DNA of 64,000 nucleotides from Candidatus Cloacimonadales bacterium. GTDB lineage: Bacteria; Cloacimonadota; Cloacimonadia; Cloacimonadales; JAIOQZ01. Shown here one piece after another: positions 1 to 64,000 of the stretch. Location: assembly GCA_963662655.2 (NCBI GenBank), contig CAXXTU010000002.1, forward strand, positions 1,504,001 through 1,568,000. Reading direction: 5' to 3'. The notes under the pieces were generated by a model that saw only the letters and a program-made list of their open reading frames with translations, did not search any database and had not been told where the DNA came from. The stretch's first letter is position 1, and every line of letters begins with the position of its first letter. The position numbers and the translations under genes are program-made.

Positions 1-2
1 TC

Positions 3-284
3 TTCGGTATCACGATACCGCTCATCTCCCCAACGACCTACTACGTCCTGATGATGACAACCATCACCACGTTCCAGGTGTTCTCTCAGGTTTACCTGAT
101 GACCGGACCTCCGATCGGCGGCCCACTCGGAACAACGAAGGTGATCGTCTATTACATCTTCGACAAAGGTTTCGGCGAGAGCAACAATCTCAGCTACGCA
201 AGCGCCATCGCGCTGGTGCTGTTCCTGATCATCCTGGGCCTGACCATGCTTCAGAAAAGACTCGAAAAGAAAGTTCATTATTGA
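3..284 (+). CDS. Carbohydrate ABC transporter permease (MalF/UgpA-like), 5'-truncated by window edge
   Basis: Open frame from base 3 (FGITIPLISPTTYYVLMMTTITTFQVFSQVYLMTG..GGPLGTT...SYASAIALVLF), typical C-terminus of a sugar ABC permease. Confidence 0.85.
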   Translation, partial: FGITIPLISPTTYYVLMMTTITTFQVFSQVYLMTGPPIGGPLGTTKVIVYYIFDKGFGESNNLSYASAIALVLFLIILGLTMLQKRLEKKVHY

Positions 285-943
285 TTGATATGATAAAAAC
301 GACAATGATTGCCGTTCGCCACGGCGAGACGGTGTGGAATACGGAAAAACGTTATCAGGGGCAGTTGGATTCCGAACTGACCCGGATTGGAAAAATGCAG
401 TCGGAAGCGGTCGCCATCGCGCTGGCAGAGCAATCGCCCCTCTGGGATGGCGATTTTACCGCGTTGTACAGCAGCGACCTCGGCAGGGCCGTCAACACGG
501 CGAGATACATCGAACAGATGCTGGATATCCCGTTGCAGCAGGATCCGCGACTCCGCGAAATCAGGCTGGGAACCCTGCAGGGACAAACGCGCGACGCGAT
601 TCGCAATGAGCAGCCGGAGATGCGCAAGAATCTCGATCGCTGGGACTACGCGCCGCCGCAGGGCGAAAGCAAGGTCGAGCGATACCTGCGCACAACGGCC
701 TGCATGCTCGACCTCTTCGAAAGGCATCAGGGCGAGACGTTCATCGTGGTAACGCACGGCGGCGTCCTGGACGGATTCTTGCGGTACGCGCTGCGGATTC
801 CGCTCTCGGACAACAGGCGTTTTTCGATTTTCAACGGAAGCATTAACGTGATCAGCCGAATCGACGGCAACATGAAGCTGGAGAGCTGGGGCATCGTGCA
901 CCACTTGAAGGATATGACTGTCATCGACGGCGAAAAAATATGA
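281..943 (+). CDS. Histidine phosphatase family protein (phosphoglycerate mutase/CobC-like)
   Basis: RHGET.WN, YSSDL.RA..TA, LRE...G, VVTHGG motifs; start could be 281 (TTG) or 290 (ATG). Confidence 0.9.
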   Translation: MIDMIKTTMIAVRHGETVWNTEKRYQGQLDSELTRIGKMQSEAVAIALAEQSPLWDGDFTALYSSDLGRAVNTARYIEQMLDIPLQQDPRLREIRLGTLQGQTRDAIRNEQPEMRKNLDRWDYAPPQGESKVERYLRTTACMLDLFERHQGETFIVVTHGGVLDGFLRYALRIPLSDNRRFSIFNGSINVISRIDGNMKLESWGIVHHLKDMTVIDGEKI

Positions 944-953
944 GGAACTAAAC

Positions 954-1940
954 ATGCGCTGGATGGGAAAAGGTTTTATCTATGCGGTCCTGATTTTATG
1001 CGGATTGACGATGGTGGTCCCCTTTATCTGGATGGTTACAACCGCTCTGAAAACTCAGACCGAAGTGAACAAAGGCAACGTAGGCTTCGTGCCGGTCGAC
1101 GACGACATTCTCTACAACGACGGGACCAGGCTCCACAAGGTGAAGGTCGTCAAGACGGAAGGCGACAGCGCGTACGTGCATTTCTTCGATAGAGAGAACC
1201 ACATCATCAAAGAGAAGGCCTACACCAAAGTTCCGCAGTCCTCTCTGGAACAAAAACGCCGCCTGAATCCGCACTGGGAGAACTTCTCCAAGGCGTTCAG
1301 CAAAGTGCCGTTTGGTCGCTACTTCCTCAATACGATCATAACATCGCTGAGCATCATGATCGGCGTTATCGTGACAGGCGCGCTGGCAGCGTACGCCTTC
1401 GCCCGCATGGAGTTTTTCGGCAAGGAGACCCTTTTCTACCTGTTCATCAGCATGATGATGGTTCCGCAGCCGATCTACCTCATCCCCTCCTACGTGCTCC
1501 TGAACCACCTCGGATGGATCGACACCTATCAGGCGTTGATCGTTCCCTGGCTGGCCAACATATTCACCATCTTCCTCCTGCGCCAGCACTTCAAAACACT
1601 GCCTCAGGACCTGTTTGACGCAGCGGCGATCGACGGATGCAGTCGGTTCCGTATGCTGTGGCAGATCGTTTTGCCGCTTTCCAAGGGCGTGATTTCCACC
1701 GCCGCGATCTTCTCCGTTATCGGGAGCTGGAACAGCTTCATGTGGCCGCTGGTCATGACCAACAGCGAGAACATCCGCGTGCTCCAGGTGGGACTTAGCT
1801 ACTTCTCGCAGGAGTCATCCTCGCAAACGGTTCTCTTGATGGCAGCTTCGACATTCAGCATCCTCCCGCTCGTGATCCTGTTCCTGCTTGCCCAGCGCCA
1901 GATCATCCAGAGCTTCGCCTCCAGCGGATTGAAGGGGTAG
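954..1940 (+). CDS. Carbohydrate ABC transporter permease (MalG/UgpE-like)
   Basis: AAYAFAR, EAA-like loop DAAAIDGCS, WNSFMWPL; SD GAGGA before ATG. Confidence 0.92.
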   Translation: MRWMGKGFIYAVLILCGLTMVVPFIWMVTTALKTQTEVNKGNVGFVPVDDDILYNDGTRLHKVKVVKTEGDSAYVHFFDRENHIIKEKAYTKVPQSSLEQKRRLNPHWENFSKAFSKVPFGRYFLNTIITSLSIMIGVIVTGALAAYAFARMEFFGKETLFYLFISMMMVPQPIYLIPSYVLLNHLGWIDTYQALIVPWLANIFTIFLLRQHFKTLPQDLFDAAAIDGCSRFRMLWQIVLPLSKGVISTAAIFSVIGSWNSFMWPLVMTNSENIRVLQVGLSYFSQESSSQTVLLMAASTFSILPLVILFLLAQRQIIQSFASSGLKG

Positions 1941-2079
1941 GAAAAGAGCTTGCAAGAAGACGATTGGCCAGCTATAGGATTTTTTGAATGAGATGCCATA
2001 GTTTCAAGGAATACCTCCTTCGGAAAATCCTCTCTACAACCAATTTCCGCCTCCTCCGTCATCCCGGACAAGTCGACTG

Positions 2080-2246
2080 CAGATTCGTTCGACCGTGAGC
2101 GTAATCGTGGTGTTTCACACCCGATTTTCGGCTTTCGCGCAACGAAAACGATATCTTCGTACGAAAGTCTTTCGCGGTGCGGAACAACGAGAGTGGATAA
2201 TCGGGTGTGGTATATCCACGATGGAGCGAGGGATCGGGCGAAGATG
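2080..2246 (+). repeat. Dispersed structured intergenic element, copy A (167 bp)
   Basis: CAGATTCGTTCGA...GGTGTTTCAC...GTGGTATATCCACG...GATCGGGCGAAGATG; folds as a long hairpin; homologous to 25003-25116, 47749-47915 and 58938-59074. Confidence 0.9.
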
Positions 2247-2270
2247 CGACGACGGGCGTTGTAAAAAAAA

Positions 2271-3617
2271 GGCACTGTTGCATATTAAGTGGGTGAATGG
2301 GTATTCAGATATCCGCAACATTGCAGAACCTTCAATCTGAAGTATGAGAAGTCCTTGTATCCATACGCTCTCTTTATAATGGTTCGAATGACGTTGTTAA
2401 CCGCTTCTGCCTTGGCATTCGTGATTCTATGCTTGAACCAGTTCAACACAATATGCAATCTCTTCATAATCGTTCTTGCAAGTGCCTTCAGTGGCTCGAA
2501 GACGGTTTTCTGAATAACTCTGCACCACTCTTCAATCATCGGCTTCGCTTCTTCTTGCGTAATATCGTCTTCGAAAATCGATAGTAAATCTTCTTTGAGC
2601 AAATAGGCTTCGTAAAGGGGATGATTTAGCGTCTCCAGTTTCTTGAGTCGGGCTTGATGGTTTTCTTTGTGATTGTGTTTTCTGGTCAAAACCAACCACC
2701 GGTCGTGTTTCTTGCTCTGACGCAACTTGTCAGATTCAAAATCTCTCTGAAGTTCTCGTCGTACTTCTTCCACTTTCCTGTTGACCAGGCGGCTGAAATG
2801 GAAACGATCAAATACGATCATATCGGCACTCCAACACTCGGAAACAGCGCCGATATATGAACCACTGAAATCCATTGTTACGGTATCAATCCAGCGGAGT
2901 CGTCGTTCGTATTTTCGAAACAACTCCTTCGCACTTTCTTTCGATTTGCCCATTGTCAGGTCGATCACACGCCCGTCCTCATGGTTTGTGATAACCGTTG
3001 CATACTTATGCCTTCGCTTATAACCAATCTCGTCAATTGCAATCTGATCGACATTCGGAACTCGTCCTCTATAACCCTTTTCCAACTTGGATAACTCAAT
3101 TTTGTCGATTCGATAAATCGTACTCCGATCCACACCGAATATCCGTGCTACAGAAGCATTGTCTGAACGAAGCGTGAACTGGAGAACCTTATTGCCGAAG
3201 TCTTTAGAGTGTCGATTGAGACCCTCGGCAATATCCTGTTGTTCAGTTTTCACTCCACACTGAGCGCAGTTGATCCGGCGAAGCGTTAGCACAAGTACTA
3301 CGGGACGACAGGATATGGATGCATGAAGAATTTTGCGGACTCGATGATCATAAACTGTTCCCACAATACCGCATGTAGGACAACGTGGCTCATCTTCCTT
3401 TCGAACATGGACTTCAATGCATGGATAAGTTTGATACGTACCTTCGATTATCTGGTCGGCAGAATAACCTTGCAAAGCCAACAACGTTTTACAGACTTGT
3501 TTTCTGAGAGGATCATTCATCTCTATCTCCTTGTTGTGGTGATTAGGAGATTGTACGAGATCGGGTGATTCCTCTCAATCTTTTTTTCGACTTACCCACT
3601 AAGTTTGCAACAGTGCC
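2271..3617 (-). mobile_element. ISL3-family insertion sequence (1347 bp)
   Basis: Terminal inverted repeats GGCACTGTTGCATATTAAGTGGGT / GGCACTGTTGCAAACTTAGTGGGT (21/24 match); A8 on both flanks (2263-2270, 3618-3625) consistent with an 8-bp target duplication; single transposase. Confidence 0.93.
2285..3520 (-). CDS. ISL3 family transposase
   Basis: Zn finger CPTC...CAQC, IAIDE, VTMD, FDRFH, TNAKAEAVNNVIR..IKRAYGY. Confidence 0.95.
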   Translation of the reverse strand: MNDPLRKQVCKTLLALQGYSADQIIEGTYQTYPCIEVHVRKEDEPRCPTCGIVGTVYDHRVRKILHASISCRPVVLVLTLRRINCAQCGVKTEQQDIAEGLNRHSKDFGNKVLQFTLRSDNASVARIFGVDRSTIYRIDKIELSKLEKGYRGRVPNVDQIAIDEIGYKRRHKYATVITNHEDGRVIDLTMGKSKESAKELFRKYERRLRWIDTVTMDFSGSYIGAVSECWSADMIVFDRFHFSRLVNRKVEEVRRELQRDFESDKLRQSKKHDRWLVLTRKHNHKENHQARLKKLETLNHPLYEAYLLKEDLLSIFEDDITQEEAKPMIEEWCRVIQKTVFEPLKALARTIMKRLHIVLNWFKHRITNAKAEAVNNVIRTIIKRAYGYKDFSYFRLKVLQCCGYLNTHSPT

Positions 3618-3650
3618 AAAAAAAAACCGCCACCTCGTTCGAGATGGCGG
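3618..3650 (-). terminator. Rho-independent terminator of the minus-strand secreted-protein cluster
   Basis: Hairpin CCGCCATCTCGAACGAGGTGGCGG followed by T9 on the minus strand, about 25 nt after the stop at 3675. Confidence 0.8.
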
Positions 3651-3674
3651 CTACAATGTGCAGTGTAGTTTGAC

Positions 3675-5924
3675 CTATTTGATCAAAGCCATTTTATGAA
3701 CGGCTGTTCCCTTGGAGGATGTAAGTCTTGCGAAATACACGCCGCTGGAAACAGATTTTCCGTTATCGTCCATACCGTTCCATACAACCGCTTCGCTTTC
3801 AACAACATCGTTGTCGATCAGCGTTCGAATCACCTGACCCCTGATATTGTAGATCGCCAGCGTGACCGGTTCGTTGGAAGGAATGCTCATGGCGATGGTT
3901 GTTTCCGGGTTGAACGGATTCGGGTAAACGCTCAGAGAGACGCCCGTTACCTGCGGAGCGGATGGATCGCTCTCGTTATCGAGATATTCGTTACCCATTC
4001 CACCGTACGCGCCCATATCGGTTGTCAGCGTTCCCATAGCAGGCCACAGCGGTAATCCTGAGTTGTCCGGATCCTCGACATCCATGTGCTCGCCTTCAGG
4101 ATCACCGGCATCGATACAGGGTGAATCTTCCGAGAGGTACCACTCGACGTTGAACAAGTTCTCGATGAGACCAACCTCGGTTGAGGCATTGGTGAACATC
4201 GGATCTCCGTCGATGTTTCCGGTTCCGTCGTAACCACCGGAAACACAGTTGTACGTGGCATAGAAATCGCCGAAGAGATCGATCAGCGGTTCGTCTTCGC
4301 CAATGATGATGTTATTCACCAGGTCCATCTCGGATTCGTAGAGGAAGATCGCTGCACCGGTGCTTCCGGTACAAAGATTGTTCGCGATCGTGTTGTTGAC
4401 CACAACCGGATATGAATCTTCGCGAACGCTGATTGCGGCAGCCTGGCTACCCTGATTGTTCACAATAATGTTATTGTAAATCTCGGGAGTCGAATTCACG
4501 ATGCCGAATGCACCTGCGACCGAGCCGCCATCGTTGTTACCGATAAAACACTGTTTCACGGAAACATTGTCGGAATTGACGATGTGAATCGCGCCTGCCT
4601 GCGTTGAGCCGGAGTTGTCGACAAAGCGACACTTCTGGATATCCACGCTTGAGTTGCTGATCAAAATCGCGCTCTCCTCTGCATTGTAAAACTGGCAGTT
4701 GAAGACGATCGACTCGAATGCGTTGGAATCGATGAAGTCGAGACCATTCCATACGTTACGATCCGTTGTCGAGAAAACAATCGGGTCGTCGTCTGAAGCG
4801 TCGGCAACAAGCGTTCCTTTAACGATCATTCCAATGCCGTTCTGGCTCGTGATTGTCGTTCCCGGTTCAATGACCAGCGTCGCGCCGACAGGAACGGTTA
4901 CATCGCCAATCATGTGATAATTGCCGTATTGGGGATCCCAATGACCCGCGACCGAGCCATAGATATTCCCTGTATCCTGAACGTAGATGTAATCCTCGGC
5001 GGTCTTGGTGTCCGTTTCTTCACCGTCGGAAACGGTGAGACTTACCGTGTAGACGCCAGGAGTCGTATAAACCCATGCAGGATTCTCTTCTTCACTGTCA
5101 ATATTGCCATCACCATCGAAATCCCATTCCCAGGAGATGATTCCTCCCGGAGGCATGGAAAGGCTGGTGAACTGGACGTCAAGAGCAGGTGGACCCATCG
5201 TGATATTAGCGGAGAAATTCGCACCGAATTGCGCCATTTCGCTGATCGCAGCCTGATGGATAACCTTGTCGCCATTGAGGGTCTGAATCAGCACAACGCC
5301 GCGAAGATCGTCAACGCTGTCGTAGTCGAAACCACTGTCGAGGGTTGCGGTGAAAGTTCCGGAATCACCGGAAGCGGTAAGCCCGAAATCCTGTGCTTCG
5401 TAACGACGTACCACGCAGAAGTAGTCGTTCGTGTAACGTTGGGTCACGATGAAGATTATTTTGTTGTTGGAAGTTGTGATGTCCGCCGTCAAAGAGACAC
5501 TGGCTTGCAGCAGGAAGTTGAGATCCTCGTCCTGCATGAAAGCCATGGTGATCTCAGCCGGAGCATCGTCATCGATGACCTGATTGTAATCGGAAACGTA
5601 ACGGGGGTAAGTCGTTCCGCCGCCCCCATCTTCGATGTATCCACCGAATTGGGCATGCGGGATACCGCTTACTCCATACATGCTGCCACGCGAACTGTAG
5701 TTCGGGCTCGTGGGGCATGTCGTTTCGTTTGTTCCACCATTCCAGATCAAGGGAACCACGTTCTCGTGGTTCTCGAATAATTGAAGCAGCCCAGACCGAG
5801 CTGCGGGGCAGTAGCTGCACCATGTTTGCGTAAACACTTCGCCGACTACCTGTATCTGTGTAGCCAGAGCAAGCGTTGACGCAAGGAGCAGCATTAAGAA
5901 GACGACTAATCTTCTTGTCATCAA
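3675..5924 (-). CDS. Secreted Omp28/thioredoxin-like (WCSYC) + PKD + parallel beta-helix + FlgD/T9SS-type CTD protein
   Basis: Signal peptide, EVFTQTWCSYCP, PKD motif WEWDFDGDG..YTTPGVYTVSLTV, Asn-rich beta-helix, YPNPFNPETTI CTD; SD AAGGAGG (start TTG 5924 or ATG 5921). Confidence 0.85.
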   Translation of the reverse strand: MMTRRLVVFLMLLLASTLALATQIQVVGEVFTQTWCSYCPAARSGLLQLFENHENVVPLIWNGGTNETTCPTSPNYSSRGSMYGVSGIPHAQFGGYIEDGGGGTTYPRYVSDYNQVIDDDAPAEITMAFMQDEDLNFLLQASVSLTADITTSNNKIIFIVTQRYTNDYFCVVRRYEAQDFGLTASGDSGTFTATLDSGFDYDSVDDLRGVVLIQTLNGDKVIHQAAISEMAQFGANFSANITMGPPALDVQFTSLSMPPGGIISWEWDFDGDGNIDSEEENPAWVYTTPGVYTVSLTVSDGEETDTKTAEDYIYVQDTGNIYGSVAGHWDPQYGNYHMIGDVTVPVGATLVIEPGTTITSQNGIGMIVKGTLVADASDDDPIVFSTTDRNVWNGLDFIDSNAFESIVFNCQFYNAEESAILISNSSVDIQKCRFVDNSGSTQAGAIHIVNSDNVSVKQCFIGNNDGGSVAGAFGIVNSTPEIYNNIIVNNQGSQAAAISVREDSYPVVVNNTIANNLCTGSTGAAIFLYESEMDLVNNIIIGEDEPLIDLFGDFYATYNCVSGGYDGTGNIDGDPMFTNASTEVGLIENLFNVEWYLSEDSPCIDAGDPEGEHMDVEDPDNSGLPLWPAMGTLTTDMGAYGGMGNEYLDNESDPSAPQVTGVSLSVYPNPFNPETTIAMSIPSNEPVTLAIYNIRGQVIRTLIDNDVVESEAVVWNGMDDNGKSVSSGVYFARLTSSKGTAVHKMALIK
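5786..5804 (-). promoter_or_regulatory. SECIS-like hairpin within CDS, copy 1
   Basis: GCAGCUC-GGUCU-GGGCUGC starting 13 nt after the first Cys codon (TGC, 5819-5817) of CxxC. Confidence 0.5.
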
Positions 5925-6014
5925 GTTCCTCCTTACTATGCTGTTTCTTTTTCAAGAAATCATCTCTCTCTATCGTAACGAATAGCTTTTTAAGGATCTG
6001 TCGGAACTGCCGGA

Positions 6015-8258
6015 TTACTTGATAAGAGCCATCTTGGCAGTCACGGTACGGGTGTCCGTCGTCAGCCGCGCGAAGTAAACACCGCTCGAGACCGGTTTCC
6101 CCGCCTCGTCGATGCCCTTCCACACAAGGTTGAGCGATTCGGTTCTTTCGTTCTCCAGGAGCGTGCAAACCTTCTGGCCGCGAATATTGTAAATCGCCAG
6201 CGTCACCGGCTGCTTGCTCTCCTGCGCACTAAGCTTAAGCGCGATGGTCGTCTCCGGATTGAACGGGTTCGGGAACACGCTCAGGGAGATTATGTCCGCA
6301 GAAGGCGCGACCGTCTCGTCGTCCGTATCGATGTATGGAGCTCCATGACTTCCGCCATAAGCGCCCATATCATTGGTGAGAGAGCCCATTGCAGGCCAAA
6401 GTGCGTATCCAGTGTTGTCGGGATCTTCCACATCGTAGTAATCATCCCCTGGATTCCCAGTATCGATGCAGGGCGAGTCCTCTTGCAGGAACCAGCGTCC
6501 GCCGGTACCGTCGTAGTCCACGCCGCTACCGCTGCTGGGATTCGAGAAGAGCGGGTCCGCGTCGATGTTCATGGTTCCGTCGTGGCCTCCGGTGATGTTG
6601 CAGAAATCAACCGTGGGCGTGCTGTTGAGCGCGTAAATGATCGGCTCATCGCCGCGGAGAATACAGTTCATGATCTGCGGATTGGCGTTGAAAGCGAAAA
6701 GCGCGCCACCCGTTGCGCCGGTGATTGTGTTGTTCACCACCGTGTTATTGAAAAATTCCGGCACACTCTGGTTTTTGAACACCACTGCGCCTCCGGACAT
6801 CCCCGTGTTGTTCGCGAAGACATTGTTCGTGATCACCGGCGAGGATGATGAAAGCTGGATCGCACCTGAATTGCCGGTACTGGAGTTGTTGGCAAACAAA
6901 CTCCCGGTAATCGACACATCGGATGCGCTGATCAGATCGATCGCCGCCGGCGTGCTTGTGCTGTGGTTGTCATAGAACACGCAGCCGTCCACTTCGAGGC
7001 TCGAGTCATCGACGACGATCGCGGTATTGGTTGTTCCGGAGAACCGGCAATTGACCAGTTCGTTATCCCGATCGGTATAGCGAACCTTCATTCCTTTCCA
7101 GGTTCCGCCGTCTGCGGCACGGAATACAATCTGATCGCCGTTTCCGCCGTCTGCGACGAGCCGGCCGTTCACTTCAAAGGTCGCGTCGTTAGAAAGGACG
7201 ATCTCCACACCCGGATCGATTGTCAGTACCTGGCCGTCCTCGACGATCACATCGCCTACGATCTCGTAGGGGTTATATGTCGTGAGCCAGCTACCCGCAA
7301 CGGGGCCGGACGTGTTGCTGCCGTCAGTTACGGTAATCAGGCCCTGGGCGTTCGTCGTAGCGCTTTCGCCATTTGCGTGAATGGTGAGCGAGACGTCGTA
7401 GACACCCGGTGTGTCGTATATGTGGAACGTACTTTCGTCTTCGCTGTCGATGACTCCATCACCGTCGAAATCCCATTCCCAGGCAGTGATTTCACCCACG
7501 GGGAACGAAAGGCTCTGGAAGCTTACGGTAAGCTGCGCTGGGCCTTCGGTGATGCTCGCGTCGATAACGGCAAGCATACCGGTGAAAGGAGTCGAGACAG
7601 CCTGATAGACCTGGTGGTTTCCTGTGAAGCTCTGCACGATGACAATCGCGCGGACGCCCTGAAGGTCCCAGGATGCATCGAGTTCGACGGGGTGTTCAAA
7701 GTACCCGGTCTCACCCGTTTCGTTCAGGGTAAAGGTCTCATCCGCATAGTCTACGACAGTACAAAAATACTCGTCTGTAAAGGCGTTCGTAAGAATGTAG
7801 ATGATACGGTTGTTGGTCGTGGTGATGTCCCCGGTCATCTCGACATTCGCCATGATGGCGAGCTGCCCCAGGTCGTTGGTTCCCAGGTCGATGTCGATCG
7901 CGACGGGAGAGTTATCGTCCACGATGGAGTTGTAATGGCTCAAGTAACGGGGATAGGTTGTTCCGCCGCCAAGATCGTTAATGGCCCCCCCGAACTGCGC
8001 TGATGGCAGCGACGAGATTCCATACATCGATTTTCTTGAACCGTTGTTCGGGCTTGGATGTTGTCCATCTCCTTCCCAAATTAGTGGAACGACATGTTCG
8101 TTCTCTTCGAATAATTGAAGCAGCCCAGACCGAGCTGCGGGACAGTACGGGCACCATGTTTCCGTGAACACCTCCGCCAGTACCCCGATCTGTGTCGCTT
8201 GTAGCAGCAACGCCGAAAGAAGCATCAGCAGGAGGAGTAATAATCGATTGGATTTCAC
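6015..8258 (-). CDS. Secreted Omp28/thioredoxin-like (WCPYC) + PKD + parallel beta-helix + FlgD/T9SS-type CTD protein, tandem paralog of 3675-5924
   Basis: Same domain order and motifs; GTG start after AAGGAGG. Confidence 0.85.
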   Translation of the reverse strand: MKSNRLLLLLLMLLSALLLQATQIGVLAEVFTETWCPYCPAARSGLLQLFEENEHVVPLIWEGDGQHPSPNNGSRKSMYGISSLPSAQFGGAINDLGGGTTYPRYLSHYNSIVDDNSPVAIDIDLGTNDLGQLAIMANVEMTGDITTTNNRIIYILTNAFTDEYFCTVVDYADETFTLNETGETGYFEHPVELDASWDLQGVRAIVIVQSFTGNHQVYQAVSTPFTGMLAVIDASITEGPAQLTVSFQSLSFPVGEITAWEWDFDGDGVIDSEDESTFHIYDTPGVYDVSLTIHANGESATTNAQGLITVTDGSNTSGPVAGSWLTTYNPYEIVGDVIVEDGQVLTIDPGVEIVLSNDATFEVNGRLVADGGNGDQIVFRAADGGTWKGMKVRYTDRDNELVNCRFSGTTNTAIVVDDSSLEVDGCVFYDNHSTSTPAAIDLISASDVSITGSLFANNSSTGNSGAIQLSSSSPVITNNVFANNTGMSGGAVVFKNQSVPEFFNNTVVNNTITGATGGALFAFNANPQIMNCILRGDEPIIYALNSTPTVDFCNITGGHDGTMNIDADPLFSNPSSGSGVDYDGTGGRWFLQEDSPCIDTGNPGDDYYDVEDPDNTGYALWPAMGSLTNDMGAYGGSHGAPYIDTDDETVAPSADIISLSVFPNPFNPETTIALKLSAQESKQPVTLAIYNIRGQKVCTLLENERTESLNLVWKGIDEAGKPVSSGVYFARLTTDTRTVTAKMALIK
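8120..8138 (-). promoter_or_regulatory. SECIS-like hairpin within CDS, copy 2
   Basis: Identical 19-nt hairpin at the same offset from the Cys codon (8153-8151). Confidence 0.5.
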
Positions 8259-8310
8259 TCCAGCCTCCTTTTATTTTCGGGTTCTATCAATGATCTATTA
8301 TGGTATTCAG

Positions 8311-9693
8311 TTACTTCAATAGAAGCATCTTCTTCGCGGCAGAGCTCTGCTCGCCTTCCAGACGATAATAATATACACCGCTTGTTACCGGATTGCCATA
8401 ACTGTCCTTGCCATTCCAGGACACAGAGCCTTTACCCTGATTGACGCTCAGGTTGTCGAACGATTTTACCAACTGACCGCGAACGTTGTAAATGGACAGC
8501 TTTGTGTTGCGAACATTGTCCGTCGGGAGCGAGAAATGAATCTGCGTCTCCGGATTGAATGGATTCGGAGTGTTTTGCGCAAGCTGCACGCCGCTGTAAG
8601 GCACGGTATCGTCTCCGGCGGCGGAACCGGTCTCGTAGGTGAAGTTCAACACAATCGCCTCACTATGTGAAGGCTGAATGGTGAAATTGAAATCCGCCGT
8701 ACCGTTGGAGCTAACGTTCGGAATCAGGAAGTCGAACGCGATCTGCTCGCCCTCGCCAAGCGTGAATTCCCAGGCTCCGCCTGTGGAAGGATGACAACCG
8801 CCCTCTCCATCGGCATACGTATGACAGAACATGACCATCCAGCTATCGGGAACGGAGTTGTACTCGAGGGATGCTGAATAGGCATGCTCGGAGCCGTAGT
8901 TCTTCAGGTAGAATTTTTCGCTGGTGAACTCGTAGACCTCGCCGGTGTATCCGGGACCAACCACGTTGAAATCGAACGGAACGCCGACCCGGCAGGTTAC
9001 TTCGTCCATCGGGTAGGTCGAAGCAGACTGAATGATGGAATGATCCGAAGCCTGCACGTATACGACGACCTGAAGGTTCGTGCTCACCCATCCGCTATCG
9101 ATGGTAAAGCCGTCGATGAGCGTCTGCTGAGAGCCCTGACCAGTCATGCTGAAATCCTGTGTCAGCACCTGACGAGTTACGTGATCGATGCCGTCAATAC
9201 CGTCTTCAACAAGGATGAAGCGAACGTATCCATCCATGATCTCGAACTCGTCCGAGAGCATGGTCACGGTGGCAGCTACGTCGCCGCTCGATGCGTCAAA
9301 ACCGTCGATTTGCAGCTCGATGGGGGCTGTGTTGTATTTTCCAAGATCGATGACTCCCGCATAAGCTGAGCCGTTCGCAACATGATCACCGCCACCAAAA
9401 ATCGTGGTAGACCCGTCGAAGATCGCCATTGGGAAGTCGATCACCTGATAGAAATCGATCATGGCCTGGGTGTCGTCGTTCCCCATATCGCCATGATAAT
9501 GTTGAGCAAGCGAGAAATTTGCCGGAGAATATGACTCGTCAATTACTCCAATACCATCGTTCACGTCTTGCGTTTGAGTTGAAGATGCGTCGTTCAGGAC
9601 CTCGATCATCATGATCTGCGGCGTTCCGGTGAACTCGGCAAAAAGGCCGGTTGCAACCAGTAGCGCCAGCAACAATATATTCACACGTTTCAT
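8311..9693 (-). CDS. Secreted Omp28-like protein lacking CxxC, with FlgD/T9SS-type CTD
   Basis: Signal peptide, FYQVIDFPMAIFDG, LQVVVYVQ...IIQS, QNTPNPFNPETQI CTD; SD GGAGG before ATG 9693. Confidence 0.8.
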   Translation of the reverse strand: MKRVNILLLALLVATGLFAEFTGTPQIMMIEVLNDASSTQTQDVNDGIGVIDESYSPANFSLAQHYHGDMGNDDTQAMIDFYQVIDFPMAIFDGSTTIFGGGDHVANGSAYAGVIDLGKYNTAPIELQIDGFDASSGDVAATVTMLSDEFEIMDGYVRFILVEDGIDGIDHVTRQVLTQDFSMTGQGSQQTLIDGFTIDSGWVSTNLQVVVYVQASDHSIIQSASTYPMDEVTCRVGVPFDFNVVGPGYTGEVYEFTSEKFYLKNYGSEHAYSASLEYNSVPDSWMVMFCHTYADGEGGCHPSTGGAWEFTLGEGEQIAFDFLIPNVSSNGTADFNFTIQPSHSEAIVLNFTYETGSAAGDDTVPYSGVQLAQNTPNPFNPETQIHFSLPTDNVRNTKLSIYNVRGQLVKSFDNLSVNQGKGSVSWNGKDSYGNPVTSGVYYYRLEGEQSSAAKKMLLLK

Positions 9694-9755
9694 TTTGTCC
9701 TCCATGTATCTTGTAATTCAATTTATCTCATTTCAAGTCTTTTTATATATCCAAG

Positions 9756-11252
9756 CTAAAATGTCGTCGTCAATTCAAGCAGGACACCCTCGAACGCGGA
9801 TTGCTGACGGCAGATGCCGTTGCGGCAAACCTTCCCCCCCTTCTGCTTTCCGCCGAACAACGTCAGGTTGGTGTCCTCGGTGATGGGAGCGGTGATCTCT
9901 CCGCCGATCCACCAGGAAGTCTTGTCCAGATCACCGGTGTCTTCGTACTCCGTCTCGGCTGTAATGGAGAAGTTCCAATGCTCGTACGCGGCATCCACTT
10001 GAAGCAGCGGCTCGTAGTGCTTCGCTTCCTTGCCGGCGTCCTTCTTGGAGACAATTTCGTATTCGCCGCGAATCATCACCGGTACGCTTGCAAGGGTGAA
10101 ATCAAACGCGAGGGCAGGCGTCAACTCTTTTCCCCACGTCTCGTTAACTTCGTTGAGATACTCGAGATGCTCGTAGTCGGCTGTGAGCACGAAGGATTCG
10201 AAGTCATACTTACCCTGCATGAAGAAGTTCGCCTGACGGTAGTCCTTGTCGGAGCTCCACGCTTCCGCGTAGCTGACAAACAGTTCGCTCGAGTAGTCCG
10301 GCGTGTACCGAACCTCGCCCAGATACCCTTCCTCGTCCTCACCCGGCTTGAGACCGCTCTCGGTGAGCGGTTCGTCGGCGTGATTAAGGGTGGGGATGTC
10401 CTGAAGCGGCTCGATGGAATCGGTGCGATAGTTAAAGTCTTCGTATTTTTTGTACGCGCCCGTGATCGTGATATCGGGTATATAGATCGTCGTGTTTGTA
10501 TAAAGTCCTGTCCCGTCCCTGTCCTCGCCCGGAAGTTCGGTCTCGTCCATCGTGGCGTACTCGCCGTAGAAATCGATCAGCCCGGTGGAGAGCTTCACCC
10601 TTCCGCCGAGTGTAGTAAGGTTCGAGAAGAGATCGTCCTCCTCGTTGGTGGAGGGATCAATTACGGTATAACCCTGGCGCAGTCCCAGCATGGTAAGTCC
10701 CACGCGAAGCTGCTTGATGATGCGCACTTCGAGGTCAGCGCCGGAGACGACGTCGTTCTTCTCTTCGCCGCCACGCTCGACAGGATAAACCGCATACATG
10801 CCCTGTACATCGAATCTGTCTTTCGTGAAGCGCGCTTTCGCACCTTCGAGACGCGTATCGTGATCGAGGTCCTTGTCTTCCCACGAACGGAAGATCATTC
10901 CCGACCCATACGATCCATCCATCGTTCCGGCATGCGCCGTCAACTGGTCGGTTTCATATGTGATGTAACGTTCGTCCCACTCGTAATAGAGGTCTTCCTG
11001 CTCGAGCTCATCGACCATCTCGCCTTCGTAGCTGCTGTACTCGGGGTACCCCGCGTTAAAAGACATTCCGAAGGTGAAGTGGTTGTAGTTCACGCGCATG
11101 GAAAAATCATCTTCAAAATAATGTTTGAGGGAATCGCCCTGCGCCTCGCGGTATCGGTACGCGATCTCGTTGGTTCCCGTGATGGAGAAGGTGTCTTCCG
11201 CGGAAAGCATCGCCGTTGCAAGAAGCGCAATCAATAATATCCAATATTTCAT
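9756..11252 (-). CDS. Outer-membrane beta-barrel protein (DUF6029-like) with C-terminal CRNGIC motif
   Basis: Signal peptide, alternating beta-strand pattern, YGSGMIFRSWED, GGKVCRNGICR, terminal Phe. Confidence 0.75.
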   Translation of the reverse strand: MKYWILLIALLATAMLSAEDTFSITGTNEIAYRYREAQGDSLKHYFEDDFSMRVNYNHFTFGMSFNAGYPEYSSYEGEMVDELEQEDLYYEWDERYITYETDQLTAHAGTMDGSYGSGMIFRSWEDKDLDHDTRLEGAKARFTKDRFDVQGMYAVYPVERGGEEKNDVVSGADLEVRIIKQLRVGLTMLGLRQGYTVIDPSTNEEDDLFSNLTTLGGRVKLSTGLIDFYGEYATMDETELPGEDRDGTGLYTNTTIYIPDITITGAYKKYEDFNYRTDSIEPLQDIPTLNHADEPLTESGLKPGEDEEGYLGEVRYTPDYSSELFVSYAEAWSSDKDYRQANFFMQGKYDFESFVLTADYEHLEYLNEVNETWGKELTPALAFDFTLASVPVMIRGEYEIVSKKDAGKEAKHYEPLLQVDAAYEHWNFSITAETEYEDTGDLDKTSWWIGGEITAPITEDTNLTLFGGKQKGGKVCRNGICRQQSAFEGVLLELTTTF

Positions 11253-11262
11253 CCCGTCCGTC

Positions 11263-11760
11263 CTATTCGGCTTCTACCGGTTTTTCGCTCAAGGCTTTCA
11301 CGATTTCTTCTTCCAGATGCATCTCATCGCCCTTCTGATATCCCACGTGAGAGAAAACCATCTCCCCGTCCTTGCTTATGATCATCGTGTGAGGAGGATT
11401 CTGTGCATTGAGCGCTTTGTAAACCTTCATGTCGGGATCGAGCAGCGTGAGGAACTGGAATCGGTTCTTCACGAAGCGGATCGCGTCTTCCTTCTTGGAT
11501 GGCTTGTCCACGGAGATGCAAACAACCGTAATCCGATCTTCGTATTTCTTCTGGAGCTTGTCCAACTCGGGCATTTCCTTCTTGCAGTTCTTGCACCATG
11601 TCGCCCAAAAACTGATAACAACCGGCCCCTTCTCCAGCAAACTGGAAAGCGACACCTGATCGCCGTTGATATCCTCGAGTTTGAAATCCTGCACTTTATC
11701 CGCCGCGAGGAGTCCCGCAGCCAAAACCGTCATGATAATCGTAAGAATGATTGTTCGCAT
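11263..11760 (-). CDS. TlpA family thiol:disulfide reductase
   Basis: Signal peptide, DFKLEDING, SFWATWCKNCKKEMPEL, PHTMIISKDG. Confidence 0.93.
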   Translation of the reverse strand: MRTIILTIIMTVLAAGLLAADKVQDFKLEDINGDQVSLSSLLEKGPVVISFWATWCKNCKKEMPELDKLQKKYEDRITVVCISVDKPSKKEDAIRFVKNRFQFLTLLDPDMKVYKALNAQNPPHTMIISKDGEMVFSHVGYQKGDEMHLEEEIVKALSEKPVEAE

Positions 11761-11774
11761 TGTATTGCTCCTTC

Positions 11775-13190
11775 CTATATACCTTCGATCGGAACTTCGA
11801 TCACGTTGTAAACTTTACAGTCGTTACCATACTGGGTATGCATGGTTTGCAGCCACACATAGAGAACCGTGTCATCCGGTAAATCGCCGGCGTACTCGAA
11901 ATTGAAGCGGTAGTCTTCATCGAAATTGCCGGAAGAGGCTTCCAGGCTTGTATACGCGACGCCGCCCTTCCACAAGACGGCCTGATGATAGTAGTCGCCG
12001 CCGTTGGATTGCGCGGTCTCTTCCACCAGCGCGTAACGGACAATCAAATCCGTCTCGTCCATGTACTCGTCGAGGTCGATATCAAGGTACACCATCATCT
12101 CATTATCAGCGCCGCTCCATTCCATCCTGCCGTCGGAAAGCAATGCCCGGGCGTCCACCGCGAGGTAGTCGTTAAGCGGTATCTCGTATTGCGATTGGCC
12201 CGATATTCCGCCGTTCATGACAAGCTGCCCCTGGAATACGGCCGTCGGGCATTCGATGTTACCGAGATAGTAGTCCAGGAGTTCGTCGTTGTCGTCGAAG
12301 AAACCGTCGTAGCTGTCGCTGATGTGGTACTCGACATAGTAGAACTTGTCGCCATAGATTTCCTTCAGGTCATGGAGAACTTGCTCGGACGTCGGGCAAT
12401 TCGGACACCAGGTTCCGGTGAAGAGCTCCACCAGCACCTTCTGCTTGGAGAGGTCGGGCGCATCCTGACCATTACCGCAGAAAATGTACTCGCCATCGAC
12501 GACGGTGTAGGTGTCGTCCACACGCAGCGTGAAACCGGTCGAGTTTTCCGTGATCTCGTAAACAAACGAGTTATCATAGGCATCGTAATTCAATATCGTA
12601 GTGGTTACACCCATGGATGGAGATATGTCGTCGAAGAGGTTGAAGAGCGAATCGCGGCCTACGCCATTGTTGTAATAGTCTGCGATGAAATACGATGCGA
12701 GCGTTGCGAAATCGCTATTCGTAATGGCATCGGCAAGGTCCGCTACATACTCGGTCTGTACATCGGCGAAAGCTTCCGCGGCCCGATTGCCGACAAACTT
12801 GAAATCGCCGCCGACCTTCTGCACGCAATCCACAAACGTCCACGAGAAGATCATATCCGTAATACCATCGTCACCGCCAAGTATCCACTTGATCTTCGAG
12901 ACATCGCCTTCGGTGAAGCGATCGATCGTCACGTGAAGATTCCACTCCTTATCCCCGAGCATGGTTTCGTACCAGTTAAGCTTATCGGCATAGTTTGCGC
13001 CGTCATTCAGGTAATCCTCGCTGTAGTAAGCCATCAGACGATCGACGTCATCAACCGTTGAAACGGATTGCACGGTGTTGGAAAGCTCGTCGAAAAAATC
13101 CGTCAGATGCTTGTCGAACTCCGAATCGAAGCGATCGCACCCAGAGAGAAGCAAGATAGCGGCTGCAATCAATAATAGAATTCTCTTCAT
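11775..13190 (-). CDS. Lipoprotein with two NTF2-like repeats and C-terminal Omp28/thioredoxin-like domain
   Basis: Lipobox LLLSGC; repeated YYSEDYLNDG / YFIADYYNNG; VLVELFTGTWCPNCP. Confidence 0.78.
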   Translation of the reverse strand: MKRILLLIAAAILLLSGCDRFDSEFDKHLTDFFDELSNTVQSVSTVDDVDRLMAYYSEDYLNDGANYADKLNWYETMLGDKEWNLHVTIDRFTEGDVSKIKWILGGDDGITDMIFSWTFVDCVQKVGGDFKFVGNRAAEAFADVQTEYVADLADAITNSDFATLASYFIADYYNNGVGRDSLFNLFDDISPSMGVTTTILNYDAYDNSFVYEITENSTGFTLRVDDTYTVVDGEYIFCGNGQDAPDLSKQKVLVELFTGTWCPNCPTSEQVLHDLKEIYGDKFYYVEYHISDSYDGFFDDNDELLDYYLGNIECPTAVFQGQLVMNGGISGQSQYEIPLNDYLAVDARALLSDGRMEWSGADNEMMVYLDIDLDEYMDETDLIVRYALVEETAQSNGGDYYHQAVLWKGGVAYTSLEASSGNFDEDYRFNFEYAGDLPDDTVLYVWLQTMHTQYGNDCKVYNVIEVPIEGI

Positions 13191-13245
13191 ATTTCTCTCC
13201 ATCTCATAATTACTAAAAAAATCTATCCCTGCATGGCATCGAGGA

Positions 13246-14958
13246 TCAGTTCCCGATCTTCTCGAGCTCGTCCTTCACCATGCTTTTGGTAATAATCTCG
13301 GGGAACACCACCGGATCGTCCTGCCCGGGAATGTAGAGCAAATAAAGCGGTACACCGGCGCGATCGAATTTGTGGAGCCACTCGATGATGAGAGGATCCT
13401 TGCGGGTGTTGTCACCCTTCATGCGCTCGACGCCGTATTTCTCGAACTCCTCCTCGATATCCTCGGTGAAGAGCACGGTCTTCTCGTTCGTCTTGCAGGT
13501 CATGCACCACTCCGCGCCGAAATCGACAAACACCGGCTTGCCGTCGTCGATGAAATCCTGGAGTAACTCGGGAGAAAATTTCTGCCAGCCCTCTTCCACC
13601 TGGTGTCCGCCGTCCGTGCTTTCAAAACGTAGCAGGAACATCGCGGAGAATACCACCACGGCGATCGCCGTCAGCAGCGCGATCCACTGTTGCGCCTTGC
13701 TGTGATGCGGTTTGGCAAAGCTGCCGTAAATCCAGGCCGCAAGCCCAAGCGATGCGATGAACCACAGAACCCGCATGAAGTTTCCACCGCCACCGACCAG
13801 CGCGTACACGGTGTTCAGCAGGAAAATCGTGGTTCCCATCAAGAGGAATCCCATGAACTCCTTGAACACGTTCATCCAGTTGCCGGGTTTCGGGATCGCC
13901 TTGATCACCCCGGGCCAGAACGCCAGGAGGATGAACGGGAAGGCCAATCCGAGGCCGATCAGCAGGAAGAAGATGACGATGAGTAGCGGAGGCTGAATGA
14001 ACGCGAATCCCAGCGCAGCGCCCAGGAAAGGAGCCGTACAGGGTGTTGCCAGTAGAACCGCCACGATGCCGCTGAGGAACGATCCCCAATGGCCGGATTT
14101 CCCGGAAGCCTTCGATGCAAGCCCCATCCCGGGAGCGGAAATGATGAACACGTCGAAAAGCGAAAGACCGAACACGAAGATGATCGACGTCAGCACCATC
14201 ACGAAACCGAAGTTCTGGAACTGGAAGCCCCAGCCCACCGATTCGCCCGAGAGCTTGATGATGATGACAACGGCTGCCAGGATCAGGAACGAAACCAGGA
14301 TTCCCGCCGTGTAGGCGAAGGAACCTTTCATGATCTCCCTTTTATGGTGCTGGCTCTGGTTGACCAGGTGAATCGCCTTGATGGAAAGCACCGGAAGTAC
14401 GCATGGCATGATGTTCAGGATCAAACCGCCCACAAACGCCATGAGGAGGAACTTGAAGATGTCTGCCGCGGATGTACCGGCTTTCCGCGTCGGTTCGGAC
14501 TGCTCGTCAGAGCCGGTTACGGTGGCGGTTAGCTTGTAATCGGCTGTAACCTCGAATTCCTCGGGAAACAGGCATTGCCCCATTTCATTGCAGACCTGAA
14601 AACCGGCCGCGATGGAGAGCAGGTAGTCACCAGGCTGAACGCTCGAATCGACTTGCATCGGTCGCTTGAGCGTAATCGTTCCGGTGTACTCCGTTACGCC
14701 CTCCGCGTCCTTGTGCCCTTCGGGATACTCGGTATCGCCGAATGTAACCCCCGGCATTGCCGTTGGTTCGATATATAGATAATCTTCCTGCAATGTCGCG
14801 TGCATTCCTTCGGGGAATGTGTACGTTACGTGAAGATACGCCTTGCCGTCCGTGCCAATTTCCGATGGAACAATTTCAGCGGTGATGGTTGTTTCTTGAG
14901 CCCACAGTGAGGCTGTAATGAGTAGGAATAACAGTGAAATGATTCGCAGCGACTTCAT
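13246..14958 (-). CDS. dsbD: Thiol:disulfide interchange protein DsbD
   Basis: N-domain QVCNEMGQCLFP, TM domain NIMPCVLP and ATPCTAPF, C-terminal thioredoxin AEWCMTCK. Confidence 0.93.
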   Translation of the reverse strand: MKSLRIISLLFLLITASLWAQETTITAEIVPSEIGTDGKAYLHVTYTFPEGMHATLQEDYLYIEPTAMPGVTFGDTEYPEGHKDAEGVTEYTGTITLKRPMQVDSSVQPGDYLLSIAAGFQVCNEMGQCLFPEEFEVTADYKLTATVTGSDEQSEPTRKAGTSAADIFKFLLMAFVGGLILNIMPCVLPVLSIKAIHLVNQSQHHKREIMKGSFAYTAGILVSFLILAAVVIIIKLSGESVGWGFQFQNFGFVMVLTSIIFVFGLSLFDVFIISAPGMGLASKASGKSGHWGSFLSGIVAVLLATPCTAPFLGAALGFAFIQPPLLIVIFFLLIGLGLAFPFILLAFWPGVIKAIPKPGNWMNVFKEFMGFLLMGTTIFLLNTVYALVGGGGNFMRVLWFIASLGLAAWIYGSFAKPHHSKAQQWIALLTAIAVVVFSAMFLLRFESTDGGHQVEEGWQKFSPELLQDFIDDGKPVFVDFGAEWCMTCKTNEKTVLFTEDIEEEFEKYGVERMKGDNTRKDPLIIEWLHKFDRAGVPLYLLYIPGQDDPVVFPEIITKSMVKDELEKIGN

Positions 14959-15218
14959 GCAAAACCTCCGTCGGTCGAATGTATCCGTCGATTTTTATTA
15001 TCCTGCAACTTTCTTGCAAGATAAATCGAACGCAGTGTACAATGAAAAACATTTTCGTCTATTTTGTTCACAGCGTCAATTGTTTTTATTGTCAAATGTA
15101 GATTTACAGCGGTTGCTCCGTCATAACCGGTATGTAATGAATATTTTACATTTCCAAACATTCTTCTTATAATTCCTTGCGTTCTCTTTCGGCAATAATA
15201 TTCAGACAAAAATATCTC

Positions 15219-15247
15219 TTGCAAAAATCCCTGCGGTTCTGTATACA
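15219..15247 (+). promoter_or_regulatory. Candidate sigma70 promoter of the glycogen operon
   Basis: TTGCAA-17 nt-TATACA in the AT-rich divergent intergenic region. Confidence 0.4.
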
Positions 15248-15272
15248 GGCAAAAATCATTTTAGGAAGGATT

Positions 15273-17357
15273 ATGCAAAAAAGAGTCCAGATGTCCAACT
15301 ATTTCATGGAGACCCAGCATCATGAATGGATTCTAACGAATCGGCTTGGCGGCTATGCTTTGGGAACCGGCAATCTCGTGAACCAAAGAAAATACCACGG
15401 CCTGCTCGTTGCAGGATTCGACAATCTCGAGCGTCGTCATCTTGTGGAGAGTATGGAAGAGAAAATCGAGTGGCGCGGAGAGGAATTCTACCTGGATAGC
15501 AATAACTACAGCAACTGCATCTACCCGGAAGGATTCCTGCACCTGGTCAAATCATGGCTGCGCCCCTACCCCATCTTCCTCTATTCGACCGCGCACCACG
15601 ACGATGCGATCTTGATCCTGAAAGAAATCATGATGGACCGCGATTCGAACACGGTCATGATACGATACACCAATCTGGGGAACCATCAGCTCCACTTTCA
15701 ACTGCGCCCCAAGCTCTCCATGCGGGTTCACCATGACCTGAACGCGCCCGGAACATGGGACAGGGAACAGCTCAACACCATCATCGGCATGCAGGGCGAG
15801 AACTCGTTCACCACGTTCAGACCCGGCAACAAGATGGAGCTCAACGGATGCGCGCTTTCCGGCGATTTCCACTACGAGACCATCATCTACCGCGATGTGT
15901 ATTACCCCTGGGAGGTGATGCTCGGTTACAAGGGCACGGGCGACATGATCGCGCCGGTTCGGATCGATTTCGACCTCAAGGTGGGTGCGCATAACTGCAT
16001 CCTCTTCTGTAGCGAGCCCATCGAAAATCCCGCCGAGACGGTCGAGCACATCGAGAAATACTACGCCGATATCCCCAGGCCGTCCGATTACCCCGTTCGT
16101 GAAGCGGATAAAACCATCCTCGACAATCTCGACTACACCGATTCGGTACTCTTCCCGGACGAGGCGTACCGAAAGCTGCTGGCGATCGCCTACGACGACT
16201 TCATCCTGTCGGGAGACATCATCGCTGGATTCCCCTGGTTCGGAGCCTGGGGAAGGGATACCATGATCTCGCTCGAAGGTCTTTATCACACTCCGGAAGG
16301 CATGGAAAGAGCCTGGGACATCCTGAACCGCTACGGAAAACGAATCCGGCGGGGACTCCTGCCCAACGTCCTGCCCGAGTCGGGCGCGGAAGCGAACTAC
16401 GATTCCGTGGATGCCGCCCTGTGGTATGTGATACGTCTTTACGAGGTCGTCGAAAGAAAATCACGGATTGAGAGTACGAAGAAAGCGCAGAGGATTCTCT
16501 GGGAAACCGCCTTCGACTACGCGGATAAAATCGTGCAGGGATTCCTCAAACACAAATCGCATTATCAGATGCGCCCCGACGGCCTGGTGGAGCTCAAGAA
16601 GAACTTCGCCAACGCGACCTGGATGGACGCCAGAATCGAGGGAATCGAAGTTACGCCGCGGCACGGAGCGCCCATCGAGATCAACGGTTTATGGTACAAC
16701 GCGCTCAAGTGCTATCAAATCATGTACAACGAACTGCAAGCGCTCCTTCCGAAGAAAGAGCAATTCAAGCCCTCCTTCGATATCGACGAGTTGGCAACGC
16801 GCGTTCTCGAGGCATTCGGCCAGTTTTGGACCGGCGATTATCTAGCGGACAGGCTGGAAGGCGACAAGCGCATCGAAGACGTCCGGCCCAACGCTGTCAT
16901 CGCCTGCGGACTCCCCTTCGAGATCGTCGATCAGGAGCGGATGGAAGCCGTGTTCGAGAAAGCTCGCAAGGAGCTTTACACGGAGTACGGGCTCAGGACG
17001 CTTTCGCCGAAGGACTACCGCTTCAAGAAGAAATACATCGGTTCGCAGATCGACCGAGACAAGGCCTACCACCAGGGAACCGTGTGGGCCTGGCCGCTCG
17101 AGTATTACGCCAAGCTCTATGCGCGAATCAACAAAGACAAGCTCTCCCGGGAGGAATTGAACGCCGGCCTCGGCGAGATCATTCACAAATTTCGCAACGG
17201 CTTCAAGCGCGGGCACATCGCCTCGGTGGCCGAGGTGTGGGACGGCAGCAAGCCACATTTCCCCAAGGGATGCCCTGCGCAAGCATGGAGCGTTGCGGCG
17301 ATTTATAACGTAGAAATGATGATCGCAAACAATAACGACGAAAAGGACGCCCGATGA
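15273..17357 (+). CDS. Glycogen debranching enzyme (amylo-alpha-1,6-glucosidase, GH133 type)
   Basis: EWILTNRLGGYA, RKYHGLL, IAGFPWFGAWGRDTMISL, TWMDA, YHQGTVWAW, GCPAQAWS; SD AGGAAGGA before ATG 15273. Confidence 0.93.
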   Translation: MQKRVQMSNYFMETQHHEWILTNRLGGYALGTGNLVNQRKYHGLLVAGFDNLERRHLVESMEEKIEWRGEEFYLDSNNYSNCIYPEGFLHLVKSWLRPYPIFLYSTAHHDDAILILKEIMMDRDSNTVMIRYTNLGNHQLHFQLRPKLSMRVHHDLNAPGTWDREQLNTIIGMQGENSFTTFRPGNKMELNGCALSGDFHYETIIYRDVYYPWEVMLGYKGTGDMIAPVRIDFDLKVGAHNCILFCSEPIENPAETVEHIEKYYADIPRPSDYPVREADKTILDNLDYTDSVLFPDEAYRKLLAIAYDDFILSGDIIAGFPWFGAWGRDTMISLEGLYHTPEGMERAWDILNRYGKRIRRGLLPNVLPESGAEANYDSVDAALWYVIRLYEVVERKSRIESTKKAQRILWETAFDYADKIVQGFLKHKSHYQMRPDGLVELKKNFANATWMDARIEGIEVTPRHGAPIEINGLWYNALKCYQIMYNELQALLPKKEQFKPSFDIDELATRVLEAFGQFWTGDYLADRLEGDKRIEDVRPNAVIACGLPFEIVDQERMEAVFEKARKELYTEYGLRTLSPKDYRFKKKYIGSQIDRDKAYHQGTVWAWPLEYYAKLYARINKDKLSREELNAGLGEIIHKFRNGFKRGHIASVAEVWDGSKPHFPKGCPAQAWSVAAIYNVEMMIANNNDEKDAR

Positions 17358-18697
17358 GAATCCTGATGTACACCTGGGAATTCCCGCCATTGATCGCCGG
17401 CGGACTTGGAATGGCATGCTACGGCATGGTCAAAGCGCTTCTGAAGCAGGACGTGGCAATTGACATGGTGATTCCCACGCGGGAAGCGGTTTACTTCCCT
17501 CTGCGAAAACCGGAGGACGTCGACTCATTGCCTGTGGTATTCCTGGATAAACACAAACAGACCGATTACGATTCGAGGACCTTCGACGATCCGAACGAAC
17601 GTTTCAAATACATTGGAATCACCGAATCGCCGGAAACCTACAAGCAAGTCGACGAGATCAGCGAGACCATCAAGAAGGCTGTGGATGAGGAAAAAATGGA
17701 AGCCGAAACGGAACCCGAGAAACACGGGTATGACGACATTTGGGACAACATCGCCCACCACCTGATGGGGGCCGACGACATCTTCAAGCGCGTTCAGGAA
17801 TTCACGCTTCGGGCGGAAAGGTTCGCCAAGATTCTCGAATACGACGCCATCCACGCGCACGACTGGCTTTGCTATCCTTCGGGCATGATTGCCCGTAAGA
17901 TATCGGGAAAACCGTTGGTTGCCCACATGCACGCCACCGAGTTCGACCGCGCGGGGGGGCCCGGGAACCCCAACGTTCACAACATTGAGTTCACTGGCAT
18001 GACCTATTCCGATTACGTCATCGCGGTTTCCCAATACACAGCGGAGATGGTTATCTCCCGCTACCGGATCGACACCGGTAAAATCCGCATCGTTCACAAC
18101 GCCTACATCGTCGAGGACGACATCGAGCACTGCGAGAAGCGCCTCTTCAAGGGTACGACAATCCTTTTCTTGGGACGCATCACCCTGCAAAAGGGACCCG
18201 AGTTTTTCCTCGATGTCGCCAAGAGCGTTCTGGAGAAACACCCCGACGCACGTTTCATCATGGCCGGAAGCGGGGACATGGCGCGCAAAATCATTCACCG
18301 CTCCGCGTTCCTCAAGCTGCGCAACCGCTTCCTCTTCACAGGATTCCTCAATCGCAAAGAAGTGGACGAGATTCTCAAGATGTCGGACATCTACATGCTT
18401 CCCTCCATCTCGGAGCCATTCGGAATCGCGCCGCTGGAGGCGATGGCCTACGGCGTTACGGCGATTATTTCCAAGCAGTCGGGCGTCTCGGAGGTTGTCG
18501 AGAACGCCTATAAAATCGATTTCTGGGATGTCCCGAAGATGGTCAAGACCATCAACGACCTGATCGAGCATCCGGCGAAGCGAAAGAAAATGGGTATCGC
18601 CGGGATGAACGAAGTCCATCAGATTCAGTGGGACGACGCCGCGACCAAGATCAAAGACGTCTACCAGGAAGCCATCGACGAATACATGCAGGAATAA
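17354..18697 (+). CDS. GT4 glycosyltransferase (putative alpha-glucan synthase)
   Basis: WEFPP..AGGLG, IHAHDW, HATEFDR, QKGPE, SEPFGIAPLEAM. Confidence 0.92.
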   Translation: MRILMYTWEFPPLIAGGLGMACYGMVKALLKQDVAIDMVIPTREAVYFPLRKPEDVDSLPVVFLDKHKQTDYDSRTFDDPNERFKYIGITESPETYKQVDEISETIKKAVDEEKMEAETEPEKHGYDDIWDNIAHHLMGADDIFKRVQEFTLRAERFAKILEYDAIHAHDWLCYPSGMIARKISGKPLVAHMHATEFDRAGGPGNPNVHNIEFTGMTYSDYVIAVSQYTAEMVISRYRIDTGKIRIVHNAYIVEDDIEHCEKRLFKGTTILFLGRITLQKGPEFFLDVAKSVLEKHPDARFIMAGSGDMARKIIHRSAFLKLRNRFLFTGFLNRKEVDEILKMSDIYMLPSISEPFGIAPLEAMAYGVTAIISKQSGVSEVVENAYKIDFWDVPKMVKTINDLIEHPAKRKKMGIAGMNEVHQIQWDDAATKIKDVYQEAIDEYMQE

Positions 18698-18708
18698 AGG
18701 ATCCATCT

Positions 18709-19938
18709 ATGTTGAACATCGTTTTTTACTTTCAGGTGCACCAGCCCTATCGACTCCGCCACTTGAACATCCTCAACGCGCGTTCCGCCAGCGATTATTT
18801 CGACAATGGCCTCGATCAGATCGTGATGCAGAGGGTCGCCGAGCGCTGTTACCTTCCGGCGAACCAGCTCATGCTGAAGCAGCTCCGCCGGTTCCACGGC
18901 AAGTTCAAAATCGCTTATTCCATCACCGGCTGCGCCATCGAGCAGATGAAGCTCTACGCGCCCGAGGTTCTGGATTCCTTCCACGCGCTGATGGATACGG
19001 GGCACGTGGAGATGATCGGCGAAACCTACTATCATTCCCTCTCCAGCCTCTACGACATCGATGAATTCCTCGAGCAGGTCCAGCAGCACAAGAAGCTCCT
19101 GAGGGAAGAATTCGGAATCACGCCCACCGTATTCCGCAACACGGAGCTCATCTACGACGACATGCTCTCCAACCTCATCTTCGAAGAGGAAGGCTACAAG
19201 GTCATCCTGACTGAGGGCGCCGACCGTATTCTCCGCTGGAGGAAGCCGCTGCACGCCTACAAGAATTTCACCAAGGACATCTTCCTGCTGCTCAAACACT
19301 ACAAGCTCTCCGACGACATCGCGTTCCGCTTCTCCGACCCCCAGTGGGACGAGTACCCCCTTACAGCGGAGAAATTCGTGCACTGGATCAACCAGCTTAC
19401 CCTCAGCGAGCAGGATGGCAAAAACCAGTTCCTGAACATCTTCATCGATTACGAAACCTTCGGTGAGCACCAGTGGGCGGAAAGCGGTATCTTCAAATTC
19501 ATGGAGAAGCTGCCGGAAACCGTATTGGTTCAACCGAACCTGGGATTCTGCTTCCCGTCGGAGGTGGAGAAATTCACCAACTACCAGCCGGAAAGTATCA
19601 CCGTGCCCGAGCCGGTATCCTGGGCCGACCTCGACCGCGACATCTCGGCATGGGTCGAGAACGACATGCAAACCAACGCGATCGAATCGCTCTACGAGCT
19701 CATCCATAAAATCAAGCAGGCCAATCGAACCGACCTCCTGCGCACGGCAAGGCTGCTTTCGACTTCGGATCACTTCTACTATATGTCCACCAAGTATTTC
19801 CAGGACGGTGACGTACACAAGTACTTCTCGCCTTACGATTCTCCGGAGCAAGCCTACATCTATTACATCAACGCGCTTGCCGACCTCGAAGAGAAGCTGC
19901 ATGAAGAACCCGTTAAAGTGGAGGAGCATAGCGATTGA
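18709..19938 (+). CDS. GH57 alpha-amylase family protein
   Basis: YFQVHQPYRL, ETYYHSL, FRNTELIY, DYETFGEH, TSDHFYYMSTK. Confidence 0.93.
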   Translation: MLNIVFYFQVHQPYRLRHLNILNARSASDYFDNGLDQIVMQRVAERCYLPANQLMLKQLRRFHGKFKIAYSITGCAIEQMKLYAPEVLDSFHALMDTGHVEMIGETYYHSLSSLYDIDEFLEQVQQHKKLLREEFGITPTVFRNTELIYDDMLSNLIFEEEGYKVILTEGADRILRWRKPLHAYKNFTKDIFLLLKHYKLSDDIAFRFSDPQWDEYPLTAEKFVHWINQLTLSEQDGKNQFLNIFIDYETFGEHQWAESGIFKFMEKLPETVLVQPNLGFCFPSEVEKFTNYQPESITVPEPVSWADLDRDISAWVENDMQTNAIESLYELIHKIKQANRTDLLRTARLLSTSDHFYYMSTKYFQDGDVHKYFSPYDSPEQAYIYYINALADLEEKLHEEPVKVEEHSD

Positions 19939-20128
19939 AATTGTTTCATCCCGCTTTTTTCTTTAAATTGGAACAAAAATCGTTAATCATGGTTTCATGT
20001 ACAGGAGACTTTATCCTGGAAATTCACTGTCTCTCCGATCGCTGGCTGTGGATCATTAAAATAACGGTTGACGCTACGGATTAATCGGCGAATATTCGCT
20101 CTACTTACTTGAAAGGTGTATTTTATCT

Positions 20129-22168
20129 ATGATAAAAAAGATTACGTGGGTTGTGTCACTGGTGATATTTCTCAGCGGGATTTGGGCAATCGAGATCGAT
20201 TTCATCCCCAATCCCGGCTCCCCCGATATCCAATTGAGAACGCATGCCGATGTCTACTATCACGATGAATCGGACGATCAGCACTGGTACGGGGCGGATC
20301 GATGGGCCGTCTATTTCGATGTGCCGAGTTACTTCTCCGGAACGGATTCCATAACCATCGTTCCCCATGAAGTGGTGTTTTACTGCCCGACGGACATGGA
20401 CAACAATTCCGTGACTTTTACGCTGTGCGCCAACGGCGACAACAATCAACCCGACGAATCGAATGTGTACGGACAGACGGTACTGGACGGAAACCTGTAC
20501 GGATGGCAAACCGTTCCCATTCCGGATTCGGCTTCGGAACTTGTCGATTTCTGGATTGTCATGGACTACGAAACAAACAACTATCCATCCAACCCCGAGC
20601 TGAGTTCGTACGTATCGGCAAGCTCCGGTGGCGGGGTTAACAGCTACTATTGGGATCCCGATTACGGCTCGAACGGATGGTTCCAGAACATGGATGCCAT
20701 GGGCTTTGCCAGCGAGTTTCTTATCGGCGTTAACGGTACCATGCATTTCCCGGTGGTTTATCGCGATCTCGAAGTCAACAGCATCGGAATCCAGGGAGTT
20801 TCCGCTCCACTGAGTACGATAACCCCCTGCTGGACCTTGACCAATCATTCAGCCGTGGCCATCGAGGACATCTCGTTGCATTATACCATTGTTGCACCCG
20901 ACAGCTTTCCCGATCCCCAACCGGATGTAACGATGGACCCATTCACTATCGCGGCGGGTGAAACGATCGATGCAATGGGAATCGGCTACAGAATCAGGGA
21001 TCAACGTTCCCAGTTCCGCTACACCGTTACCGTCTCGTATCCGGTGGATTCTCTGGATGTGAACTCGTCGAACAACACGAAAACCATGCTTTTCGATACG
21101 TTCACGACTCCGGGGAACAACGTTCTCATCGAGAATTTCCTTCAGGGCTCCAATTCCGTAGCGAATACGATTTGGGATGTTGAGACGGAGACCGTTCCGC
21201 AAGACAGCGTTTACATCCTCAACTATTTCCCGGATATTTCGGACAGCATGCTCTACACCCCGGAAGCGCTGACGCGTTACAACCATTACGAGATGCTCGG
21301 ATACCCGAGCGCCATCGTGCATGGACGAAATAAAATAACTGGATTCTCCGGTAACGATAACTTCGCGGACTCCCTGTCTTCATACTACAGTGAAGCCTCG
21401 GAGCAAACAACCTTCTTCCTGCCGACTCGCTGGAGCGTCTCAACCTGGGAAAGCGGCGACTACATCTGCTACGCCCAGTTCAACAATCAGGATGCCTATG
21501 TGTTCTCCACGTATCTACAGAACCTGAAGTTTTATGCGGCGCTTGTCGAGGAGGGTATCTCCTGGAACGACACAACAATCCCCGGCTACACATTCATCGA
21601 ATTTTTCCCAACCGCGGAAGGCGTTGTGGGCGCGGCGAGCATCGATATGACCTACGGTGAAACCGCATCCTATAATTTCGCGTTCAACATCAACAACATC
21701 GACGCTATACAGGACACAACGGCGAGTTTCGAGAAGCTGTCCGTCCTTTGCTTCTTCCAGTTCGAATCGACGCTATGGAATAAGAAGAACCGCATGGAGT
21801 ATGCCATGCTGGTTCCGTTGTCTTCATTGATCGATCAGGCGGTTGGCGTTCATGACGAGACGGCCGCGTTTGTTCCGAATGTTCAAATCTATCCCAATCC
21901 TTTCAGGGCCGGGCAGTCTGTGCAGATCAGGATGTCCGGGAGCAAATCACGAAGCATCAATCAGATCACGGTGGATGTGTATAACATCAGAGGACAAAAG
22001 GTTCGGCGGATCGTCAGAGAAGGGGAGGAACTCACGAAAGACCTTTTCTGGGATGGCCGCAACCAGCGCGGATCCATTGTTTCATCCGGCGTTTATCTGA
22101 TGCGCATCCAAACCAGATCAAACCAGGCAACGGAAGTCATACACAAAAACTGCCTTCTTATCAAATAA
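20129..22168 (+). CDS. Secreted protein with degenerate Omp28-like region (no CxxC) and FlgD/T9SS-type CTD
   Basis: Signal peptide, NVLIENF...RYNHYEMLGYPSAIVHG, IYPNPF...VYNIRGQKV...WDGRN..G..VSSGVY. Confidence 0.75.
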   Translation: MIKKITWVVSLVIFLSGIWAIEIDFIPNPGSPDIQLRTHADVYYHDESDDQHWYGADRWAVYFDVPSYFSGTDSITIVPHEVVFYCPTDMDNNSVTFTLCANGDNNQPDESNVYGQTVLDGNLYGWQTVPIPDSASELVDFWIVMDYETNNYPSNPELSSYVSASSGGGVNSYYWDPDYGSNGWFQNMDAMGFASEFLIGVNGTMHFPVVYRDLEVNSIGIQGVSAPLSTITPCWTLTNHSAVAIEDISLHYTIVAPDSFPDPQPDVTMDPFTIAAGETIDAMGIGYRIRDQRSQFRYTVTVSYPVDSLDVNSSNNTKTMLFDTFTTPGNNVLIENFLQGSNSVANTIWDVETETVPQDSVYILNYFPDISDSMLYTPEALTRYNHYEMLGYPSAIVHGRNKITGFSGNDNFADSLSSYYSEASEQTTFFLPTRWSVSTWESGDYICYAQFNNQDAYVFSTYLQNLKFYAALVEEGISWNDTTIPGYTFIEFFPTAEGVVGAASIDMTYGETASYNFAFNINNIDAIQDTTASFEKLSVLCFFQFESTLWNKKNRMEYAMLVPLSSLIDQAVGVHDETAAFVPNVQIYPNPFRAGQSVQIRMSGSKSRSINQITVDVYNIRGQKVRRIVREGEELTKDLFWDGRNQRGSIVSSGVYLMRIQTRSNQATEVIHKNCLLIK

Positions 22169-22190
22169 ACGGCAGTGAAAGCGATAGCGT

Positions 22191-23243
22191 TTGAGAACCA
22201 AGACCATATTCGATCGCACATTTCTTGAGCTTACCGGCGTGCTCCACGTGCACACCGCGTATTCGTTCGACTGCGATGTATCCATCGCACGGATCATGCG
22301 GGGCGCAAAGCGTGCACGCGTCGATTTCTTCATGATCAACGACCACCACACGTTTGAAGCGAAGCGCGATCCGGACGTCGTCAACGAGAAGGATATCATC
22401 GTGCTCACGGGCGCAGAGGTGAACGATCCTTCCGGCAATAACCACTATCTCGTATTCGGCTCGGACAACGTTCACACGAAGATTCCCGCGTCGGACTACA
22501 TGCAGCGTTACGCCGACGAGGGCGTTCACGGCTTCATCGCTCACCCACTCGAAAGGCGCAGGACGAAGAGATACCGCAAATACCTGTGGTTGGAAAAGAA
22601 CGTTTCCAACGCTGCCGGTTTGGAGATATGGAACTTCACCTCCAGTTGGATCGGGAAGCTCATTCCCAGCCTGAACCCGATTCCCATGCTGATGTTCCCG
22701 GGATTCTACGTGCGCAAGCCACTGCCGGAGAATCTTAAGCTCTGGGACAAATGGAATCTCGAGGGCCTGCGGATGACCGGCATCGGTTCCGCCGATGTCC
22801 ACGGAACACGTATGAAGCTTCCCGGACTCAAGTTCAGGGTGCTCCCCCACCGCAGATTGATGAAGAAACTGAGAACGAACGTACTTCTCACCGAAGGCAC
22901 AACACCGAATCCGACGAATATCTATAAAGCGCTGGAAGATGGACGCTGCTATGCGGTGAACTATGGCGTGGGCGATCCGTTCGGTTTCTATGCCGGGATC
23001 GTTGACGAGCACGGCAAGGGAGCCGTTTCGGGAGAGGACATCGCACTCAAGGCTAAGTTGACGCTCTATTTCAATCTGCCGATGAGTTCCAGGGTCGTTT
23101 TGATCCACAATGGGAAGAAAATCGCGCAGTGGCGGGATCAGCGAGGCAATTATGCAATAACGAAACCCGGTTTCTATCGGTTGGAGATATCGAGATTCGG
23201 AACCGGCTGGATTTACACGAATCCAATTTACGTAAACCAATAG
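22191..23243 (+). CDS. PHP-domain metallohydrolase (CehA/McbA-like)
   Basis: LHVHT.YS.D, NDHH, GAEV, AHP, GSADVH; TTG start. Confidence 0.85.
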   Translation: MRTKTIFDRTFLELTGVLHVHTAYSFDCDVSIARIMRGAKRARVDFFMINDHHTFEAKRDPDVVNEKDIIVLTGAEVNDPSGNNHYLVFGSDNVHTKIPASDYMQRYADEGVHGFIAHPLERRRTKRYRKYLWLEKNVSNAAGLEIWNFTSSWIGKLIPSLNPIPMLMFPGFYVRKPLPENLKLWDKWNLEGLRMTGIGSADVHGTRMKLPGLKFRVLPHRRLMKKLRTNVLLTEGTTPNPTNIYKALEDGRCYAVNYGVGDPFGFYAGIVDEHGKGAVSGEDIALKAKLTLYFNLPMSSRVVLIHNGKKIAQWRDQRGNYAITKPGFYRLEISRFGTGWIYTNPIYVNQ

Positions 23244-23257
23244 ATGAAAGGCATATC

Positions 23258-24202
23258 ATGGAAAAGATTTATGTGCAGGACCTGCACCATTATCTGAACG
23301 AAGAGATCGTCAGTTACTTTTTGGTGACGCAGAAAGAGCTGAGGGACGGCAAAAGAGATCAATTCATCCGCATGCGACTTACCGATAAGACAGGGAATAT
23401 CGCTGCGAATATTTGGAGCAATGTGAAGCAGCTCAAGGACCTGTTCAAGGAAGGCGATATCGTGAAGGTTAAAGGCATTGTCATCTCCTACAAGGAGCAA
23501 AGCCAGGTTACGGTGAACAATATCAGGCGAGCCAAAGAGGACGAGTACGACATCTCTGAGTTCGTCCCCAAGACGACAAAGGACATCAAGGTTCTCTCGG
23601 ACGCGCTGTTTCATTACATCGACAACGTGAACGACGAATACATCAAGCAGCTTCTGGAAAGCATTTTCGGCGATAAGGAGTACTTCTCGAAATTCTCGCA
23701 GGCTCCCGCAGCAAAGAGCTGGCACCACAACTACGTGGGCGGGCTCCTGGAGCATACCGTGTCCGTTACGAAAATCTGCGACTTCGCATCCCACATGTAC
23801 CCGGTACAGAAGGATATCCTCATTGCCGGAGCCATGCTCCACGACTCTGGGAAGGTGTACGAATACAGCGTCAAACCGTCGATCGAGTTCACACCGATCG
23901 GGCGGTTGGTCGGGCATATCTGCCTTGCGGACGAGATGGTTTGTAAAAAGGCGGCTGAGATCAACAATTTCCCTGACAACATACTGCTGAAGATCAGGCA
24001 TTTGATACTGTCCCACCACGGCGAGTATGAAAAGGCTTCCGCGAGGCTTCCTCAGATGCTCGAGGCGGTCGTGCTGCATTTCGCGGACAACCTCGACGCA
24101 CAAACGGTTGGCGTGAATCAGCTTGTGGAAAGCGCCCTGAAATCGGATTCTGAGTGGACTGAATTCGATAGGATCAACAACAGGTATTTCTATATAGGTT
24201 GA
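23258..24202 (+). CDS. yhaM: 3'-5' exoribonuclease YhaM family (OB fold + HD)
   Basis: LTDKTG.I, PAAKSWHHNYVGGLLEHT, LHDSGK, HLILSHHG, LHFADNLDA. Confidence 0.9.
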   Translation: MEKIYVQDLHHYLNEEIVSYFLVTQKELRDGKRDQFIRMRLTDKTGNIAANIWSNVKQLKDLFKEGDIVKVKGIVISYKEQSQVTVNNIRRAKEDEYDISEFVPKTTKDIKVLSDALFHYIDNVNDEYIKQLLESIFGDKEYFSKFSQAPAAKSWHHNYVGGLLEHTVSVTKICDFASHMYPVQKDILIAGAMLHDSGKVYEYSVKPSIEFTPIGRLVGHICLADEMVCKKAAEINNFPDNILLKIRHLILSHHGEYEKASARLPQMLEAVVLHFADNLDAQTVGVNQLVESALKSDSEWTEFDRINNRYFYIG

Positions 24203-24203
24203 T

Positions 24204-24983
24204 ATGTTTCAAACCACCGTACTCGCCAGCGGAAGCAAGGGCAACGCGATCCTGATCCGAACCGCGCAGACGAAGCTGCTTCTGGACGCGGGGCTTTCCG
24301 GCAAGCGCATTCTCGGATTCCTCGATGAAGTCGGCCTGAATCCGCTGCATATTCAAGGGATCATCCTGAGTCACGAGCATAGCGACCACAGCTATGGGGT
24401 CGGTGTGATGTGCCGCAAGCTGAATATCCCGCTCTACGCAACGCGTTCCACGTTCAGCGTGTGCAGCGGTAAACTGGGCAAGCTTCCCGTCGGCGTTCAT
24501 CACTTCGAACCGGGAACGACGTTTTCAATCCGCGATCTGGAAATCCACCCCTTCAGTTCGTCGCATGACGCGGTGGACTCCTGCAACTTCACCTTCACCA
24601 ATCCGGAGGGGAAGAAGCTGGCCGTTGTCACGGACGCGGGGTATCCGACCAAGTTGATGATCGAGAAGATCAAGTGCGCGTCCACGCTGATTCTGGAATC
24701 GAACCACGATGTAAAGATGCTTCTGGACGGGCCTTATCCTTGGGACTTGAAGCAGCGCGTTAGAAGCAGGCAGGGGCACCTTTCCAACGAGCAGGCAGTG
24801 GGGGTCGTGAACCAGGTTTTGCATGCGGAGATGAAAAATCTGATTCTTGCCCACCTCAGCGAAACGAACAACACGCCCGAGCTTGCCAGAAAGTCGATGG
24901 AAGAGTTTCTTAGCGAGATCAGGCACCCTGTTAAGCTATATGTGGCCTTGCAGGATCGGCCAACCGAGTTGGTTGAAGTTTGA
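24204..24983 (+). CDS. MBL-fold metallo-hydrolase (YycJ/WalJ-like)
   Basis: LASGSKGN, SHEHSDH, HDA, ESNHD, GHLSN, LAHLSE.NN. Confidence 0.92.
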   Translation: MFQTTVLASGSKGNAILIRTAQTKLLLDAGLSGKRILGFLDEVGLNPLHIQGIILSHEHSDHSYGVGVMCRKLNIPLYATRSTFSVCSGKLGKLPVGVHHFEPGTTFSIRDLEIHPFSSSHDAVDSCNFTFTNPEGKKLAVVTDAGYPTKLMIEKIKCASTLILESNHDVKMLLDGPYPWDLKQRVRSRQGHLSNEQAVGVVNQVLHAEMKNLILAHLSETNNTPELARKSMEEFLSEIRHPVKLYVALQDRPTELVEV

Positions 24984-25002
24984 CAAAGATGTTGCTCCGG
25001 GG

Positions 25003-25116
25003 CACCTTCGCCCGATCCGCATTTCCGACGGGATACACCACGGCTCCGAAAGGAAGGAGATATTGAAATGCTCCGCCGTGAAACACCCCGCCGGAAATGC
25101 GGATCGAACGAATCTG
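25003..25116 (-). repeat. Dispersed structured intergenic element, copy B (114 bp, inverted)
   Basis: Reverse complement reads CAGATTCGTTCGATCC-GCATTTCCGGCGG-GGTGTTTCACGGC...GCCGTGGTGTATCC-CGTCGGAAATGC-GGATCGGGCGAAGGTG. Confidence 0.85.
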
Positions 25117-25170
25117 CCTCCGGATCGAAAATTTTACAGATAATGAACGGATAAGAGACAAGGAGTTGAG

Positions 25171-27628
<2,458 letters not shown>

Positions 27629-27660
27629 GAACTGAATAAGATTTTGGAAAGGAGCGAAAA

Positions 27661-28464
27661 ATGAGAAGCGTAACCTCGTTCCAGGAAATGAAAAACAAGG
27701 GCGAGAAAATCGCCATGCTCACAGCATACGATTACCCTTCCGGCAAGATGGTTGCCAAAGCCAGCGCCGACGTGATTCTAGTGGGCGACAGCCTCGGAAT
27801 GGTTGTGCTGGGCTATGAAAACACGCTGCAAGTGACGATGGACGATATCATTCACCACACGAAGGCCGTGCGGCGCGGTGCACCGGATATGTTCATCATC
27901 AGCGATATGCCCTACCGCAGCTTCCACCTCGATCTGCGAACCACCAAGGAAAACGCCTTCCGCCTGATCATCGAAGGCGGAGCGAACGCGGTGAAGCTGG
28001 AGGGCGGAAGCGAAAGCCGCCTGGAAGCGATCCGCGCCATCGTCGATTGCGAAATACCGGTGGTGGCTCATCTGGGGCTTACGCCGCAGTCGGTAAACAA
28101 GTTCGGCGGCTATAAGGTTCAGGGCAAGGACACCGATTCCTCGGAGCAGCTCTTCGAGATGGCGAAGCGCATCGAAGAGGCCGGGGCATTCATGGTTGTG
28201 CTGGAAGGCATTCCCGAAGCGCTGGGCAGAAGAATCAGCCAGACGCTCAAGATACCGACTATCGGAATCGGCGCCGGACGCCACACGGACGGCCAGGTGC
28301 TCGTGTACCACGATCTTCTGGGCCACAGCGAGTTCAAGCCGAAGTTCGTGGAGCGCTACGAGAACTTGAACACTCGCATTTCCGAAGCGCTCGCCTCGTG
28401 GTGTAAGGATGTTCAGGAAAAGAAGTTCCCCAAGCGGGATCAGGTATATTTCCCAGAAGAATAA
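27661..28464 (+). CDS. panB: 3-methyl-2-oxobutanoate hydroxymethyltransferase
   Basis: MLTAYD, LVGDSLGMV, VKLEGG, HLGLTPQS, TIGIGAG..DGQVLV. Confidence 0.96.
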   Translation: MRSVTSFQEMKNKGEKIAMLTAYDYPSGKMVAKASADVILVGDSLGMVVLGYENTLQVTMDDIIHHTKAVRRGAPDMFIISDMPYRSFHLDLRTTKENAFRLIIEGGANAVKLEGGSESRLEAIRAIVDCEIPVVAHLGLTPQSVNKFGGYKVQGKDTDSSEQLFEMAKRIEEAGAFMVVLEGIPEALGRRISQTLKIPTIGIGAGRHTDGQVLVYHDLLGHSEFKPKFVERYENLNTRISEALASWCKDVQEKKFPKRDQVYFPEE

Positions 28465-28478
28465 TGCAGGAGAAATAA

Positions 28479-29102
28479 ATGGAAGAATTGAACATGATCG
28501 AACAAACTCCGGAAGAGAAGCTCGCCGCGGTGGGCAAGCTCAAGAAGAATCTCGAAGACAGCTTCGTGATGCTGGGCGCGCTACTTTCCGAGATCAAGCG
28601 AAGCAAGCTTTTCCGCCTGAAGGGCTACAAGAACTTCAAGGATTTCATCGAGACGGAATACGCCATGGCGGGAAGCTTCGCCGGTAAACTCATCGGCATC
28701 CACGACCTTTTCATTCAGGAGCTCGACATCAGCGAAAACTCGCTCAAGCAGATCGGCTTCGACAAACTGAGCATGATCAAACCGCTGGTGAAGAACTGCG
28801 CCTACGAAGAAACCGAGGGCTGGCTTAGCAAGGCTGAAGACCTCCCGACTCCCGAGCTTCGCGAAGAGGTCAAGACCGAGAAAGAGCGGCGTAAAAAGAA
28901 CGACAAGACGCTCAAGGATGTCTTCGTCGATCAATTCTTCGAGAAAATGACGACCAGCTTCAACTGCAGCAAGAAGGACCTGTTTTACAAGCTGGCAATC
29001 TACTTCCAGGACGTCGATCTTACCGAGGTCAAGGACTCGGTGCGGCTCAAGCAGCGTAAGCTGGAAGAAGCAGAACAAATGGAGGGAATGCCGCGCGTTT
29101 GA
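28479..29102 (+). CDS. Hypothetical helical protein
   Basis: Good SD, host-like codon usage, operonic with panB; LSEIKRSKLFRLKGYKNFKDFIE. Confidence 0.8.
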   Translation: MEELNMIEQTPEEKLAAVGKLKKNLEDSFVMLGALLSEIKRSKLFRLKGYKNFKDFIETEYAMAGSFAGKLIGIHDLFIQELDISENSLKQIGFDKLSMIKPLVKNCAYEETEGWLSKAEDLPTPELREEVKTEKERRKKNDKTLKDVFVDQFFEKMTTSFNCSKKDLFYKLAIYFQDVDLTEVKDSVRLKQRKLEEAEQMEGMPRV

Positions 29103-29185
29103 TAGCATATTGTACCATTTCCGCCGCGTTCGTTCAAGAATCCCCGCGGAAAGCGATTATTTGAGAAACCAAAAAAGAGGTAACT

Positions 29186-30742
29186 ATGCGACAGCTTAAA
29201 ATCTTATGGGTCGATGACGAAGTCGAACTCCTGAAACCGTTTGTAATCTTTCTCGAAGACAAAGGCTATAAAGTAACGACCGTTACCAACGGCACCGACG
29301 CCATCGCCTACGTGGTGAAAGAGAAATTCGATCTGGTGCTGCTGGATGAAATGATGCCCGGCCTGGACGGCCTTTCCACTCTCCTGGAAATCCGCAAGAT
29401 CAACACATCCATCCCCATCGTAATGGTCACGAAGAGCGAAGAGGAAGGCCTGATGGACAAGGCCATCGCGCGGCAGATAACCGACTATCTGATCAAACCG
29501 ATTAACCCGAATCAGATCATCATGGCCGTGAAAAAGATTTTCCAGGCGGACGAAATCCGCCAGAATCAGATCGGCGAAGAATACTCCCGCTTCTCCGCAC
29601 AGCTCAATCAAAGGCTCTTCGCTGCGCCGCAATGGGACGACTGGACGAACATCTACCGCGATATGTGCCGCTGGGACATCCAGATCGACGAGCTGAACGA
29701 CGCGGGGCTCTCACACATGCACTTCCTCGAGAAACGCAACTGCAACACTGAGTTTTGCAACTACATCGAAGAACACTACGGCGAATGGCTGAAAAGCGAC
29801 GATCGCCCCTCGTTTTCCTTCGACGTGATCTCCGAATACATCTCCCCCATCTTCGAGGAGGAGAAGCCGGTCTACTTCATCATTCTCGACTGCATGCGGC
29901 TCGACCAGTATTTCGCGCTGGAACCGTTCATCAGCGAGCTGTTCAACGTAGACCTCCAGCTCTACTACTCCATACTGCCCACGGCGACACCGTACTCCAG
30001 GAACGCGCTCTTCAGCGGACTCCTGCCTGCGGACATCGCGAGGAACTTCCCCGAGTACTGGACCGATTCCCACGATATCGACAACAGCAGGAACCGCAAC
30101 GAACACCAGCTCCTGGACGCCCACCTGAGAGACCTCGGACACAACCTCGATCCGGGCTCGAAATACGTTAAGATTTTCAACATCGAAGAGGGCAACTTCG
30201 TTCTCCGCAAACTAGACTCTTGGAGCAAAGATAAGCTCGTGGTACTGGTATACAATTTCCTCGATCTCCTGGCTCACCATCGTTCCAAGGATCAGATTTT
30301 GCAGGAGACCATCCCGGACGAGCAAGCACTCCGTGCATTCACCAAACACTGGTTCATGCACTCCTCGCTCTACGAGACCCTCAAACAGATATCAAAGCAG
30401 GACGCGACCGTCGTGATCACCACCGACCACGGTTCCATCCGCGTCAACCGCGCAACTCAGGCTGTCGGCGACCGCGACACGACCATCACCGTGCGTTATA
30501 AGGAAGGCAAGAACCTCACCTGCAACGAGCGTCACGCGGTCTACGTCAAGAAACCCGGCTCGTACGGACTTCCCACCAAGAATATCATCGATAACTATAT
30601 CTTTGCGAAGGACGACTACTACTTCGTCTATCCGAACTCCTACCATCAGTACCAGAAGCAGTACAACGGCACTTTCCAGCACGGAGGCATCTCCATGGAA
30701 GAAATGATCCTGCCTCTGGCGATCTGTAGAACGAAGAGTTAG
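29186..30742 (+). CDS. porX: PorX-like response regulator with PglZ/alkaline-phosphatase domain
   Basis: ILWVDDE..LLDEMMPG..TKSEEE..YLIKP receiver; DCMR.DQ, SILPTATPYSRNA, TTDHG, TFQHGGISMEEMI. Confidence 0.9.
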   Translation: MRQLKILWVDDEVELLKPFVIFLEDKGYKVTTVTNGTDAIAYVVKEKFDLVLLDEMMPGLDGLSTLLEIRKINTSIPIVMVTKSEEEGLMDKAIARQITDYLIKPINPNQIIMAVKKIFQADEIRQNQIGEEYSRFSAQLNQRLFAAPQWDDWTNIYRDMCRWDIQIDELNDAGLSHMHFLEKRNCNTEFCNYIEEHYGEWLKSDDRPSFSFDVISEYISPIFEEEKPVYFIILDCMRLDQYFALEPFISELFNVDLQLYYSILPTATPYSRNALFSGLLPADIARNFPEYWTDSHDIDNSRNRNEHQLLDAHLRDLGHNLDPGSKYVKIFNIEEGNFVLRKLDSWSKDKLVVLVYNFLDLLAHHRSKDQILQETIPDEQALRAFTKHWFMHSSLYETLKQISKQDATVVITTDHGSIRVNRATQAVGDRDTTITVRYKEGKNLTCNERHAVYVKKPGSYGLPTKNIIDNYIFAKDDYYFVYPNSYHQYQKQYNGTFQHGGISMEEMILPLAICRTKS

Positions 30743-30771
30743 AAAGCAGAGTCTTGCAACTAGAAAGCGAC

Positions 30772-31620
30772 ATGCAAGAGATCATACAACTGCTCACCCA
30801 ATATGATTTTATGCGCAACGCGGTGCTGGCGGCGATCTTCGCCAGCATCCTTTGCGGCATGACGGGCACGCTCGTTGTCATCAAGCGAATCGCGCTCATC
30901 AGCGGAGGCATCGCTCACACTGTACTCGGGGGCGTCGGGCTATTCTATTATCTCGGCTGGAATCCGTACCTCGGGGCGTTCATTTCCGCTATCGGAGCGG
31001 CGATTCTCATCGGGCTCGTCAAGCTCCGCGCCGGCGAGCACGAAGACACCCTCATCAGCGCCTTGTGGGCGATCGGCATGGCGTCCGGGATCCTCTTCAT
31101 GCAGCTCAAGCCCGGCTACAACAGGAGCCTGGTTTCGTATCTCTTCGGCAATATCCTCCTGGTATCGACCTTCGATCTCGTCATCCTCGGAGCCATGACT
31201 CTCGTCGTGATCGTGGTGATCTTCCTGTTGTACCGCCAGTTCCTCGCAATATCGTTCGACCAGGAGTTCTCGAAGTTGAGGGGCTTGAAATCGGAGTTCC
31301 TTTACATCCTGCTGTTGTGCATGATCGCGGTAACCATCGTCGTTCTGACCACCATCGTCGGCTTGATTCTCGCGATCGCTCTGCTGACCCTTCCCGCAGC
31401 CATTGCGGCGCTCTTCACGAAGACGCCCGGGACCATGATGATCTTCGCGATGATCCTTGGACTCGTTTTCTCCCTGGGAGGATTGTTCGTCTCCTACAAC
31501 CCCGGCCTCGCCCCCGGCTCGACGATCATTATTTTGAGCGGATCCGGGTACTTCATCGCCATTTTACTGCGGAAGCTCTGGAGACACTACCGCAATAAAA
31601 GGCAGTTTGGGAGTCTATAA
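30772..31620 (+). CDS. Metal (Zn/Mn) ABC transporter permease, ZnuB-like
   Basis: GGIAHTVLGG, YLFGNILLV, FDQEF, VGLILAIALLTLPA. Confidence 0.9.
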   Translation: MQEIIQLLTQYDFMRNAVLAAIFASILCGMTGTLVVIKRIALISGGIAHTVLGGVGLFYYLGWNPYLGAFISAIGAAILIGLVKLRAGEHEDTLISALWAIGMASGILFMQLKPGYNRSLVSYLFGNILLVSTFDLVILGAMTLVVIVVIFLLYRQFLAISFDQEFSKLRGLKSEFLYILLLCMIAVTIVVLTTIVGLILAIALLTLPAAIAALFTKTPGTMMIFAMILGLVFSLGGLFVSYNPGLAPGSTIIILSGSGYFIAILLRKLWRHYRNKRQFGSL

Positions 31621-31895
31621 AGCCAGTTCTTCCGTGTAAAAAATGTTATTCTTCAATTTCGGCCCCTAAGTACCCTTAATCCACTCTCATTTATAAGCTT
31701 GACGGCATATCAGGCCATCAATGCCCGAACATCGGGCTTAAATTAATGCAATATATATCAAAAAAAATGTGTTAACCGGTAAAAAACCCTTTACAATAAA
31801 TCTCCCGATTCTCAATCTTTAAAATGTTAATCTTATTGACTGTTACTGGGACTACTGAGCTGGGAAGAATAAGAGGATCATATCGAGGTAACAAT

Positions 31896-32981
31896 ATGAA
31901 TCGGGACAGCCTGTTCGATGACCTGAGATTGAACCGCCTTTTCTTGGAAGTAGACAAATCGCTTTTATGTGAACTTTCCAAGGACTGCTTCATCGAGCGC
32001 TCTTTTTACAAAGGGGAAACCATCATTCGCCAGGATGAAGTTTCTGCGGATTTATTCCTGATCTTAAACGGACGGGTTCAAATCAGTAAAATCCTTCCTG
32101 ACGGCGAACGCGTAGAATTGATACAAAAAGGCCCCAACGAATTCATCGGCGAGATCGGCCTGCTCCTTACATCGAGTCGGTCGGCAACCGTTACCTGCCT
32201 TACCGATGTACGAATTGTCCAGATAACCCCCGCATCATTCTCACAGATTCTGAAGAAAATTCCCACGATTCGCAAGAACGTCCTGAAGAATATTATCGAG
32301 ATCGTCTTCGACGACGACCAGAGAGTGGTGAACGAGATTATCAAAGGAAATCTGCTGGCCGAGATGTTCAACGCGATCAGCGACCAGACAAAACGCCTGG
32401 AATCCCTGAATCGCCAGCTCAAGGATGTCAATTCCGAGCTCGAGAAGAAGAACAAGAAGCTCTACGAACTCGCCACGTACGATTACCTTACAAAACTGTA
32501 CAACCGAGCGTTCGTGATGGATATGTTCTCGAAGGAATTCAGCAAATCGAAGCGCCACGGGCATGAACTCGCCTGTCTGCTCCTGGATATCGACAACTTC
32601 AAGAAAATCAACGACACCTACGGACATCTCACCGGCGACGTCGTTCTCAGGCAGATCGGACTGCGTTTGAAGGCCGACATCCGCGAACAAGATATCGTGG
32701 GGCGATACGGCGGTGAAGAATTTCTGATCGTCCTCCCCAACACAAATCTGGAGCAGGCTTTGTTCGTGGCGGAAAAGGTCCGCAAGAAAATTGAGGACCT
32801 CGAAATCCGCTCGAATAACAAAATGATCAAGACATCGGTGAGTATCGGCGTATCCGATATCAATCACAATGGCCCCGATAAAGTCGACGATCTGTTGTAT
32901 CAGGCCGATACTGCCCTCTACCGCGCGAAAAGGAAAGGCAAGAACAGGACAGTGCCTTTCCAGCCAGAACCGAACGCCTGA
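31896..32981 (+). CDS. Diguanylate cyclase with cyclic-nucleotide-binding domain
   Basis: FIGEIGLL...RSATV cNMP domain, coiled coil, DIDNFK.INDTYGH, REQD I-site and GGEEF. Confidence 0.92.
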   Translation: MNRDSLFDDLRLNRLFLEVDKSLLCELSKDCFIERSFYKGETIIRQDEVSADLFLILNGRVQISKILPDGERVELIQKGPNEFIGEIGLLLTSSRSATVTCLTDVRIVQITPASFSQILKKIPTIRKNVLKNIIEIVFDDDQRVVNEIIKGNLLAEMFNAISDQTKRLESLNRQLKDVNSELEKKNKKLYELATYDYLTKLYNRAFVMDMFSKEFSKSKRHGHELACLLLDIDNFKKINDTYGHLTGDVVLRQIGLRLKADIREQDIVGRYGGEEFLIVLPNTNLEQALFVAEKVRKKIEDLEIRSNNKMIKTSVSIGVSDINHNGPDKVDDLLYQADTALYRAKRKGKNRTVPFQPEPNA

Positions 32982-32993
32982 GCCACGACCACT

Positions 32994-34244
32994 ATGCTGA
33001 GCGAACAAGAGAAGCTGGATGCCCTGCTGCGGCTCGGAACCGAGCTGAATCAAGTCAACGACCTTGATATCCTGCTCGAACACCTTCTGACAGTTGCCCG
33101 ACGTTTCGTCAACGCGGACGCCGGATCGTTCTACTTGCGAAAAGACGATAAATTTTACTTCCATCTATTGCAAAACGACACGATGGACAACGCATCGGAC
33201 GACCAGCGTATTCCCCTCCCGGGCAACATCTTCCGCAGCCCCGTGAAAGACGATAGCATCGCGGGGTACGTGGCGAAAACCGGAGAATTTCTCAATATCG
33301 TCGATGTCCATGAGATACCGGACGGCGCGCCGTACCGGTTCAATAAGAACTATGATATGCAATCGGGCTATCGCACCTGCTCCATGCTCACGATTCCCCT
33401 GAACAACAAGCGCGGAATCCCCCTTGGAATCCTGCAGATCATCAACGCCAAGGACAGATCGGGAAACATCGTTCAGTTCGTTGAAAAAGACGAAAAGATG
33501 ATGTTCCATTTCGCAAGCATCGCGGCTATCGCTCTCGAACGCGCCCAGATGACCCGTACGCTGCTCCTGCGGATGATCCGAATGGCCGAGCTCCGCGATC
33601 CCAAAGAGACCGGCGCGCACGTCAACCGCGTGGGGAGCTTCTCGGTGGCGCTGTACCAGAAATGGGCAGAGAAGCACGACATCCCGCAAGAGGAGATCGA
33701 GCGCTGGCGGGATATTCTCCGCATGGCCGCCATGCTGCACGACGCGGGGAAAGTCGGCATCTCCGATTCCATCCTGAAGAAACCGGGACGCCTGACGGAC
33801 GACGAACGCATGATCATGAACCAACACGCGCTCTTCGGGGCACAGCTCTTCAACGACATGCAATCCGATTTCGACGAGATCGCCTGCCAGGTGGCGATCA
33901 ACCACCACGAAAATTGGGACGGTACCGGCTATCCTGGGCATATCGATTCCGCCACGGGCGAACCACTCGACGGATACCGCAAGCCGGATGGATCGGCACG
34001 GGGAAAAATCGGTGATGAGACACCCATCTTCGGGAGAATCGTCAAGCTCGCCGACGTTTTCGACGCGCTTTCGAGTCAGAGGTGCTACAAACCTGCCTGG
34101 GACGAGGAAAAGGTGCTGCGCATCATTCAGGAGGATTCCGGAACTGCCTTCGATCCCGAGCTCGTGGAAATATTCATGGAAAATCTGGACACGATTCGAT
34201 TGATTCAGCAACGCTACAAGGACGAGAGTCAGGACGAAGTATGA
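32994..34244 (+). CDS. GAF + HD-GYP cyclic dinucleotide phosphodiesterase
   Basis: GAF with IAGYVA..G and YRTCSML; ETGAHVNRV, LHDAGK, HHENWDGTGYP, ADVFDAL. Confidence 0.92.
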   Translation: MLSEQEKLDALLRLGTELNQVNDLDILLEHLLTVARRFVNADAGSFYLRKDDKFYFHLLQNDTMDNASDDQRIPLPGNIFRSPVKDDSIAGYVAKTGEFLNIVDVHEIPDGAPYRFNKNYDMQSGYRTCSMLTIPLNNKRGIPLGILQIINAKDRSGNIVQFVEKDEKMMFHFASIAAIALERAQMTRTLLLRMIRMAELRDPKETGAHVNRVGSFSVALYQKWAEKHDIPQEEIERWRDILRMAAMLHDAGKVGISDSILKKPGRLTDDERMIMNQHALFGAQLFNDMQSDFDEIACQVAINHHENWDGTGYPGHIDSATGEPLDGYRKPDGSARGKIGDETPIFGRIVKLADVFDALSSQRCYKPAWDEEKVLRIIQEDSGTAFDPELVEIFMENLDTIRLIQQRYKDESQDEV

Positions 34245-34657
34245 GAAAAACAGGGATGCTGCTGATATTGGTATTCGCATTTTGCTTGCTGCTTTCGGAC
34301 TTCGAGGAGGATATCCGGCAGGGAAGGATTTACTTCGCCAAGGGGTACTACAGAGAGGCGCTGGCAATCGCTGAGCAAGTCGTGGAAAAGTATCCGTACA
34401 ACGCGAAGGGATACCATCTTCTGGGGGACGCCTGGTTCAAGATCGGCAAGAAGAAGCCGGCGATGGAAGCGTTCCTTAACGCCGTGAAATACGATCCCGA
34501 GGACGCGGAAGCCTATCTGAAAATCGGCGGACTGTATTACCTCAATCAGGATATCGACAAGGCGGTCGAGTACGTCAAGAAGGCGGCGGACCTGGGCGAT
34601 AAACGGGCCATTAACGTATTGAAGCAATACGAGGAACATAAAAAACAGAATCCTTGA
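34241..34657 (+). CDS. Exported TPR protein
   Basis: Signal-like N-terminus, TPR repeats; ATGA overlap with the upstream stop. Confidence 0.8.
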   Translation: MRKTGMLLILVFAFCLLLSDFEEDIRQGRIYFAKGYYREALAIAEQVVEKYPYNAKGYHLLGDAWFKIGKKKPAMEAFLNAVKYDPEDAEAYLKIGGLYYLNQDIDKAVEYVKKAADLGDKRAINVLKQYEEHKKQNP

Positions 34658-34732
34658 TTTTCATGGATGACCGGCAGCCTTTTTTTTACATTGCGATCAA
34701 GATATAAAAGATATAATGAAAGAAACACAAGC

Positions 34733-35899
34733 ATGAAGATAACGGTTAAGAAATTCGGGGGAACATCGGTCGGGACGATCGAGCGCATCAAGCACGTCGC
34801 GCAGCTCATCGCGTCCGATCACGAGCAGATGCCGTACACCGTTGTCGTCGTTTCCGCGATGGGTAAGACAACCGATGAGTTGCTCGATCTCGCGTACCAG
34901 ATTTCCGACCGGCCTTCGGAACGAGAGATGGATATGCTGCTCACTGCGGGGGAACGCATCAGCATGTCCCTGCTTTCCCTGGCGCTCCACAAGCATGGCG
35001 TGGAATCGATCTCTTTCACGGGCTCCCAGAGCGGCATTATCACCGATACCAGGCATGGAAACGCACGCATCCTGAACGTTAGCGCCTATCGTCTCTGGGA
35101 CGAGCTCGAAAAGCAAAAGGTTGTCATCGTGGCCGGCTTCCAGGGCGTGAGTACGATGAAGGAAATCACCACGCTCGGGCGCGGAGGATCGGATACCTCG
35201 GCGGTGGCGATTGCCTCGTATCTGGACGCGTATTCCTGCGAAATCTATACGGATGTTCCCGGGATATTCACCGCAGACCCGAACAAGGTCGCCGGCGCGT
35301 TCAAGATCGACGAGATCGATTTCGAGACAGCGCTCGTCCTCGCATACAACGGATGCTCGGTGATACATCCGCGAGCAGTCGAGTATGCGATGGACTATGG
35401 GAAAACCATCGAGATCAAATCGTCGATGACCAACGAGCCCGGCACGCTCATAAAAAAGGATTGTTTGATGGAAGAAAGAAAAATCACGGCGATCACGACA
35501 CGCAATTCGTTATGCTTTGTACGGTTAAGCATGGTTAATAAAGACAGCGGCGCGCTCTTCCGGGAGTTGGCGAACGAGGGAATCGATATTTTTAACTATG
35601 CAATAGAAGGTTCGGACATTATACTATTATACGTTGAGAAGATGAGTGTGTCCAAAGTAATCGATATCGCTCGACGGTTCGATGTGACCCCTATTGTGAA
35701 AGATAATGTTTCTGCGATCACAATGGCCGGAAAGCACATCTGGAACGAGATGAAGCTGCTGAGCGAACTCATGACCGTCATGGATAAATACGGCGATTAT
35801 CGCATGGTACATTCCTATCGATCCATCACATTGTTTGTCGACCAGAATCTGGAAGAGAAAATTGTTTCGGTACTTCATGCAAAGTACATTACAAATTAG
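34733..35899 (+). CDS. lysC: Aspartate kinase
   Basis: KFGGTSV, VVSAMGKTTD, VAGFQG, TTLGRGGSDTSA, IYTDVPG. Confidence 0.92.
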   Translation: MKITVKKFGGTSVGTIERIKHVAQLIASDHEQMPYTVVVVSAMGKTTDELLDLAYQISDRPSEREMDMLLTAGERISMSLLSLALHKHGVESISFTGSQSGIITDTRHGNARILNVSAYRLWDELEKQKVVIVAGFQGVSTMKEITTLGRGGSDTSAVAIASYLDAYSCEIYTDVPGIFTADPNKVAGAFKIDEIDFETALVLAYNGCSVIHPRAVEYAMDYGKTIEIKSSMTNEPGTLIKKDCLMEERKITAITTRNSLCFVRLSMVNKDSGALFRELANEGIDIFNYAIEGSDIILLYVEKMSVSKVIDIARRFDVTPIVKDNVSAITMAGKHIWNEMKLLSELMTVMDKYGDYRMVHSYRSITLFVDQNLEEKIVSVLHAKYITN

Positions 35900-35934
35900 C
35901 GTCATCAATCGATGCGTGTTGAAGGGAAACGCCC

Positions 35935-36309
35935 ATGAATGCTATAGCTACTGTCTTACTTGAGGAAGATGACACGACGTTGGCCGATCTGGCCAAGGAG
36001 ATGCTCGCAATGTTCAATATCAGCGTCATTATCGCTGAGACATTGGAAGATGCCGTCGAAACCTACTCCGGGAACTATCAGGAAATCCGTCTCGTTATAT
36101 TCGATATGAATCTCGATAAGTCAACCGGCATTGAAGTATTCGAAGAACTGAAGAAAATCAATAGCGATTTCATCTCGATTCTTGCTTCCGGCATGATAAC
36201 GGACATGGACATCAAGAAGTACAAGAATATGGGATTCAACGAAATCATCAAGAAACCGTACAGCTTCAAGAATCTGAAGGAAATTATTACCGGCTATATA
36301 GGCAACTGA
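35935..36309 (+). CDS. Single-domain response regulator
   Basis: EEDD, IFDMNL, ILASG, KKPY. Confidence 0.85.
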   Translation: MNAIATVLLEEDDTTLADLAKEMLAMFNISVIIAETLEDAVETYSGNYQEIRLVIFDMNLDKSTGIEVFEELKKINSDFISILASGMITDMDIKKYKNMGFNEIIKKPYSFKNLKEIITGYIGN

Positions 36310-36351
36310 CTTGCAATCTCTTACTTGAATGAAGATTTCTGAAGCGATCTC

Positions 36352-36780
36352 TCAGACCAGTTTAATGCGTTCTGCCTTATCAGAGCCGATGGGCATGTAC
36401 TCATACGTATCGATCAACAACTCGACCAGCGCGAAATTCTTATCACCGGAATCCGGAAAATACTTCGAGAACACAGGTATCATCTTCAATACCTTCTCTT
36501 TCAGGGAAATCTCATCGCAAAGTGAAGCCTTCCCCTTCCCTCGTACATATCCCGAAGCGTAATTTCCTTTGAGCATCAGGCAAAACTCGATGCGCGGATT
36601 CGCCTTGATCTGCCCCATCTTAGCGTCGCTGTGAAAGGTGGCGAAAAAGAATCGGTTGTTGATTCTCAAGAGCATCACGGGGCGCACACGGGGTGAATCG
36701 CCCTCAATCGTGGCCAGGGAGACCTGCTGAATTTCTTTGAAGTGAGCGAGAATCGTGTTGAGCAGCTTCCGGGGCATCAT
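36352..36780 (-). CDS. Pyridoxamine 5'-phosphate oxidase-like (split barrel) protein
   Basis: LATIEGDSPRVRP, K..QIKANPRIE. Confidence 0.85.
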   Translation of the reverse strand: MMPRKLLNTILAHFKEIQQVSLATIEGDSPRVRPVMLLRINNRFFFATFHSDAKMGQIKANPRIEFCLMLKGNYASGYVRGKGKASLCDEISLKEKVLKMIPVFSKYFPDSGDKNFALVELLIDTYEYMPIGSDKAERIKLV

Positions 36781-38216
36781 CCTTCCCCGGGTTCTTCGAC
36801 TTCCGCTGCGGTTCTCACCTGATTTCTTCCGCTCTGCTTTCCGCGATACAATGCTTGATCCGCCTTCTTGAGGCAGGCGTCGATCTTCATACCCTGGTTG
36901 TACTCACAGAGGCCCAGCGTCATCGTTACCTTGATGACCTGCTGCTGGAACTCGAATCGGTGCTCCGCAATCGATTGACGAACCTTCTCCGTAGCGATGA
37001 CGCCGCCTTCGAGCGGCGTATCCGGGAAGAACAGCAGGAACTCCTCGCCACCCCACCGGGCAACGATATCCTGCTTGCGCAACATCGATGTCATGAGCTT
37101 CGATATCTCCACCAGAACGTAGTCGCCGGCGTCATGGCCGTAGGTGTCATTGATGGACTTGAAATGGTCGATATCCGAGATGCACAGCACGAATGAATTG
37201 CCCGAGCGATCGCAACGCCGCTGCTCGTACTCGATTTTCTCCATCATATCGCGGCGGTTAGAAAGCTGCGTGAGGGGATCGGTTCTGGCAAGCTGCTCGA
37301 GCTTTTCGTATGCCTTGAGGAGCTCCTCGTTCTTGAGGCTGATCTCGATGTTGGCATTGCGCAAATCACGCAGCGCCTGGTTCTTGAAGCGATACATGTT
37401 CAGCAAGACGAAGAAGAGGATCAATATCAAGCCTATGATGACGATGAAGAGGAACAACATGTTTTTCTGGCGGGAGAGCTCCATCTCCTTGAGCTGGGCA
37501 TCTTCCATCAGGTATTTGATAGCCTTGTCCTTCTCTTCCTTCTCCACCATGATCATGGCCATCTCTTTCTTCTTGCGCTCCGCTTGCTTCTGCAGGCTGT
37601 CCGTCTTCACCTCGATCTGCTTGATCTTGTAGTCGTAGGTCTCCTTGAGGACATCCATCTTCTCCTGGCTGACCTTCGCGAGGATTGTGTCGTTGAGGGC
37701 TTTCTCGAGAGCGAGTGAATCATTCTTCTGCGCAGCGCGCTTCGCCTCGGCTTTGATCGCCGCTTCTTCCGCTACCAGGCTCAGGCGCTTCATCTCCAGC
37801 GCGAGCTCGTCCTGACCCGACCCAGAGTAGATGATGGAAAGGTATTTATAGATGACCGCTTCCTGCTCGTACGCCTCAAACTCATTCGCCATTTTCTGCG
37901 CGAGCTTGACATTCGTAATCGCTTTATCGGTATCCCCTTTGTAATAGTAGGCCAATCCCATATTGACATACGCGTTGATCTCGCCCTCGGGACTCTCCAT
38001 CTTGCGGGATAGCGTCAGCGCTTGCTCAGAGAGCATGATCGCCTTGGCGGGATCGCTCTGCAGATAGACATCGGACATATCGATGATCTTGTTGATTCGA
38101 TCATGATTCGATGTCAAACGATGCTTGCCAAGCAAATTTTCTATCGTATCCTGCGCGAGAATCAAAGTGGCTGTTAGAAGAAAAAACACAAAAAGACATA
38201 TCTTGAACGGATTCAT
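36777..38216 (-). CDS. Membrane diguanylate cyclase with periplasmic TPR domain
   Basis: Signal peptide, TPRs, coiled coil, TM helix, RKQD I-site and GGEEF; alternative TTG start at 38225. Confidence 0.9.
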   Translation of the reverse strand: MNPFKICLFVFFLLTATLILAQDTIENLLGKHRLTSNHDRINKIIDMSDVYLQSDPAKAIMLSEQALTLSRKMESPEGEINAYVNMGLAYYYKGDTDKAITNVKLAQKMANEFEAYEQEAVIYKYLSIIYSGSGQDELALEMKRLSLVAEEAAIKAEAKRAAQKNDSLALEKALNDTILAKVSQEKMDVLKETYDYKIKQIEVKTDSLQKQAERKKKEMAMIMVEKEEKDKAIKYLMEDAQLKEMELSRQKNMLFLFIVIIGLILILFFVLLNMYRFKNQALRDLRNANIEISLKNEELLKAYEKLEQLARTDPLTQLSNRRDMMEKIEYEQRRCDRSGNSFVLCISDIDHFKSINDTYGHDAGDYVLVEISKLMTSMLRKQDIVARWGGEEFLLFFPDTPLEGGVIATEKVRQSIAEHRFEFQQQVIKVTMTLGLCEYNQGMKIDACLKKADQALYRGKQSGRNQVRTAAEVEEPGEG

Positions 38217-38450
38217 TACTCCCAACTCTCATTTTGCTATTTTAAATTTGTAAGTGATTTCAATCGATGTCAAGACATTTCCTGTGATTAATTCCTTGCG
38301 TCGGGATTGGGAATAATGAACGTTTGGGGATTGTTTCATCTTAATGGCTCGCTCGCCTGCCAATAAACACCCATAATTGAATACAACTCATAAAATACGA
38401 AGTTTCCTCCGAATGCAGATCAAATCACGCACAAACGCTATTCTCTTGAA

Positions 38451-39227
38451 CTACCGATTCGATTTCACAGCATCGAAAGCAGCGCTGCGAACCCAGCCGC
38501 CAAGGCCGTTACGGAGCTTGATCTGGCTCCATTCCGCTTCCTTCTTCATAATCTGGAACACATGGCCTTCATGAATGGTGAATACGCGCGTGTACTCCTG
38601 CCCAGGACCGCTGTAGCCAATGGCTGTATCCGCGAGCAGAACAGCTTCGTTATTGTCCTGATAGTGACGCCACCGCGCCCAGCCGAAGATGCCGACAATA
38701 ATGAGCAGAACCATCGCGATCGTGAAGAAGAACAAGGGGACGCTCTTCTCGCGTCCACGATAGAAGACGATCATGATCACGACGATGAGCACGACAACCG
38801 CGAGCAGCGCGACAACGATGATCGCGAGCGCGTTCAGGCTTATCAGTCGGTTGATTTTCCCCAGCATACCGGAGACGACATCCTCTTGCTCGGGATTCTG
38901 TTTATCCTGGATCTGTGTCAGGGCAAAATTCAGGCTGTTTTGAGCGCGAGCGTGAGAGGGATCGATGCGAAGCGCGCGCTTGTAGTTGAGAATCGCGTCG
39001 CCCAGATCGTCCAGGCGGTAGTAGCAATTTCCGATATTGTAGTAGATGTCGGCGTTTTCTATATGCTTGAATACCAGCGAAGAGAACTGCTCCAGCGCGG
39101 TTTGATAGTCTCCCGCCTCATACGCCTTCACACCTTCGTTGAACGTGCTTTCAGAGTCTTGCGCGAAGAGACCGCCGATCAAGATCATCATGATTGCAGT
39201 GAGTAACAGGTTTCCGGTTTTCATCAT
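38451..39227 (-). CDS. batE: BatE (TPR + TM + SH3-like)
   Basis: YYNIGNCYYR..AILNYKRAL, F.IHEG, GWV; last gene of the bat operon. Confidence 0.85.
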   Translation of the reverse strand: MMKTGNLLLTAIMMILIGGLFAQDSESTFNEGVKAYEAGDYQTALEQFSSLVFKHIENADIYYNIGNCYYRLDDLGDAILNYKRALRIDPSHARAQNSLNFALTQIQDKQNPEQEDVVSGMLGKINRLISLNALAIIVVALLAVVVLIVVIMIVFYRGREKSVPLFFFTIAMVLLIIVGIFGWARWRHYQDNNEAVLLADTAIGYSGPGQEYTRVFTIHEGHVFQIMKKEAEWSQIKLRNGLGGWVRSAAFDAVKSNR

Positions 39228-41002
39228 TTCCACCTCATCTTCGAAAGTTCGCCCACCAGCGATTTCAGCGTCTGGAAATCCTCACGGATATTGTCAGTGG
39301 AGAATCCACCCGGCATGAAACGTGCCTGGTTGCACCGATCGAAGAACGTCTTGAGTCGCTGCAACGCTGCTTGCTCGATGGCTTTCTTCTCCAGCCCCGA
39401 GAAAAGCATCTCGGAGGTGCTGCCTCGCGGCAGACGAAGCTTGTCTGCCAGGTAGTTGGAGAGACCCGTCTGTGCCGAGGCGTAGAACTCAATCTTTCCT
39501 ACTTCGCTCGATGCCTGCTTGAGGTATCTGCGGAGAATCGATTGCGCCTTCCGCTGCCGCACGTAATCCAGATTTCCAGCGAGCTTCTCGCGCTCCCTGG
39601 CGTATATGGAAGCCCCGGGCATGAGCAGAAGCACGATAACCCATAAAAACCAGTAGAGGGGCTTGGAGAATGTGGGAACATACGGCTTCACGTTGGTGTC
39701 CCGCACGATGAAATCGATATCCATGCCCTCCATTTCCACGGCAGACTGCGCGACGCCCGGCGTACGAGTGATATAGCCAGGCATGTTCTCGCCCGGCGCA
39801 ACATGCAGCGTGTAAGCCGTCGTCTTGCTGGTGACATACTTCTCTTTCTGCGGATCGAAGTAACTCAGCTCGACGGCTGGAATGGTGAATGAACCTTCTT
39901 CCTGCGCGATTCCCGGATATTTCGCGGTCTTGCTGTTACCGGAAGACTGAATTTCCGGTGCGAGGAAGTGCAAGTGCTGCACCTCCGGCAACATCGGCAT
40001 CTCAAACTTCATGAAGTTGCCCTTGCCGGTGAGCTTCATCGTGTAGGTGAAGGAATCCCCCACCTTGAGCTCGTTCTTGTCGATTCGGCTCTGGATAGTG
40101 AAATTGCCAATGGCCCCGCTGAACGAATCCGGCCTCCCCTCCAGGGGCAGTTCTTTCACCGTGATTTTCCGCTCGGGGCCCTTGATCCGGTAGCTATTGG
40201 CCCGATCGAAATCGAAGAAATCCCGCGAGCGCTTGATGAGCTCGACGTTCATCTCCAGCCCGGGAATGGTCAGCGTACCCGATTCGTTGGGAACCAGCTC
40301 CACTTCCTGGAGCTTCATGCGATTGAATGCCTGCCCATCTTTGGTGACGCGATCGAACGCAACCTTGTTCGCGGTATAAATATCCTCTTTCCAAAAGCCC
40401 TTGAAATCGGGATTCCCGGCAAAGCTCATGTTCGAAACATTGTAGCGGGTAAACAGCATGTACGTGACGCGAATCGGCTCACCTTTATAGGCCTTGGGGT
40501 TCGAAATCTGCGTCTCGATGAACAGGTTGTCATCCAGCTTCTCGTCAGCCTGCGAATCCCGGTTCGCGTTGTTTCGGAATGGCGAACTAGCCTGTGGAGC
40601 GGGACGCGTACTTCCTTCCACCACGGTGATACCGATCGGCTTGGTGGTGAATACATCCTTCCGGTACTTCACCGAGATCGATGGGATGACGAAGTTACCC
40701 TTCTTGAGCGGTTGCAGCGTGAACGAATAGGTGTATGTCATGTTGGACGACATCTTGCCGTTGATCATGGTGTAGGACGACGAGGTGGACGTCGTCACGC
40801 CGAGGTTCTCCACGAAGTCCATCTTCGGGAGCTCCGGGCGATCGATCTTCTCGTTGCCGCTACTGGTCACCTCCACGGAGAGGGTGAACGTATCGCTCAA
40901 TCCCACCCGAGTACGGTCGACGTACGACTGAATTTCCACTGCGCTCAATAGTGGAGCCGCAATCATTGCCAGAACGATGAATAAAAACGCTATATGTCTC
41001 AC
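39224..41002 (-). CDS. batD: BatD family protein
   Basis: SSSYTMING, F.GFWKE, FSGAIGNF, SYFDP; operon position. Confidence 0.9.
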   Translation of the reverse strand: MRHIAFLFIVLAMIAAPLLSAVEIQSYVDRTRVGLSDTFTLSVEVTSSGNEKIDRPELPKMDFVENLGVTTSTSSSYTMINGKMSSNMTYTYSFTLQPLKKGNFVIPSISVKYRKDVFTTKPIGITVVEGSTRPAPQASSPFRNNANRDSQADEKLDDNLFIETQISNPKAYKGEPIRVTYMLFTRYNVSNMSFAGNPDFKGFWKEDIYTANKVAFDRVTKDGQAFNRMKLQEVELVPNESGTLTIPGLEMNVELIKRSRDFFDFDRANSYRIKGPERKITVKELPLEGRPDSFSGAIGNFTIQSRIDKNELKVGDSFTYTMKLTGKGNFMKFEMPMLPEVQHLHFLAPEIQSSGNSKTAKYPGIAQEEGSFTIPAVELSYFDPQKEKYVTSKTTAYTLHVAPGENMPGYITRTPGVAQSAVEMEGMDIDFIVRDTNVKPYVPTFSKPLYWFLWVIVLLLMPGASIYAREREKLAGNLDYVRQRKAQSILRRYLKQASSEVGKIEFYASAQTGLSNYLADKLRLPRGSTSEMLFSGLEKKAIEQAALQRLKTFFDRCNQARFMPGGFSTDNIREDFQTLKSLVGELSKMRWK

Positions 41003-41017
41003 GAGAACATCTCCATT

Positions 41018-41770
41018 TTACCAGTACTTCCCTTTCTTCCGAGGTTCTCCCTGTTCTTTCTGTTTTTGTTTTTGCTGTTCTTCTTTTTCTTTTTCCAACA
41101 GGGCCTTCAGCAACTTCTCGGCGTCCTCTTTCTTCATTTCTTCTTTCGATTTCTGCATCTGCTGCTGCTCTTGCTGCTCTTCCTTTTTCTGATCCTGATT
41201 CTGTTGTTGTTGCTGTTGCTGCTGATCCTTTTTCTCGTCCTGTTTATCGCCCTGTTGCTGTTGCTGCTGATTCTCTTTATCCTGATCCTTGTTCTGATCG
41301 GAATTCTGCTGCTGTTGTTGTTGCTGTTGTTGCTGCTGCTGCATGTAACGGCGAGTCAGCTCGTAGTTGTACCTCGCGTCCGCGTTTTGCGGATTCTCCA
41401 CCACCGACTGCCAATAGTTCTGGAGCGCTTTGTCGTATTCCTGCTTCTGGAAATAGATATTCCCCAGATTCTGGTAGGAACGGGACGAATCGTCGAACTT
41501 CGGATCGCGCAGGGACATCATGTATTCCTGCTCCGCCTGCTCGACATCGCCGTTCTTGAAATACGCGTTCCCCAGATTGTAGTGCATCGCGCCGTCGTGG
41601 GGATTGTCAATCGCGTTTTCCTCGAAGCGAGCTTGCGCCTCTTCCAGATTTCCATCCTTGTAAGCGTTCACGCCCTTGAGGTTGGTCATGACCTTATCGT
41701 AGGTGAGGATTTCCGCTGAAAGCATCATTGAAGCCGCGAGAAGCACACAAGCTAAAACAATCTTTCTCAT
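41018..41770 (-). CDS. batC: BatC (TPR + Gln/Lys/Glu-rich linker)
   Basis: HYNLGNAYFK, ARYNYEL, polyQ, AEKLLKAL, terminal W. Confidence 0.88.
   Translation of the reverse strand: MRKIVLACVLLAASMMLSAEILTYDKVMTNLKGVNAYKDGNLEEAQARFEENAIDNPHDGAMHYNLGNAYFKNGDVEQAEQEYMMSLRDPKFDDSSRSYQNLGNIYFQKQEYDKALQNYWQSVVENPQNADARYNYELTRRYMQQQQQQQQQQQQNSDQNKDQDKENQQQQQQGDKQDEKKDQQQQQQQQNQDQKKEEQQEQQQMQKSKEEMKKEDAEKLLKALLEKEKEEQQKQKQKEQGEPRKKGKYW
41155..41342 (-). repeat. CAG/CAA-rich low-complexity tract encoding polyQ in batC
   Basis: Runs of up to 12 Gln codons, mixed CAG/CAA. Confidence 0.85.
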
Positions 41771-42795
41771 CGGGACACCTCCTCCGGATTCCTGATCCAT
41801 TTCACTTTCTTTCGAGCGATGATCAGCGCTTCGAGAACCAACAGAACGATCACCGCGAAAACGAAATACTGATACCGATCCTGATATTTCTCGAATTCCT
41901 TGCTGTCAAACTTCTTCTTCTCCATCTGCTCGATCTCGCTGAGAATCTCGAGGATCTCGGACTGCCTTGGCGTCACGGGGTAGAACCTGCCGTTGCCCGT
42001 TTGCGCGATGCGGCTCAACACCCGGACGTCCAGTCGTGTCTGAATGATATTGCCCTCTTCGTCCTTGGCGTACTGTCGGTTGCCCGGTTCGTCGCTCTGC
42101 ATGATGGGGGCGCCCTGCTGCGAACCCACGCCAAGCGTGTAGATCACAACGCCCTGCTTGCCGATGTCCTCGGCGACCTTGATGGCATTCTCTTCCAGAT
42201 CCTCGCCGTCGCTGATCAGCACGATAACCTTGTACTTCTGCGCCTGATCGAACAGCTCGTTGGCGGAGGTCAGCGCTTCACCGATGTCGGTGCCGTAAAC
42301 GGGAACCGTATTGGTATCCAGGAGCTCCAGGAACATCCTGAGCGCACCGTAATCGTCGGTAAGAGGACACTGCACGAACGAACGTCCCGCGAAGGCGATC
42401 AGCGCAACGCGGTCCGACTTCAGTTTATCGACGAATCGCGCGATTTGATCCTTCGCGCGGTCGATACGGCTGGGTTTGATGTCTTCGGCGTCCATGCTCT
42501 TGGAGACGTCCACACACACGACGATATCGAGACCTTCCTTCTTCATGATGGACATCTCCTTGCCCCACTGCGGACGCGCCGCCGCGATAATCATGAAGAA
42601 TAGCGCTGCCAGCAGGATGACGTTCTTCAAATTCCAGTGGAAGCTGGAGAACTCCTGCAAGAAGTACCCGAAGAAACGTTTGTCTGCGAAGCGGAGGAAG
42701 TATTTTTCCTGCAGCCTCGCGCTCACCCAGATGAACACCATGTACAACGGTATCAGCAGGAGGAGAATGAGCAGTCCAGGATTACCCCATCTCAT
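41767..42795 (-). CDS. batB: BatB (vWA domain)
   Basis: ARPQWG, MIDAS DVSKSM, PLTDDY, ISDGED. Confidence 0.9.
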   Translation of the reverse strand: MRWGNPGLLILLLLIPLYMVFIWVSARLQEKYFLRFADKRFFGYFLQEFSSFHWNLKNVILLAALFFMIIAAARPQWGKEMSIMKKEGLDIVVCVDVSKSMDAEDIKPSRIDRAKDQIARFVDKLKSDRVALIAFAGRSFVQCPLTDDYGALRMFLELLDTNTVPVYGTDIGEALTSANELFDQAQKYKVIVLISDGEDLEENAIKVAEDIGKQGVVIYTLGVGSQQGAPIMQSDEPGNRQYAKDEEGNIIQTRLDVRVLSRIAQTGNGRFYPVTPRQSEILEILSEIEQMEKKKFDSKEFEKYQDRYQYFVFAVIVLLVLEALIIARKKVKWIRNPEEVSR

Positions 42796-42820
42796 GCTGT
42801 GACCTCCCTGCTGCGTTCGG

Positions 42821-42860
42821 CCCTTCTACTCCGCTCAGGGTGACAGGATTCAGGGTGACA
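42821..42860. repeat. REP-like remnant between batA and batB
   Basis: CCCTTCTACTCCGCTCAGGGTGACA plus a second TCAGGGTGACA; resembles GTCACCCTGAGCGGAGTCGAAGGG-type extragenic repeats. Confidence 0.55.
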
Positions 42861-42885
42861 ATGTATGTTTTTGACATGATTTCTC

Positions 42886-43878
42886 CTACGGAATCTCTTT
42901 TCTGAGGAGGAAGCGGAATGCCGCCTCCGCGATGAGGAACGCCATCGCGAGGATCAGCACAATGCCGAAGAGTTCGCGGTGCTGGTAGTAGGTATTCACC
43001 TTGACCGTGCTCTTCTCCATGCTGTCGATGAGTTCCAGAATCTGTTCGAGTTCCTTGGTGTTGTGCGCACGGCGCGCTTTGCGTGTACCTGTGATATCGG
43101 CGATCTGGTTCAGGGTATCCATATCGACGTCGCTGCGGCCCTTCTGATAGCGTGTCCTGCCCCAGGCGTCCTTGTAAGGGAAATCGACCATACCCTGGCT
43201 TCCGACACCGATCGGATAGACTTTGATGTCGTTGATCTTCGCCAGTTCGGCTGCATCGAGCGGCTCGATCTCGCCGGTGTTGTTGCGACCGTCCGTAATG
43301 AGGATCACGACTTTCGACTTCGCGTCCGATTTCTCCAGCCGCGCGACCGCGGTTCCAAGCCCGAGTCCTATCGCCGTCCCGTTCTGCGATTCGTCGATCT
43401 TCACCGATTCCAGAAGCCTGTTGAGGATCCGGTAATCGAGCGTAAGAGGGCACTGCGTGAAGGCGTGCTCCGCGAAAACGACGATTCCGATGCGGTCGTT
43501 GGGACGCTTGCGGATGAATTCCGCCGCTACCTTCTTTGCGGCTTCCAGGCGGTTTTCCGGCTGGAAGTCGATGGCGTGCATACTGCCCGAGATATCGACG
43601 GCCAGCATGATATCGATGCCGCGCCCGACCACCTCGGTTTGCTTGTTCTTGAAACGAGGTCTGGCAAGCGACGTGACCAGGAGTAGGATGATCAGCGTCC
43701 TGAAGACGATGGGGACAAAACGCATGAGGCTGCTGTGACCGGCTGCTTCCTTGAGAAGCGCGACCGATGGATGGATGATCCTGACGATTTTCCGTCTCTT
43801 GTAGAAGATTTCATACACGAGGTAGAATGGTATAATCAAGAGCAACCAGAACCAGGAAGGACTCGCGAACTCAAACAT
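42886..43878 (-). CDS. batA: BatA (vWA domain)
   Basis: DISGSM, RPNDRIG.VVF, GTAIGLG, ITDGRNN. Confidence 0.92.
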   Translation of the reverse strand: MFEFASPSWFWLLLIIPFYLVYEIFYKRRKIVRIIHPSVALLKEAAGHSSLMRFVPIVFRTLIILLLVTSLARPRFKNKQTEVVGRGIDIMLAVDISGSMHAIDFQPENRLEAAKKVAAEFIRKRPNDRIGIVVFAEHAFTQCPLTLDYRILNRLLESVKIDESQNGTAIGLGLGTAVARLEKSDAKSKVVILITDGRNNTGEIEPLDAAELAKINDIKVYPIGVGSQGMVDFPYKDAWGRTRYQKGRSDVDMDTLNQIADITGTRKARRAHNTKELEQILELIDSMEKSTVKVNTYYQHRELFGIVLILAMAFLIAEAAFRFLLRKEIP

Positions 43879-44800
43879 CCTTCGCCTCCTCTTCCCGTTG
43901 CTCCTTCTGACGGTGCTCGAAGGATTTAAGATAATCCTCCAGCCATTTCTCCGATCCGGCACACTCCTTGTACGAGCTTTGTCCCTTGGCGTACTTGATC
44001 CGGTCGGCGCCATCGAGGAAATGCAGGATTTCGCTCTTCTCGCTGTGATCCTTCAGCACAAGCGCTTCCCTGATCTCGCGCGTGGTCATCTCCATCGCCT
44101 TGATGCCGTAATAACGCTCGATGAAGAACCGCAGAATCATGGTAATCTCGAAATAGTACTCGAGGAACTGCCCATGATCCGGTAATTTCTTCACGCGAAG
44201 CGTCTCCAGCAATTCAAGCGCGATCACGAACGCCGGGCGCGTGTCCTTGAGCTTGATGGGCAATGCTTCTTTCTGTGGCCTGCGCTTCAGGTAGCGGATC
44301 AGGAATATCAGACCGGTTATCAGCAACGCCAGCGCGAAAATCGGCAGGAAGATGTCCCAGAATCCCGGGTAGATCATCAGGGGTTCTGCGATATCACGTA
44401 CCACGTTGCTGCTATCCGCCAGCATGCTGCGCACGCCGATCTCGAATGGCTCGGTACGCAATTTCTCCAGATTTCCAGCAACCGTTTTCAGCGAAAACTC
44501 GAGTGGCGGGAAGGTGTGCTCGCCCGGCTCGCTCGCGGCGATTGTCAGATCAATGCCTGTCAACTGCTGTTGACCATCCCTGTCCTCTGCGATCTGCCTG
44601 TCGAGGATGTGGAAGACACCCACCGTGTCGATCATGGGTGCATAGATGCTGTCACCCACGGTAGAGGTGATATCGACATGCAGCCTGATGGGCGTTCCGA
44701 TGTAAACTTCCACGGGAATCTCCTGCTGCTGGGAGATGCTCTGCGCCCCCAGCATGGAGATCGTTATCAGTGACATGAGAAGTATAAGTCTAAACCGCAT
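43871..44800 (-). CDS. Bat-operon membrane protein (hypothetical)
   Basis: Signal peptide, DIAEP + TM, AMEMTTREI, ADRIKYAK. Confidence 0.8.
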   Translation of the reverse strand: MRFRLILLMSLITISMLGAQSISQQQEIPVEVYIGTPIRLHVDITSTVGDSIYAPMIDTVGVFHILDRQIAEDRDGQQQLTGIDLTIAASEPGEHTFPPLEFSLKTVAGNLEKLRTEPFEIGVRSMLADSSNVVRDIAEPLMIYPGFWDIFLPIFALALLITGLIFLIRYLKRRPQKEALPIKLKDTRPAFVIALELLETLRVKKLPDHGQFLEYYFEITMILRFFIERYYGIKAMEMTTREIREALVLKDHSEKSEILHFLDGADRIKYAKGQSSYKECAGSEKWLEDYLKSFEHRQKEQREEEAKDV

Positions 44801-44802
44801 AA

Positions 44803-45678
44803 TTATTTCCGTTTCTTGCGCAGCTTGAAGAACTGCATGAGCTCCTTCGCGTACGGCCTGTTGGTTCGCAAATCGACAAGATCGATCTTCATTCGTTTGA
44901 AGCGATCTGCGAGTTCCTCGTCACGTTTCTGCGTCAGGGCTTTGTAGCGTTCACGCACTCTCTTCGACGAGCTGTTCACCGTAAAGGTCTCTCCCGTTTC
45001 GGGATCCCGCACCGAGATGAGTCCGGCGTCCGGCAGCTCTTCTTCCGCCGGGTCCAGCACGCGTATCGCGATGACGTCGTGCTTCTTGGCTAGAATCTTC
45101 AGCGCGCTGTCGTAACCCTCGGCAAGGAAGTCGGATATCACGAAGATAATGCTGTGCTTCTTCACCAGCCGATAGACGTATTCCGACGCCTTCCGGAGGT
45201 CGGTTCCGTCGCTCTGCGGCTCGAAGTACAGGATATCGCGCAGGATTCTGAGCGCCGTCTTCTTGCCTTTGCGCGGCGGAATGTACTTCTCGATCTCGTC
45301 CGAGAAGAGCAGCAGCCCCACCTTGTCGTTGTTGGAAAGCGCTGAGAAGGAGAGCACCGCCGTTACTTCGGTAATGTATTCCGATTTGAGCGCACCCCGT
45401 GTTCCGAACAGCGTCGAAGCACTTCCGTCCACCAGGAACAGCACATTGAGTTCGCGCGTTTCCTCGAACTTCTTGATGTACGGCGTCCGCATACGGGCGG
45501 AGACATTCCAGTCGATCTGACGGTAGCTGTCGCCGCTCTGGTACTCGCGCACCTCGGAGAACTCGAGTCCCTGCCCCTTGAAGAGGGAGTGGTACTCGCC
45601 CGAGAAGAGCTCGTTCACCATGTTTCGCGTGGTGATTTCGATCTTTCGGATCTTCTTGAGAATTTCGGTCGTATCCAT
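44803..45678 (-). CDS. DUF58 domain protein
   Basis: GQGLEFSEVREY..GD..RQIDWNVSAR, FEETREL. Confidence 0.93.
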   Translation of the reverse strand: MDTTEILKKIRKIEITTRNMVNELFSGEYHSLFKGQGLEFSEVREYQSGDSYRQIDWNVSARMRTPYIKKFEETRELNVLFLVDGSASTLFGTRGALKSEYITEVTAVLSFSALSNNDKVGLLLFSDEIEKYIPPRKGKKTALRILRDILYFEPQSDGTDLRKASEYVYRLVKKHSIIFVISDFLAEGYDSALKILAKKHDVIAIRVLDPAEEELPDAGLISVRDPETGETFTVNSSSKRVRERYKALTQKRDEELADRFKRMKIDLVDLRTNRPYAKELMQFFKLRKKRK

Positions 45679-45690
45679 AAGCCGCTATTT

Positions 45691-46677
45691 CTAAGGAACT
45701 TCTATTTCATCAAAGAGTTTTTGAACGATGTCTTCCTGGGTTCTTTGCTCCGCTTCCGCCTCGTACGTGAGGATGATGCGATGACGCAGCACGTCCTTTC
45801 CGATGGCCTTCACATCGTCCGGCGTCACGTATCCGCGGTGTTCCAGCATGGCGTGCGCCTTCGCGGCTTGCGCCAGGTAGATACCTGCACGAGGGGATGC
45901 GCCGCATTCGATCAGGTTCTCCAGTTCCTTCAAATTCTTGAACTTGCCCGGCTCGCGCGTTGCGAAAACGAGGTCGAGGATGTACTCCTGCACCTTCTCT
46001 TCCATGTAGATATCCTTCACCAGCTCGCGCAGCTCAAGGATTTCCTTCGGATCAAGCGCCTTCTCCACCGGTATATTCTCGGCGCGCACCATGCGGTTCA
46101 TAATCTCCCGTTCTTCGTCGCGGGTCGGGTAGTCGACCAATAGCTTGAGCATGAAACGGTCAACCTGGGCTTCGGGGAGCGGGAAGGTTCCTTCCTGCTC
46201 GATTGGATTCTGCGTCGCCATCACCAGGAACGGTTTGGGAAGCGTGTGCGTGGTGTCGCTGATAGTCACCTGACGCTCCTGCATCGCTTCGAGCAGCGCA
46301 GACTGGACTTTCGCGGGGGCGCGGTTGATCTCGTCGGCAAGGATAAAATTCGCGAAGATCGGCCCCATCTTGGGCACGAACTCGCTCGTCTTCATATTGT
46401 AAATCATGGTTCCCACCAGGTCGGCCGGCAGGAGATCCGGAGTGAACTGAATGCGTTTGAACGTCGCGTCGAGCGCATTTGCAAGTGTTGTGACCGAAAG
46501 AGTTTTCGCCAATCCCGGAACACCCTCGAGCAGGATGTGTCCATTTGCCAGAAGGCCTATCATCATGCGGCGGATCATGTAATCCTGACCCACGATAACC
46601 TTTCTCACTTCGGCGAACACCCGATCGAGCGCTTGGCTTTTCTCCATAACGTTCTTGTTGATTTCCTCGATCGTCAT
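45691..46677 (-). CDS. moxR: MoxR family AAA+ ATPase
   Basis: LEGVPGLAKT, RIQFTPDLLPAD, ADEINRAPAKVQSALLEAM. Confidence 0.95.
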   Translation of the reverse strand: MTIEEINKNVMEKSQALDRVFAEVRKVIVGQDYMIRRMMIGLLANGHILLEGVPGLAKTLSVTTLANALDATFKRIQFTPDLLPADLVGTMIYNMKTSEFVPKMGPIFANFILADEINRAPAKVQSALLEAMQERQVTISDTTHTLPKPFLVMATQNPIEQEGTFPLPEAQVDRFMLKLLVDYPTRDEEREIMNRMVRAENIPVEKALDPKEILELRELVKDIYMEEKVQEYILDLVFATREPGKFKNLKELENLIECGASPRAGIYLAQAAKAHAMLEHRGYVTPDDVKAIGKDVLRHRIILTYEAEAEQRTQEDIVQKLFDEIEVP

Positions 46678-46720
46678 TTCTCCTCCTGAATTTCATTTTT
46701 CATCCGAATAACGCGAACCA

Positions 46721-47209
46721 TCAGCATGTGTTGCAATCCTCTTCACCATTTTTCTCAACAGTCTCGTGAATTGCAGGATTGATTTTCTTCTTCAGCTCCT
46801 TCACATAGTTGACAATCGCGTCGGGCGGAGCGTTCTTCAACGCCTCCAGCGTGCTGTGTATCTCGCCGTATAGCTCGATAGTCTGCGGATTCGTTTCCTT
46901 CTCGGATACGCCCGAGAACAAATCTTCCTTGGGATCAAGTTTGTATTTTAATAGTAAAAACTCATGGAAATACTTTGTTACGACCTTCGTCTTGACCGGC
47001 TCGTGCCCCAGCTCGATGTTCACCAGGTGCGAATAGAATTGCAACTCCGGTGAGAGTCGCCGGAATGGATATGTGCTTCTCGGGCGACGAAGTCTCCTGC
47101 GTGCGAGGAAGAGGTACACGATCAGAATCACGATAAACACGACGATGAACGTCATGATCAACGAGCGCCAGGAATCCGCCTTCGTCGCTGCCAGCGCCAA
47201 GGGAATCAT
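46721..47209 (-). CDS. Hypothetical single-pass membrane protein
   Basis: One TM helix followed by Arg-rich stretch; ATGA coupling to the upstream gene. Confidence 0.75.
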   Translation of the reverse strand: MIPLALAATKADSWRSLIMTFIVVFIVILIVYLFLARRRLRRPRSTYPFRRLSPELQFYSHLVNIELGHEPVKTKVVTKYFHEFLLLKYKLDPKEDLFSGVSEKETNPQTIELYGEIHSTLEALKNAPPDAIVNYVKELKKKINPAIHETVEKNGEEDCNTC

Positions 47210-47703
47210 CGCTTACACCTCTTCTCGATAATCGTGTTGCCCCGCAGTGACTTGAGTCGCAAAACCGCAGCCTCTTCCGATACCTCCATCACCAGGTACG
47301 AAGGCTCGCGGTTGCGATCGAATTCGCTTTTCAGATGACCGGGATTCGCATAGACAATCCCGTCCTCCCCGGAAATCCCACCGTGATGCGTATGCCCATA
47401 CAGCACGATATCGCCCTGCACCTTTTGCTTGAAATAATCCGCAAGGTGGTGCACCATCCCAATATTCCACCCATCGACATCCACATGCAATATCGCCGGT
47501 AACGATCCGTCGTGATACCGGGCGTGGAAGATTCCGGGGACCCGCATCAGTATCGCACCCTCGTACAGGTCGTAGTTATCCTGCATGTCCTCGTAGTTGT
47601 CGCCCAGATGGATGATCATATCGTAATCGGATTCCTGCGCGAACGGCTTGCGTAACAATTGATGGTTGCCGTGCGTGTCGGATAGAACGATGATCTTCGT
47701 CAT
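47206..47703 (-). CDS. YfcE/MJ0936-family metallophosphoesterase
   Basis: SDTHGN, HLGD, YGHTH, NPG. Confidence 0.9.
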   Translation of the reverse strand: MTKIIVLSDTHGNHQLLRKPFAQESDYDMIIHLGDNYEDMQDNYDLYEGAILMRVPGIFHARYHDGSLPAILHVDVDGWNIGMVHHLADYFKQKVQGDIVLYGHTHHGGISGEDGIVYANPGHLKSEFDRNREPSYLVMEVSEEAAVLRLKSLRGNTIIEKRCKR

Positions 47704-47748
47704 GTGTTTCTCCTGTTCTTTGTCTGGTACCTCGGCGCAGATCGCGAG

Positions 47749-47915
47749 CAGATTCGTTCGATCTCAAGCGGAATCGTGGTGTTTCACACCAGATTTTCGA
47801 CTTTCGTGCAACGAAAACGAAATCTTCGAACGAAAGCCTTTCGCGGAGCGATACAACGAGAGTGGATAATCGGGTGTGGTATATCCACGATGGAGCGAGG
47901 GATCGGGCGAAGATG
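47749..47915 (+). repeat. Dispersed structured intergenic element, copy C (167 bp)
   Basis: Collinear with and highly similar to copy A. Confidence 0.9.
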
Positions 47916-47977
47916 CCGCGATGTGCTGCACGCAAAGTCCACTCATAATTTATGTTCGAATCGAGATTGATCTTCCA

Positions 47978-49201
47978 CTATTTTCTGTCGTGAATCAAAT
48001 CCACCGGATCGTACTTCGTTGTCTTACGGGCCGGATAAATACTCGCCAGCAAAGCGATAACAAAAGCCACAACCGGTACGAGAATCAGATCAGAAGCCCT
48101 GAACTCGACAGGAACCGTACTCAAGGGAAATCCCGGGACAGGGATTTGAACCCACTGCCATTTAATCTGTGTCAGAAGTAACACGATTGCTGAGACGTAG
48201 CCCATGACAATCCCCGAAACACCGATGATCAACCCACCCGTTGTGAATATCCGTATTACATCGCGACCGCTCATGCCGATCGCCTTGAGAATACCCAACT
48301 CCTTGCGTTTCTCCACCACAGTTTTCAAGAAGCTACCCGAAATGTTCAGCGCGACAATCACGAACATCAAGCTGAGCACGGTAAACATCACAATCTTTTC
48401 GATGCGGATCGATGTAAAGAGATTCTTCTCGAACTGACTCCAGTCCTCGATAAAATATTCATCGCCAACCGCTTTCGAAATCGAATTCGCAGTCCGGATC
48501 GCCTTGTCCGCATTCTTGCTGTGAACCTCCAGCCGGTCAATCTCGTCCGTATAGCCCTGGAAATACCTCGCGTTCTCCAATGAGACCATCGCATACAGCT
48601 TATCGTAATCCGGCATGCCCGTACGAAGCAAACCGATCACGCGAAAATTCCTCGAACGCGGCAGCAATCCAAAAGGCCCGGGGTCCATCCCCAACGGAGT
48701 GGAAAGCCGTACTTCCTCACCCACCGTTACACGAAGATCAAGCGACAAGTCCATTCCCAACAGAATCCCGTCGTCCTTCAGACTCGCTTCACCGGGATCG
48801 CCGATGATTACATGATCGCTCAGTGCACTGATATCGATGTGCCGCCGATAATCGATGCCAATGCAGCGAATCGCACTGATCCGATCCCGGTGCTGAATCA
48901 ATAACTCGCTTTGACATACGGGGGAAACGGAAGCGACTCCCTCTACCCGGTCGACCTTCCCCATTACTTCTTCCCAATCCTGCATCGGTTGGTAATCTCT
49001 ATTCATTACGTGGATATCCGATTTGAATCCGATCACCTTGGATCGCATATATCGCTCGAAGCCATTCATGACCGACGAAACGACCAGCAACGCGAACACG
49101 CCCAGTGATATCCCCAGCAATGCCAGCATGTTGGTCGAATTCAAGAAAAGCCTCTTCCTCGATTTCAAGTAGCGGAATGCGATAAAATAGGACGGTTTCA
49201 A
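47978..49201 (-). CDS. Lipoprotein-releasing ABC permease LolC/E family
   Basis: IAFRYLKS, VVSSVMNGF, EKRKELGILKAIG, ASIYPARK; TTG start. Confidence 0.9.
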   Translation of the reverse strand: MKPSYFIAFRYLKSRKRLFLNSTNMLALLGISLGVFALLVVSSVMNGFERYMRSKVIGFKSDIHVMNRDYQPMQDWEEVMGKVDRVEGVASVSPVCQSELLIQHRDRISAIRCIGIDYRRHIDISALSDHVIIGDPGEASLKDDGILLGMDLSLDLRVTVGEEVRLSTPLGMDPGPFGLLPRSRNFRVIGLLRTGMPDYDKLYAMVSLENARYFQGYTDEIDRLEVHSKNADKAIRTANSISKAVGDEYFIEDWSQFEKNLFTSIRIEKIVMFTVLSLMFVIVALNISGSFLKTVVEKRKELGILKAIGMSGRDVIRIFTTGGLIIGVSGIVMGYVSAIVLLLTQIKWQWVQIPVPGFPLSTVPVEFRASDLILVPVVAFVIALLASIYPARKTTKYDPVDLIHDRK

Positions 49202-49202
49202 G

Positions 49203-52200
49203 TTATAATCCTGCCGTATCGGGATTGATCAACCTCTCAATCATCCTGCTGAGCTTCTGGATATTGTACGGCTTCATGATTACATCGTTGAAGCCTTCGC
49301 TCAACAGATCGTCGATGAGATTTATTTCCGTGTACCCCCGTGGTCGCTATCGCCTTGATGTCCGGATCGATCTTGCGGATATCCCTTAAGATTTCGATTC
49401 CCCCGTTTTCACCGGGGATCGTCAAGTCAAGCAGCACCACGTCGTAAGGTGTTTTGCTTTCAATAGCTTTGTTGAATAACCACAGCGCTCGGTCCTCTCC
49501 CTGCGCCGTGTCGATCTCATAACCGAGATGCTTGCTCAGCCTTTTCAACATCTGGCAAACCTCTTTCTGATCGTCCACGGCCAGTATGCGACCTGTTCCT
49601 TTTATAAATGCTGATGTCGATGAAGCATAAACTTCTTTCTGATCCGATGCTGGCAGATAGATATGAAACGTCGTATATTTCCCCACCTCCGATTGCACTT
49701 CGATTTTCCCGTTGTGCTTACGGATAATCGAATGGACTACCGCAAGCCCCAGGCCATGTCCGGTTTCCTTCGTGGAAAAATATGGGTCGAATATTCTATG
49801 AAGATTTTCCTGCGGAATTCCATGCCCGGTATCGGAAATGCTGATACGAACATATTCACACTGCTCGTCCGGAGCGAGATTTCCCTCCACTTCCCGGCGG
49901 CTCATCGTTCGATTCTCCGCCCAGATTCGGACAAGCCCCCCCTCGGGCATTGCAGCGCTTGCATTGATGACGATATTCTGCACGACCTGGCTCAATTGCC
50001 CCCTGTCTGCGATTACATTCTTCAAATCCTCGGGATGATCGAATTCGCAATCCGTCTTCGAACCCCTGAGCGCAAAGAAAGCCGAGTCCCGGATCACGTG
50101 ATCAAGATCCGTGTTTTCCAGAATAGGTGCGCCCCCCTTGGAGAAGGTCAGCAGTTGTTTCGTCAGCGATTGCGCCCTGCGGATCGCTTTAACAGTCTCA
50201 TCGAGGTTTTCGTAATCAATGGAGGTTTCGTGGAAGTTTGTCATCACCATCTCGATATTGCCCAGCATAATCAATAGCAGGTTGTTGAAGTCATGCGCGA
50301 TACCTCCCGCCAAAATGCCGAGTGAATCCAGCTTCTGCAAGCGAAGACGCTCCTCTTCATACTGGCTGCGCTCGGTGATGTCGAGAGCGACCTTCAAGAA
50401 AAGTTCTTCTCCATCAACATCGGTGAACTTGATGATGTTCGCCAAATAATGCCTGCCGTGAGGATCATTCCACTCGAAAGAGGTGCTGTCGATATTTTCG
50501 TACTTACTAAACAGCTTGCAGCTTTCACATGGAGTATCCCGATCTTGCACAATCTTATGACATAATCTGTTTTCGTATTCCCCATATCGCTCTATGAAAG
50601 CTTTATTCCCATATTTGATCTTGTAATCTCTTGCCTGTATATAGACTGGGGTAGGCAAGAGGTCGAGAATGGTGAAAAGCCTGCTCTTTTCCTGTTTCAG
50701 CTTGGATAGCGCGCTTTCGCGTTCGGTTATATCGTTCATGATTGCTATGATGCTCATAGGCTTACCGTCTTTATCTTTCGCCAGAGAACATAAAAACGCG
50801 AGAGATTTATCGATTCCCTGCGCATTAACAAACGATATTTCTCCATCCCAAAATCCATTACGTAAAACATAATCCAGAATGGTACCTGTTTGGGCCTTAT
50901 CGGGAAACAAATCACGCACATTCTTCCCAACTATCTGCATGGGGTTATCATAGCCGAAGACCTTCACCGTAGCCTTGTTCACATAGGTTACTTTGCCCGA
51001 AGCATCCGCAATACCTATGCCGTTGACGGACGATTCGATTGCGATATCCTTGACTTTCATCATGTCTTCGGACATTTTTTTCATTGTGATATCCTCGACA
51101 ATCCCAAGGATATACTTCGGTTCGTCATTGTCATCGAATATCGGAACTCTCTTCACATTCAGCCAGATGTTGCGAATCCCCGAGTCAATGTGTTCTTCAT
51201 AGAATGTTACATCCTCTCGATTCCTTATCGTTTCCGCGTCCTTCATGTGGTAATATTCCGCGACATCCGGTTTATCCACGATTTCATCATCGGTCTTCCC
51301 GAGCGTTGCAGAGCGTGGAATCCCCGTCATAACTTCAAACTGACGGTTCCAGACGATGAAACGAAAATCGTCTTTGGCATCCTTCACGAAGACGCCGAGG
51401 GGCAGCTCATGAATGATCTGTTCGCTGAATCGTTTCTGATCGTCCAATTGTTTCAGGGCGTTGACGCGTTGCGTAATGTCCATCATCGAGACTATGCGCT
51501 CCATCGTCTCGCTATCCACGCTAATTTTCATGTGGATATGCAGCTCTTCACCCCGGCGGTTGTAGATTCTGAATTCATACTCGGAGGGCGGATTCCCTTT
51601 CATCTCGGAACGAAGCTTATGATAATAAGACATCCGTTCGTAGTCCTCGGGAACGATGAAATCGCTGAGCTGTTTATGCCCTTCAATCTCATCTCGATTA
51701 AAACCTATCAGTTCGCAAAATTTCTTGTTGCAGCGGGTAATAACCCCATCATCGCCGAATATGCACGTTGCCGCACCGGTATTCTCGAATACCAGGCGGT
51801 ACTTCATCTCTTCTTTCTCGATGAGCTGCGCGATCTCCTTGCTGTCCATCAACGGGATGAAGAAGAAGTCGCAATTCTCGCTTTCATCGCTTTGCGTTTT
51901 CACGCCAACGATGCGCATGGGGACTTGGTCATGCTCCGAAAAACTGATGATCTGCTCTTCAGCGTATTTCATGCCCCCAGAAATTTTCCGATACACCTTT
52001 TCGATTCCAGCGCAAGTTTTTGGGCTGAGCCACTTTCTCAGATCATCCTCACTTGGATTGGCGTCATCGATTTTCGCGTAATCTCTGGCAGATTGGTTAT
52101 ACTTGACAATTCGAAGCGAACTGTCGATAATTATATGGGGCACATTGAACAAGCTGCAAAGCAACTCGACGGTGTTATAATTTTCATCCGGCAAATCTGA

Positions 52201-52212
52201 AAACTGTTTCAT
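49203..52212 (-). pseudogene. Multi-PAS hybrid histidine kinase with +1 frameshift in the receiver domain
   Basis: PAS repeats, GGIAHDFNN, N/G boxes, receiver; the ORF as given stops at 49237, but removing one G of the G5 run restores TTGYTE...KPY ending at 49203. May be a sequencing error. Confidence 0.75.
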
Positions 52213-52390
52213 CTTATTCCCTTGGTTTCAGAATGATAATTCATTACACAACAGTACCCTGTTTTGATCAAGTAAAAATATTTTTATAGCCCAATAATCT
52301 TTAAAATTATTCAGCTTCCCCGAATAATCTTCTTGCCTGATCGCACCCAACCCGGTTATAAATGCACTGTGCTTCAAGGAGGATAGAACG

Positions 52391-55327
52391 ATGAAAAAGA
52401 AGAGTCTTTTTGTTTTATTATTGCTTGCCGTAACAATGCTTATCGCGTCCGGAGACTTGCCAGACTTCAAGAAAATCATAGAAAATCGACGCCTTCGGGA
52501 GCTGGATGTCTGGAGCACGCAGGATGTTCCATCCAGACAAAACCGCCCCGAGCACAATTTTGACGCGCTCCACTACGATATCGACATCACACTGCTGTTT
52601 GAAACCCTGTCGTTCCAGGTGGATTTAACCGCGGATTTCGAGATACTGGAGGACAACGTGGAAAGCATCACGCTCCATTGCGACGATGCCATACAGATTT
52701 CCGGTATCCAGCAGAGCGATCAGGACGTGGCGTGGAGCCACGAAGATGGTGCGCTACAGGTGAACCTCCTCGAACCGGCTCAAACCGGTGAGATCGTCAC
52801 ACTTCGTTTCGATTACTCGGCCCAGGAATCCACGCGCCTGGAAGACGGACTGAAATACGAGACGCACTCGGGAGTGCCTGTCGCCTTCACCATGTGCTCC
52901 CCCCGAGGAGCCCGGAAATGGCTCATCAGCTACGACCTCCCCGATGACAAGATCGAAGACGTCGATCTGTGGATTACCTACCCCGAAGAATACTCATCCG
53001 CGGCGATCGGCCTGCTTCAAGAAACGATAGACAACGGCGACGGAACCGTTACCGACCACTGGTACGAGGCTTACCCCGTGTGTTCCTACCTGATTTCTCT
53101 CGCCGTAACCAACTACGAGCTCCATACATTCGATTTCACATGGGAAGGGCAAACCATGCCCGTGATGAACTACGTCTATCCCGAAAGCGCGGATAGCCAG
53201 CTCCAGCTCTTCAACCAGTGTGGCGACATGCTCACGTTCTTCTCCAGCATTTACGGCGTTTATCCATTCCTGGATGAGAAATACGGTCACGCGGTATGCA
53301 CGAACCTGGGGGCAACCGCGATGGAGCACCAAACCTGCACGTCCTACAATCCATCTTACATCAACGAAGAGGACGCACCCTACACCGTCGCGCACGAGCT
53401 CTCGCACCACTGGGGCGGAGACTGCCTTTCCATCAGCGATTGGAGCCATGTGTGGCTCAAGGAAGGATTCGCGTCATACTCGGAAGCGCTCTGGGCAGAA
53501 AGCCTGTACGGATCCGAGGGACTCATCGAATACATGGAAGCCTTCGACACGGGAAGTCAGCTTGATCCCAGCCTCTACCGCGATCCCGAAGGAACCGCCA
53601 ACGAGATTTTCAACTGGACGATCTACGCCAAAGGCGCCTGGGCCATGCACATGCTGCGCGGGGTAATCCGCGACGAAGACTTCTTCCAGACGATCGCCGG
53701 CATTCTCGAGGATCCCGACTTTCGCTACGGGAATTTCTCCACCGACGACCTGATGAACTACGCGGAGGATGTCTCGGGGATCGAGCTCGACTGGTTCTTC
53801 GACTGCTGGTACCCCAACGAAGGCAGGCCACGCTACGACTACACCGTATTCGCGCCGGAGATGTACTTCCCCGAGATGCACTGGTACTCCATCGCCATTC
53901 AATCGCAGGGAACCGCCGGCGACGAGTTCACGATGCGAATCCCGATTCGGCAAGGCGCTTTCGACAGCTCCATCCTGGTTGAACCTGGAGCGAATTATAT
54001 TCATACGGGGCTTCAAGTCAGCGGTTGGAATGTTGAGTTCGATCCCGACAGTTGGGTGCTGGACGGCGGCTTCACCGAGCGCCTTCCCATCCTGAACGAA
54101 ATCCCGAGACGCGACGGGAAAGTGATGCTGGTGTGGGATTACTTCTTCGACGACATGGTCGAAGGCTACTGGATTTTTCGCAGCAACGGAGGTGAATTTT
54201 CCAGGCTGAACGAAGAACCGCTCGAAGCGATATCATTCCTCGACGAGGATATCTCCCCCGATTCGCTTTACGCTTATAAAATCTGCGCGGTTCTCAGCGG
54301 AAGCTACTCCGATTTCTCCAACACCATTGTAACGCAGCCGATCGATTATTCGTTCAATAGAGGGATTTTGGTGGTAGATAACACCATGGACTATAGCAGT
54401 CCCACGCTCCCCACGGATGAAGAGATGGATGAGTTTTACGATGATTTGATGAGATATTACGCCTACGACACATGGGATGTCAGCGATCAGGGCTATCCCC
54501 CGCTTTCGGAGATGGGGCGCTACTCGACGATCATCTGGCATGCGGACGATATCCAGCAGTCACCAATCGTCGATGACATCTACCGGCTTCAGAACTACTC
54601 TCTCGCCGGCGGGAAACTGATTATCTCCCAATGCAAGAAGACATCCGCCATGCAGCCCTCCGAGCTGGAAAGTTTTTTCGGGATCGATGCCGTTTATTTC
54701 AACAATCAGCCCGACTTCGTCGCAGCGATCTCGCAGGACGAGGAATACGTCATGGACATCCCCGTCGATACGGATCGACTTCCCCTCCCCAATTGGACGA
54801 ATGCCCTGGGGTACGTCTCGCGCTTCGACGTCGATGAATCCACCGAGGTTATCTTCCGGTACGACTCCATCAACGACGATCCCGCCTGGGAGGGGCAGCC
54901 TTGCGGAATATGGTTGCACGATCCCGAGATCGTCCTGCTCGGGTTTCCGCTTTATCACATGATGGAATTCGAAGCGGAGCATTTCATGCAACACGTCCTG
55001 CACGAATTCGGCGAACTCGAACCGGCGGTGGATGACCAAACCGCACCGGCTTGCGAGATGGAGGTCAAGCTCTACCCCAATCCGTTCAACCCGGAGCTGA
55101 ACATCAGCTTCATGCTCGATCGCGAGGGGGAAACAAGCGTGAGTATTTACAACGTCCGCGGCGAATTAGTTCGTAAATTTGAACCTGAAAGGTTGACAGC
55201 CGGAAGACACACGTATAATTGGGGTGGGAGAAATTCTGCAGGAAACCTCGTTTCCTCCGGAGTTTATTTTGTCAGAGTACACCATGACGGTGTCGAGAGA
55301 ATTTCGAAAGCGTTATTGATCAAGTAA
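52391..55327 (+). CDS. Secreted M1 family aminopeptidase with FlgD/T9SS-type CTD
   Basis: AMEHQT, AHELSHHW..WLKEGFASY, YAKGAW..HMLR, YPNPFNP CTD. Confidence 0.92.
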   Translation: MKKKSLFVLLLLAVTMLIASGDLPDFKKIIENRRLRELDVWSTQDVPSRQNRPEHNFDALHYDIDITLLFETLSFQVDLTADFEILEDNVESITLHCDDAIQISGIQQSDQDVAWSHEDGALQVNLLEPAQTGEIVTLRFDYSAQESTRLEDGLKYETHSGVPVAFTMCSPRGARKWLISYDLPDDKIEDVDLWITYPEEYSSAAIGLLQETIDNGDGTVTDHWYEAYPVCSYLISLAVTNYELHTFDFTWEGQTMPVMNYVYPESADSQLQLFNQCGDMLTFFSSIYGVYPFLDEKYGHAVCTNLGATAMEHQTCTSYNPSYINEEDAPYTVAHELSHHWGGDCLSISDWSHVWLKEGFASYSEALWAESLYGSEGLIEYMEAFDTGSQLDPSLYRDPEGTANEIFNWTIYAKGAWAMHMLRGVIRDEDFFQTIAGILEDPDFRYGNFSTDDLMNYAEDVSGIELDWFFDCWYPNEGRPRYDYTVFAPEMYFPEMHWYSIAIQSQGTAGDEFTMRIPIRQGAFDSSILVEPGANYIHTGLQVSGWNVEFDPDSWVLDGGFTERLPILNEIPRRDGKVMLVWDYFFDDMVEGYWIFRSNGGEFSRLNEEPLEAISFLDEDISPDSLYAYKICAVLSGSYSDFSNTIVTQPIDYSFNRGILVVDNTMDYSSPTLPTDEEMDEFYDDLMRYYAYDTWDVSDQGYPPLSEMGRYSTIIWHADDIQQSPIVDDIYRLQNYSLAGGKLIISQCKKTSAMQPSELESFFGIDAVYFNNQPDFVAAISQDEEYVMDIPVDTDRLPLPNWTNALGYVSRFDVDESTEVIFRYDSINDDPAWEGQPCGIWLHDPEIVLLGFPLYHMMEFEAEHFMQHVLHEFGELEPAVDDQTAPACEMEVKLYPNPFNPELNISFMLDREGETSVSIYNVRGELVRKFEPERLTAGRHTYNWGGRNSAGNLVSSGVYFVRVHHDGVERISKALLIK
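55193..55219 (+). promoter_or_regulatory. Candidate internal sigma70 promoter for glgP-galE
   Basis: TTGACA-15 nt-TATAAT inside the end of the peptidase gene; the spacer is short. Confidence 0.35.
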
Positions 55328-55354
55328 ATAGAACCACACAGGAGATATTGGGCT

Positions 55355-57904
55355 ATGGATAGATTCAAGGAGATAACCATGGATCGAGATAAACTAAGGC
55401 TATCACACCTGGTAAAGAATTACGGCGACCTGATGGACGCGGAGTCGCTGGTTCGAGACTTTGCCGACCGGCTGCGATACAGTCTTTGCGCAGATCGTTA
55501 CTCGGCTTCGGCCTACGACTGTTTCACCAGCTTCGCGCTTGCGGTTCGCGATTGCCTCACCGCTCGCTGGATCCGTACGCAGCAGGAGTATTACAACAAG
55601 GACGCCAAGCGCGTTTACTACCTCTCGATGGAATTTCTCACAGGCAGAGCACTCGGTAACGCGGTGACCAACCTCGGTATCTGGAACGAGAGCATCGAAG
55701 CGCTGCACAAGCTTGGCCTGGATTTGGAAGAGCTCCGGGAACTCGAGTGGGACGCCGGGCTTGGAAATGGCGGCCTGGGAAGGCTCGCAGCCTGCTTCCT
55801 CGATTCGATGGCGACACTCCAGCTCCCGGGATACGGATACGGCATTCGCTACGAGTATGGTATCTTCTCGCAAAGGCTTTGGGACGGTTATCAGATCGAA
55901 ACCCCCGACAACTGGCTCCGATATGCGAATCCATGGGAAGTGGAGCGTCCCGAATTCATCTACCCGGTGAAATTCTACGGTCGTCTGAACCAATACCTCG
56001 ACCCGCACGGCAAGTGGAAAGTGGATTGGGTCGACACCCAGGACGTCATGGCCATGGCCTACGACACGCCGATTCCGGGGTACCGCAACAACACAGTGAA
56101 CACCCTGCGCCTGTGGTCATCCAAATCCACCCGCGACTTCAACCTGCAATACTTCAACAGCGGGGACTACATCCGCGCGGTGGAGGAGAAGAACCACTCC
56201 GAAACCATCACGAAAGTACTTTACCCCAACGACAACAACATGCAGGGCAAAGAGCTTCGCCTCAAGCAGGAGTACCTCTTCGTTTCGGCGACACTCCAGG
56301 ATATCCTGCGCCGCTTCGACAAGATACGCAACGACCTTCGCCTCCTTCCCGAGAAAGTCGCCATCCAACTCAACGATACGCATCCTGCGCTGGCGATACC
56401 GGAACTCATGCGTCTCCTCGTCGACGAGCGCGGTGTTCCATGGGACACCGCCTGGGACATCACGAAAAACACCTTTGCATACACGAACCACACCGTACTG
56501 CCGGAAGCGCTCGAACAATGGAGAGTCGACCTGATCGAACGCGTCCTTCCGCGCCACTTGCAGATCATATACGAAATCAATCGCAGATTCATGGACCAGG
56601 TATGGTCAACCTACCCCGGTGACATGATTCGCATGCGCAATATGTCCATCATCGGCGAAGAGCCGGTCAAAACCATCCAGATGGCCAAACTCGCCATCGT
56701 CGGTTCACACTCGGTGAATGGCGTTTCCGCGCTTCACACGGAAATCTTGAAGGAAGATATCTTCAAGACATTCTACAATATGATGCCCGAGAAATTCAAC
56801 AACAAGACCAACGGCATCACCCAGAGACGCTGGCTGAAGCTCTCCAATCCGCGCCTCTCGGAGCTCATCGATTCGGCAATCGGAAACAAATGGACGACAG
56901 ACCTTTACGAACTCAAGAAGCTCGAACCGCTTGCCGACGACGACGTGTTCCGCGATCGCTGGCAGCAGGTGAAGCAGGAGAACAAGATCGAGTTTGCCAA
57001 GTGGGTGGAAGAGACCCACTACACGCGCGTCGATCCCGATTCGATCTTCGATTTCCAGGTCAAGCGCATCCACGAATACAAGCGTCAGCTCCTCAACGTG
57101 CTGCACGTGATCGATCAGTACAACCAGATCCGCATGAATCCGAAGCAGGATTTCGTTCCGCGAACCGTTTTCATCGGCGGAAAAGCTGCGCCGGGCTACC
57201 ACATGGCCAAGCTGGTCATCAAGCTGATCACCTCCGTCGCACACATCGTGAACAACGACCCTCGCGTAAAGGGCAAGCTCCGGCTGGTATTCCTGGTCAA
57301 TTACAACGTTTCCATGGCACAGAGGATTTTCCCGGCGTCCGACCTCTCCGAGCAGATTTCGACCGCCGGTCGTGAAGCCTCCGGAACGGGCAACATGAAG
57401 TTCGCGCTCAACGGAGCGATCACCATCGGTACGCTGGACGGAGCGAATGTTGAAATTCTCGAAGAAGTTGGAGATGATAACATCTTCATCTTCGGATTGA
57501 ACGCCGAAGAAGTGGAAAATACAAAGCGCACAGGATACAATCCGAAGACCTATTACGAGACGAATCTTCGTCTGAAACGCGTCATCGACATGATCCACGA
57601 CGGATATTTCTCACCGGAGAAACCGGACCTGTTCCATCCCATCGTGCACACACTACTCGACAGAGACGAGTACCTCTTGCTCGTCGACTTCGAATCGTAC
57701 ATCAAAACCCAGCGCCTGGTCGACGAGGCCTTCCTGGACAAGGAGCGCTGGCTGAGGATGTCGATTGCCAACGTGGCGAACAGCGGCAAATTCTCCTCGG
57801 ACAGGACCATCCAGGAATACGCGAAAGAGATTTGGGGCGCGACACCCGTCAGCGTTCCCCTGACAGACATCGACAGCATCGAGGAAATCGGAGTAGAAGA
57901 ATGA
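55355..57904 (+). CDS. glgP: Glycogen/starch phosphorylase
   Basis: GLGNGGLGRLAACF, QLNDTHP, KRIHEYKRQ, EASGTGNMK; alternative start 55379. Confidence 0.97.
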   Translation: MDRFKEITMDRDKLRLSHLVKNYGDLMDAESLVRDFADRLRYSLCADRYSASAYDCFTSFALAVRDCLTARWIRTQQEYYNKDAKRVYYLSMEFLTGRALGNAVTNLGIWNESIEALHKLGLDLEELRELEWDAGLGNGGLGRLAACFLDSMATLQLPGYGYGIRYEYGIFSQRLWDGYQIETPDNWLRYANPWEVERPEFIYPVKFYGRLNQYLDPHGKWKVDWVDTQDVMAMAYDTPIPGYRNNTVNTLRLWSSKSTRDFNLQYFNSGDYIRAVEEKNHSETITKVLYPNDNNMQGKELRLKQEYLFVSATLQDILRRFDKIRNDLRLLPEKVAIQLNDTHPALAIPELMRLLVDERGVPWDTAWDITKNTFAYTNHTVLPEALEQWRVDLIERVLPRHLQIIYEINRRFMDQVWSTYPGDMIRMRNMSIIGEEPVKTIQMAKLAIVGSHSVNGVSALHTEILKEDIFKTFYNMMPEKFNNKTNGITQRRWLKLSNPRLSELIDSAIGNKWTTDLYELKKLEPLADDDVFRDRWQQVKQENKIEFAKWVEETHYTRVDPDSIFDFQVKRIHEYKRQLLNVLHVIDQYNQIRMNPKQDFVPRTVFIGGKAAPGYHMAKLVIKLITSVAHIVNNDPRVKGKLRLVFLVNYNVSMAQRIFPASDLSEQISTAGREASGTGNMKFALNGAITIGTLDGANVEILEEVGDDNIFIFGLNAEEVENTKRTGYNPKTYYETNLRLKRVIDMIHDGYFSPEKPDLFHPIVHTLLDRDEYLLLVDFESYIKTQRLVDEAFLDKERWLRMSIANVANSGKFSSDRTIQEYAKEIWGATPVSVPLTDIDSIEEIGVEE

Positions 57905-58911
57905 GAATACTGGTTACAGGTGGCGCAGGCTACATTGGAAGCCACGCCTGTGTCTCATTGCTTGAAACAGGCAATGAAGTCATCGTAGTCGACAACCTTT
58001 CAAATAGCAAAATGGAATCGATCAGCCGTGTCGAGCAGATCACCGGCAAGAACATTCAGTTTCACAAGACCGACCTTCTGGACGCCTCCGGGCTGGACGG
58101 TTTGTTCGAGCGGACGAAGCCGGATGCGGTCATTCACTTCGCGGGTTACAAGGCAGTCGGAGAATCCGTGGCCAAACCCATGATGTATTACCACAACAAC
58201 ATCACCGGAACCATCAATCTGCTGGAGAGCATGAAGAAGCATGGCGTGGATACGCTCATCTTCAGCTCATCCGCCACGGTCTATGGCGATGCGGATCGCG
58301 TCCCGATAACGGAAGACTTCCCCCTGAAGCCGTACAGTCCGTACGGCTGGACCAAGTTCATGATCGAGCAGATGCTCCGTGATCTTCATGCAGCCAATCC
58401 GAACATGAGCATCGTTCTGCTCCGCTACTTCAATCCGGTGGGAGCGCATCCCTCCGGAAATATCGGCGAGGACCCAAACGGCATCCCCAACAACCTGTTC
58501 CCCTACATCTCGCAAGTGCTCATTGGGAAACGCAAAAAACTGCATGTGTTCGGCAACGACTACCCCACTCCCGACGGCACCGGTGTGCGCGACTACATTC
58601 ACGTCATGGACCTCGTTGATGGCCATGTGGTCGCACTGGAGAAATTGCACGGCAAACAGGGGGTTTTCACTTACAATCTCGGGACGGGAATCGGATACAG
58701 CGTTCTGGACATCGTCAAGGCGTACGAAAAGGCTTCCGGGAAAGAGGTCCCCTACAGTTTCACCGAACGACGCAGTGGCGATGTGGCGATTTGCTACTCC
58801 GACCCTTCCAAAGCGAAGGCTGAGCTGAGTTGGGAAACAAGGCGAAGTCTGGAAGACATGTGCGCAGACTCCTGGAAATGGCAGACCCAGAACCCGAAAG
58901 GATATGAATAG
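57901..58911 (+). CDS. galE: UDP-glucose 4-epimerase
   Basis: TGGAGYIGSH, FSSSATVYG, PYGWTK, LRYFNPVGAH. Confidence 0.96.
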   Translation: MRILVTGGAGYIGSHACVSLLETGNEVIVVDNLSNSKMESISRVEQITGKNIQFHKTDLLDASGLDGLFERTKPDAVIHFAGYKAVGESVAKPMMYYHNNITGTINLLESMKKHGVDTLIFSSSATVYGDADRVPITEDFPLKPYSPYGWTKFMIEQMLRDLHAANPNMSIVLLRYFNPVGAHPSGNIGEDPNGIPNNLFPYISQVLIGKRKKLHVFGNDYPTPDGTGVRDYIHVMDLVDGHVVALEKLHGKQGVFTYNLGTGIGYSVLDIVKAYEKASGKEVPYSFTERRSGDVAICYSDPSKAKAELSWETRRSLEDMCADSWKWQTQNPKGYE

Positions 58912-58937
58912 ATTTCTTTGAAAAAGTAGTTCGTGAA

Positions 58938-59074
58938 CAGATTCGTTCGATCTGCCGCGCAGGCGTGGTGTTACACTTCATGAAGCGCAACATGAAAAGC
59001 ATGTTAGCTGCTGATTAGTATTGCGCTGAATGAAGTGTTATATCCACGGCGGAGCGGGAGATCGGGCGAAGATG
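58938..59074 (+). repeat. Dispersed structured intergenic element, copy D (137 bp)
   Basis: Same terminal boxes; inner stem replaced by ACACTTCAT/ATGAAGTGT and GCGCAA/TTGCGC. Confidence 0.87.
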
Positions 59075-59088
59075 GCACGAACGGATAT

Positions 59089-59871
59089 TCAATCGATCAA
59101 CAGAATCTTCCCGTGATACACCTGTGCGCCTGCATTACATCGATAGAAGTAAACACCTGAAGAAACAGCCCTTCCGCTTACATCTCGCAGATCCCAATGA
59201 ACTGAAGATTGGTCCTTCGCTAGCCGAAGTGTACGGATTTTCTGTCCGATTGTATTGTATATCGTTACACTCCCCGATTGCTGCGATGGCAAGCTGAGCT
59301 TCACGTGAGCCGCGCTTCGAACAGGATTCGGGTAGCAAACAACCTTTCCAGCGCTCAACTCGTTCTCCTCGACGGAATTCTCCGGTTGCAAGGAAATATC
59401 CAGCACCAGAGCCGTATCGACGCCGACAACGATCCCCTCGATGAGTTCTTCCTCATAGCCTTCGGCGTCGCACCGCAAATTGTGAACACCCTCACGGAGG
59501 GTCAGGCAATAGTCGCCGAACAACCCACTCACAACGGTTGCCGTGTCCGCTTCAACCACGGCATTGCGAATCCCGAAACCGCTCTCGGCGTTCCGCACCG
59601 TTCCAACGATGAACGACCGCCCATCGTTGTAGTAGATCGCTCCCTGCGAGCAAGTGCTCATACAGTCGCCGCAACCGTCGCACAGACTTTGGTTGATTCG
59701 CATGGACCCAAGCTCCGAATCGTAATCTATCGCACCATACGCGCAAACGAAATAGCACTCGGCGCATCCGTCACATATCCCTGGATTGACCTGGCAAGTC
59801 TCACGGACAGCTCCGGCAAAAAGCAAGAATCCCAGCACAAGAGGAAACATGATGTGTAGTATTCGCCTCAT
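59089..59871 (-). CDS. Secreted 2[4Fe-4S] ferredoxin + carboxypeptidase-regulatory-like domain + FlgD/T9SS-type CTD
   Basis: Hydrophobic leader; CDGCAECYFVC and CDGCGDCMSTC; GTVRNAESG..AEGY; YPNPV..WDLRD..VSSGVYF. Confidence 0.82.
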   Translation of the reverse strand: MRRILHIMFPLVLGFLLFAGAVRETCQVNPGICDGCAECYFVCAYGAIDYDSELGSMRINQSLCDGCGDCMSTCSQGAIYYNDGRSFIVGTVRNAESGFGIRNAVVEADTATVVSGLFGDYCLTLREGVHNLRCDAEGYEEELIEGIVVGVDTALVLDISLQPENSVEENELSAGKVVCYPNPVRSAAHVKLSLPSQQSGSVTIYNTIGQKIRTLRLAKDQSSVHWDLRDVSGRAVSSGVYFYRCNAGAQVYHGKILLID

Positions 59872-60001
59872 CGCACCCCCATATCCGGAATAAATAATCA
59901 ATTGCAATATCGAGGCCAGTCGCTTGACTGATATCCACTTTATCTCTAAAAAGCGCAGGTACCCCTGCCTGTGCACACAAAGCAAATCCTGATTAAGGCA
60001 C

Positions 60002-60029
60002 AAAAAAAAGCTGCCTTCCAGCAGCTTTT
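60002..60029 (-). terminator. Rho-independent terminator of the che-like cluster
   Basis: GCTGC-TGGAAG-GCAGC followed by T8 on the minus strand. Confidence 0.8.
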
Positions 60030-60046
60030 CATTATCTTGAAGAGGT

Positions 60047-60466
60047 TTACATCTCTTGAAACAGTATCTTCATGGGCTGGTTGCGGTAAAAGATCATATC
60101 GGAATCAAAACCTTCGTCCCCGCAATCTTTCTCATTAAACACAATTGTTTTGGGGAAAGGCAGAAGCTTGTCGTGGCTGGGATACATCTTTCCAATGAAG
60201 TTTCCGCCGATCATATTCACAATCTCCTGAAGGCAATCGGCGATATCGTCGTTCGTGGGATCCTCCGGCAGCCCGAGGAAGTTGACCGTCAATTCATACG
60301 CCAGATCCTTGCCCAGCAGGATACGAAACCGGAATTCCGGGTCGTCGAAAATCGTGCAATACTTGTAGGACTCTATGATCTCGTCCGGCGGTGTTTCTTC
60401 CACCAGGAAAAACATCTCCTCGAGGATGTTAGAAATCGTATCCCTCAAAACTGTCATCTTCTTCAT
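60047..60466 (-). CDS. cheX: CheX-like phosphatase
   Basis: LEEMFF, LTVNFLG, DCLQEIVNMIGGN (ExxN). Confidence 0.72.
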   Translation of the reverse strand: MKKMTVLRDTISNILEEMFFLVEETPPDEIIESYKYCTIFDDPEFRFRILLGKDLAYELTVNFLGLPEDPTNDDIADCLQEIVNMIGGNFIGKMYPSHDKLLPFPKTIVFNEKDCGDEGFDSDMIFYRNQPMKILFQEM

Positions 60467-60854
60467 TGAGCACATCTCCTATATCCAAAAGCTTTGTAAG
60501 GTATTCGCGAACTTCTTCGGGTCGGAACGGCTTGTGTAACAGTCCCGCAACTTTATCTCCAAGCACATTGAGGATCTCGTCACTTCTCGTTTCCGATGTG
60601 ATCACCACAATGGGCGTGTATTTGAACATGTCGTTTTTTCTCACTTCATCGACAAAAGTGAATCCATCCATCTCCGGCATATTGATGTCGGTAAATATCA
60701 TATCTACCCAACTCTGGGCAAGCACATCCAATCCTTCAATTCCATTTCCGGCTTCCAGAAATTCAACGTCTCCGATATGACACATGCGGATTACCTTGAT
60801 CATAACTTTTCGAAGTGAGCGCGAGTCATCGACGATCAACAGCTTCAATGACAT
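60429..60854 (-). CDS. CheY-like response regulator
   Basis: IVDDS, FTDINMP.MDG, ITSE, KPF. Confidence 0.9.
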   Translation of the reverse strand: MSLKLLIVDDSRSLRKVMIKVIRMCHIGDVEFLEAGNGIEGLDVLAQSWVDMIFTDINMPEMDGFTFVDEVRKNDMFKYTPIVVITSETRSDEILNVLGDKVAGLLHKPFRPEEVREYLTKLLDIGDVLNEEDDSFEGYDF

Positions 60855-60866
60855 ACGAATAATCTC

Positions 60867-61706
60867 CTAAAGCGTTAAGTTTTCTACCAGATTTTTTATT
60901 TTATCAACAGAGCCGGAGATTATCTGATCCAATTCTCGACTCTTGATATTATACTTGAGCAACAGCGGCTCATAGCCGGCGTACGCTAGCGAATCCTTCG
61001 TGGACTGCTTGCCGATTATGAACGCGATGTAATCCGCGAGCGCTACGATTTGCACATACGGACTATTGCTGCGGTCGGGATTATGATGGAACTTCGCCAC
61101 ATCCGTAATCACCTTCGAGAAATTCCATTTCTTCAAGATCGCCGAGCCGACGACCGGGTGCGTGAAACCAATGATCTTTCTCTCTGCGGTCGTGAAATCG
61201 ATATTCGACTCCTGCACCAGCTTGATGATCTTCTCGAACTCATCCGAGATATACTGGCTCATGATGATCTTTCCGATATCGTGCAGAAGCGCGGACGTGA
61301 ACAACACCGCCTGATCCAGGTTGGGCTCGTACTTCCTGAGATCCTCGGCGATGGTTGCCACGGAAAGCGAGTGCTCCCAGATCTCTCCCTGAATCGTCTC
61401 ATAGCCGGGCATGAACTTCTCGAAATACTTTTTCGCCGCTGAAATCATGATGATGGACGTCATCTGATTCACACCCAGGTAGCTGATGGCTGTCTGCAAA
61501 TCGCTGATTTCCGTACTCTTCGCATAAGCGGCGGAATTCACGACTTTGAGAATGTTCGCGGTAAGGGCAGGATCGTACTTGATCAGATCCGTGAGCTCCC
61601 GCACGCTGAAATCCTCATTTCGAATGATGGTCATAGCCTTTTGGGCTACCTTGCTGAATGGAGGGAGATATTCAATATCCGCGACAATATCAGACATCTT
61701 GATCAT
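60867..61706 (-). CDS. HDOD domain protein
   Basis: LPPFS, DPALTANILKVVNSA, WEHS, LLHDIGK, W.F...HH. Confidence 0.93.
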   Translation of the reverse strand: MIKMSDIVADIEYLPPFSKVAQKAMTIIRNEDFSVRELTDLIKYDPALTANILKVVNSAAYAKSTEISDLQTAISYLGVNQMTSIIMISAAKKYFEKFMPGYETIQGEIWEHSLSVATIAEDLRKYEPNLDQAVLFTSALLHDIGKIIMSQYISDEFEKIIKLVQESNIDFTTAERKIIGFTHPVVGSAILKKWNFSKVITDVAKFHHNPDRSNSPYVQIVALADYIAFIIGKQSTKDSLAYAGYEPLLLKYNIKSRELDQIISGSVDKIKNLVENLTL

Positions 61707-62185
61707 ATCTCATACTCCTCCGAAGAATTCGAGATCACACACTTGCCGGTATCGATATAAAGCTTGACCGTGCGACTCTTGGACCCCCCAACATCTTCGG
61801 ACTTTATCATGATGTTATTACGCCACAATATCTTACGAACCGCCGCGTAATTTCTCTCACCTATATTGAAAAACTTGTTCTTATCCATTACATTACTTCC
61901 GCCAATCACTTTAACAATCACACGTCCGCGTTTCGCTCCAAGCTTGAACAATGACTTGAAAAGAAGGGGCACACCAGTATCAACATATTTGAATGCAACA
62001 AGATTATCTCGGTCTCTCTCAATGGATGAATCCGGAAGCATAACATGAATCATTCCGCCAACTTTCTCTACGGGGTCGTACAAGACTACAGCCACACATG
62101 ATCCCAATGAATAGGTTACAATTGTGTCTTCAGGATTGGCTGATACTTTCATGTCGGCGATATTGACTACAACATATTTAGCCAT
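61703..62185 (-). CDS. cheD: Chemoreceptor glutamine deamidase CheD
   Basis: TYSLGSCVAV, GGMIHVMLP, IGERN, EDVGG..SRT. Confidence 0.94.
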   Translation of the reverse strand: MAKYVVVNIADMKVSANPEDTIVTYSLGSCVAVVLYDPVEKVGGMIHVMLPDSSIERDRDNLVAFKYVDTGVPLLFKSLFKLGAKRGRVIVKVIGGSNVMDKNKFFNIGERNYAAVRKILWRNNIMIKSEDVGGSKSRTVKLYIDTGKCVISNSSEEYEI

Positions 62186-62458
62186 ATTTTTTCCTGACAA
62201 TTATTTGCAGTGACTTAGAAACTATTCAAGTACATCTTAACGTTCCAATCACAGTGTTCATTGTCGGTTTTGTCAATGCAAAAGGGGATTGTAAAGCTTT
62301 TTTTTCAATCCACGCTGCTACAATCTCAAAACAACAAAGTTCTTTGTTTATGAATCTAATGCAAAACGAGCGTTTCCACAACAAATTTTCTTCAAGAATT
62401 CCTTGCTTGTTTTTGTTAGCCTGCTAGGGTTGATGACATCTACAGAACGGAGGTTCGA

Positions 62459-64000
62459 ATGAAAACACTGCGCGCATCTTCACTTGTTCTTTGCTTTCTA
62501 CTCACTTCGTTATTGTTTTCCGTCGACTTTGCACCGGCACAACTGCTTGACAACAGTCCGATTACGCCGGTTTTCCATGCGGATACCCAAAGAGGTGACA
62601 ATTACGTTCATCTGATCCTCAGAGGCGATGTCTCTCGAGAAATCCTGGATTCTTACGGGATTCAAACGGGAGGCCGCGTCGGCGATATTTTTTCGATAAG
62701 GATCGCCGCGAACCAGCTTCAGATTCTTAACGAGATACCGGGGATCGATGCAGTTTTTTTCTCCCGCAAGCATGAACTGCTCCTCAACGACTCCACCTCC
62801 GACCTTACTTCAGGGGCCGATTTCGCCGGTTGCAACGCCGACGACGTCCAGAGCTTGGGGATCGACGGTTCCGGAGTCATTATCGCGATCATCGATTCGA
62901 CCCCGTTCAACTGGAAGCACGAGGATTTCACCGATGGTGGACTGGCGGGGGTACGTACCCGTTTTATATGGCAGCAGACCGGCACAGGCGGCTCAACGCC
63001 GTCAGAAACAGGCTGCAACTACGGCAGGGAATACTCACAATCGGATTTACAGGCAGATAACGGCCCGGCGACAACCGGCTCCAGTCACGGCACGCCTTGC
63101 GCGGGAATCGCAGCCGGAGACGGCTCTGCCAGCGGAGGATCGAGAATGGGTATGGCTCCCGCAGCCGATATCATCTACGTACAGGTCGACGAATACGATT
63201 CCAGCATTGTGGACGCGCTTTCCTACCTCGCGCAGAAGGCTGACGCGCTTAACATGCCCATATCGGTCAGCATGAGCCTGGGAACCAAATACGCCATTTG
63301 CGATGGATCGGACGCGATCTCTCAGGCGATCGACCAATTCTCCGACGAAGGCCGCTCCGTCTCCGTCGCGTGCGGCAACTACTATACAACAACGGATCAC
63401 GCTTACGGGTACGCCACGCATGGTTCCCCAGCTCAAAACATCACAATGAAGATCAACGGATATTCCGACACCGGCACCGGCACATTCGACGACTACGTCG
63501 CCGCTTTCATCAGCTACAAGCAAGGTGACGACTTCGATGTCACCGTCACATCCCCCTCGGGTACTGATTACACGACAACCGTCGCAGATCAGGATGAAGT
63601 TTTCGAGACACCCGACGGCTATCTGATGATTTACCACGATTCCGGTCCGATGATCATTGTTGTCGTAGGCGACACATACGGAACGGTGACGGTCGGCGAT
63701 GAATGGAAGATAGACCTGAGCGCGCCGTCCGTGGCTCACGACGACCAGGGCGGCATGTGGTCAGCATACGTTGTCGAGAATCACATCAACGGCTATTTCA
63801 CCACCTATCAAACCGCACAATACACATTGAACGCCTGGGCTTCGTCGCAGAATTGCTTCTCCGTGGGCGCACACAGCAAGACCAGCGGTTCTCTCTACTA
63901 TCAGTCAAGCTCGGGGCCGACAAGCGACGGACGCAGCAAGCCAGACCTGACGGCTCCCACCGACGCGTACGCGCCCAATACATCCAGCTCCACGAGCTAC
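62459..64000 (+). CDS. Secreted S8 (subtilisin-like) peptidase, 3'-truncated by window edge; absent from the ORF track
   Basis: SD GGAGG + ATG 62459, signal peptide, GIDGSGVIIAIIDS (Asp), SHGTPCAGIAAGDG (His), SSSGPTSDGRSKPDLTAP. Confidence 0.9.
   Translation, partial: MKTLRASSLVLCFLLTSLLFSVDFAPAQLLDNSPITPVFHADTQRGDNYVHLILRGDVSREILDSYGIQTGGRVGDIFSIRIAANQLQILNEIPGIDAVFFSRKHELLLNDSTSDLTSGADFAGCNADDVQSLGIDGSGVIIAIIDSTPFNWKHEDFTDGGLAGVRTRFIWQQTGTGGSTPSETGCNYGREYSQSDLQADNGPATTGSSHGTPCAGIAAGDGSASGGSRMGMAPAADIIYVQVDEYDSSIVDALSYLAQKADALNMPISVSMSLGTKYAICDGSDAISQAIDQFSDEGRSVSVACGNYYTTTDHAYGYATHGSPAQNITMKINGYSDTGTGTFDDYVAAFISYKQGDDFDVTVTSPSGTDYTTTVADQDEVFETPDGYLMIYHDSGPMIIVVVGDTYGTVTVGDEWKIDLSAPSVAHDDQGGMWSAYVVENHINGYFTTYQTAQYTLNAWASSQNCFSVGAHSKTSGSLYYQSSSGPTSDGRSKPDLTAPTDAYAPNTSSSTSY

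Follow-up and report, generated by a model that had tools for sequence, protein, structure and literature searches.

The window, a stretch of 64,000 nucleotides from the genome of a Candidatus Cloacimonadales bacterium (G000; 3.81 Mb, 99% complete), contains four dispersed copies of a long-hairpin element, labeled A to D. These had been reported in an initial annotation, and all four are found at the places and on the strands given there, each with the start motif and the end motif described. The copies, together with the conserved parts of copy C as an example, are the following:

2072..2253, + strand: copy A, long-apex class (167-nt core 2080-2246 plus outer stem; in genome coordinates, G000 C2:1506080-1506246)
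24996..25124, - strand: copy B, short class (114-nt core 25003-25116 plus outer stem)
47741..47922, + strand: copy C, long-apex class (167-nt core 47749-47915 plus outer stem)
47749..47763, + strand: copy C, conserved left arm of the basal stem, with the purine-purine mismatches and both T of the T-G pairs
47776..47787, + strand: copy C, left inner box, with the 4-nt T-rich loop strand
47876..47888, + strand: copy C, right inner box, with the 5-nt loop strand; its pairing with the left box encloses the internal loop
47901..47915, + strand: copy C, conserved right arm of the basal stem
58930..59081, + strand: copy D, intermediate apex (137-nt core 58938-59074 plus outer stem)

ISL3 starts approximately 24 nt past the core of copy A and is unrelated to the hairpin. 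A promoter scan around copy C returned 0 sites.

Each copy consists of one long hairpin. From the outside inwards, it starts with an outer stem of 6 bp that is variable, followed by a bulged A. Next come a conserved basal stem, which holds two adjacent purine-purine mismatches and two adjacent T-G pairs, and a variable mid stem of 9-13 bp. Inside the mid stem, two conserved boxes are paired around a T-rich 4x5 internal loop, and the innermost parts are a variable inner stem and an apex that ranges from none to more than 300 nt. The bulged base and the outer stem extend the hairpin by about 8 nt on each side beyond the bounds first annotated. The element also has an unpaired 3' tail of 15-35 nt, which is degenerate in G000 and clearer in relatives. 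For copy A, the fold has a z score of -4.1 as DNA and -5.6 as RNA relative to shuffled sequences, with 0 of 200 shuffles as good.

The family is far larger than the four copies initially counted. A search of G000 with nhmmer, using profiles of both ends, yielded 144 rows (both ends in 131, left end only in 7 and right end only in 6), one of which is a duplicate, leaving about 143 copies in the genome. All family statistics given here use the 129 two-ended copies longer than 55 nt. In this larger set, the rule that GGTGTT stands at position 30, which is true of all four window copies, becomes a mode rather than a constant (80 of 129 copies, with the motif one base earlier in 22). No copy is located inside a gene as defined by a simple gene caller. 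A gene 3' end lies within 150 nt of 111 of the 129 copies, and 55 are located between convergent genes, a class that accounts for 295 of 2821 gene pairs. The distribution of copies along the chromosome is patchy.

The scan of the genome and its relatives that had been proposed with the annotation places the family genome-wide and, in the genomes searched, in a single genus. It occurs in all three other genomes of the genus (G115-G117), with at least 65, at least 40 and at least 34 covariance-model matches when 150 candidates are scored per genome, some of these matches being antisense doubles; copy number differs widely between the genomes that carry the family. The covariance model matched neither of two genomes of the sister genus and matched 3 of 151 genomes of the phylum, all of the same genus. 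An exact 17-mer was present in 4 of 232 phylum genomes, and all six pattern matches in the genome collection belong to Candidatus Cloacimonadales. Viral contigs gave 65 matches to a 16-mer, none above 18 bits by the model, and 0 matches to a longer pattern; metagenomes gave 0 matches and later 15 pattern matches, with no model match at the pattern. No copy was found in the plasmid and phage collections searched.

Covariation was evaluated using an alignment of 34 modal-length copies, 30 from G000 and 4 from relatives, with long copies excluded. In this alignment 91% of cells are paired and 40 of 45 pairs show double changes, which bears out the annotated observation that stems of differing sequence still pair. 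Sliding the alignment leaves 34-48% of cells paired, a control that is lenient because the structure was drawn from the same alignment that was used for the pair counts. The outer stem also covaries, its positions being paired in 105-123 of the 129 copies, and arms that pair at less than 60% are found in 0 of 108 copies for the inner stem, 6 for the outer stem and 19 for the mid stem.

The irregularities of the hairpin persist as well. The annotation described ends that pair with two U-G wobbles and a tandem purine mismatch, and this arrangement holds across the 129 copies: the mismatches are G-A or G-G in 122 and A-G or G-G in 121, each of the two T-G pairs is present in 112, and the bulged base is A in 112. 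The mismatches, the T-G pairs, the bulged A and the T-rich internal loop all resist correction. In two copies (C2:2292360 and C2:2599703), the left basal arm has been overwritten by the complement of the right arm, a change of the type that template switching is described to make (PMC5941160). Part of the stem covariation need not reflect selection, because such arm-to-arm copying yields pairing mechanically. The annotated claim of a structure-selected element is therefore retained for a one-strand element constrained by its structure and relaxed for the covariation, which is partly mechanical; the survival of the mismatches is the stronger sign of selection.

That one strand folds better than the other, as the annotation held, is confirmed by both mismatch asymmetry and folding. 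In 121 parsed copies, a few of them parsed imperfectly, the variable-stem mismatches on the written strand are 116 GT versus 29 AC, 195 AG versus 26 CT and 50 GG versus 14 CC. Of the 129 copies, 121 have the better DNA fold and 127 the better RNA fold on the written strand. This strand is the C-rich strand in 97 of 129 copies (p 8e-9), and the placement is seen between convergent (40/55), divergent (9/9) and co-directional (48/65) genes. Among the relatives, 53 of 58 copies have the same polarity by local skew, counts that are not independent in that G115 and G116 have sites in common. A dif-like site at about 796.6 kb on C2 adjoins the skew maximum at 808.8 kb. This agreement fixes the terminus and thereby identifies the folding strand as the leading-strand template.

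Copies B and C are antisense to their flanking genes, as had been noted. The accompanying claim that orientation does not follow transcription also stands, but orientation is not random, as it follows the replichore. Among the 65 copies flanked by co-directional genes, just 21 have the sense orientation, with a mild added preference for antisense placement (34/41 versus 14/24, p 0.04). The annotation had left the choice between a multicopy ncRNA and a folded ssDNA substrate. The DNA branch is favored, and the ncRNA branch disfavored, because orientation tracks replication in every gene context and because of this low proportion of sense copies.

Comparison of orthologous loci, another check proposed with the annotation, revealed empty sites in the relatives. 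In many cases the syntenic gap holds no copy, as for copies B and D, and the reverse is also seen. In G117, the gap orthologous to that of copy B is 99 nt long and has no copy, and the genes orthologous to those around copy D overlap by about 3 nt, with the copy absent. The G117 orthologue of a copy C neighbor is linked by a copy to another gene, which in G000 adjoins a different copy. Sites that are empty relative to G000 are too diverged for an insertion footprint to be read, and no TSD excess was found (mean shared word 4.60 versus 4.61 when shuffled). One G115 site is empty in G116, where another palindrome takes its place. A few sites are common across the genus, such as that after the orthologue of C2:832146 in all four genomes, and the species sharing them are approximately 75% identical. 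Only 4 of 108 copies have a neighbor at 95% identity or more; there has therefore been no recent burst of copies identical to one another, and the family may be inactive. In low-depth contigs from two runs of one sample, no joint skips a whole copy, and the joints seen match other copies.

The relatives' copies are also found at synteny breaks, in 8 of 10 cases versus 87 of 230 gaps for G117 and in 10 of 14 versus 39 of 101 for G115, counts that cover about 20% and 10% of the respective genomes. With matching for gene orientation and for gap size on the G000 side, the enrichment is weaker, with an odds ratio of 3.2 for G117 (p 0.01) and a non-significant 1.8 for G115 (p 0.38). A tie between copies and rearrangement breakpoints is suggestive only.

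The copies are nested mosaics. The four variable modules show almost no linkage to one another in the 108 parsed copies (Spearman -0.04 to 0.14), with similarity measured on short segments whose noise lowers the correlations. Near-identical mid stems are accompanied by unrelated apices in 23 of 48 pairs, and similar apices by unlike mid stems in 25 of 60. Between G115 and G116, which are 87% identical, 8 sites are shown to be occupied in both genomes; 5 of these are nearly unchanged, and in the other 3 the outer stem and flanks are kept while the interior has been replaced on both arms. The two boxes occur in swapped order in 8/32, 4/24 and 4/19 copies of the relatives and in 3/109 copies of G000, and some copies retain one box only. 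Inversion of the spacer is ruled out as the source of the box-swapped class because the loops are permuted rather than complemented.

With moderate confidence, the element is interpreted as a genus-restricted, non-autonomous mobile repeat that acts as one folded ssDNA strand and involves a trans-acting protein, module exchange and arm copying. This account builds on the fold, the folding strand and its polarity, the gain and loss of sites, the mosaicism, the in-place replacement of interiors and the lack of a TSD excess. Known ssDNA enzymes are described to read bulges and mismatches on one strand (PMC8266576, PMC3116915, PMC5371416), and a candidate protein would use the constant irregularities of the basal stem, together with the symmetric internal loop, to recognize that stem. 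By analogy, the enzyme might be a Y1/HUH-type strand-transferase or a tyrosine recombinase, which would seed new copies near gene 3' ends without target duplication. The nested modules (outer stem, mid stem, inner stem and apex) would be traded by recombination at the conserved paired blocks, probably in the folded state, and arm-to-arm copying would keep the variable stems paired. The polarity could arise through excision, as has been argued for attC, of copies lying on the lagging-strand template, which is often single-stranded; alternatively, insertion itself may be polar. Against the mobile-repeat account, gene conversion and template switching can make mosaics without a dedicated protein.

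More tentatively, a single-strand recombination system that has yet to be described may act on the hairpin, its enzyme belonging outside the families searched or being a host recombinase in a new role. Strands would be exchanged across the folded duplex at the internal loop and basal stem, whereby apical modules would be swapped, inner boxes permuted, new copies seeded and distant loci joined. If true, the family would be a dispersed counterpart of attC that works without an integrase and reshuffles the chromosome, not cassettes. Like attC sites, as characterized in PMC5371416, the element is one folded strand forming an imperfect hairpin in which there are unpaired bases, the central spacer is unpaired too and the terminal structure varies. 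The folding strand is likewise mostly on the leading-strand template, where the attC sites' bottom strands in sedentary integrons are reported to lie, limiting excision (PMC5371416). The single folded strand with central loop, the variable apex and the leading-strand template are attC features that are present, whereas a co-oriented cassette array is absent, with one cassette-like exception in G117. In contrast to attC sites, the hairpins are dispersed over both replichores, are far more conserved in sequence and are often antisense to or between housekeeping genes, and no integron integrase was found in any of 8 family genomes (best 79 bits versus the TIGR02249 cut-off of 265, which no control genome passed either).

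The search for a mobilizing enzyme was extended to other families. The recombinase or HUH enzyme envisaged in the annotation was not found in G000, nor was any tied to the hairpin in relatives or a long copy seen to enclose one. G000 has no Y1/RAYT gene or remnant, and no IS110, serine recombinase, DUF559 or IS1595 (the family to which ISStso1 belongs) was found in it. As regards a non-autonomous derivative of IS200/IS605 or IS91, TnpB was found in 0 of 8 genomes including G000, and Y2 in 0 of 4, a search in which no control genome matched either. Judged by eye, the tyrosine recombinases of G000 look like XerC, XerD and prophage-type proteins. Scans of the gene calls with HUH and RT motifs gave nothing useful, the genes between close pairs of copies are ordinary with none a likely partner, and inspection by eye of 153 flanking and 136 basic proteins revealed no partner-like protein. 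Neighboring repeats carry the labels 'DUF559-type' and 'GxxExxY-type'; GxxExxY was found in 0 of 4 genus genomes, and 27 nuclease or recombinase loci (DUF559, GIY-YIG and tyrosine recombinase) have no copy. Because the proteome is only partly annotated, an enzyme of another family may act.

Several individual candidates were rejected. In G000 one copy lies directly beside xerD, but no copy accompanies the orthologue in G115. ISL3 is present in 13 copies, 3 of which are within 80 nt of a hairpin, and its ends are unrelated. DUF559 is missing from G000; four-helix-bundle genes occur in 3 of 5 genomes with no copy nearby; the serine recombinase is in G117 only; and IS110 is in G116 only, with no copy at the 8 of 17 loci examined. 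RT is not common to the genus, as G000 has one with a stop and G117 has none.

An unlikely origin is an atypical REPIN or TIR repeat that was spread by a RAYT-type Y1 transposase later lost from G000 and that rides REP mosaics in relatives. Similarities to REPIN/RAYT systems, as described in PMC3116915, PMC8266576 and PMC3733652, include more than 100 extragenic long hairpins with conserved feet and compensatory spacer changes, strand-specific irregularities, an unpaired tail and mosaic arrays. Of the REPIN features, the long extragenic hairpin with compensatory changes and the high copy number are present; the GTAG-tagged inverted REP pair and a repeat-flanked Y1 gene are absent. Y1 genes do occur in G115-G117 with their own repeats. 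One of these repeats, flanking the small Y1 genes of L082, L083 and L087, frequently precedes the hairpin, with the orientation fixed. The sequence TAGCCC lies within 110 nt upstream of 10/32, 11/24 and 3/19 copies in G115-G117, respectively. However, in G000, the genome richest in copies, this Y1-linked REP is near 1 of 109 copies, and none of its 14 genome-wide candidates is within 800 nt of a copy. Among 17 Y1 loci examined in five relatives, 15 carry other repeats, and no true copy is found at any of 15 Y1 loci (best 25 bits versus 85-148 for full-length members). The arms do not represent a single self-palindromic REP in two inverted copies, and the nested module exchange and strong replichore polarity also distinguish the family. 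The hairpin foot reads GCAG or GTAG, which recalls the REP tag, but the T form is a minority (9/129) and TnpA-Ec is reported to tolerate no change there (PMC8266576). Some REP-like families are described without a linked transposase (PMC3733652).

It is quite doubtful that the hairpin is a domesticated, replication-polarized chromosomal site, for instance a hairpin that serves priming or restart or a host-protein loading site, that was multiplied by gene conversion and kept for host benefit. Such a role would suit a polarity that is alike in four species, the restriction to one genus with no mobile gene linked and the few sites common to species about 75% identical. Many sites, however, are empty or rearranged in relatives, copies are variable in number, patchy along the chromosome and absent from the sister genus, and gene conversion by itself does not give rise to new sites.

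A multicopy structured RNA or an mRNA 3'-end element, acting as a stabilizer or RNase substrate, is improbable. The G-U pairs and tandem G-A mismatches suit RNA, as do the better RNA fold of nearly every written strand and the proximity to gene 3' ends, but most co-directional copies are not sense, the strand tracks replication even between convergent genes and no RT is common to the genus. Rfam had 0 matches in the window, and 20 copies give generic miRNA-hairpin matches far below the cut-off. The annotated view of an element that is attC- and REPIN-like, yet neither, is supported, and the element matches no Rfam family.

Other dispersed repeats are analogues of a looser sort. The bcr1 elements of the Bacillus cereus group have a replication strand bias. 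In PMC3184786 and PMC6199540, they are presented as lineage-restricted elements, about 150 bp long, that show compensatory changes, occupy non-conserved positions and have no known mobilizer, as in the hairpin family, but that have 5-bp flanking direct repeats and a cruciform fold. The hairpin family is set apart by this description, having no TSD excess and one long stem with an internal loop. BOX of Streptococcus and ERIC of enterobacteria share paired ends, a variable and sometimes tandemly repeated middle and a location near gene 3' ends (PMC3184786); the hairpin family differs in having no TSD or TA flank, and IS1595-type transposases were found in none of the 5 genomes searched. That the hairpin is an ordinary MITE moved by a DDE or IS110 transposase is highly improbable, for although the size and gene-end position resemble ERIC, BOX and bcr1 (PMC3184786), there is no TSD excess, the ends are imperfect and unrelated to those of the ISL3 copies in G000, IS1595 is lacking and IS110 is confined to G116 with no copy at the loci examined.

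The hairpins are a real family of a known general kind, that of dispersed lineage-specific hairpin repeats, and one that is apparently undescribed: no earlier description was found in the lineage or general literature, a search with most subscription papers outside its scope. Its unusual traits are the replichore polarity, the nested exchange of modules on two arms and the lack of an identifiable mobilizer. For bcr1, ERIC and CGTC-tagged REPs there is no proven mobilizer, and the hairpin family makes the question testable. Because four good genomes of one genus and an element-free sister genus are available, subtraction of gene sets offers a way to look for the enzyme, and the folding strand, the fixed irregularities and the polarity are already defined for this purpose. 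If the enzyme is new, it would be a new tool acting on structured ssDNA and a possible driver of the poor synteny in the genus. If no enzyme exists, gene conversion and template switching would give RNA-like covariation in DNA, which would matter for covariation-based ncRNA discovery.

In the Candidatus Cloacimonadales genome under study (G000), the hairpin repeat forms eight closely spaced doublets, every one of which is arranged tail-to-tail, with the two 3' ends facing each other. On contig C2, two of them (2349470 and 2468391) have common flanks and different interiors. The apex of one long copy contains three tandem repeats with a unit of ~60 nt. The window also includes an ISL3-family insertion sequence, which is represented in the genome by 13 near-identical copies (one of them partial), and three of the 13 each lie at most 80 nt from a hairpin copy. 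Other repeats observed genome-wide are a CRISPR-like repeat (~16 copies), a palindromic family (~30 copies) and a GC-rich family. An IS3-like element with eight copies and several Mu-like prophage segments, all named by eye, are present as well, as is a reverse-transcriptase-like frame. Positions are as follows:

C2 13792/13953, 2254775/2254958 and 3341179/3341339: examples of the tail-to-tail hairpin doublets
C2 1736706-1737084: long hairpin copy of 379 nt
Window 2270-3617: ISL3-family insertion sequence encoding a 411-aa transposase
C2 981409-981954: reverse-transcriptase-like frame with an internal TGA

Intergenic regions of three other genomes of the genus, G115, G116 and G117 (e.g. loci L149, L150, L240 and L241), carry different repeat families in same-orientation trains. 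Within these trains the REP that flanks small Y1 transposase genes comes first and the hairpin second, followed by further palindromic or short tandem repeats of the DUF559 and GxxExxY types. A small Y1 gene sits between dinB and xerC in G115 and G117 (L082/L083); the same interval in G116 holds other repeats, and in G000 dinB and xerC lie away from each other, the former being followed by a hairpin copy (C2 3329170). IS110-family elements occur only in G116, in 17 copies (L321-L328), and the hairpin is not the insertion site of those examined at these loci.

One locus in G117 has a cassette-like arrangement:

L118 4700-6300 (G117 C1, ~444.7-446.3 kb): pair of hairpins in direct orientation flanking an open frame

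The two hairpin copies are near-identical direct repeats on either side of the frame, which has 317 aa, a GC content of 37% and no Pfam match, and which looks like a captured cassette.
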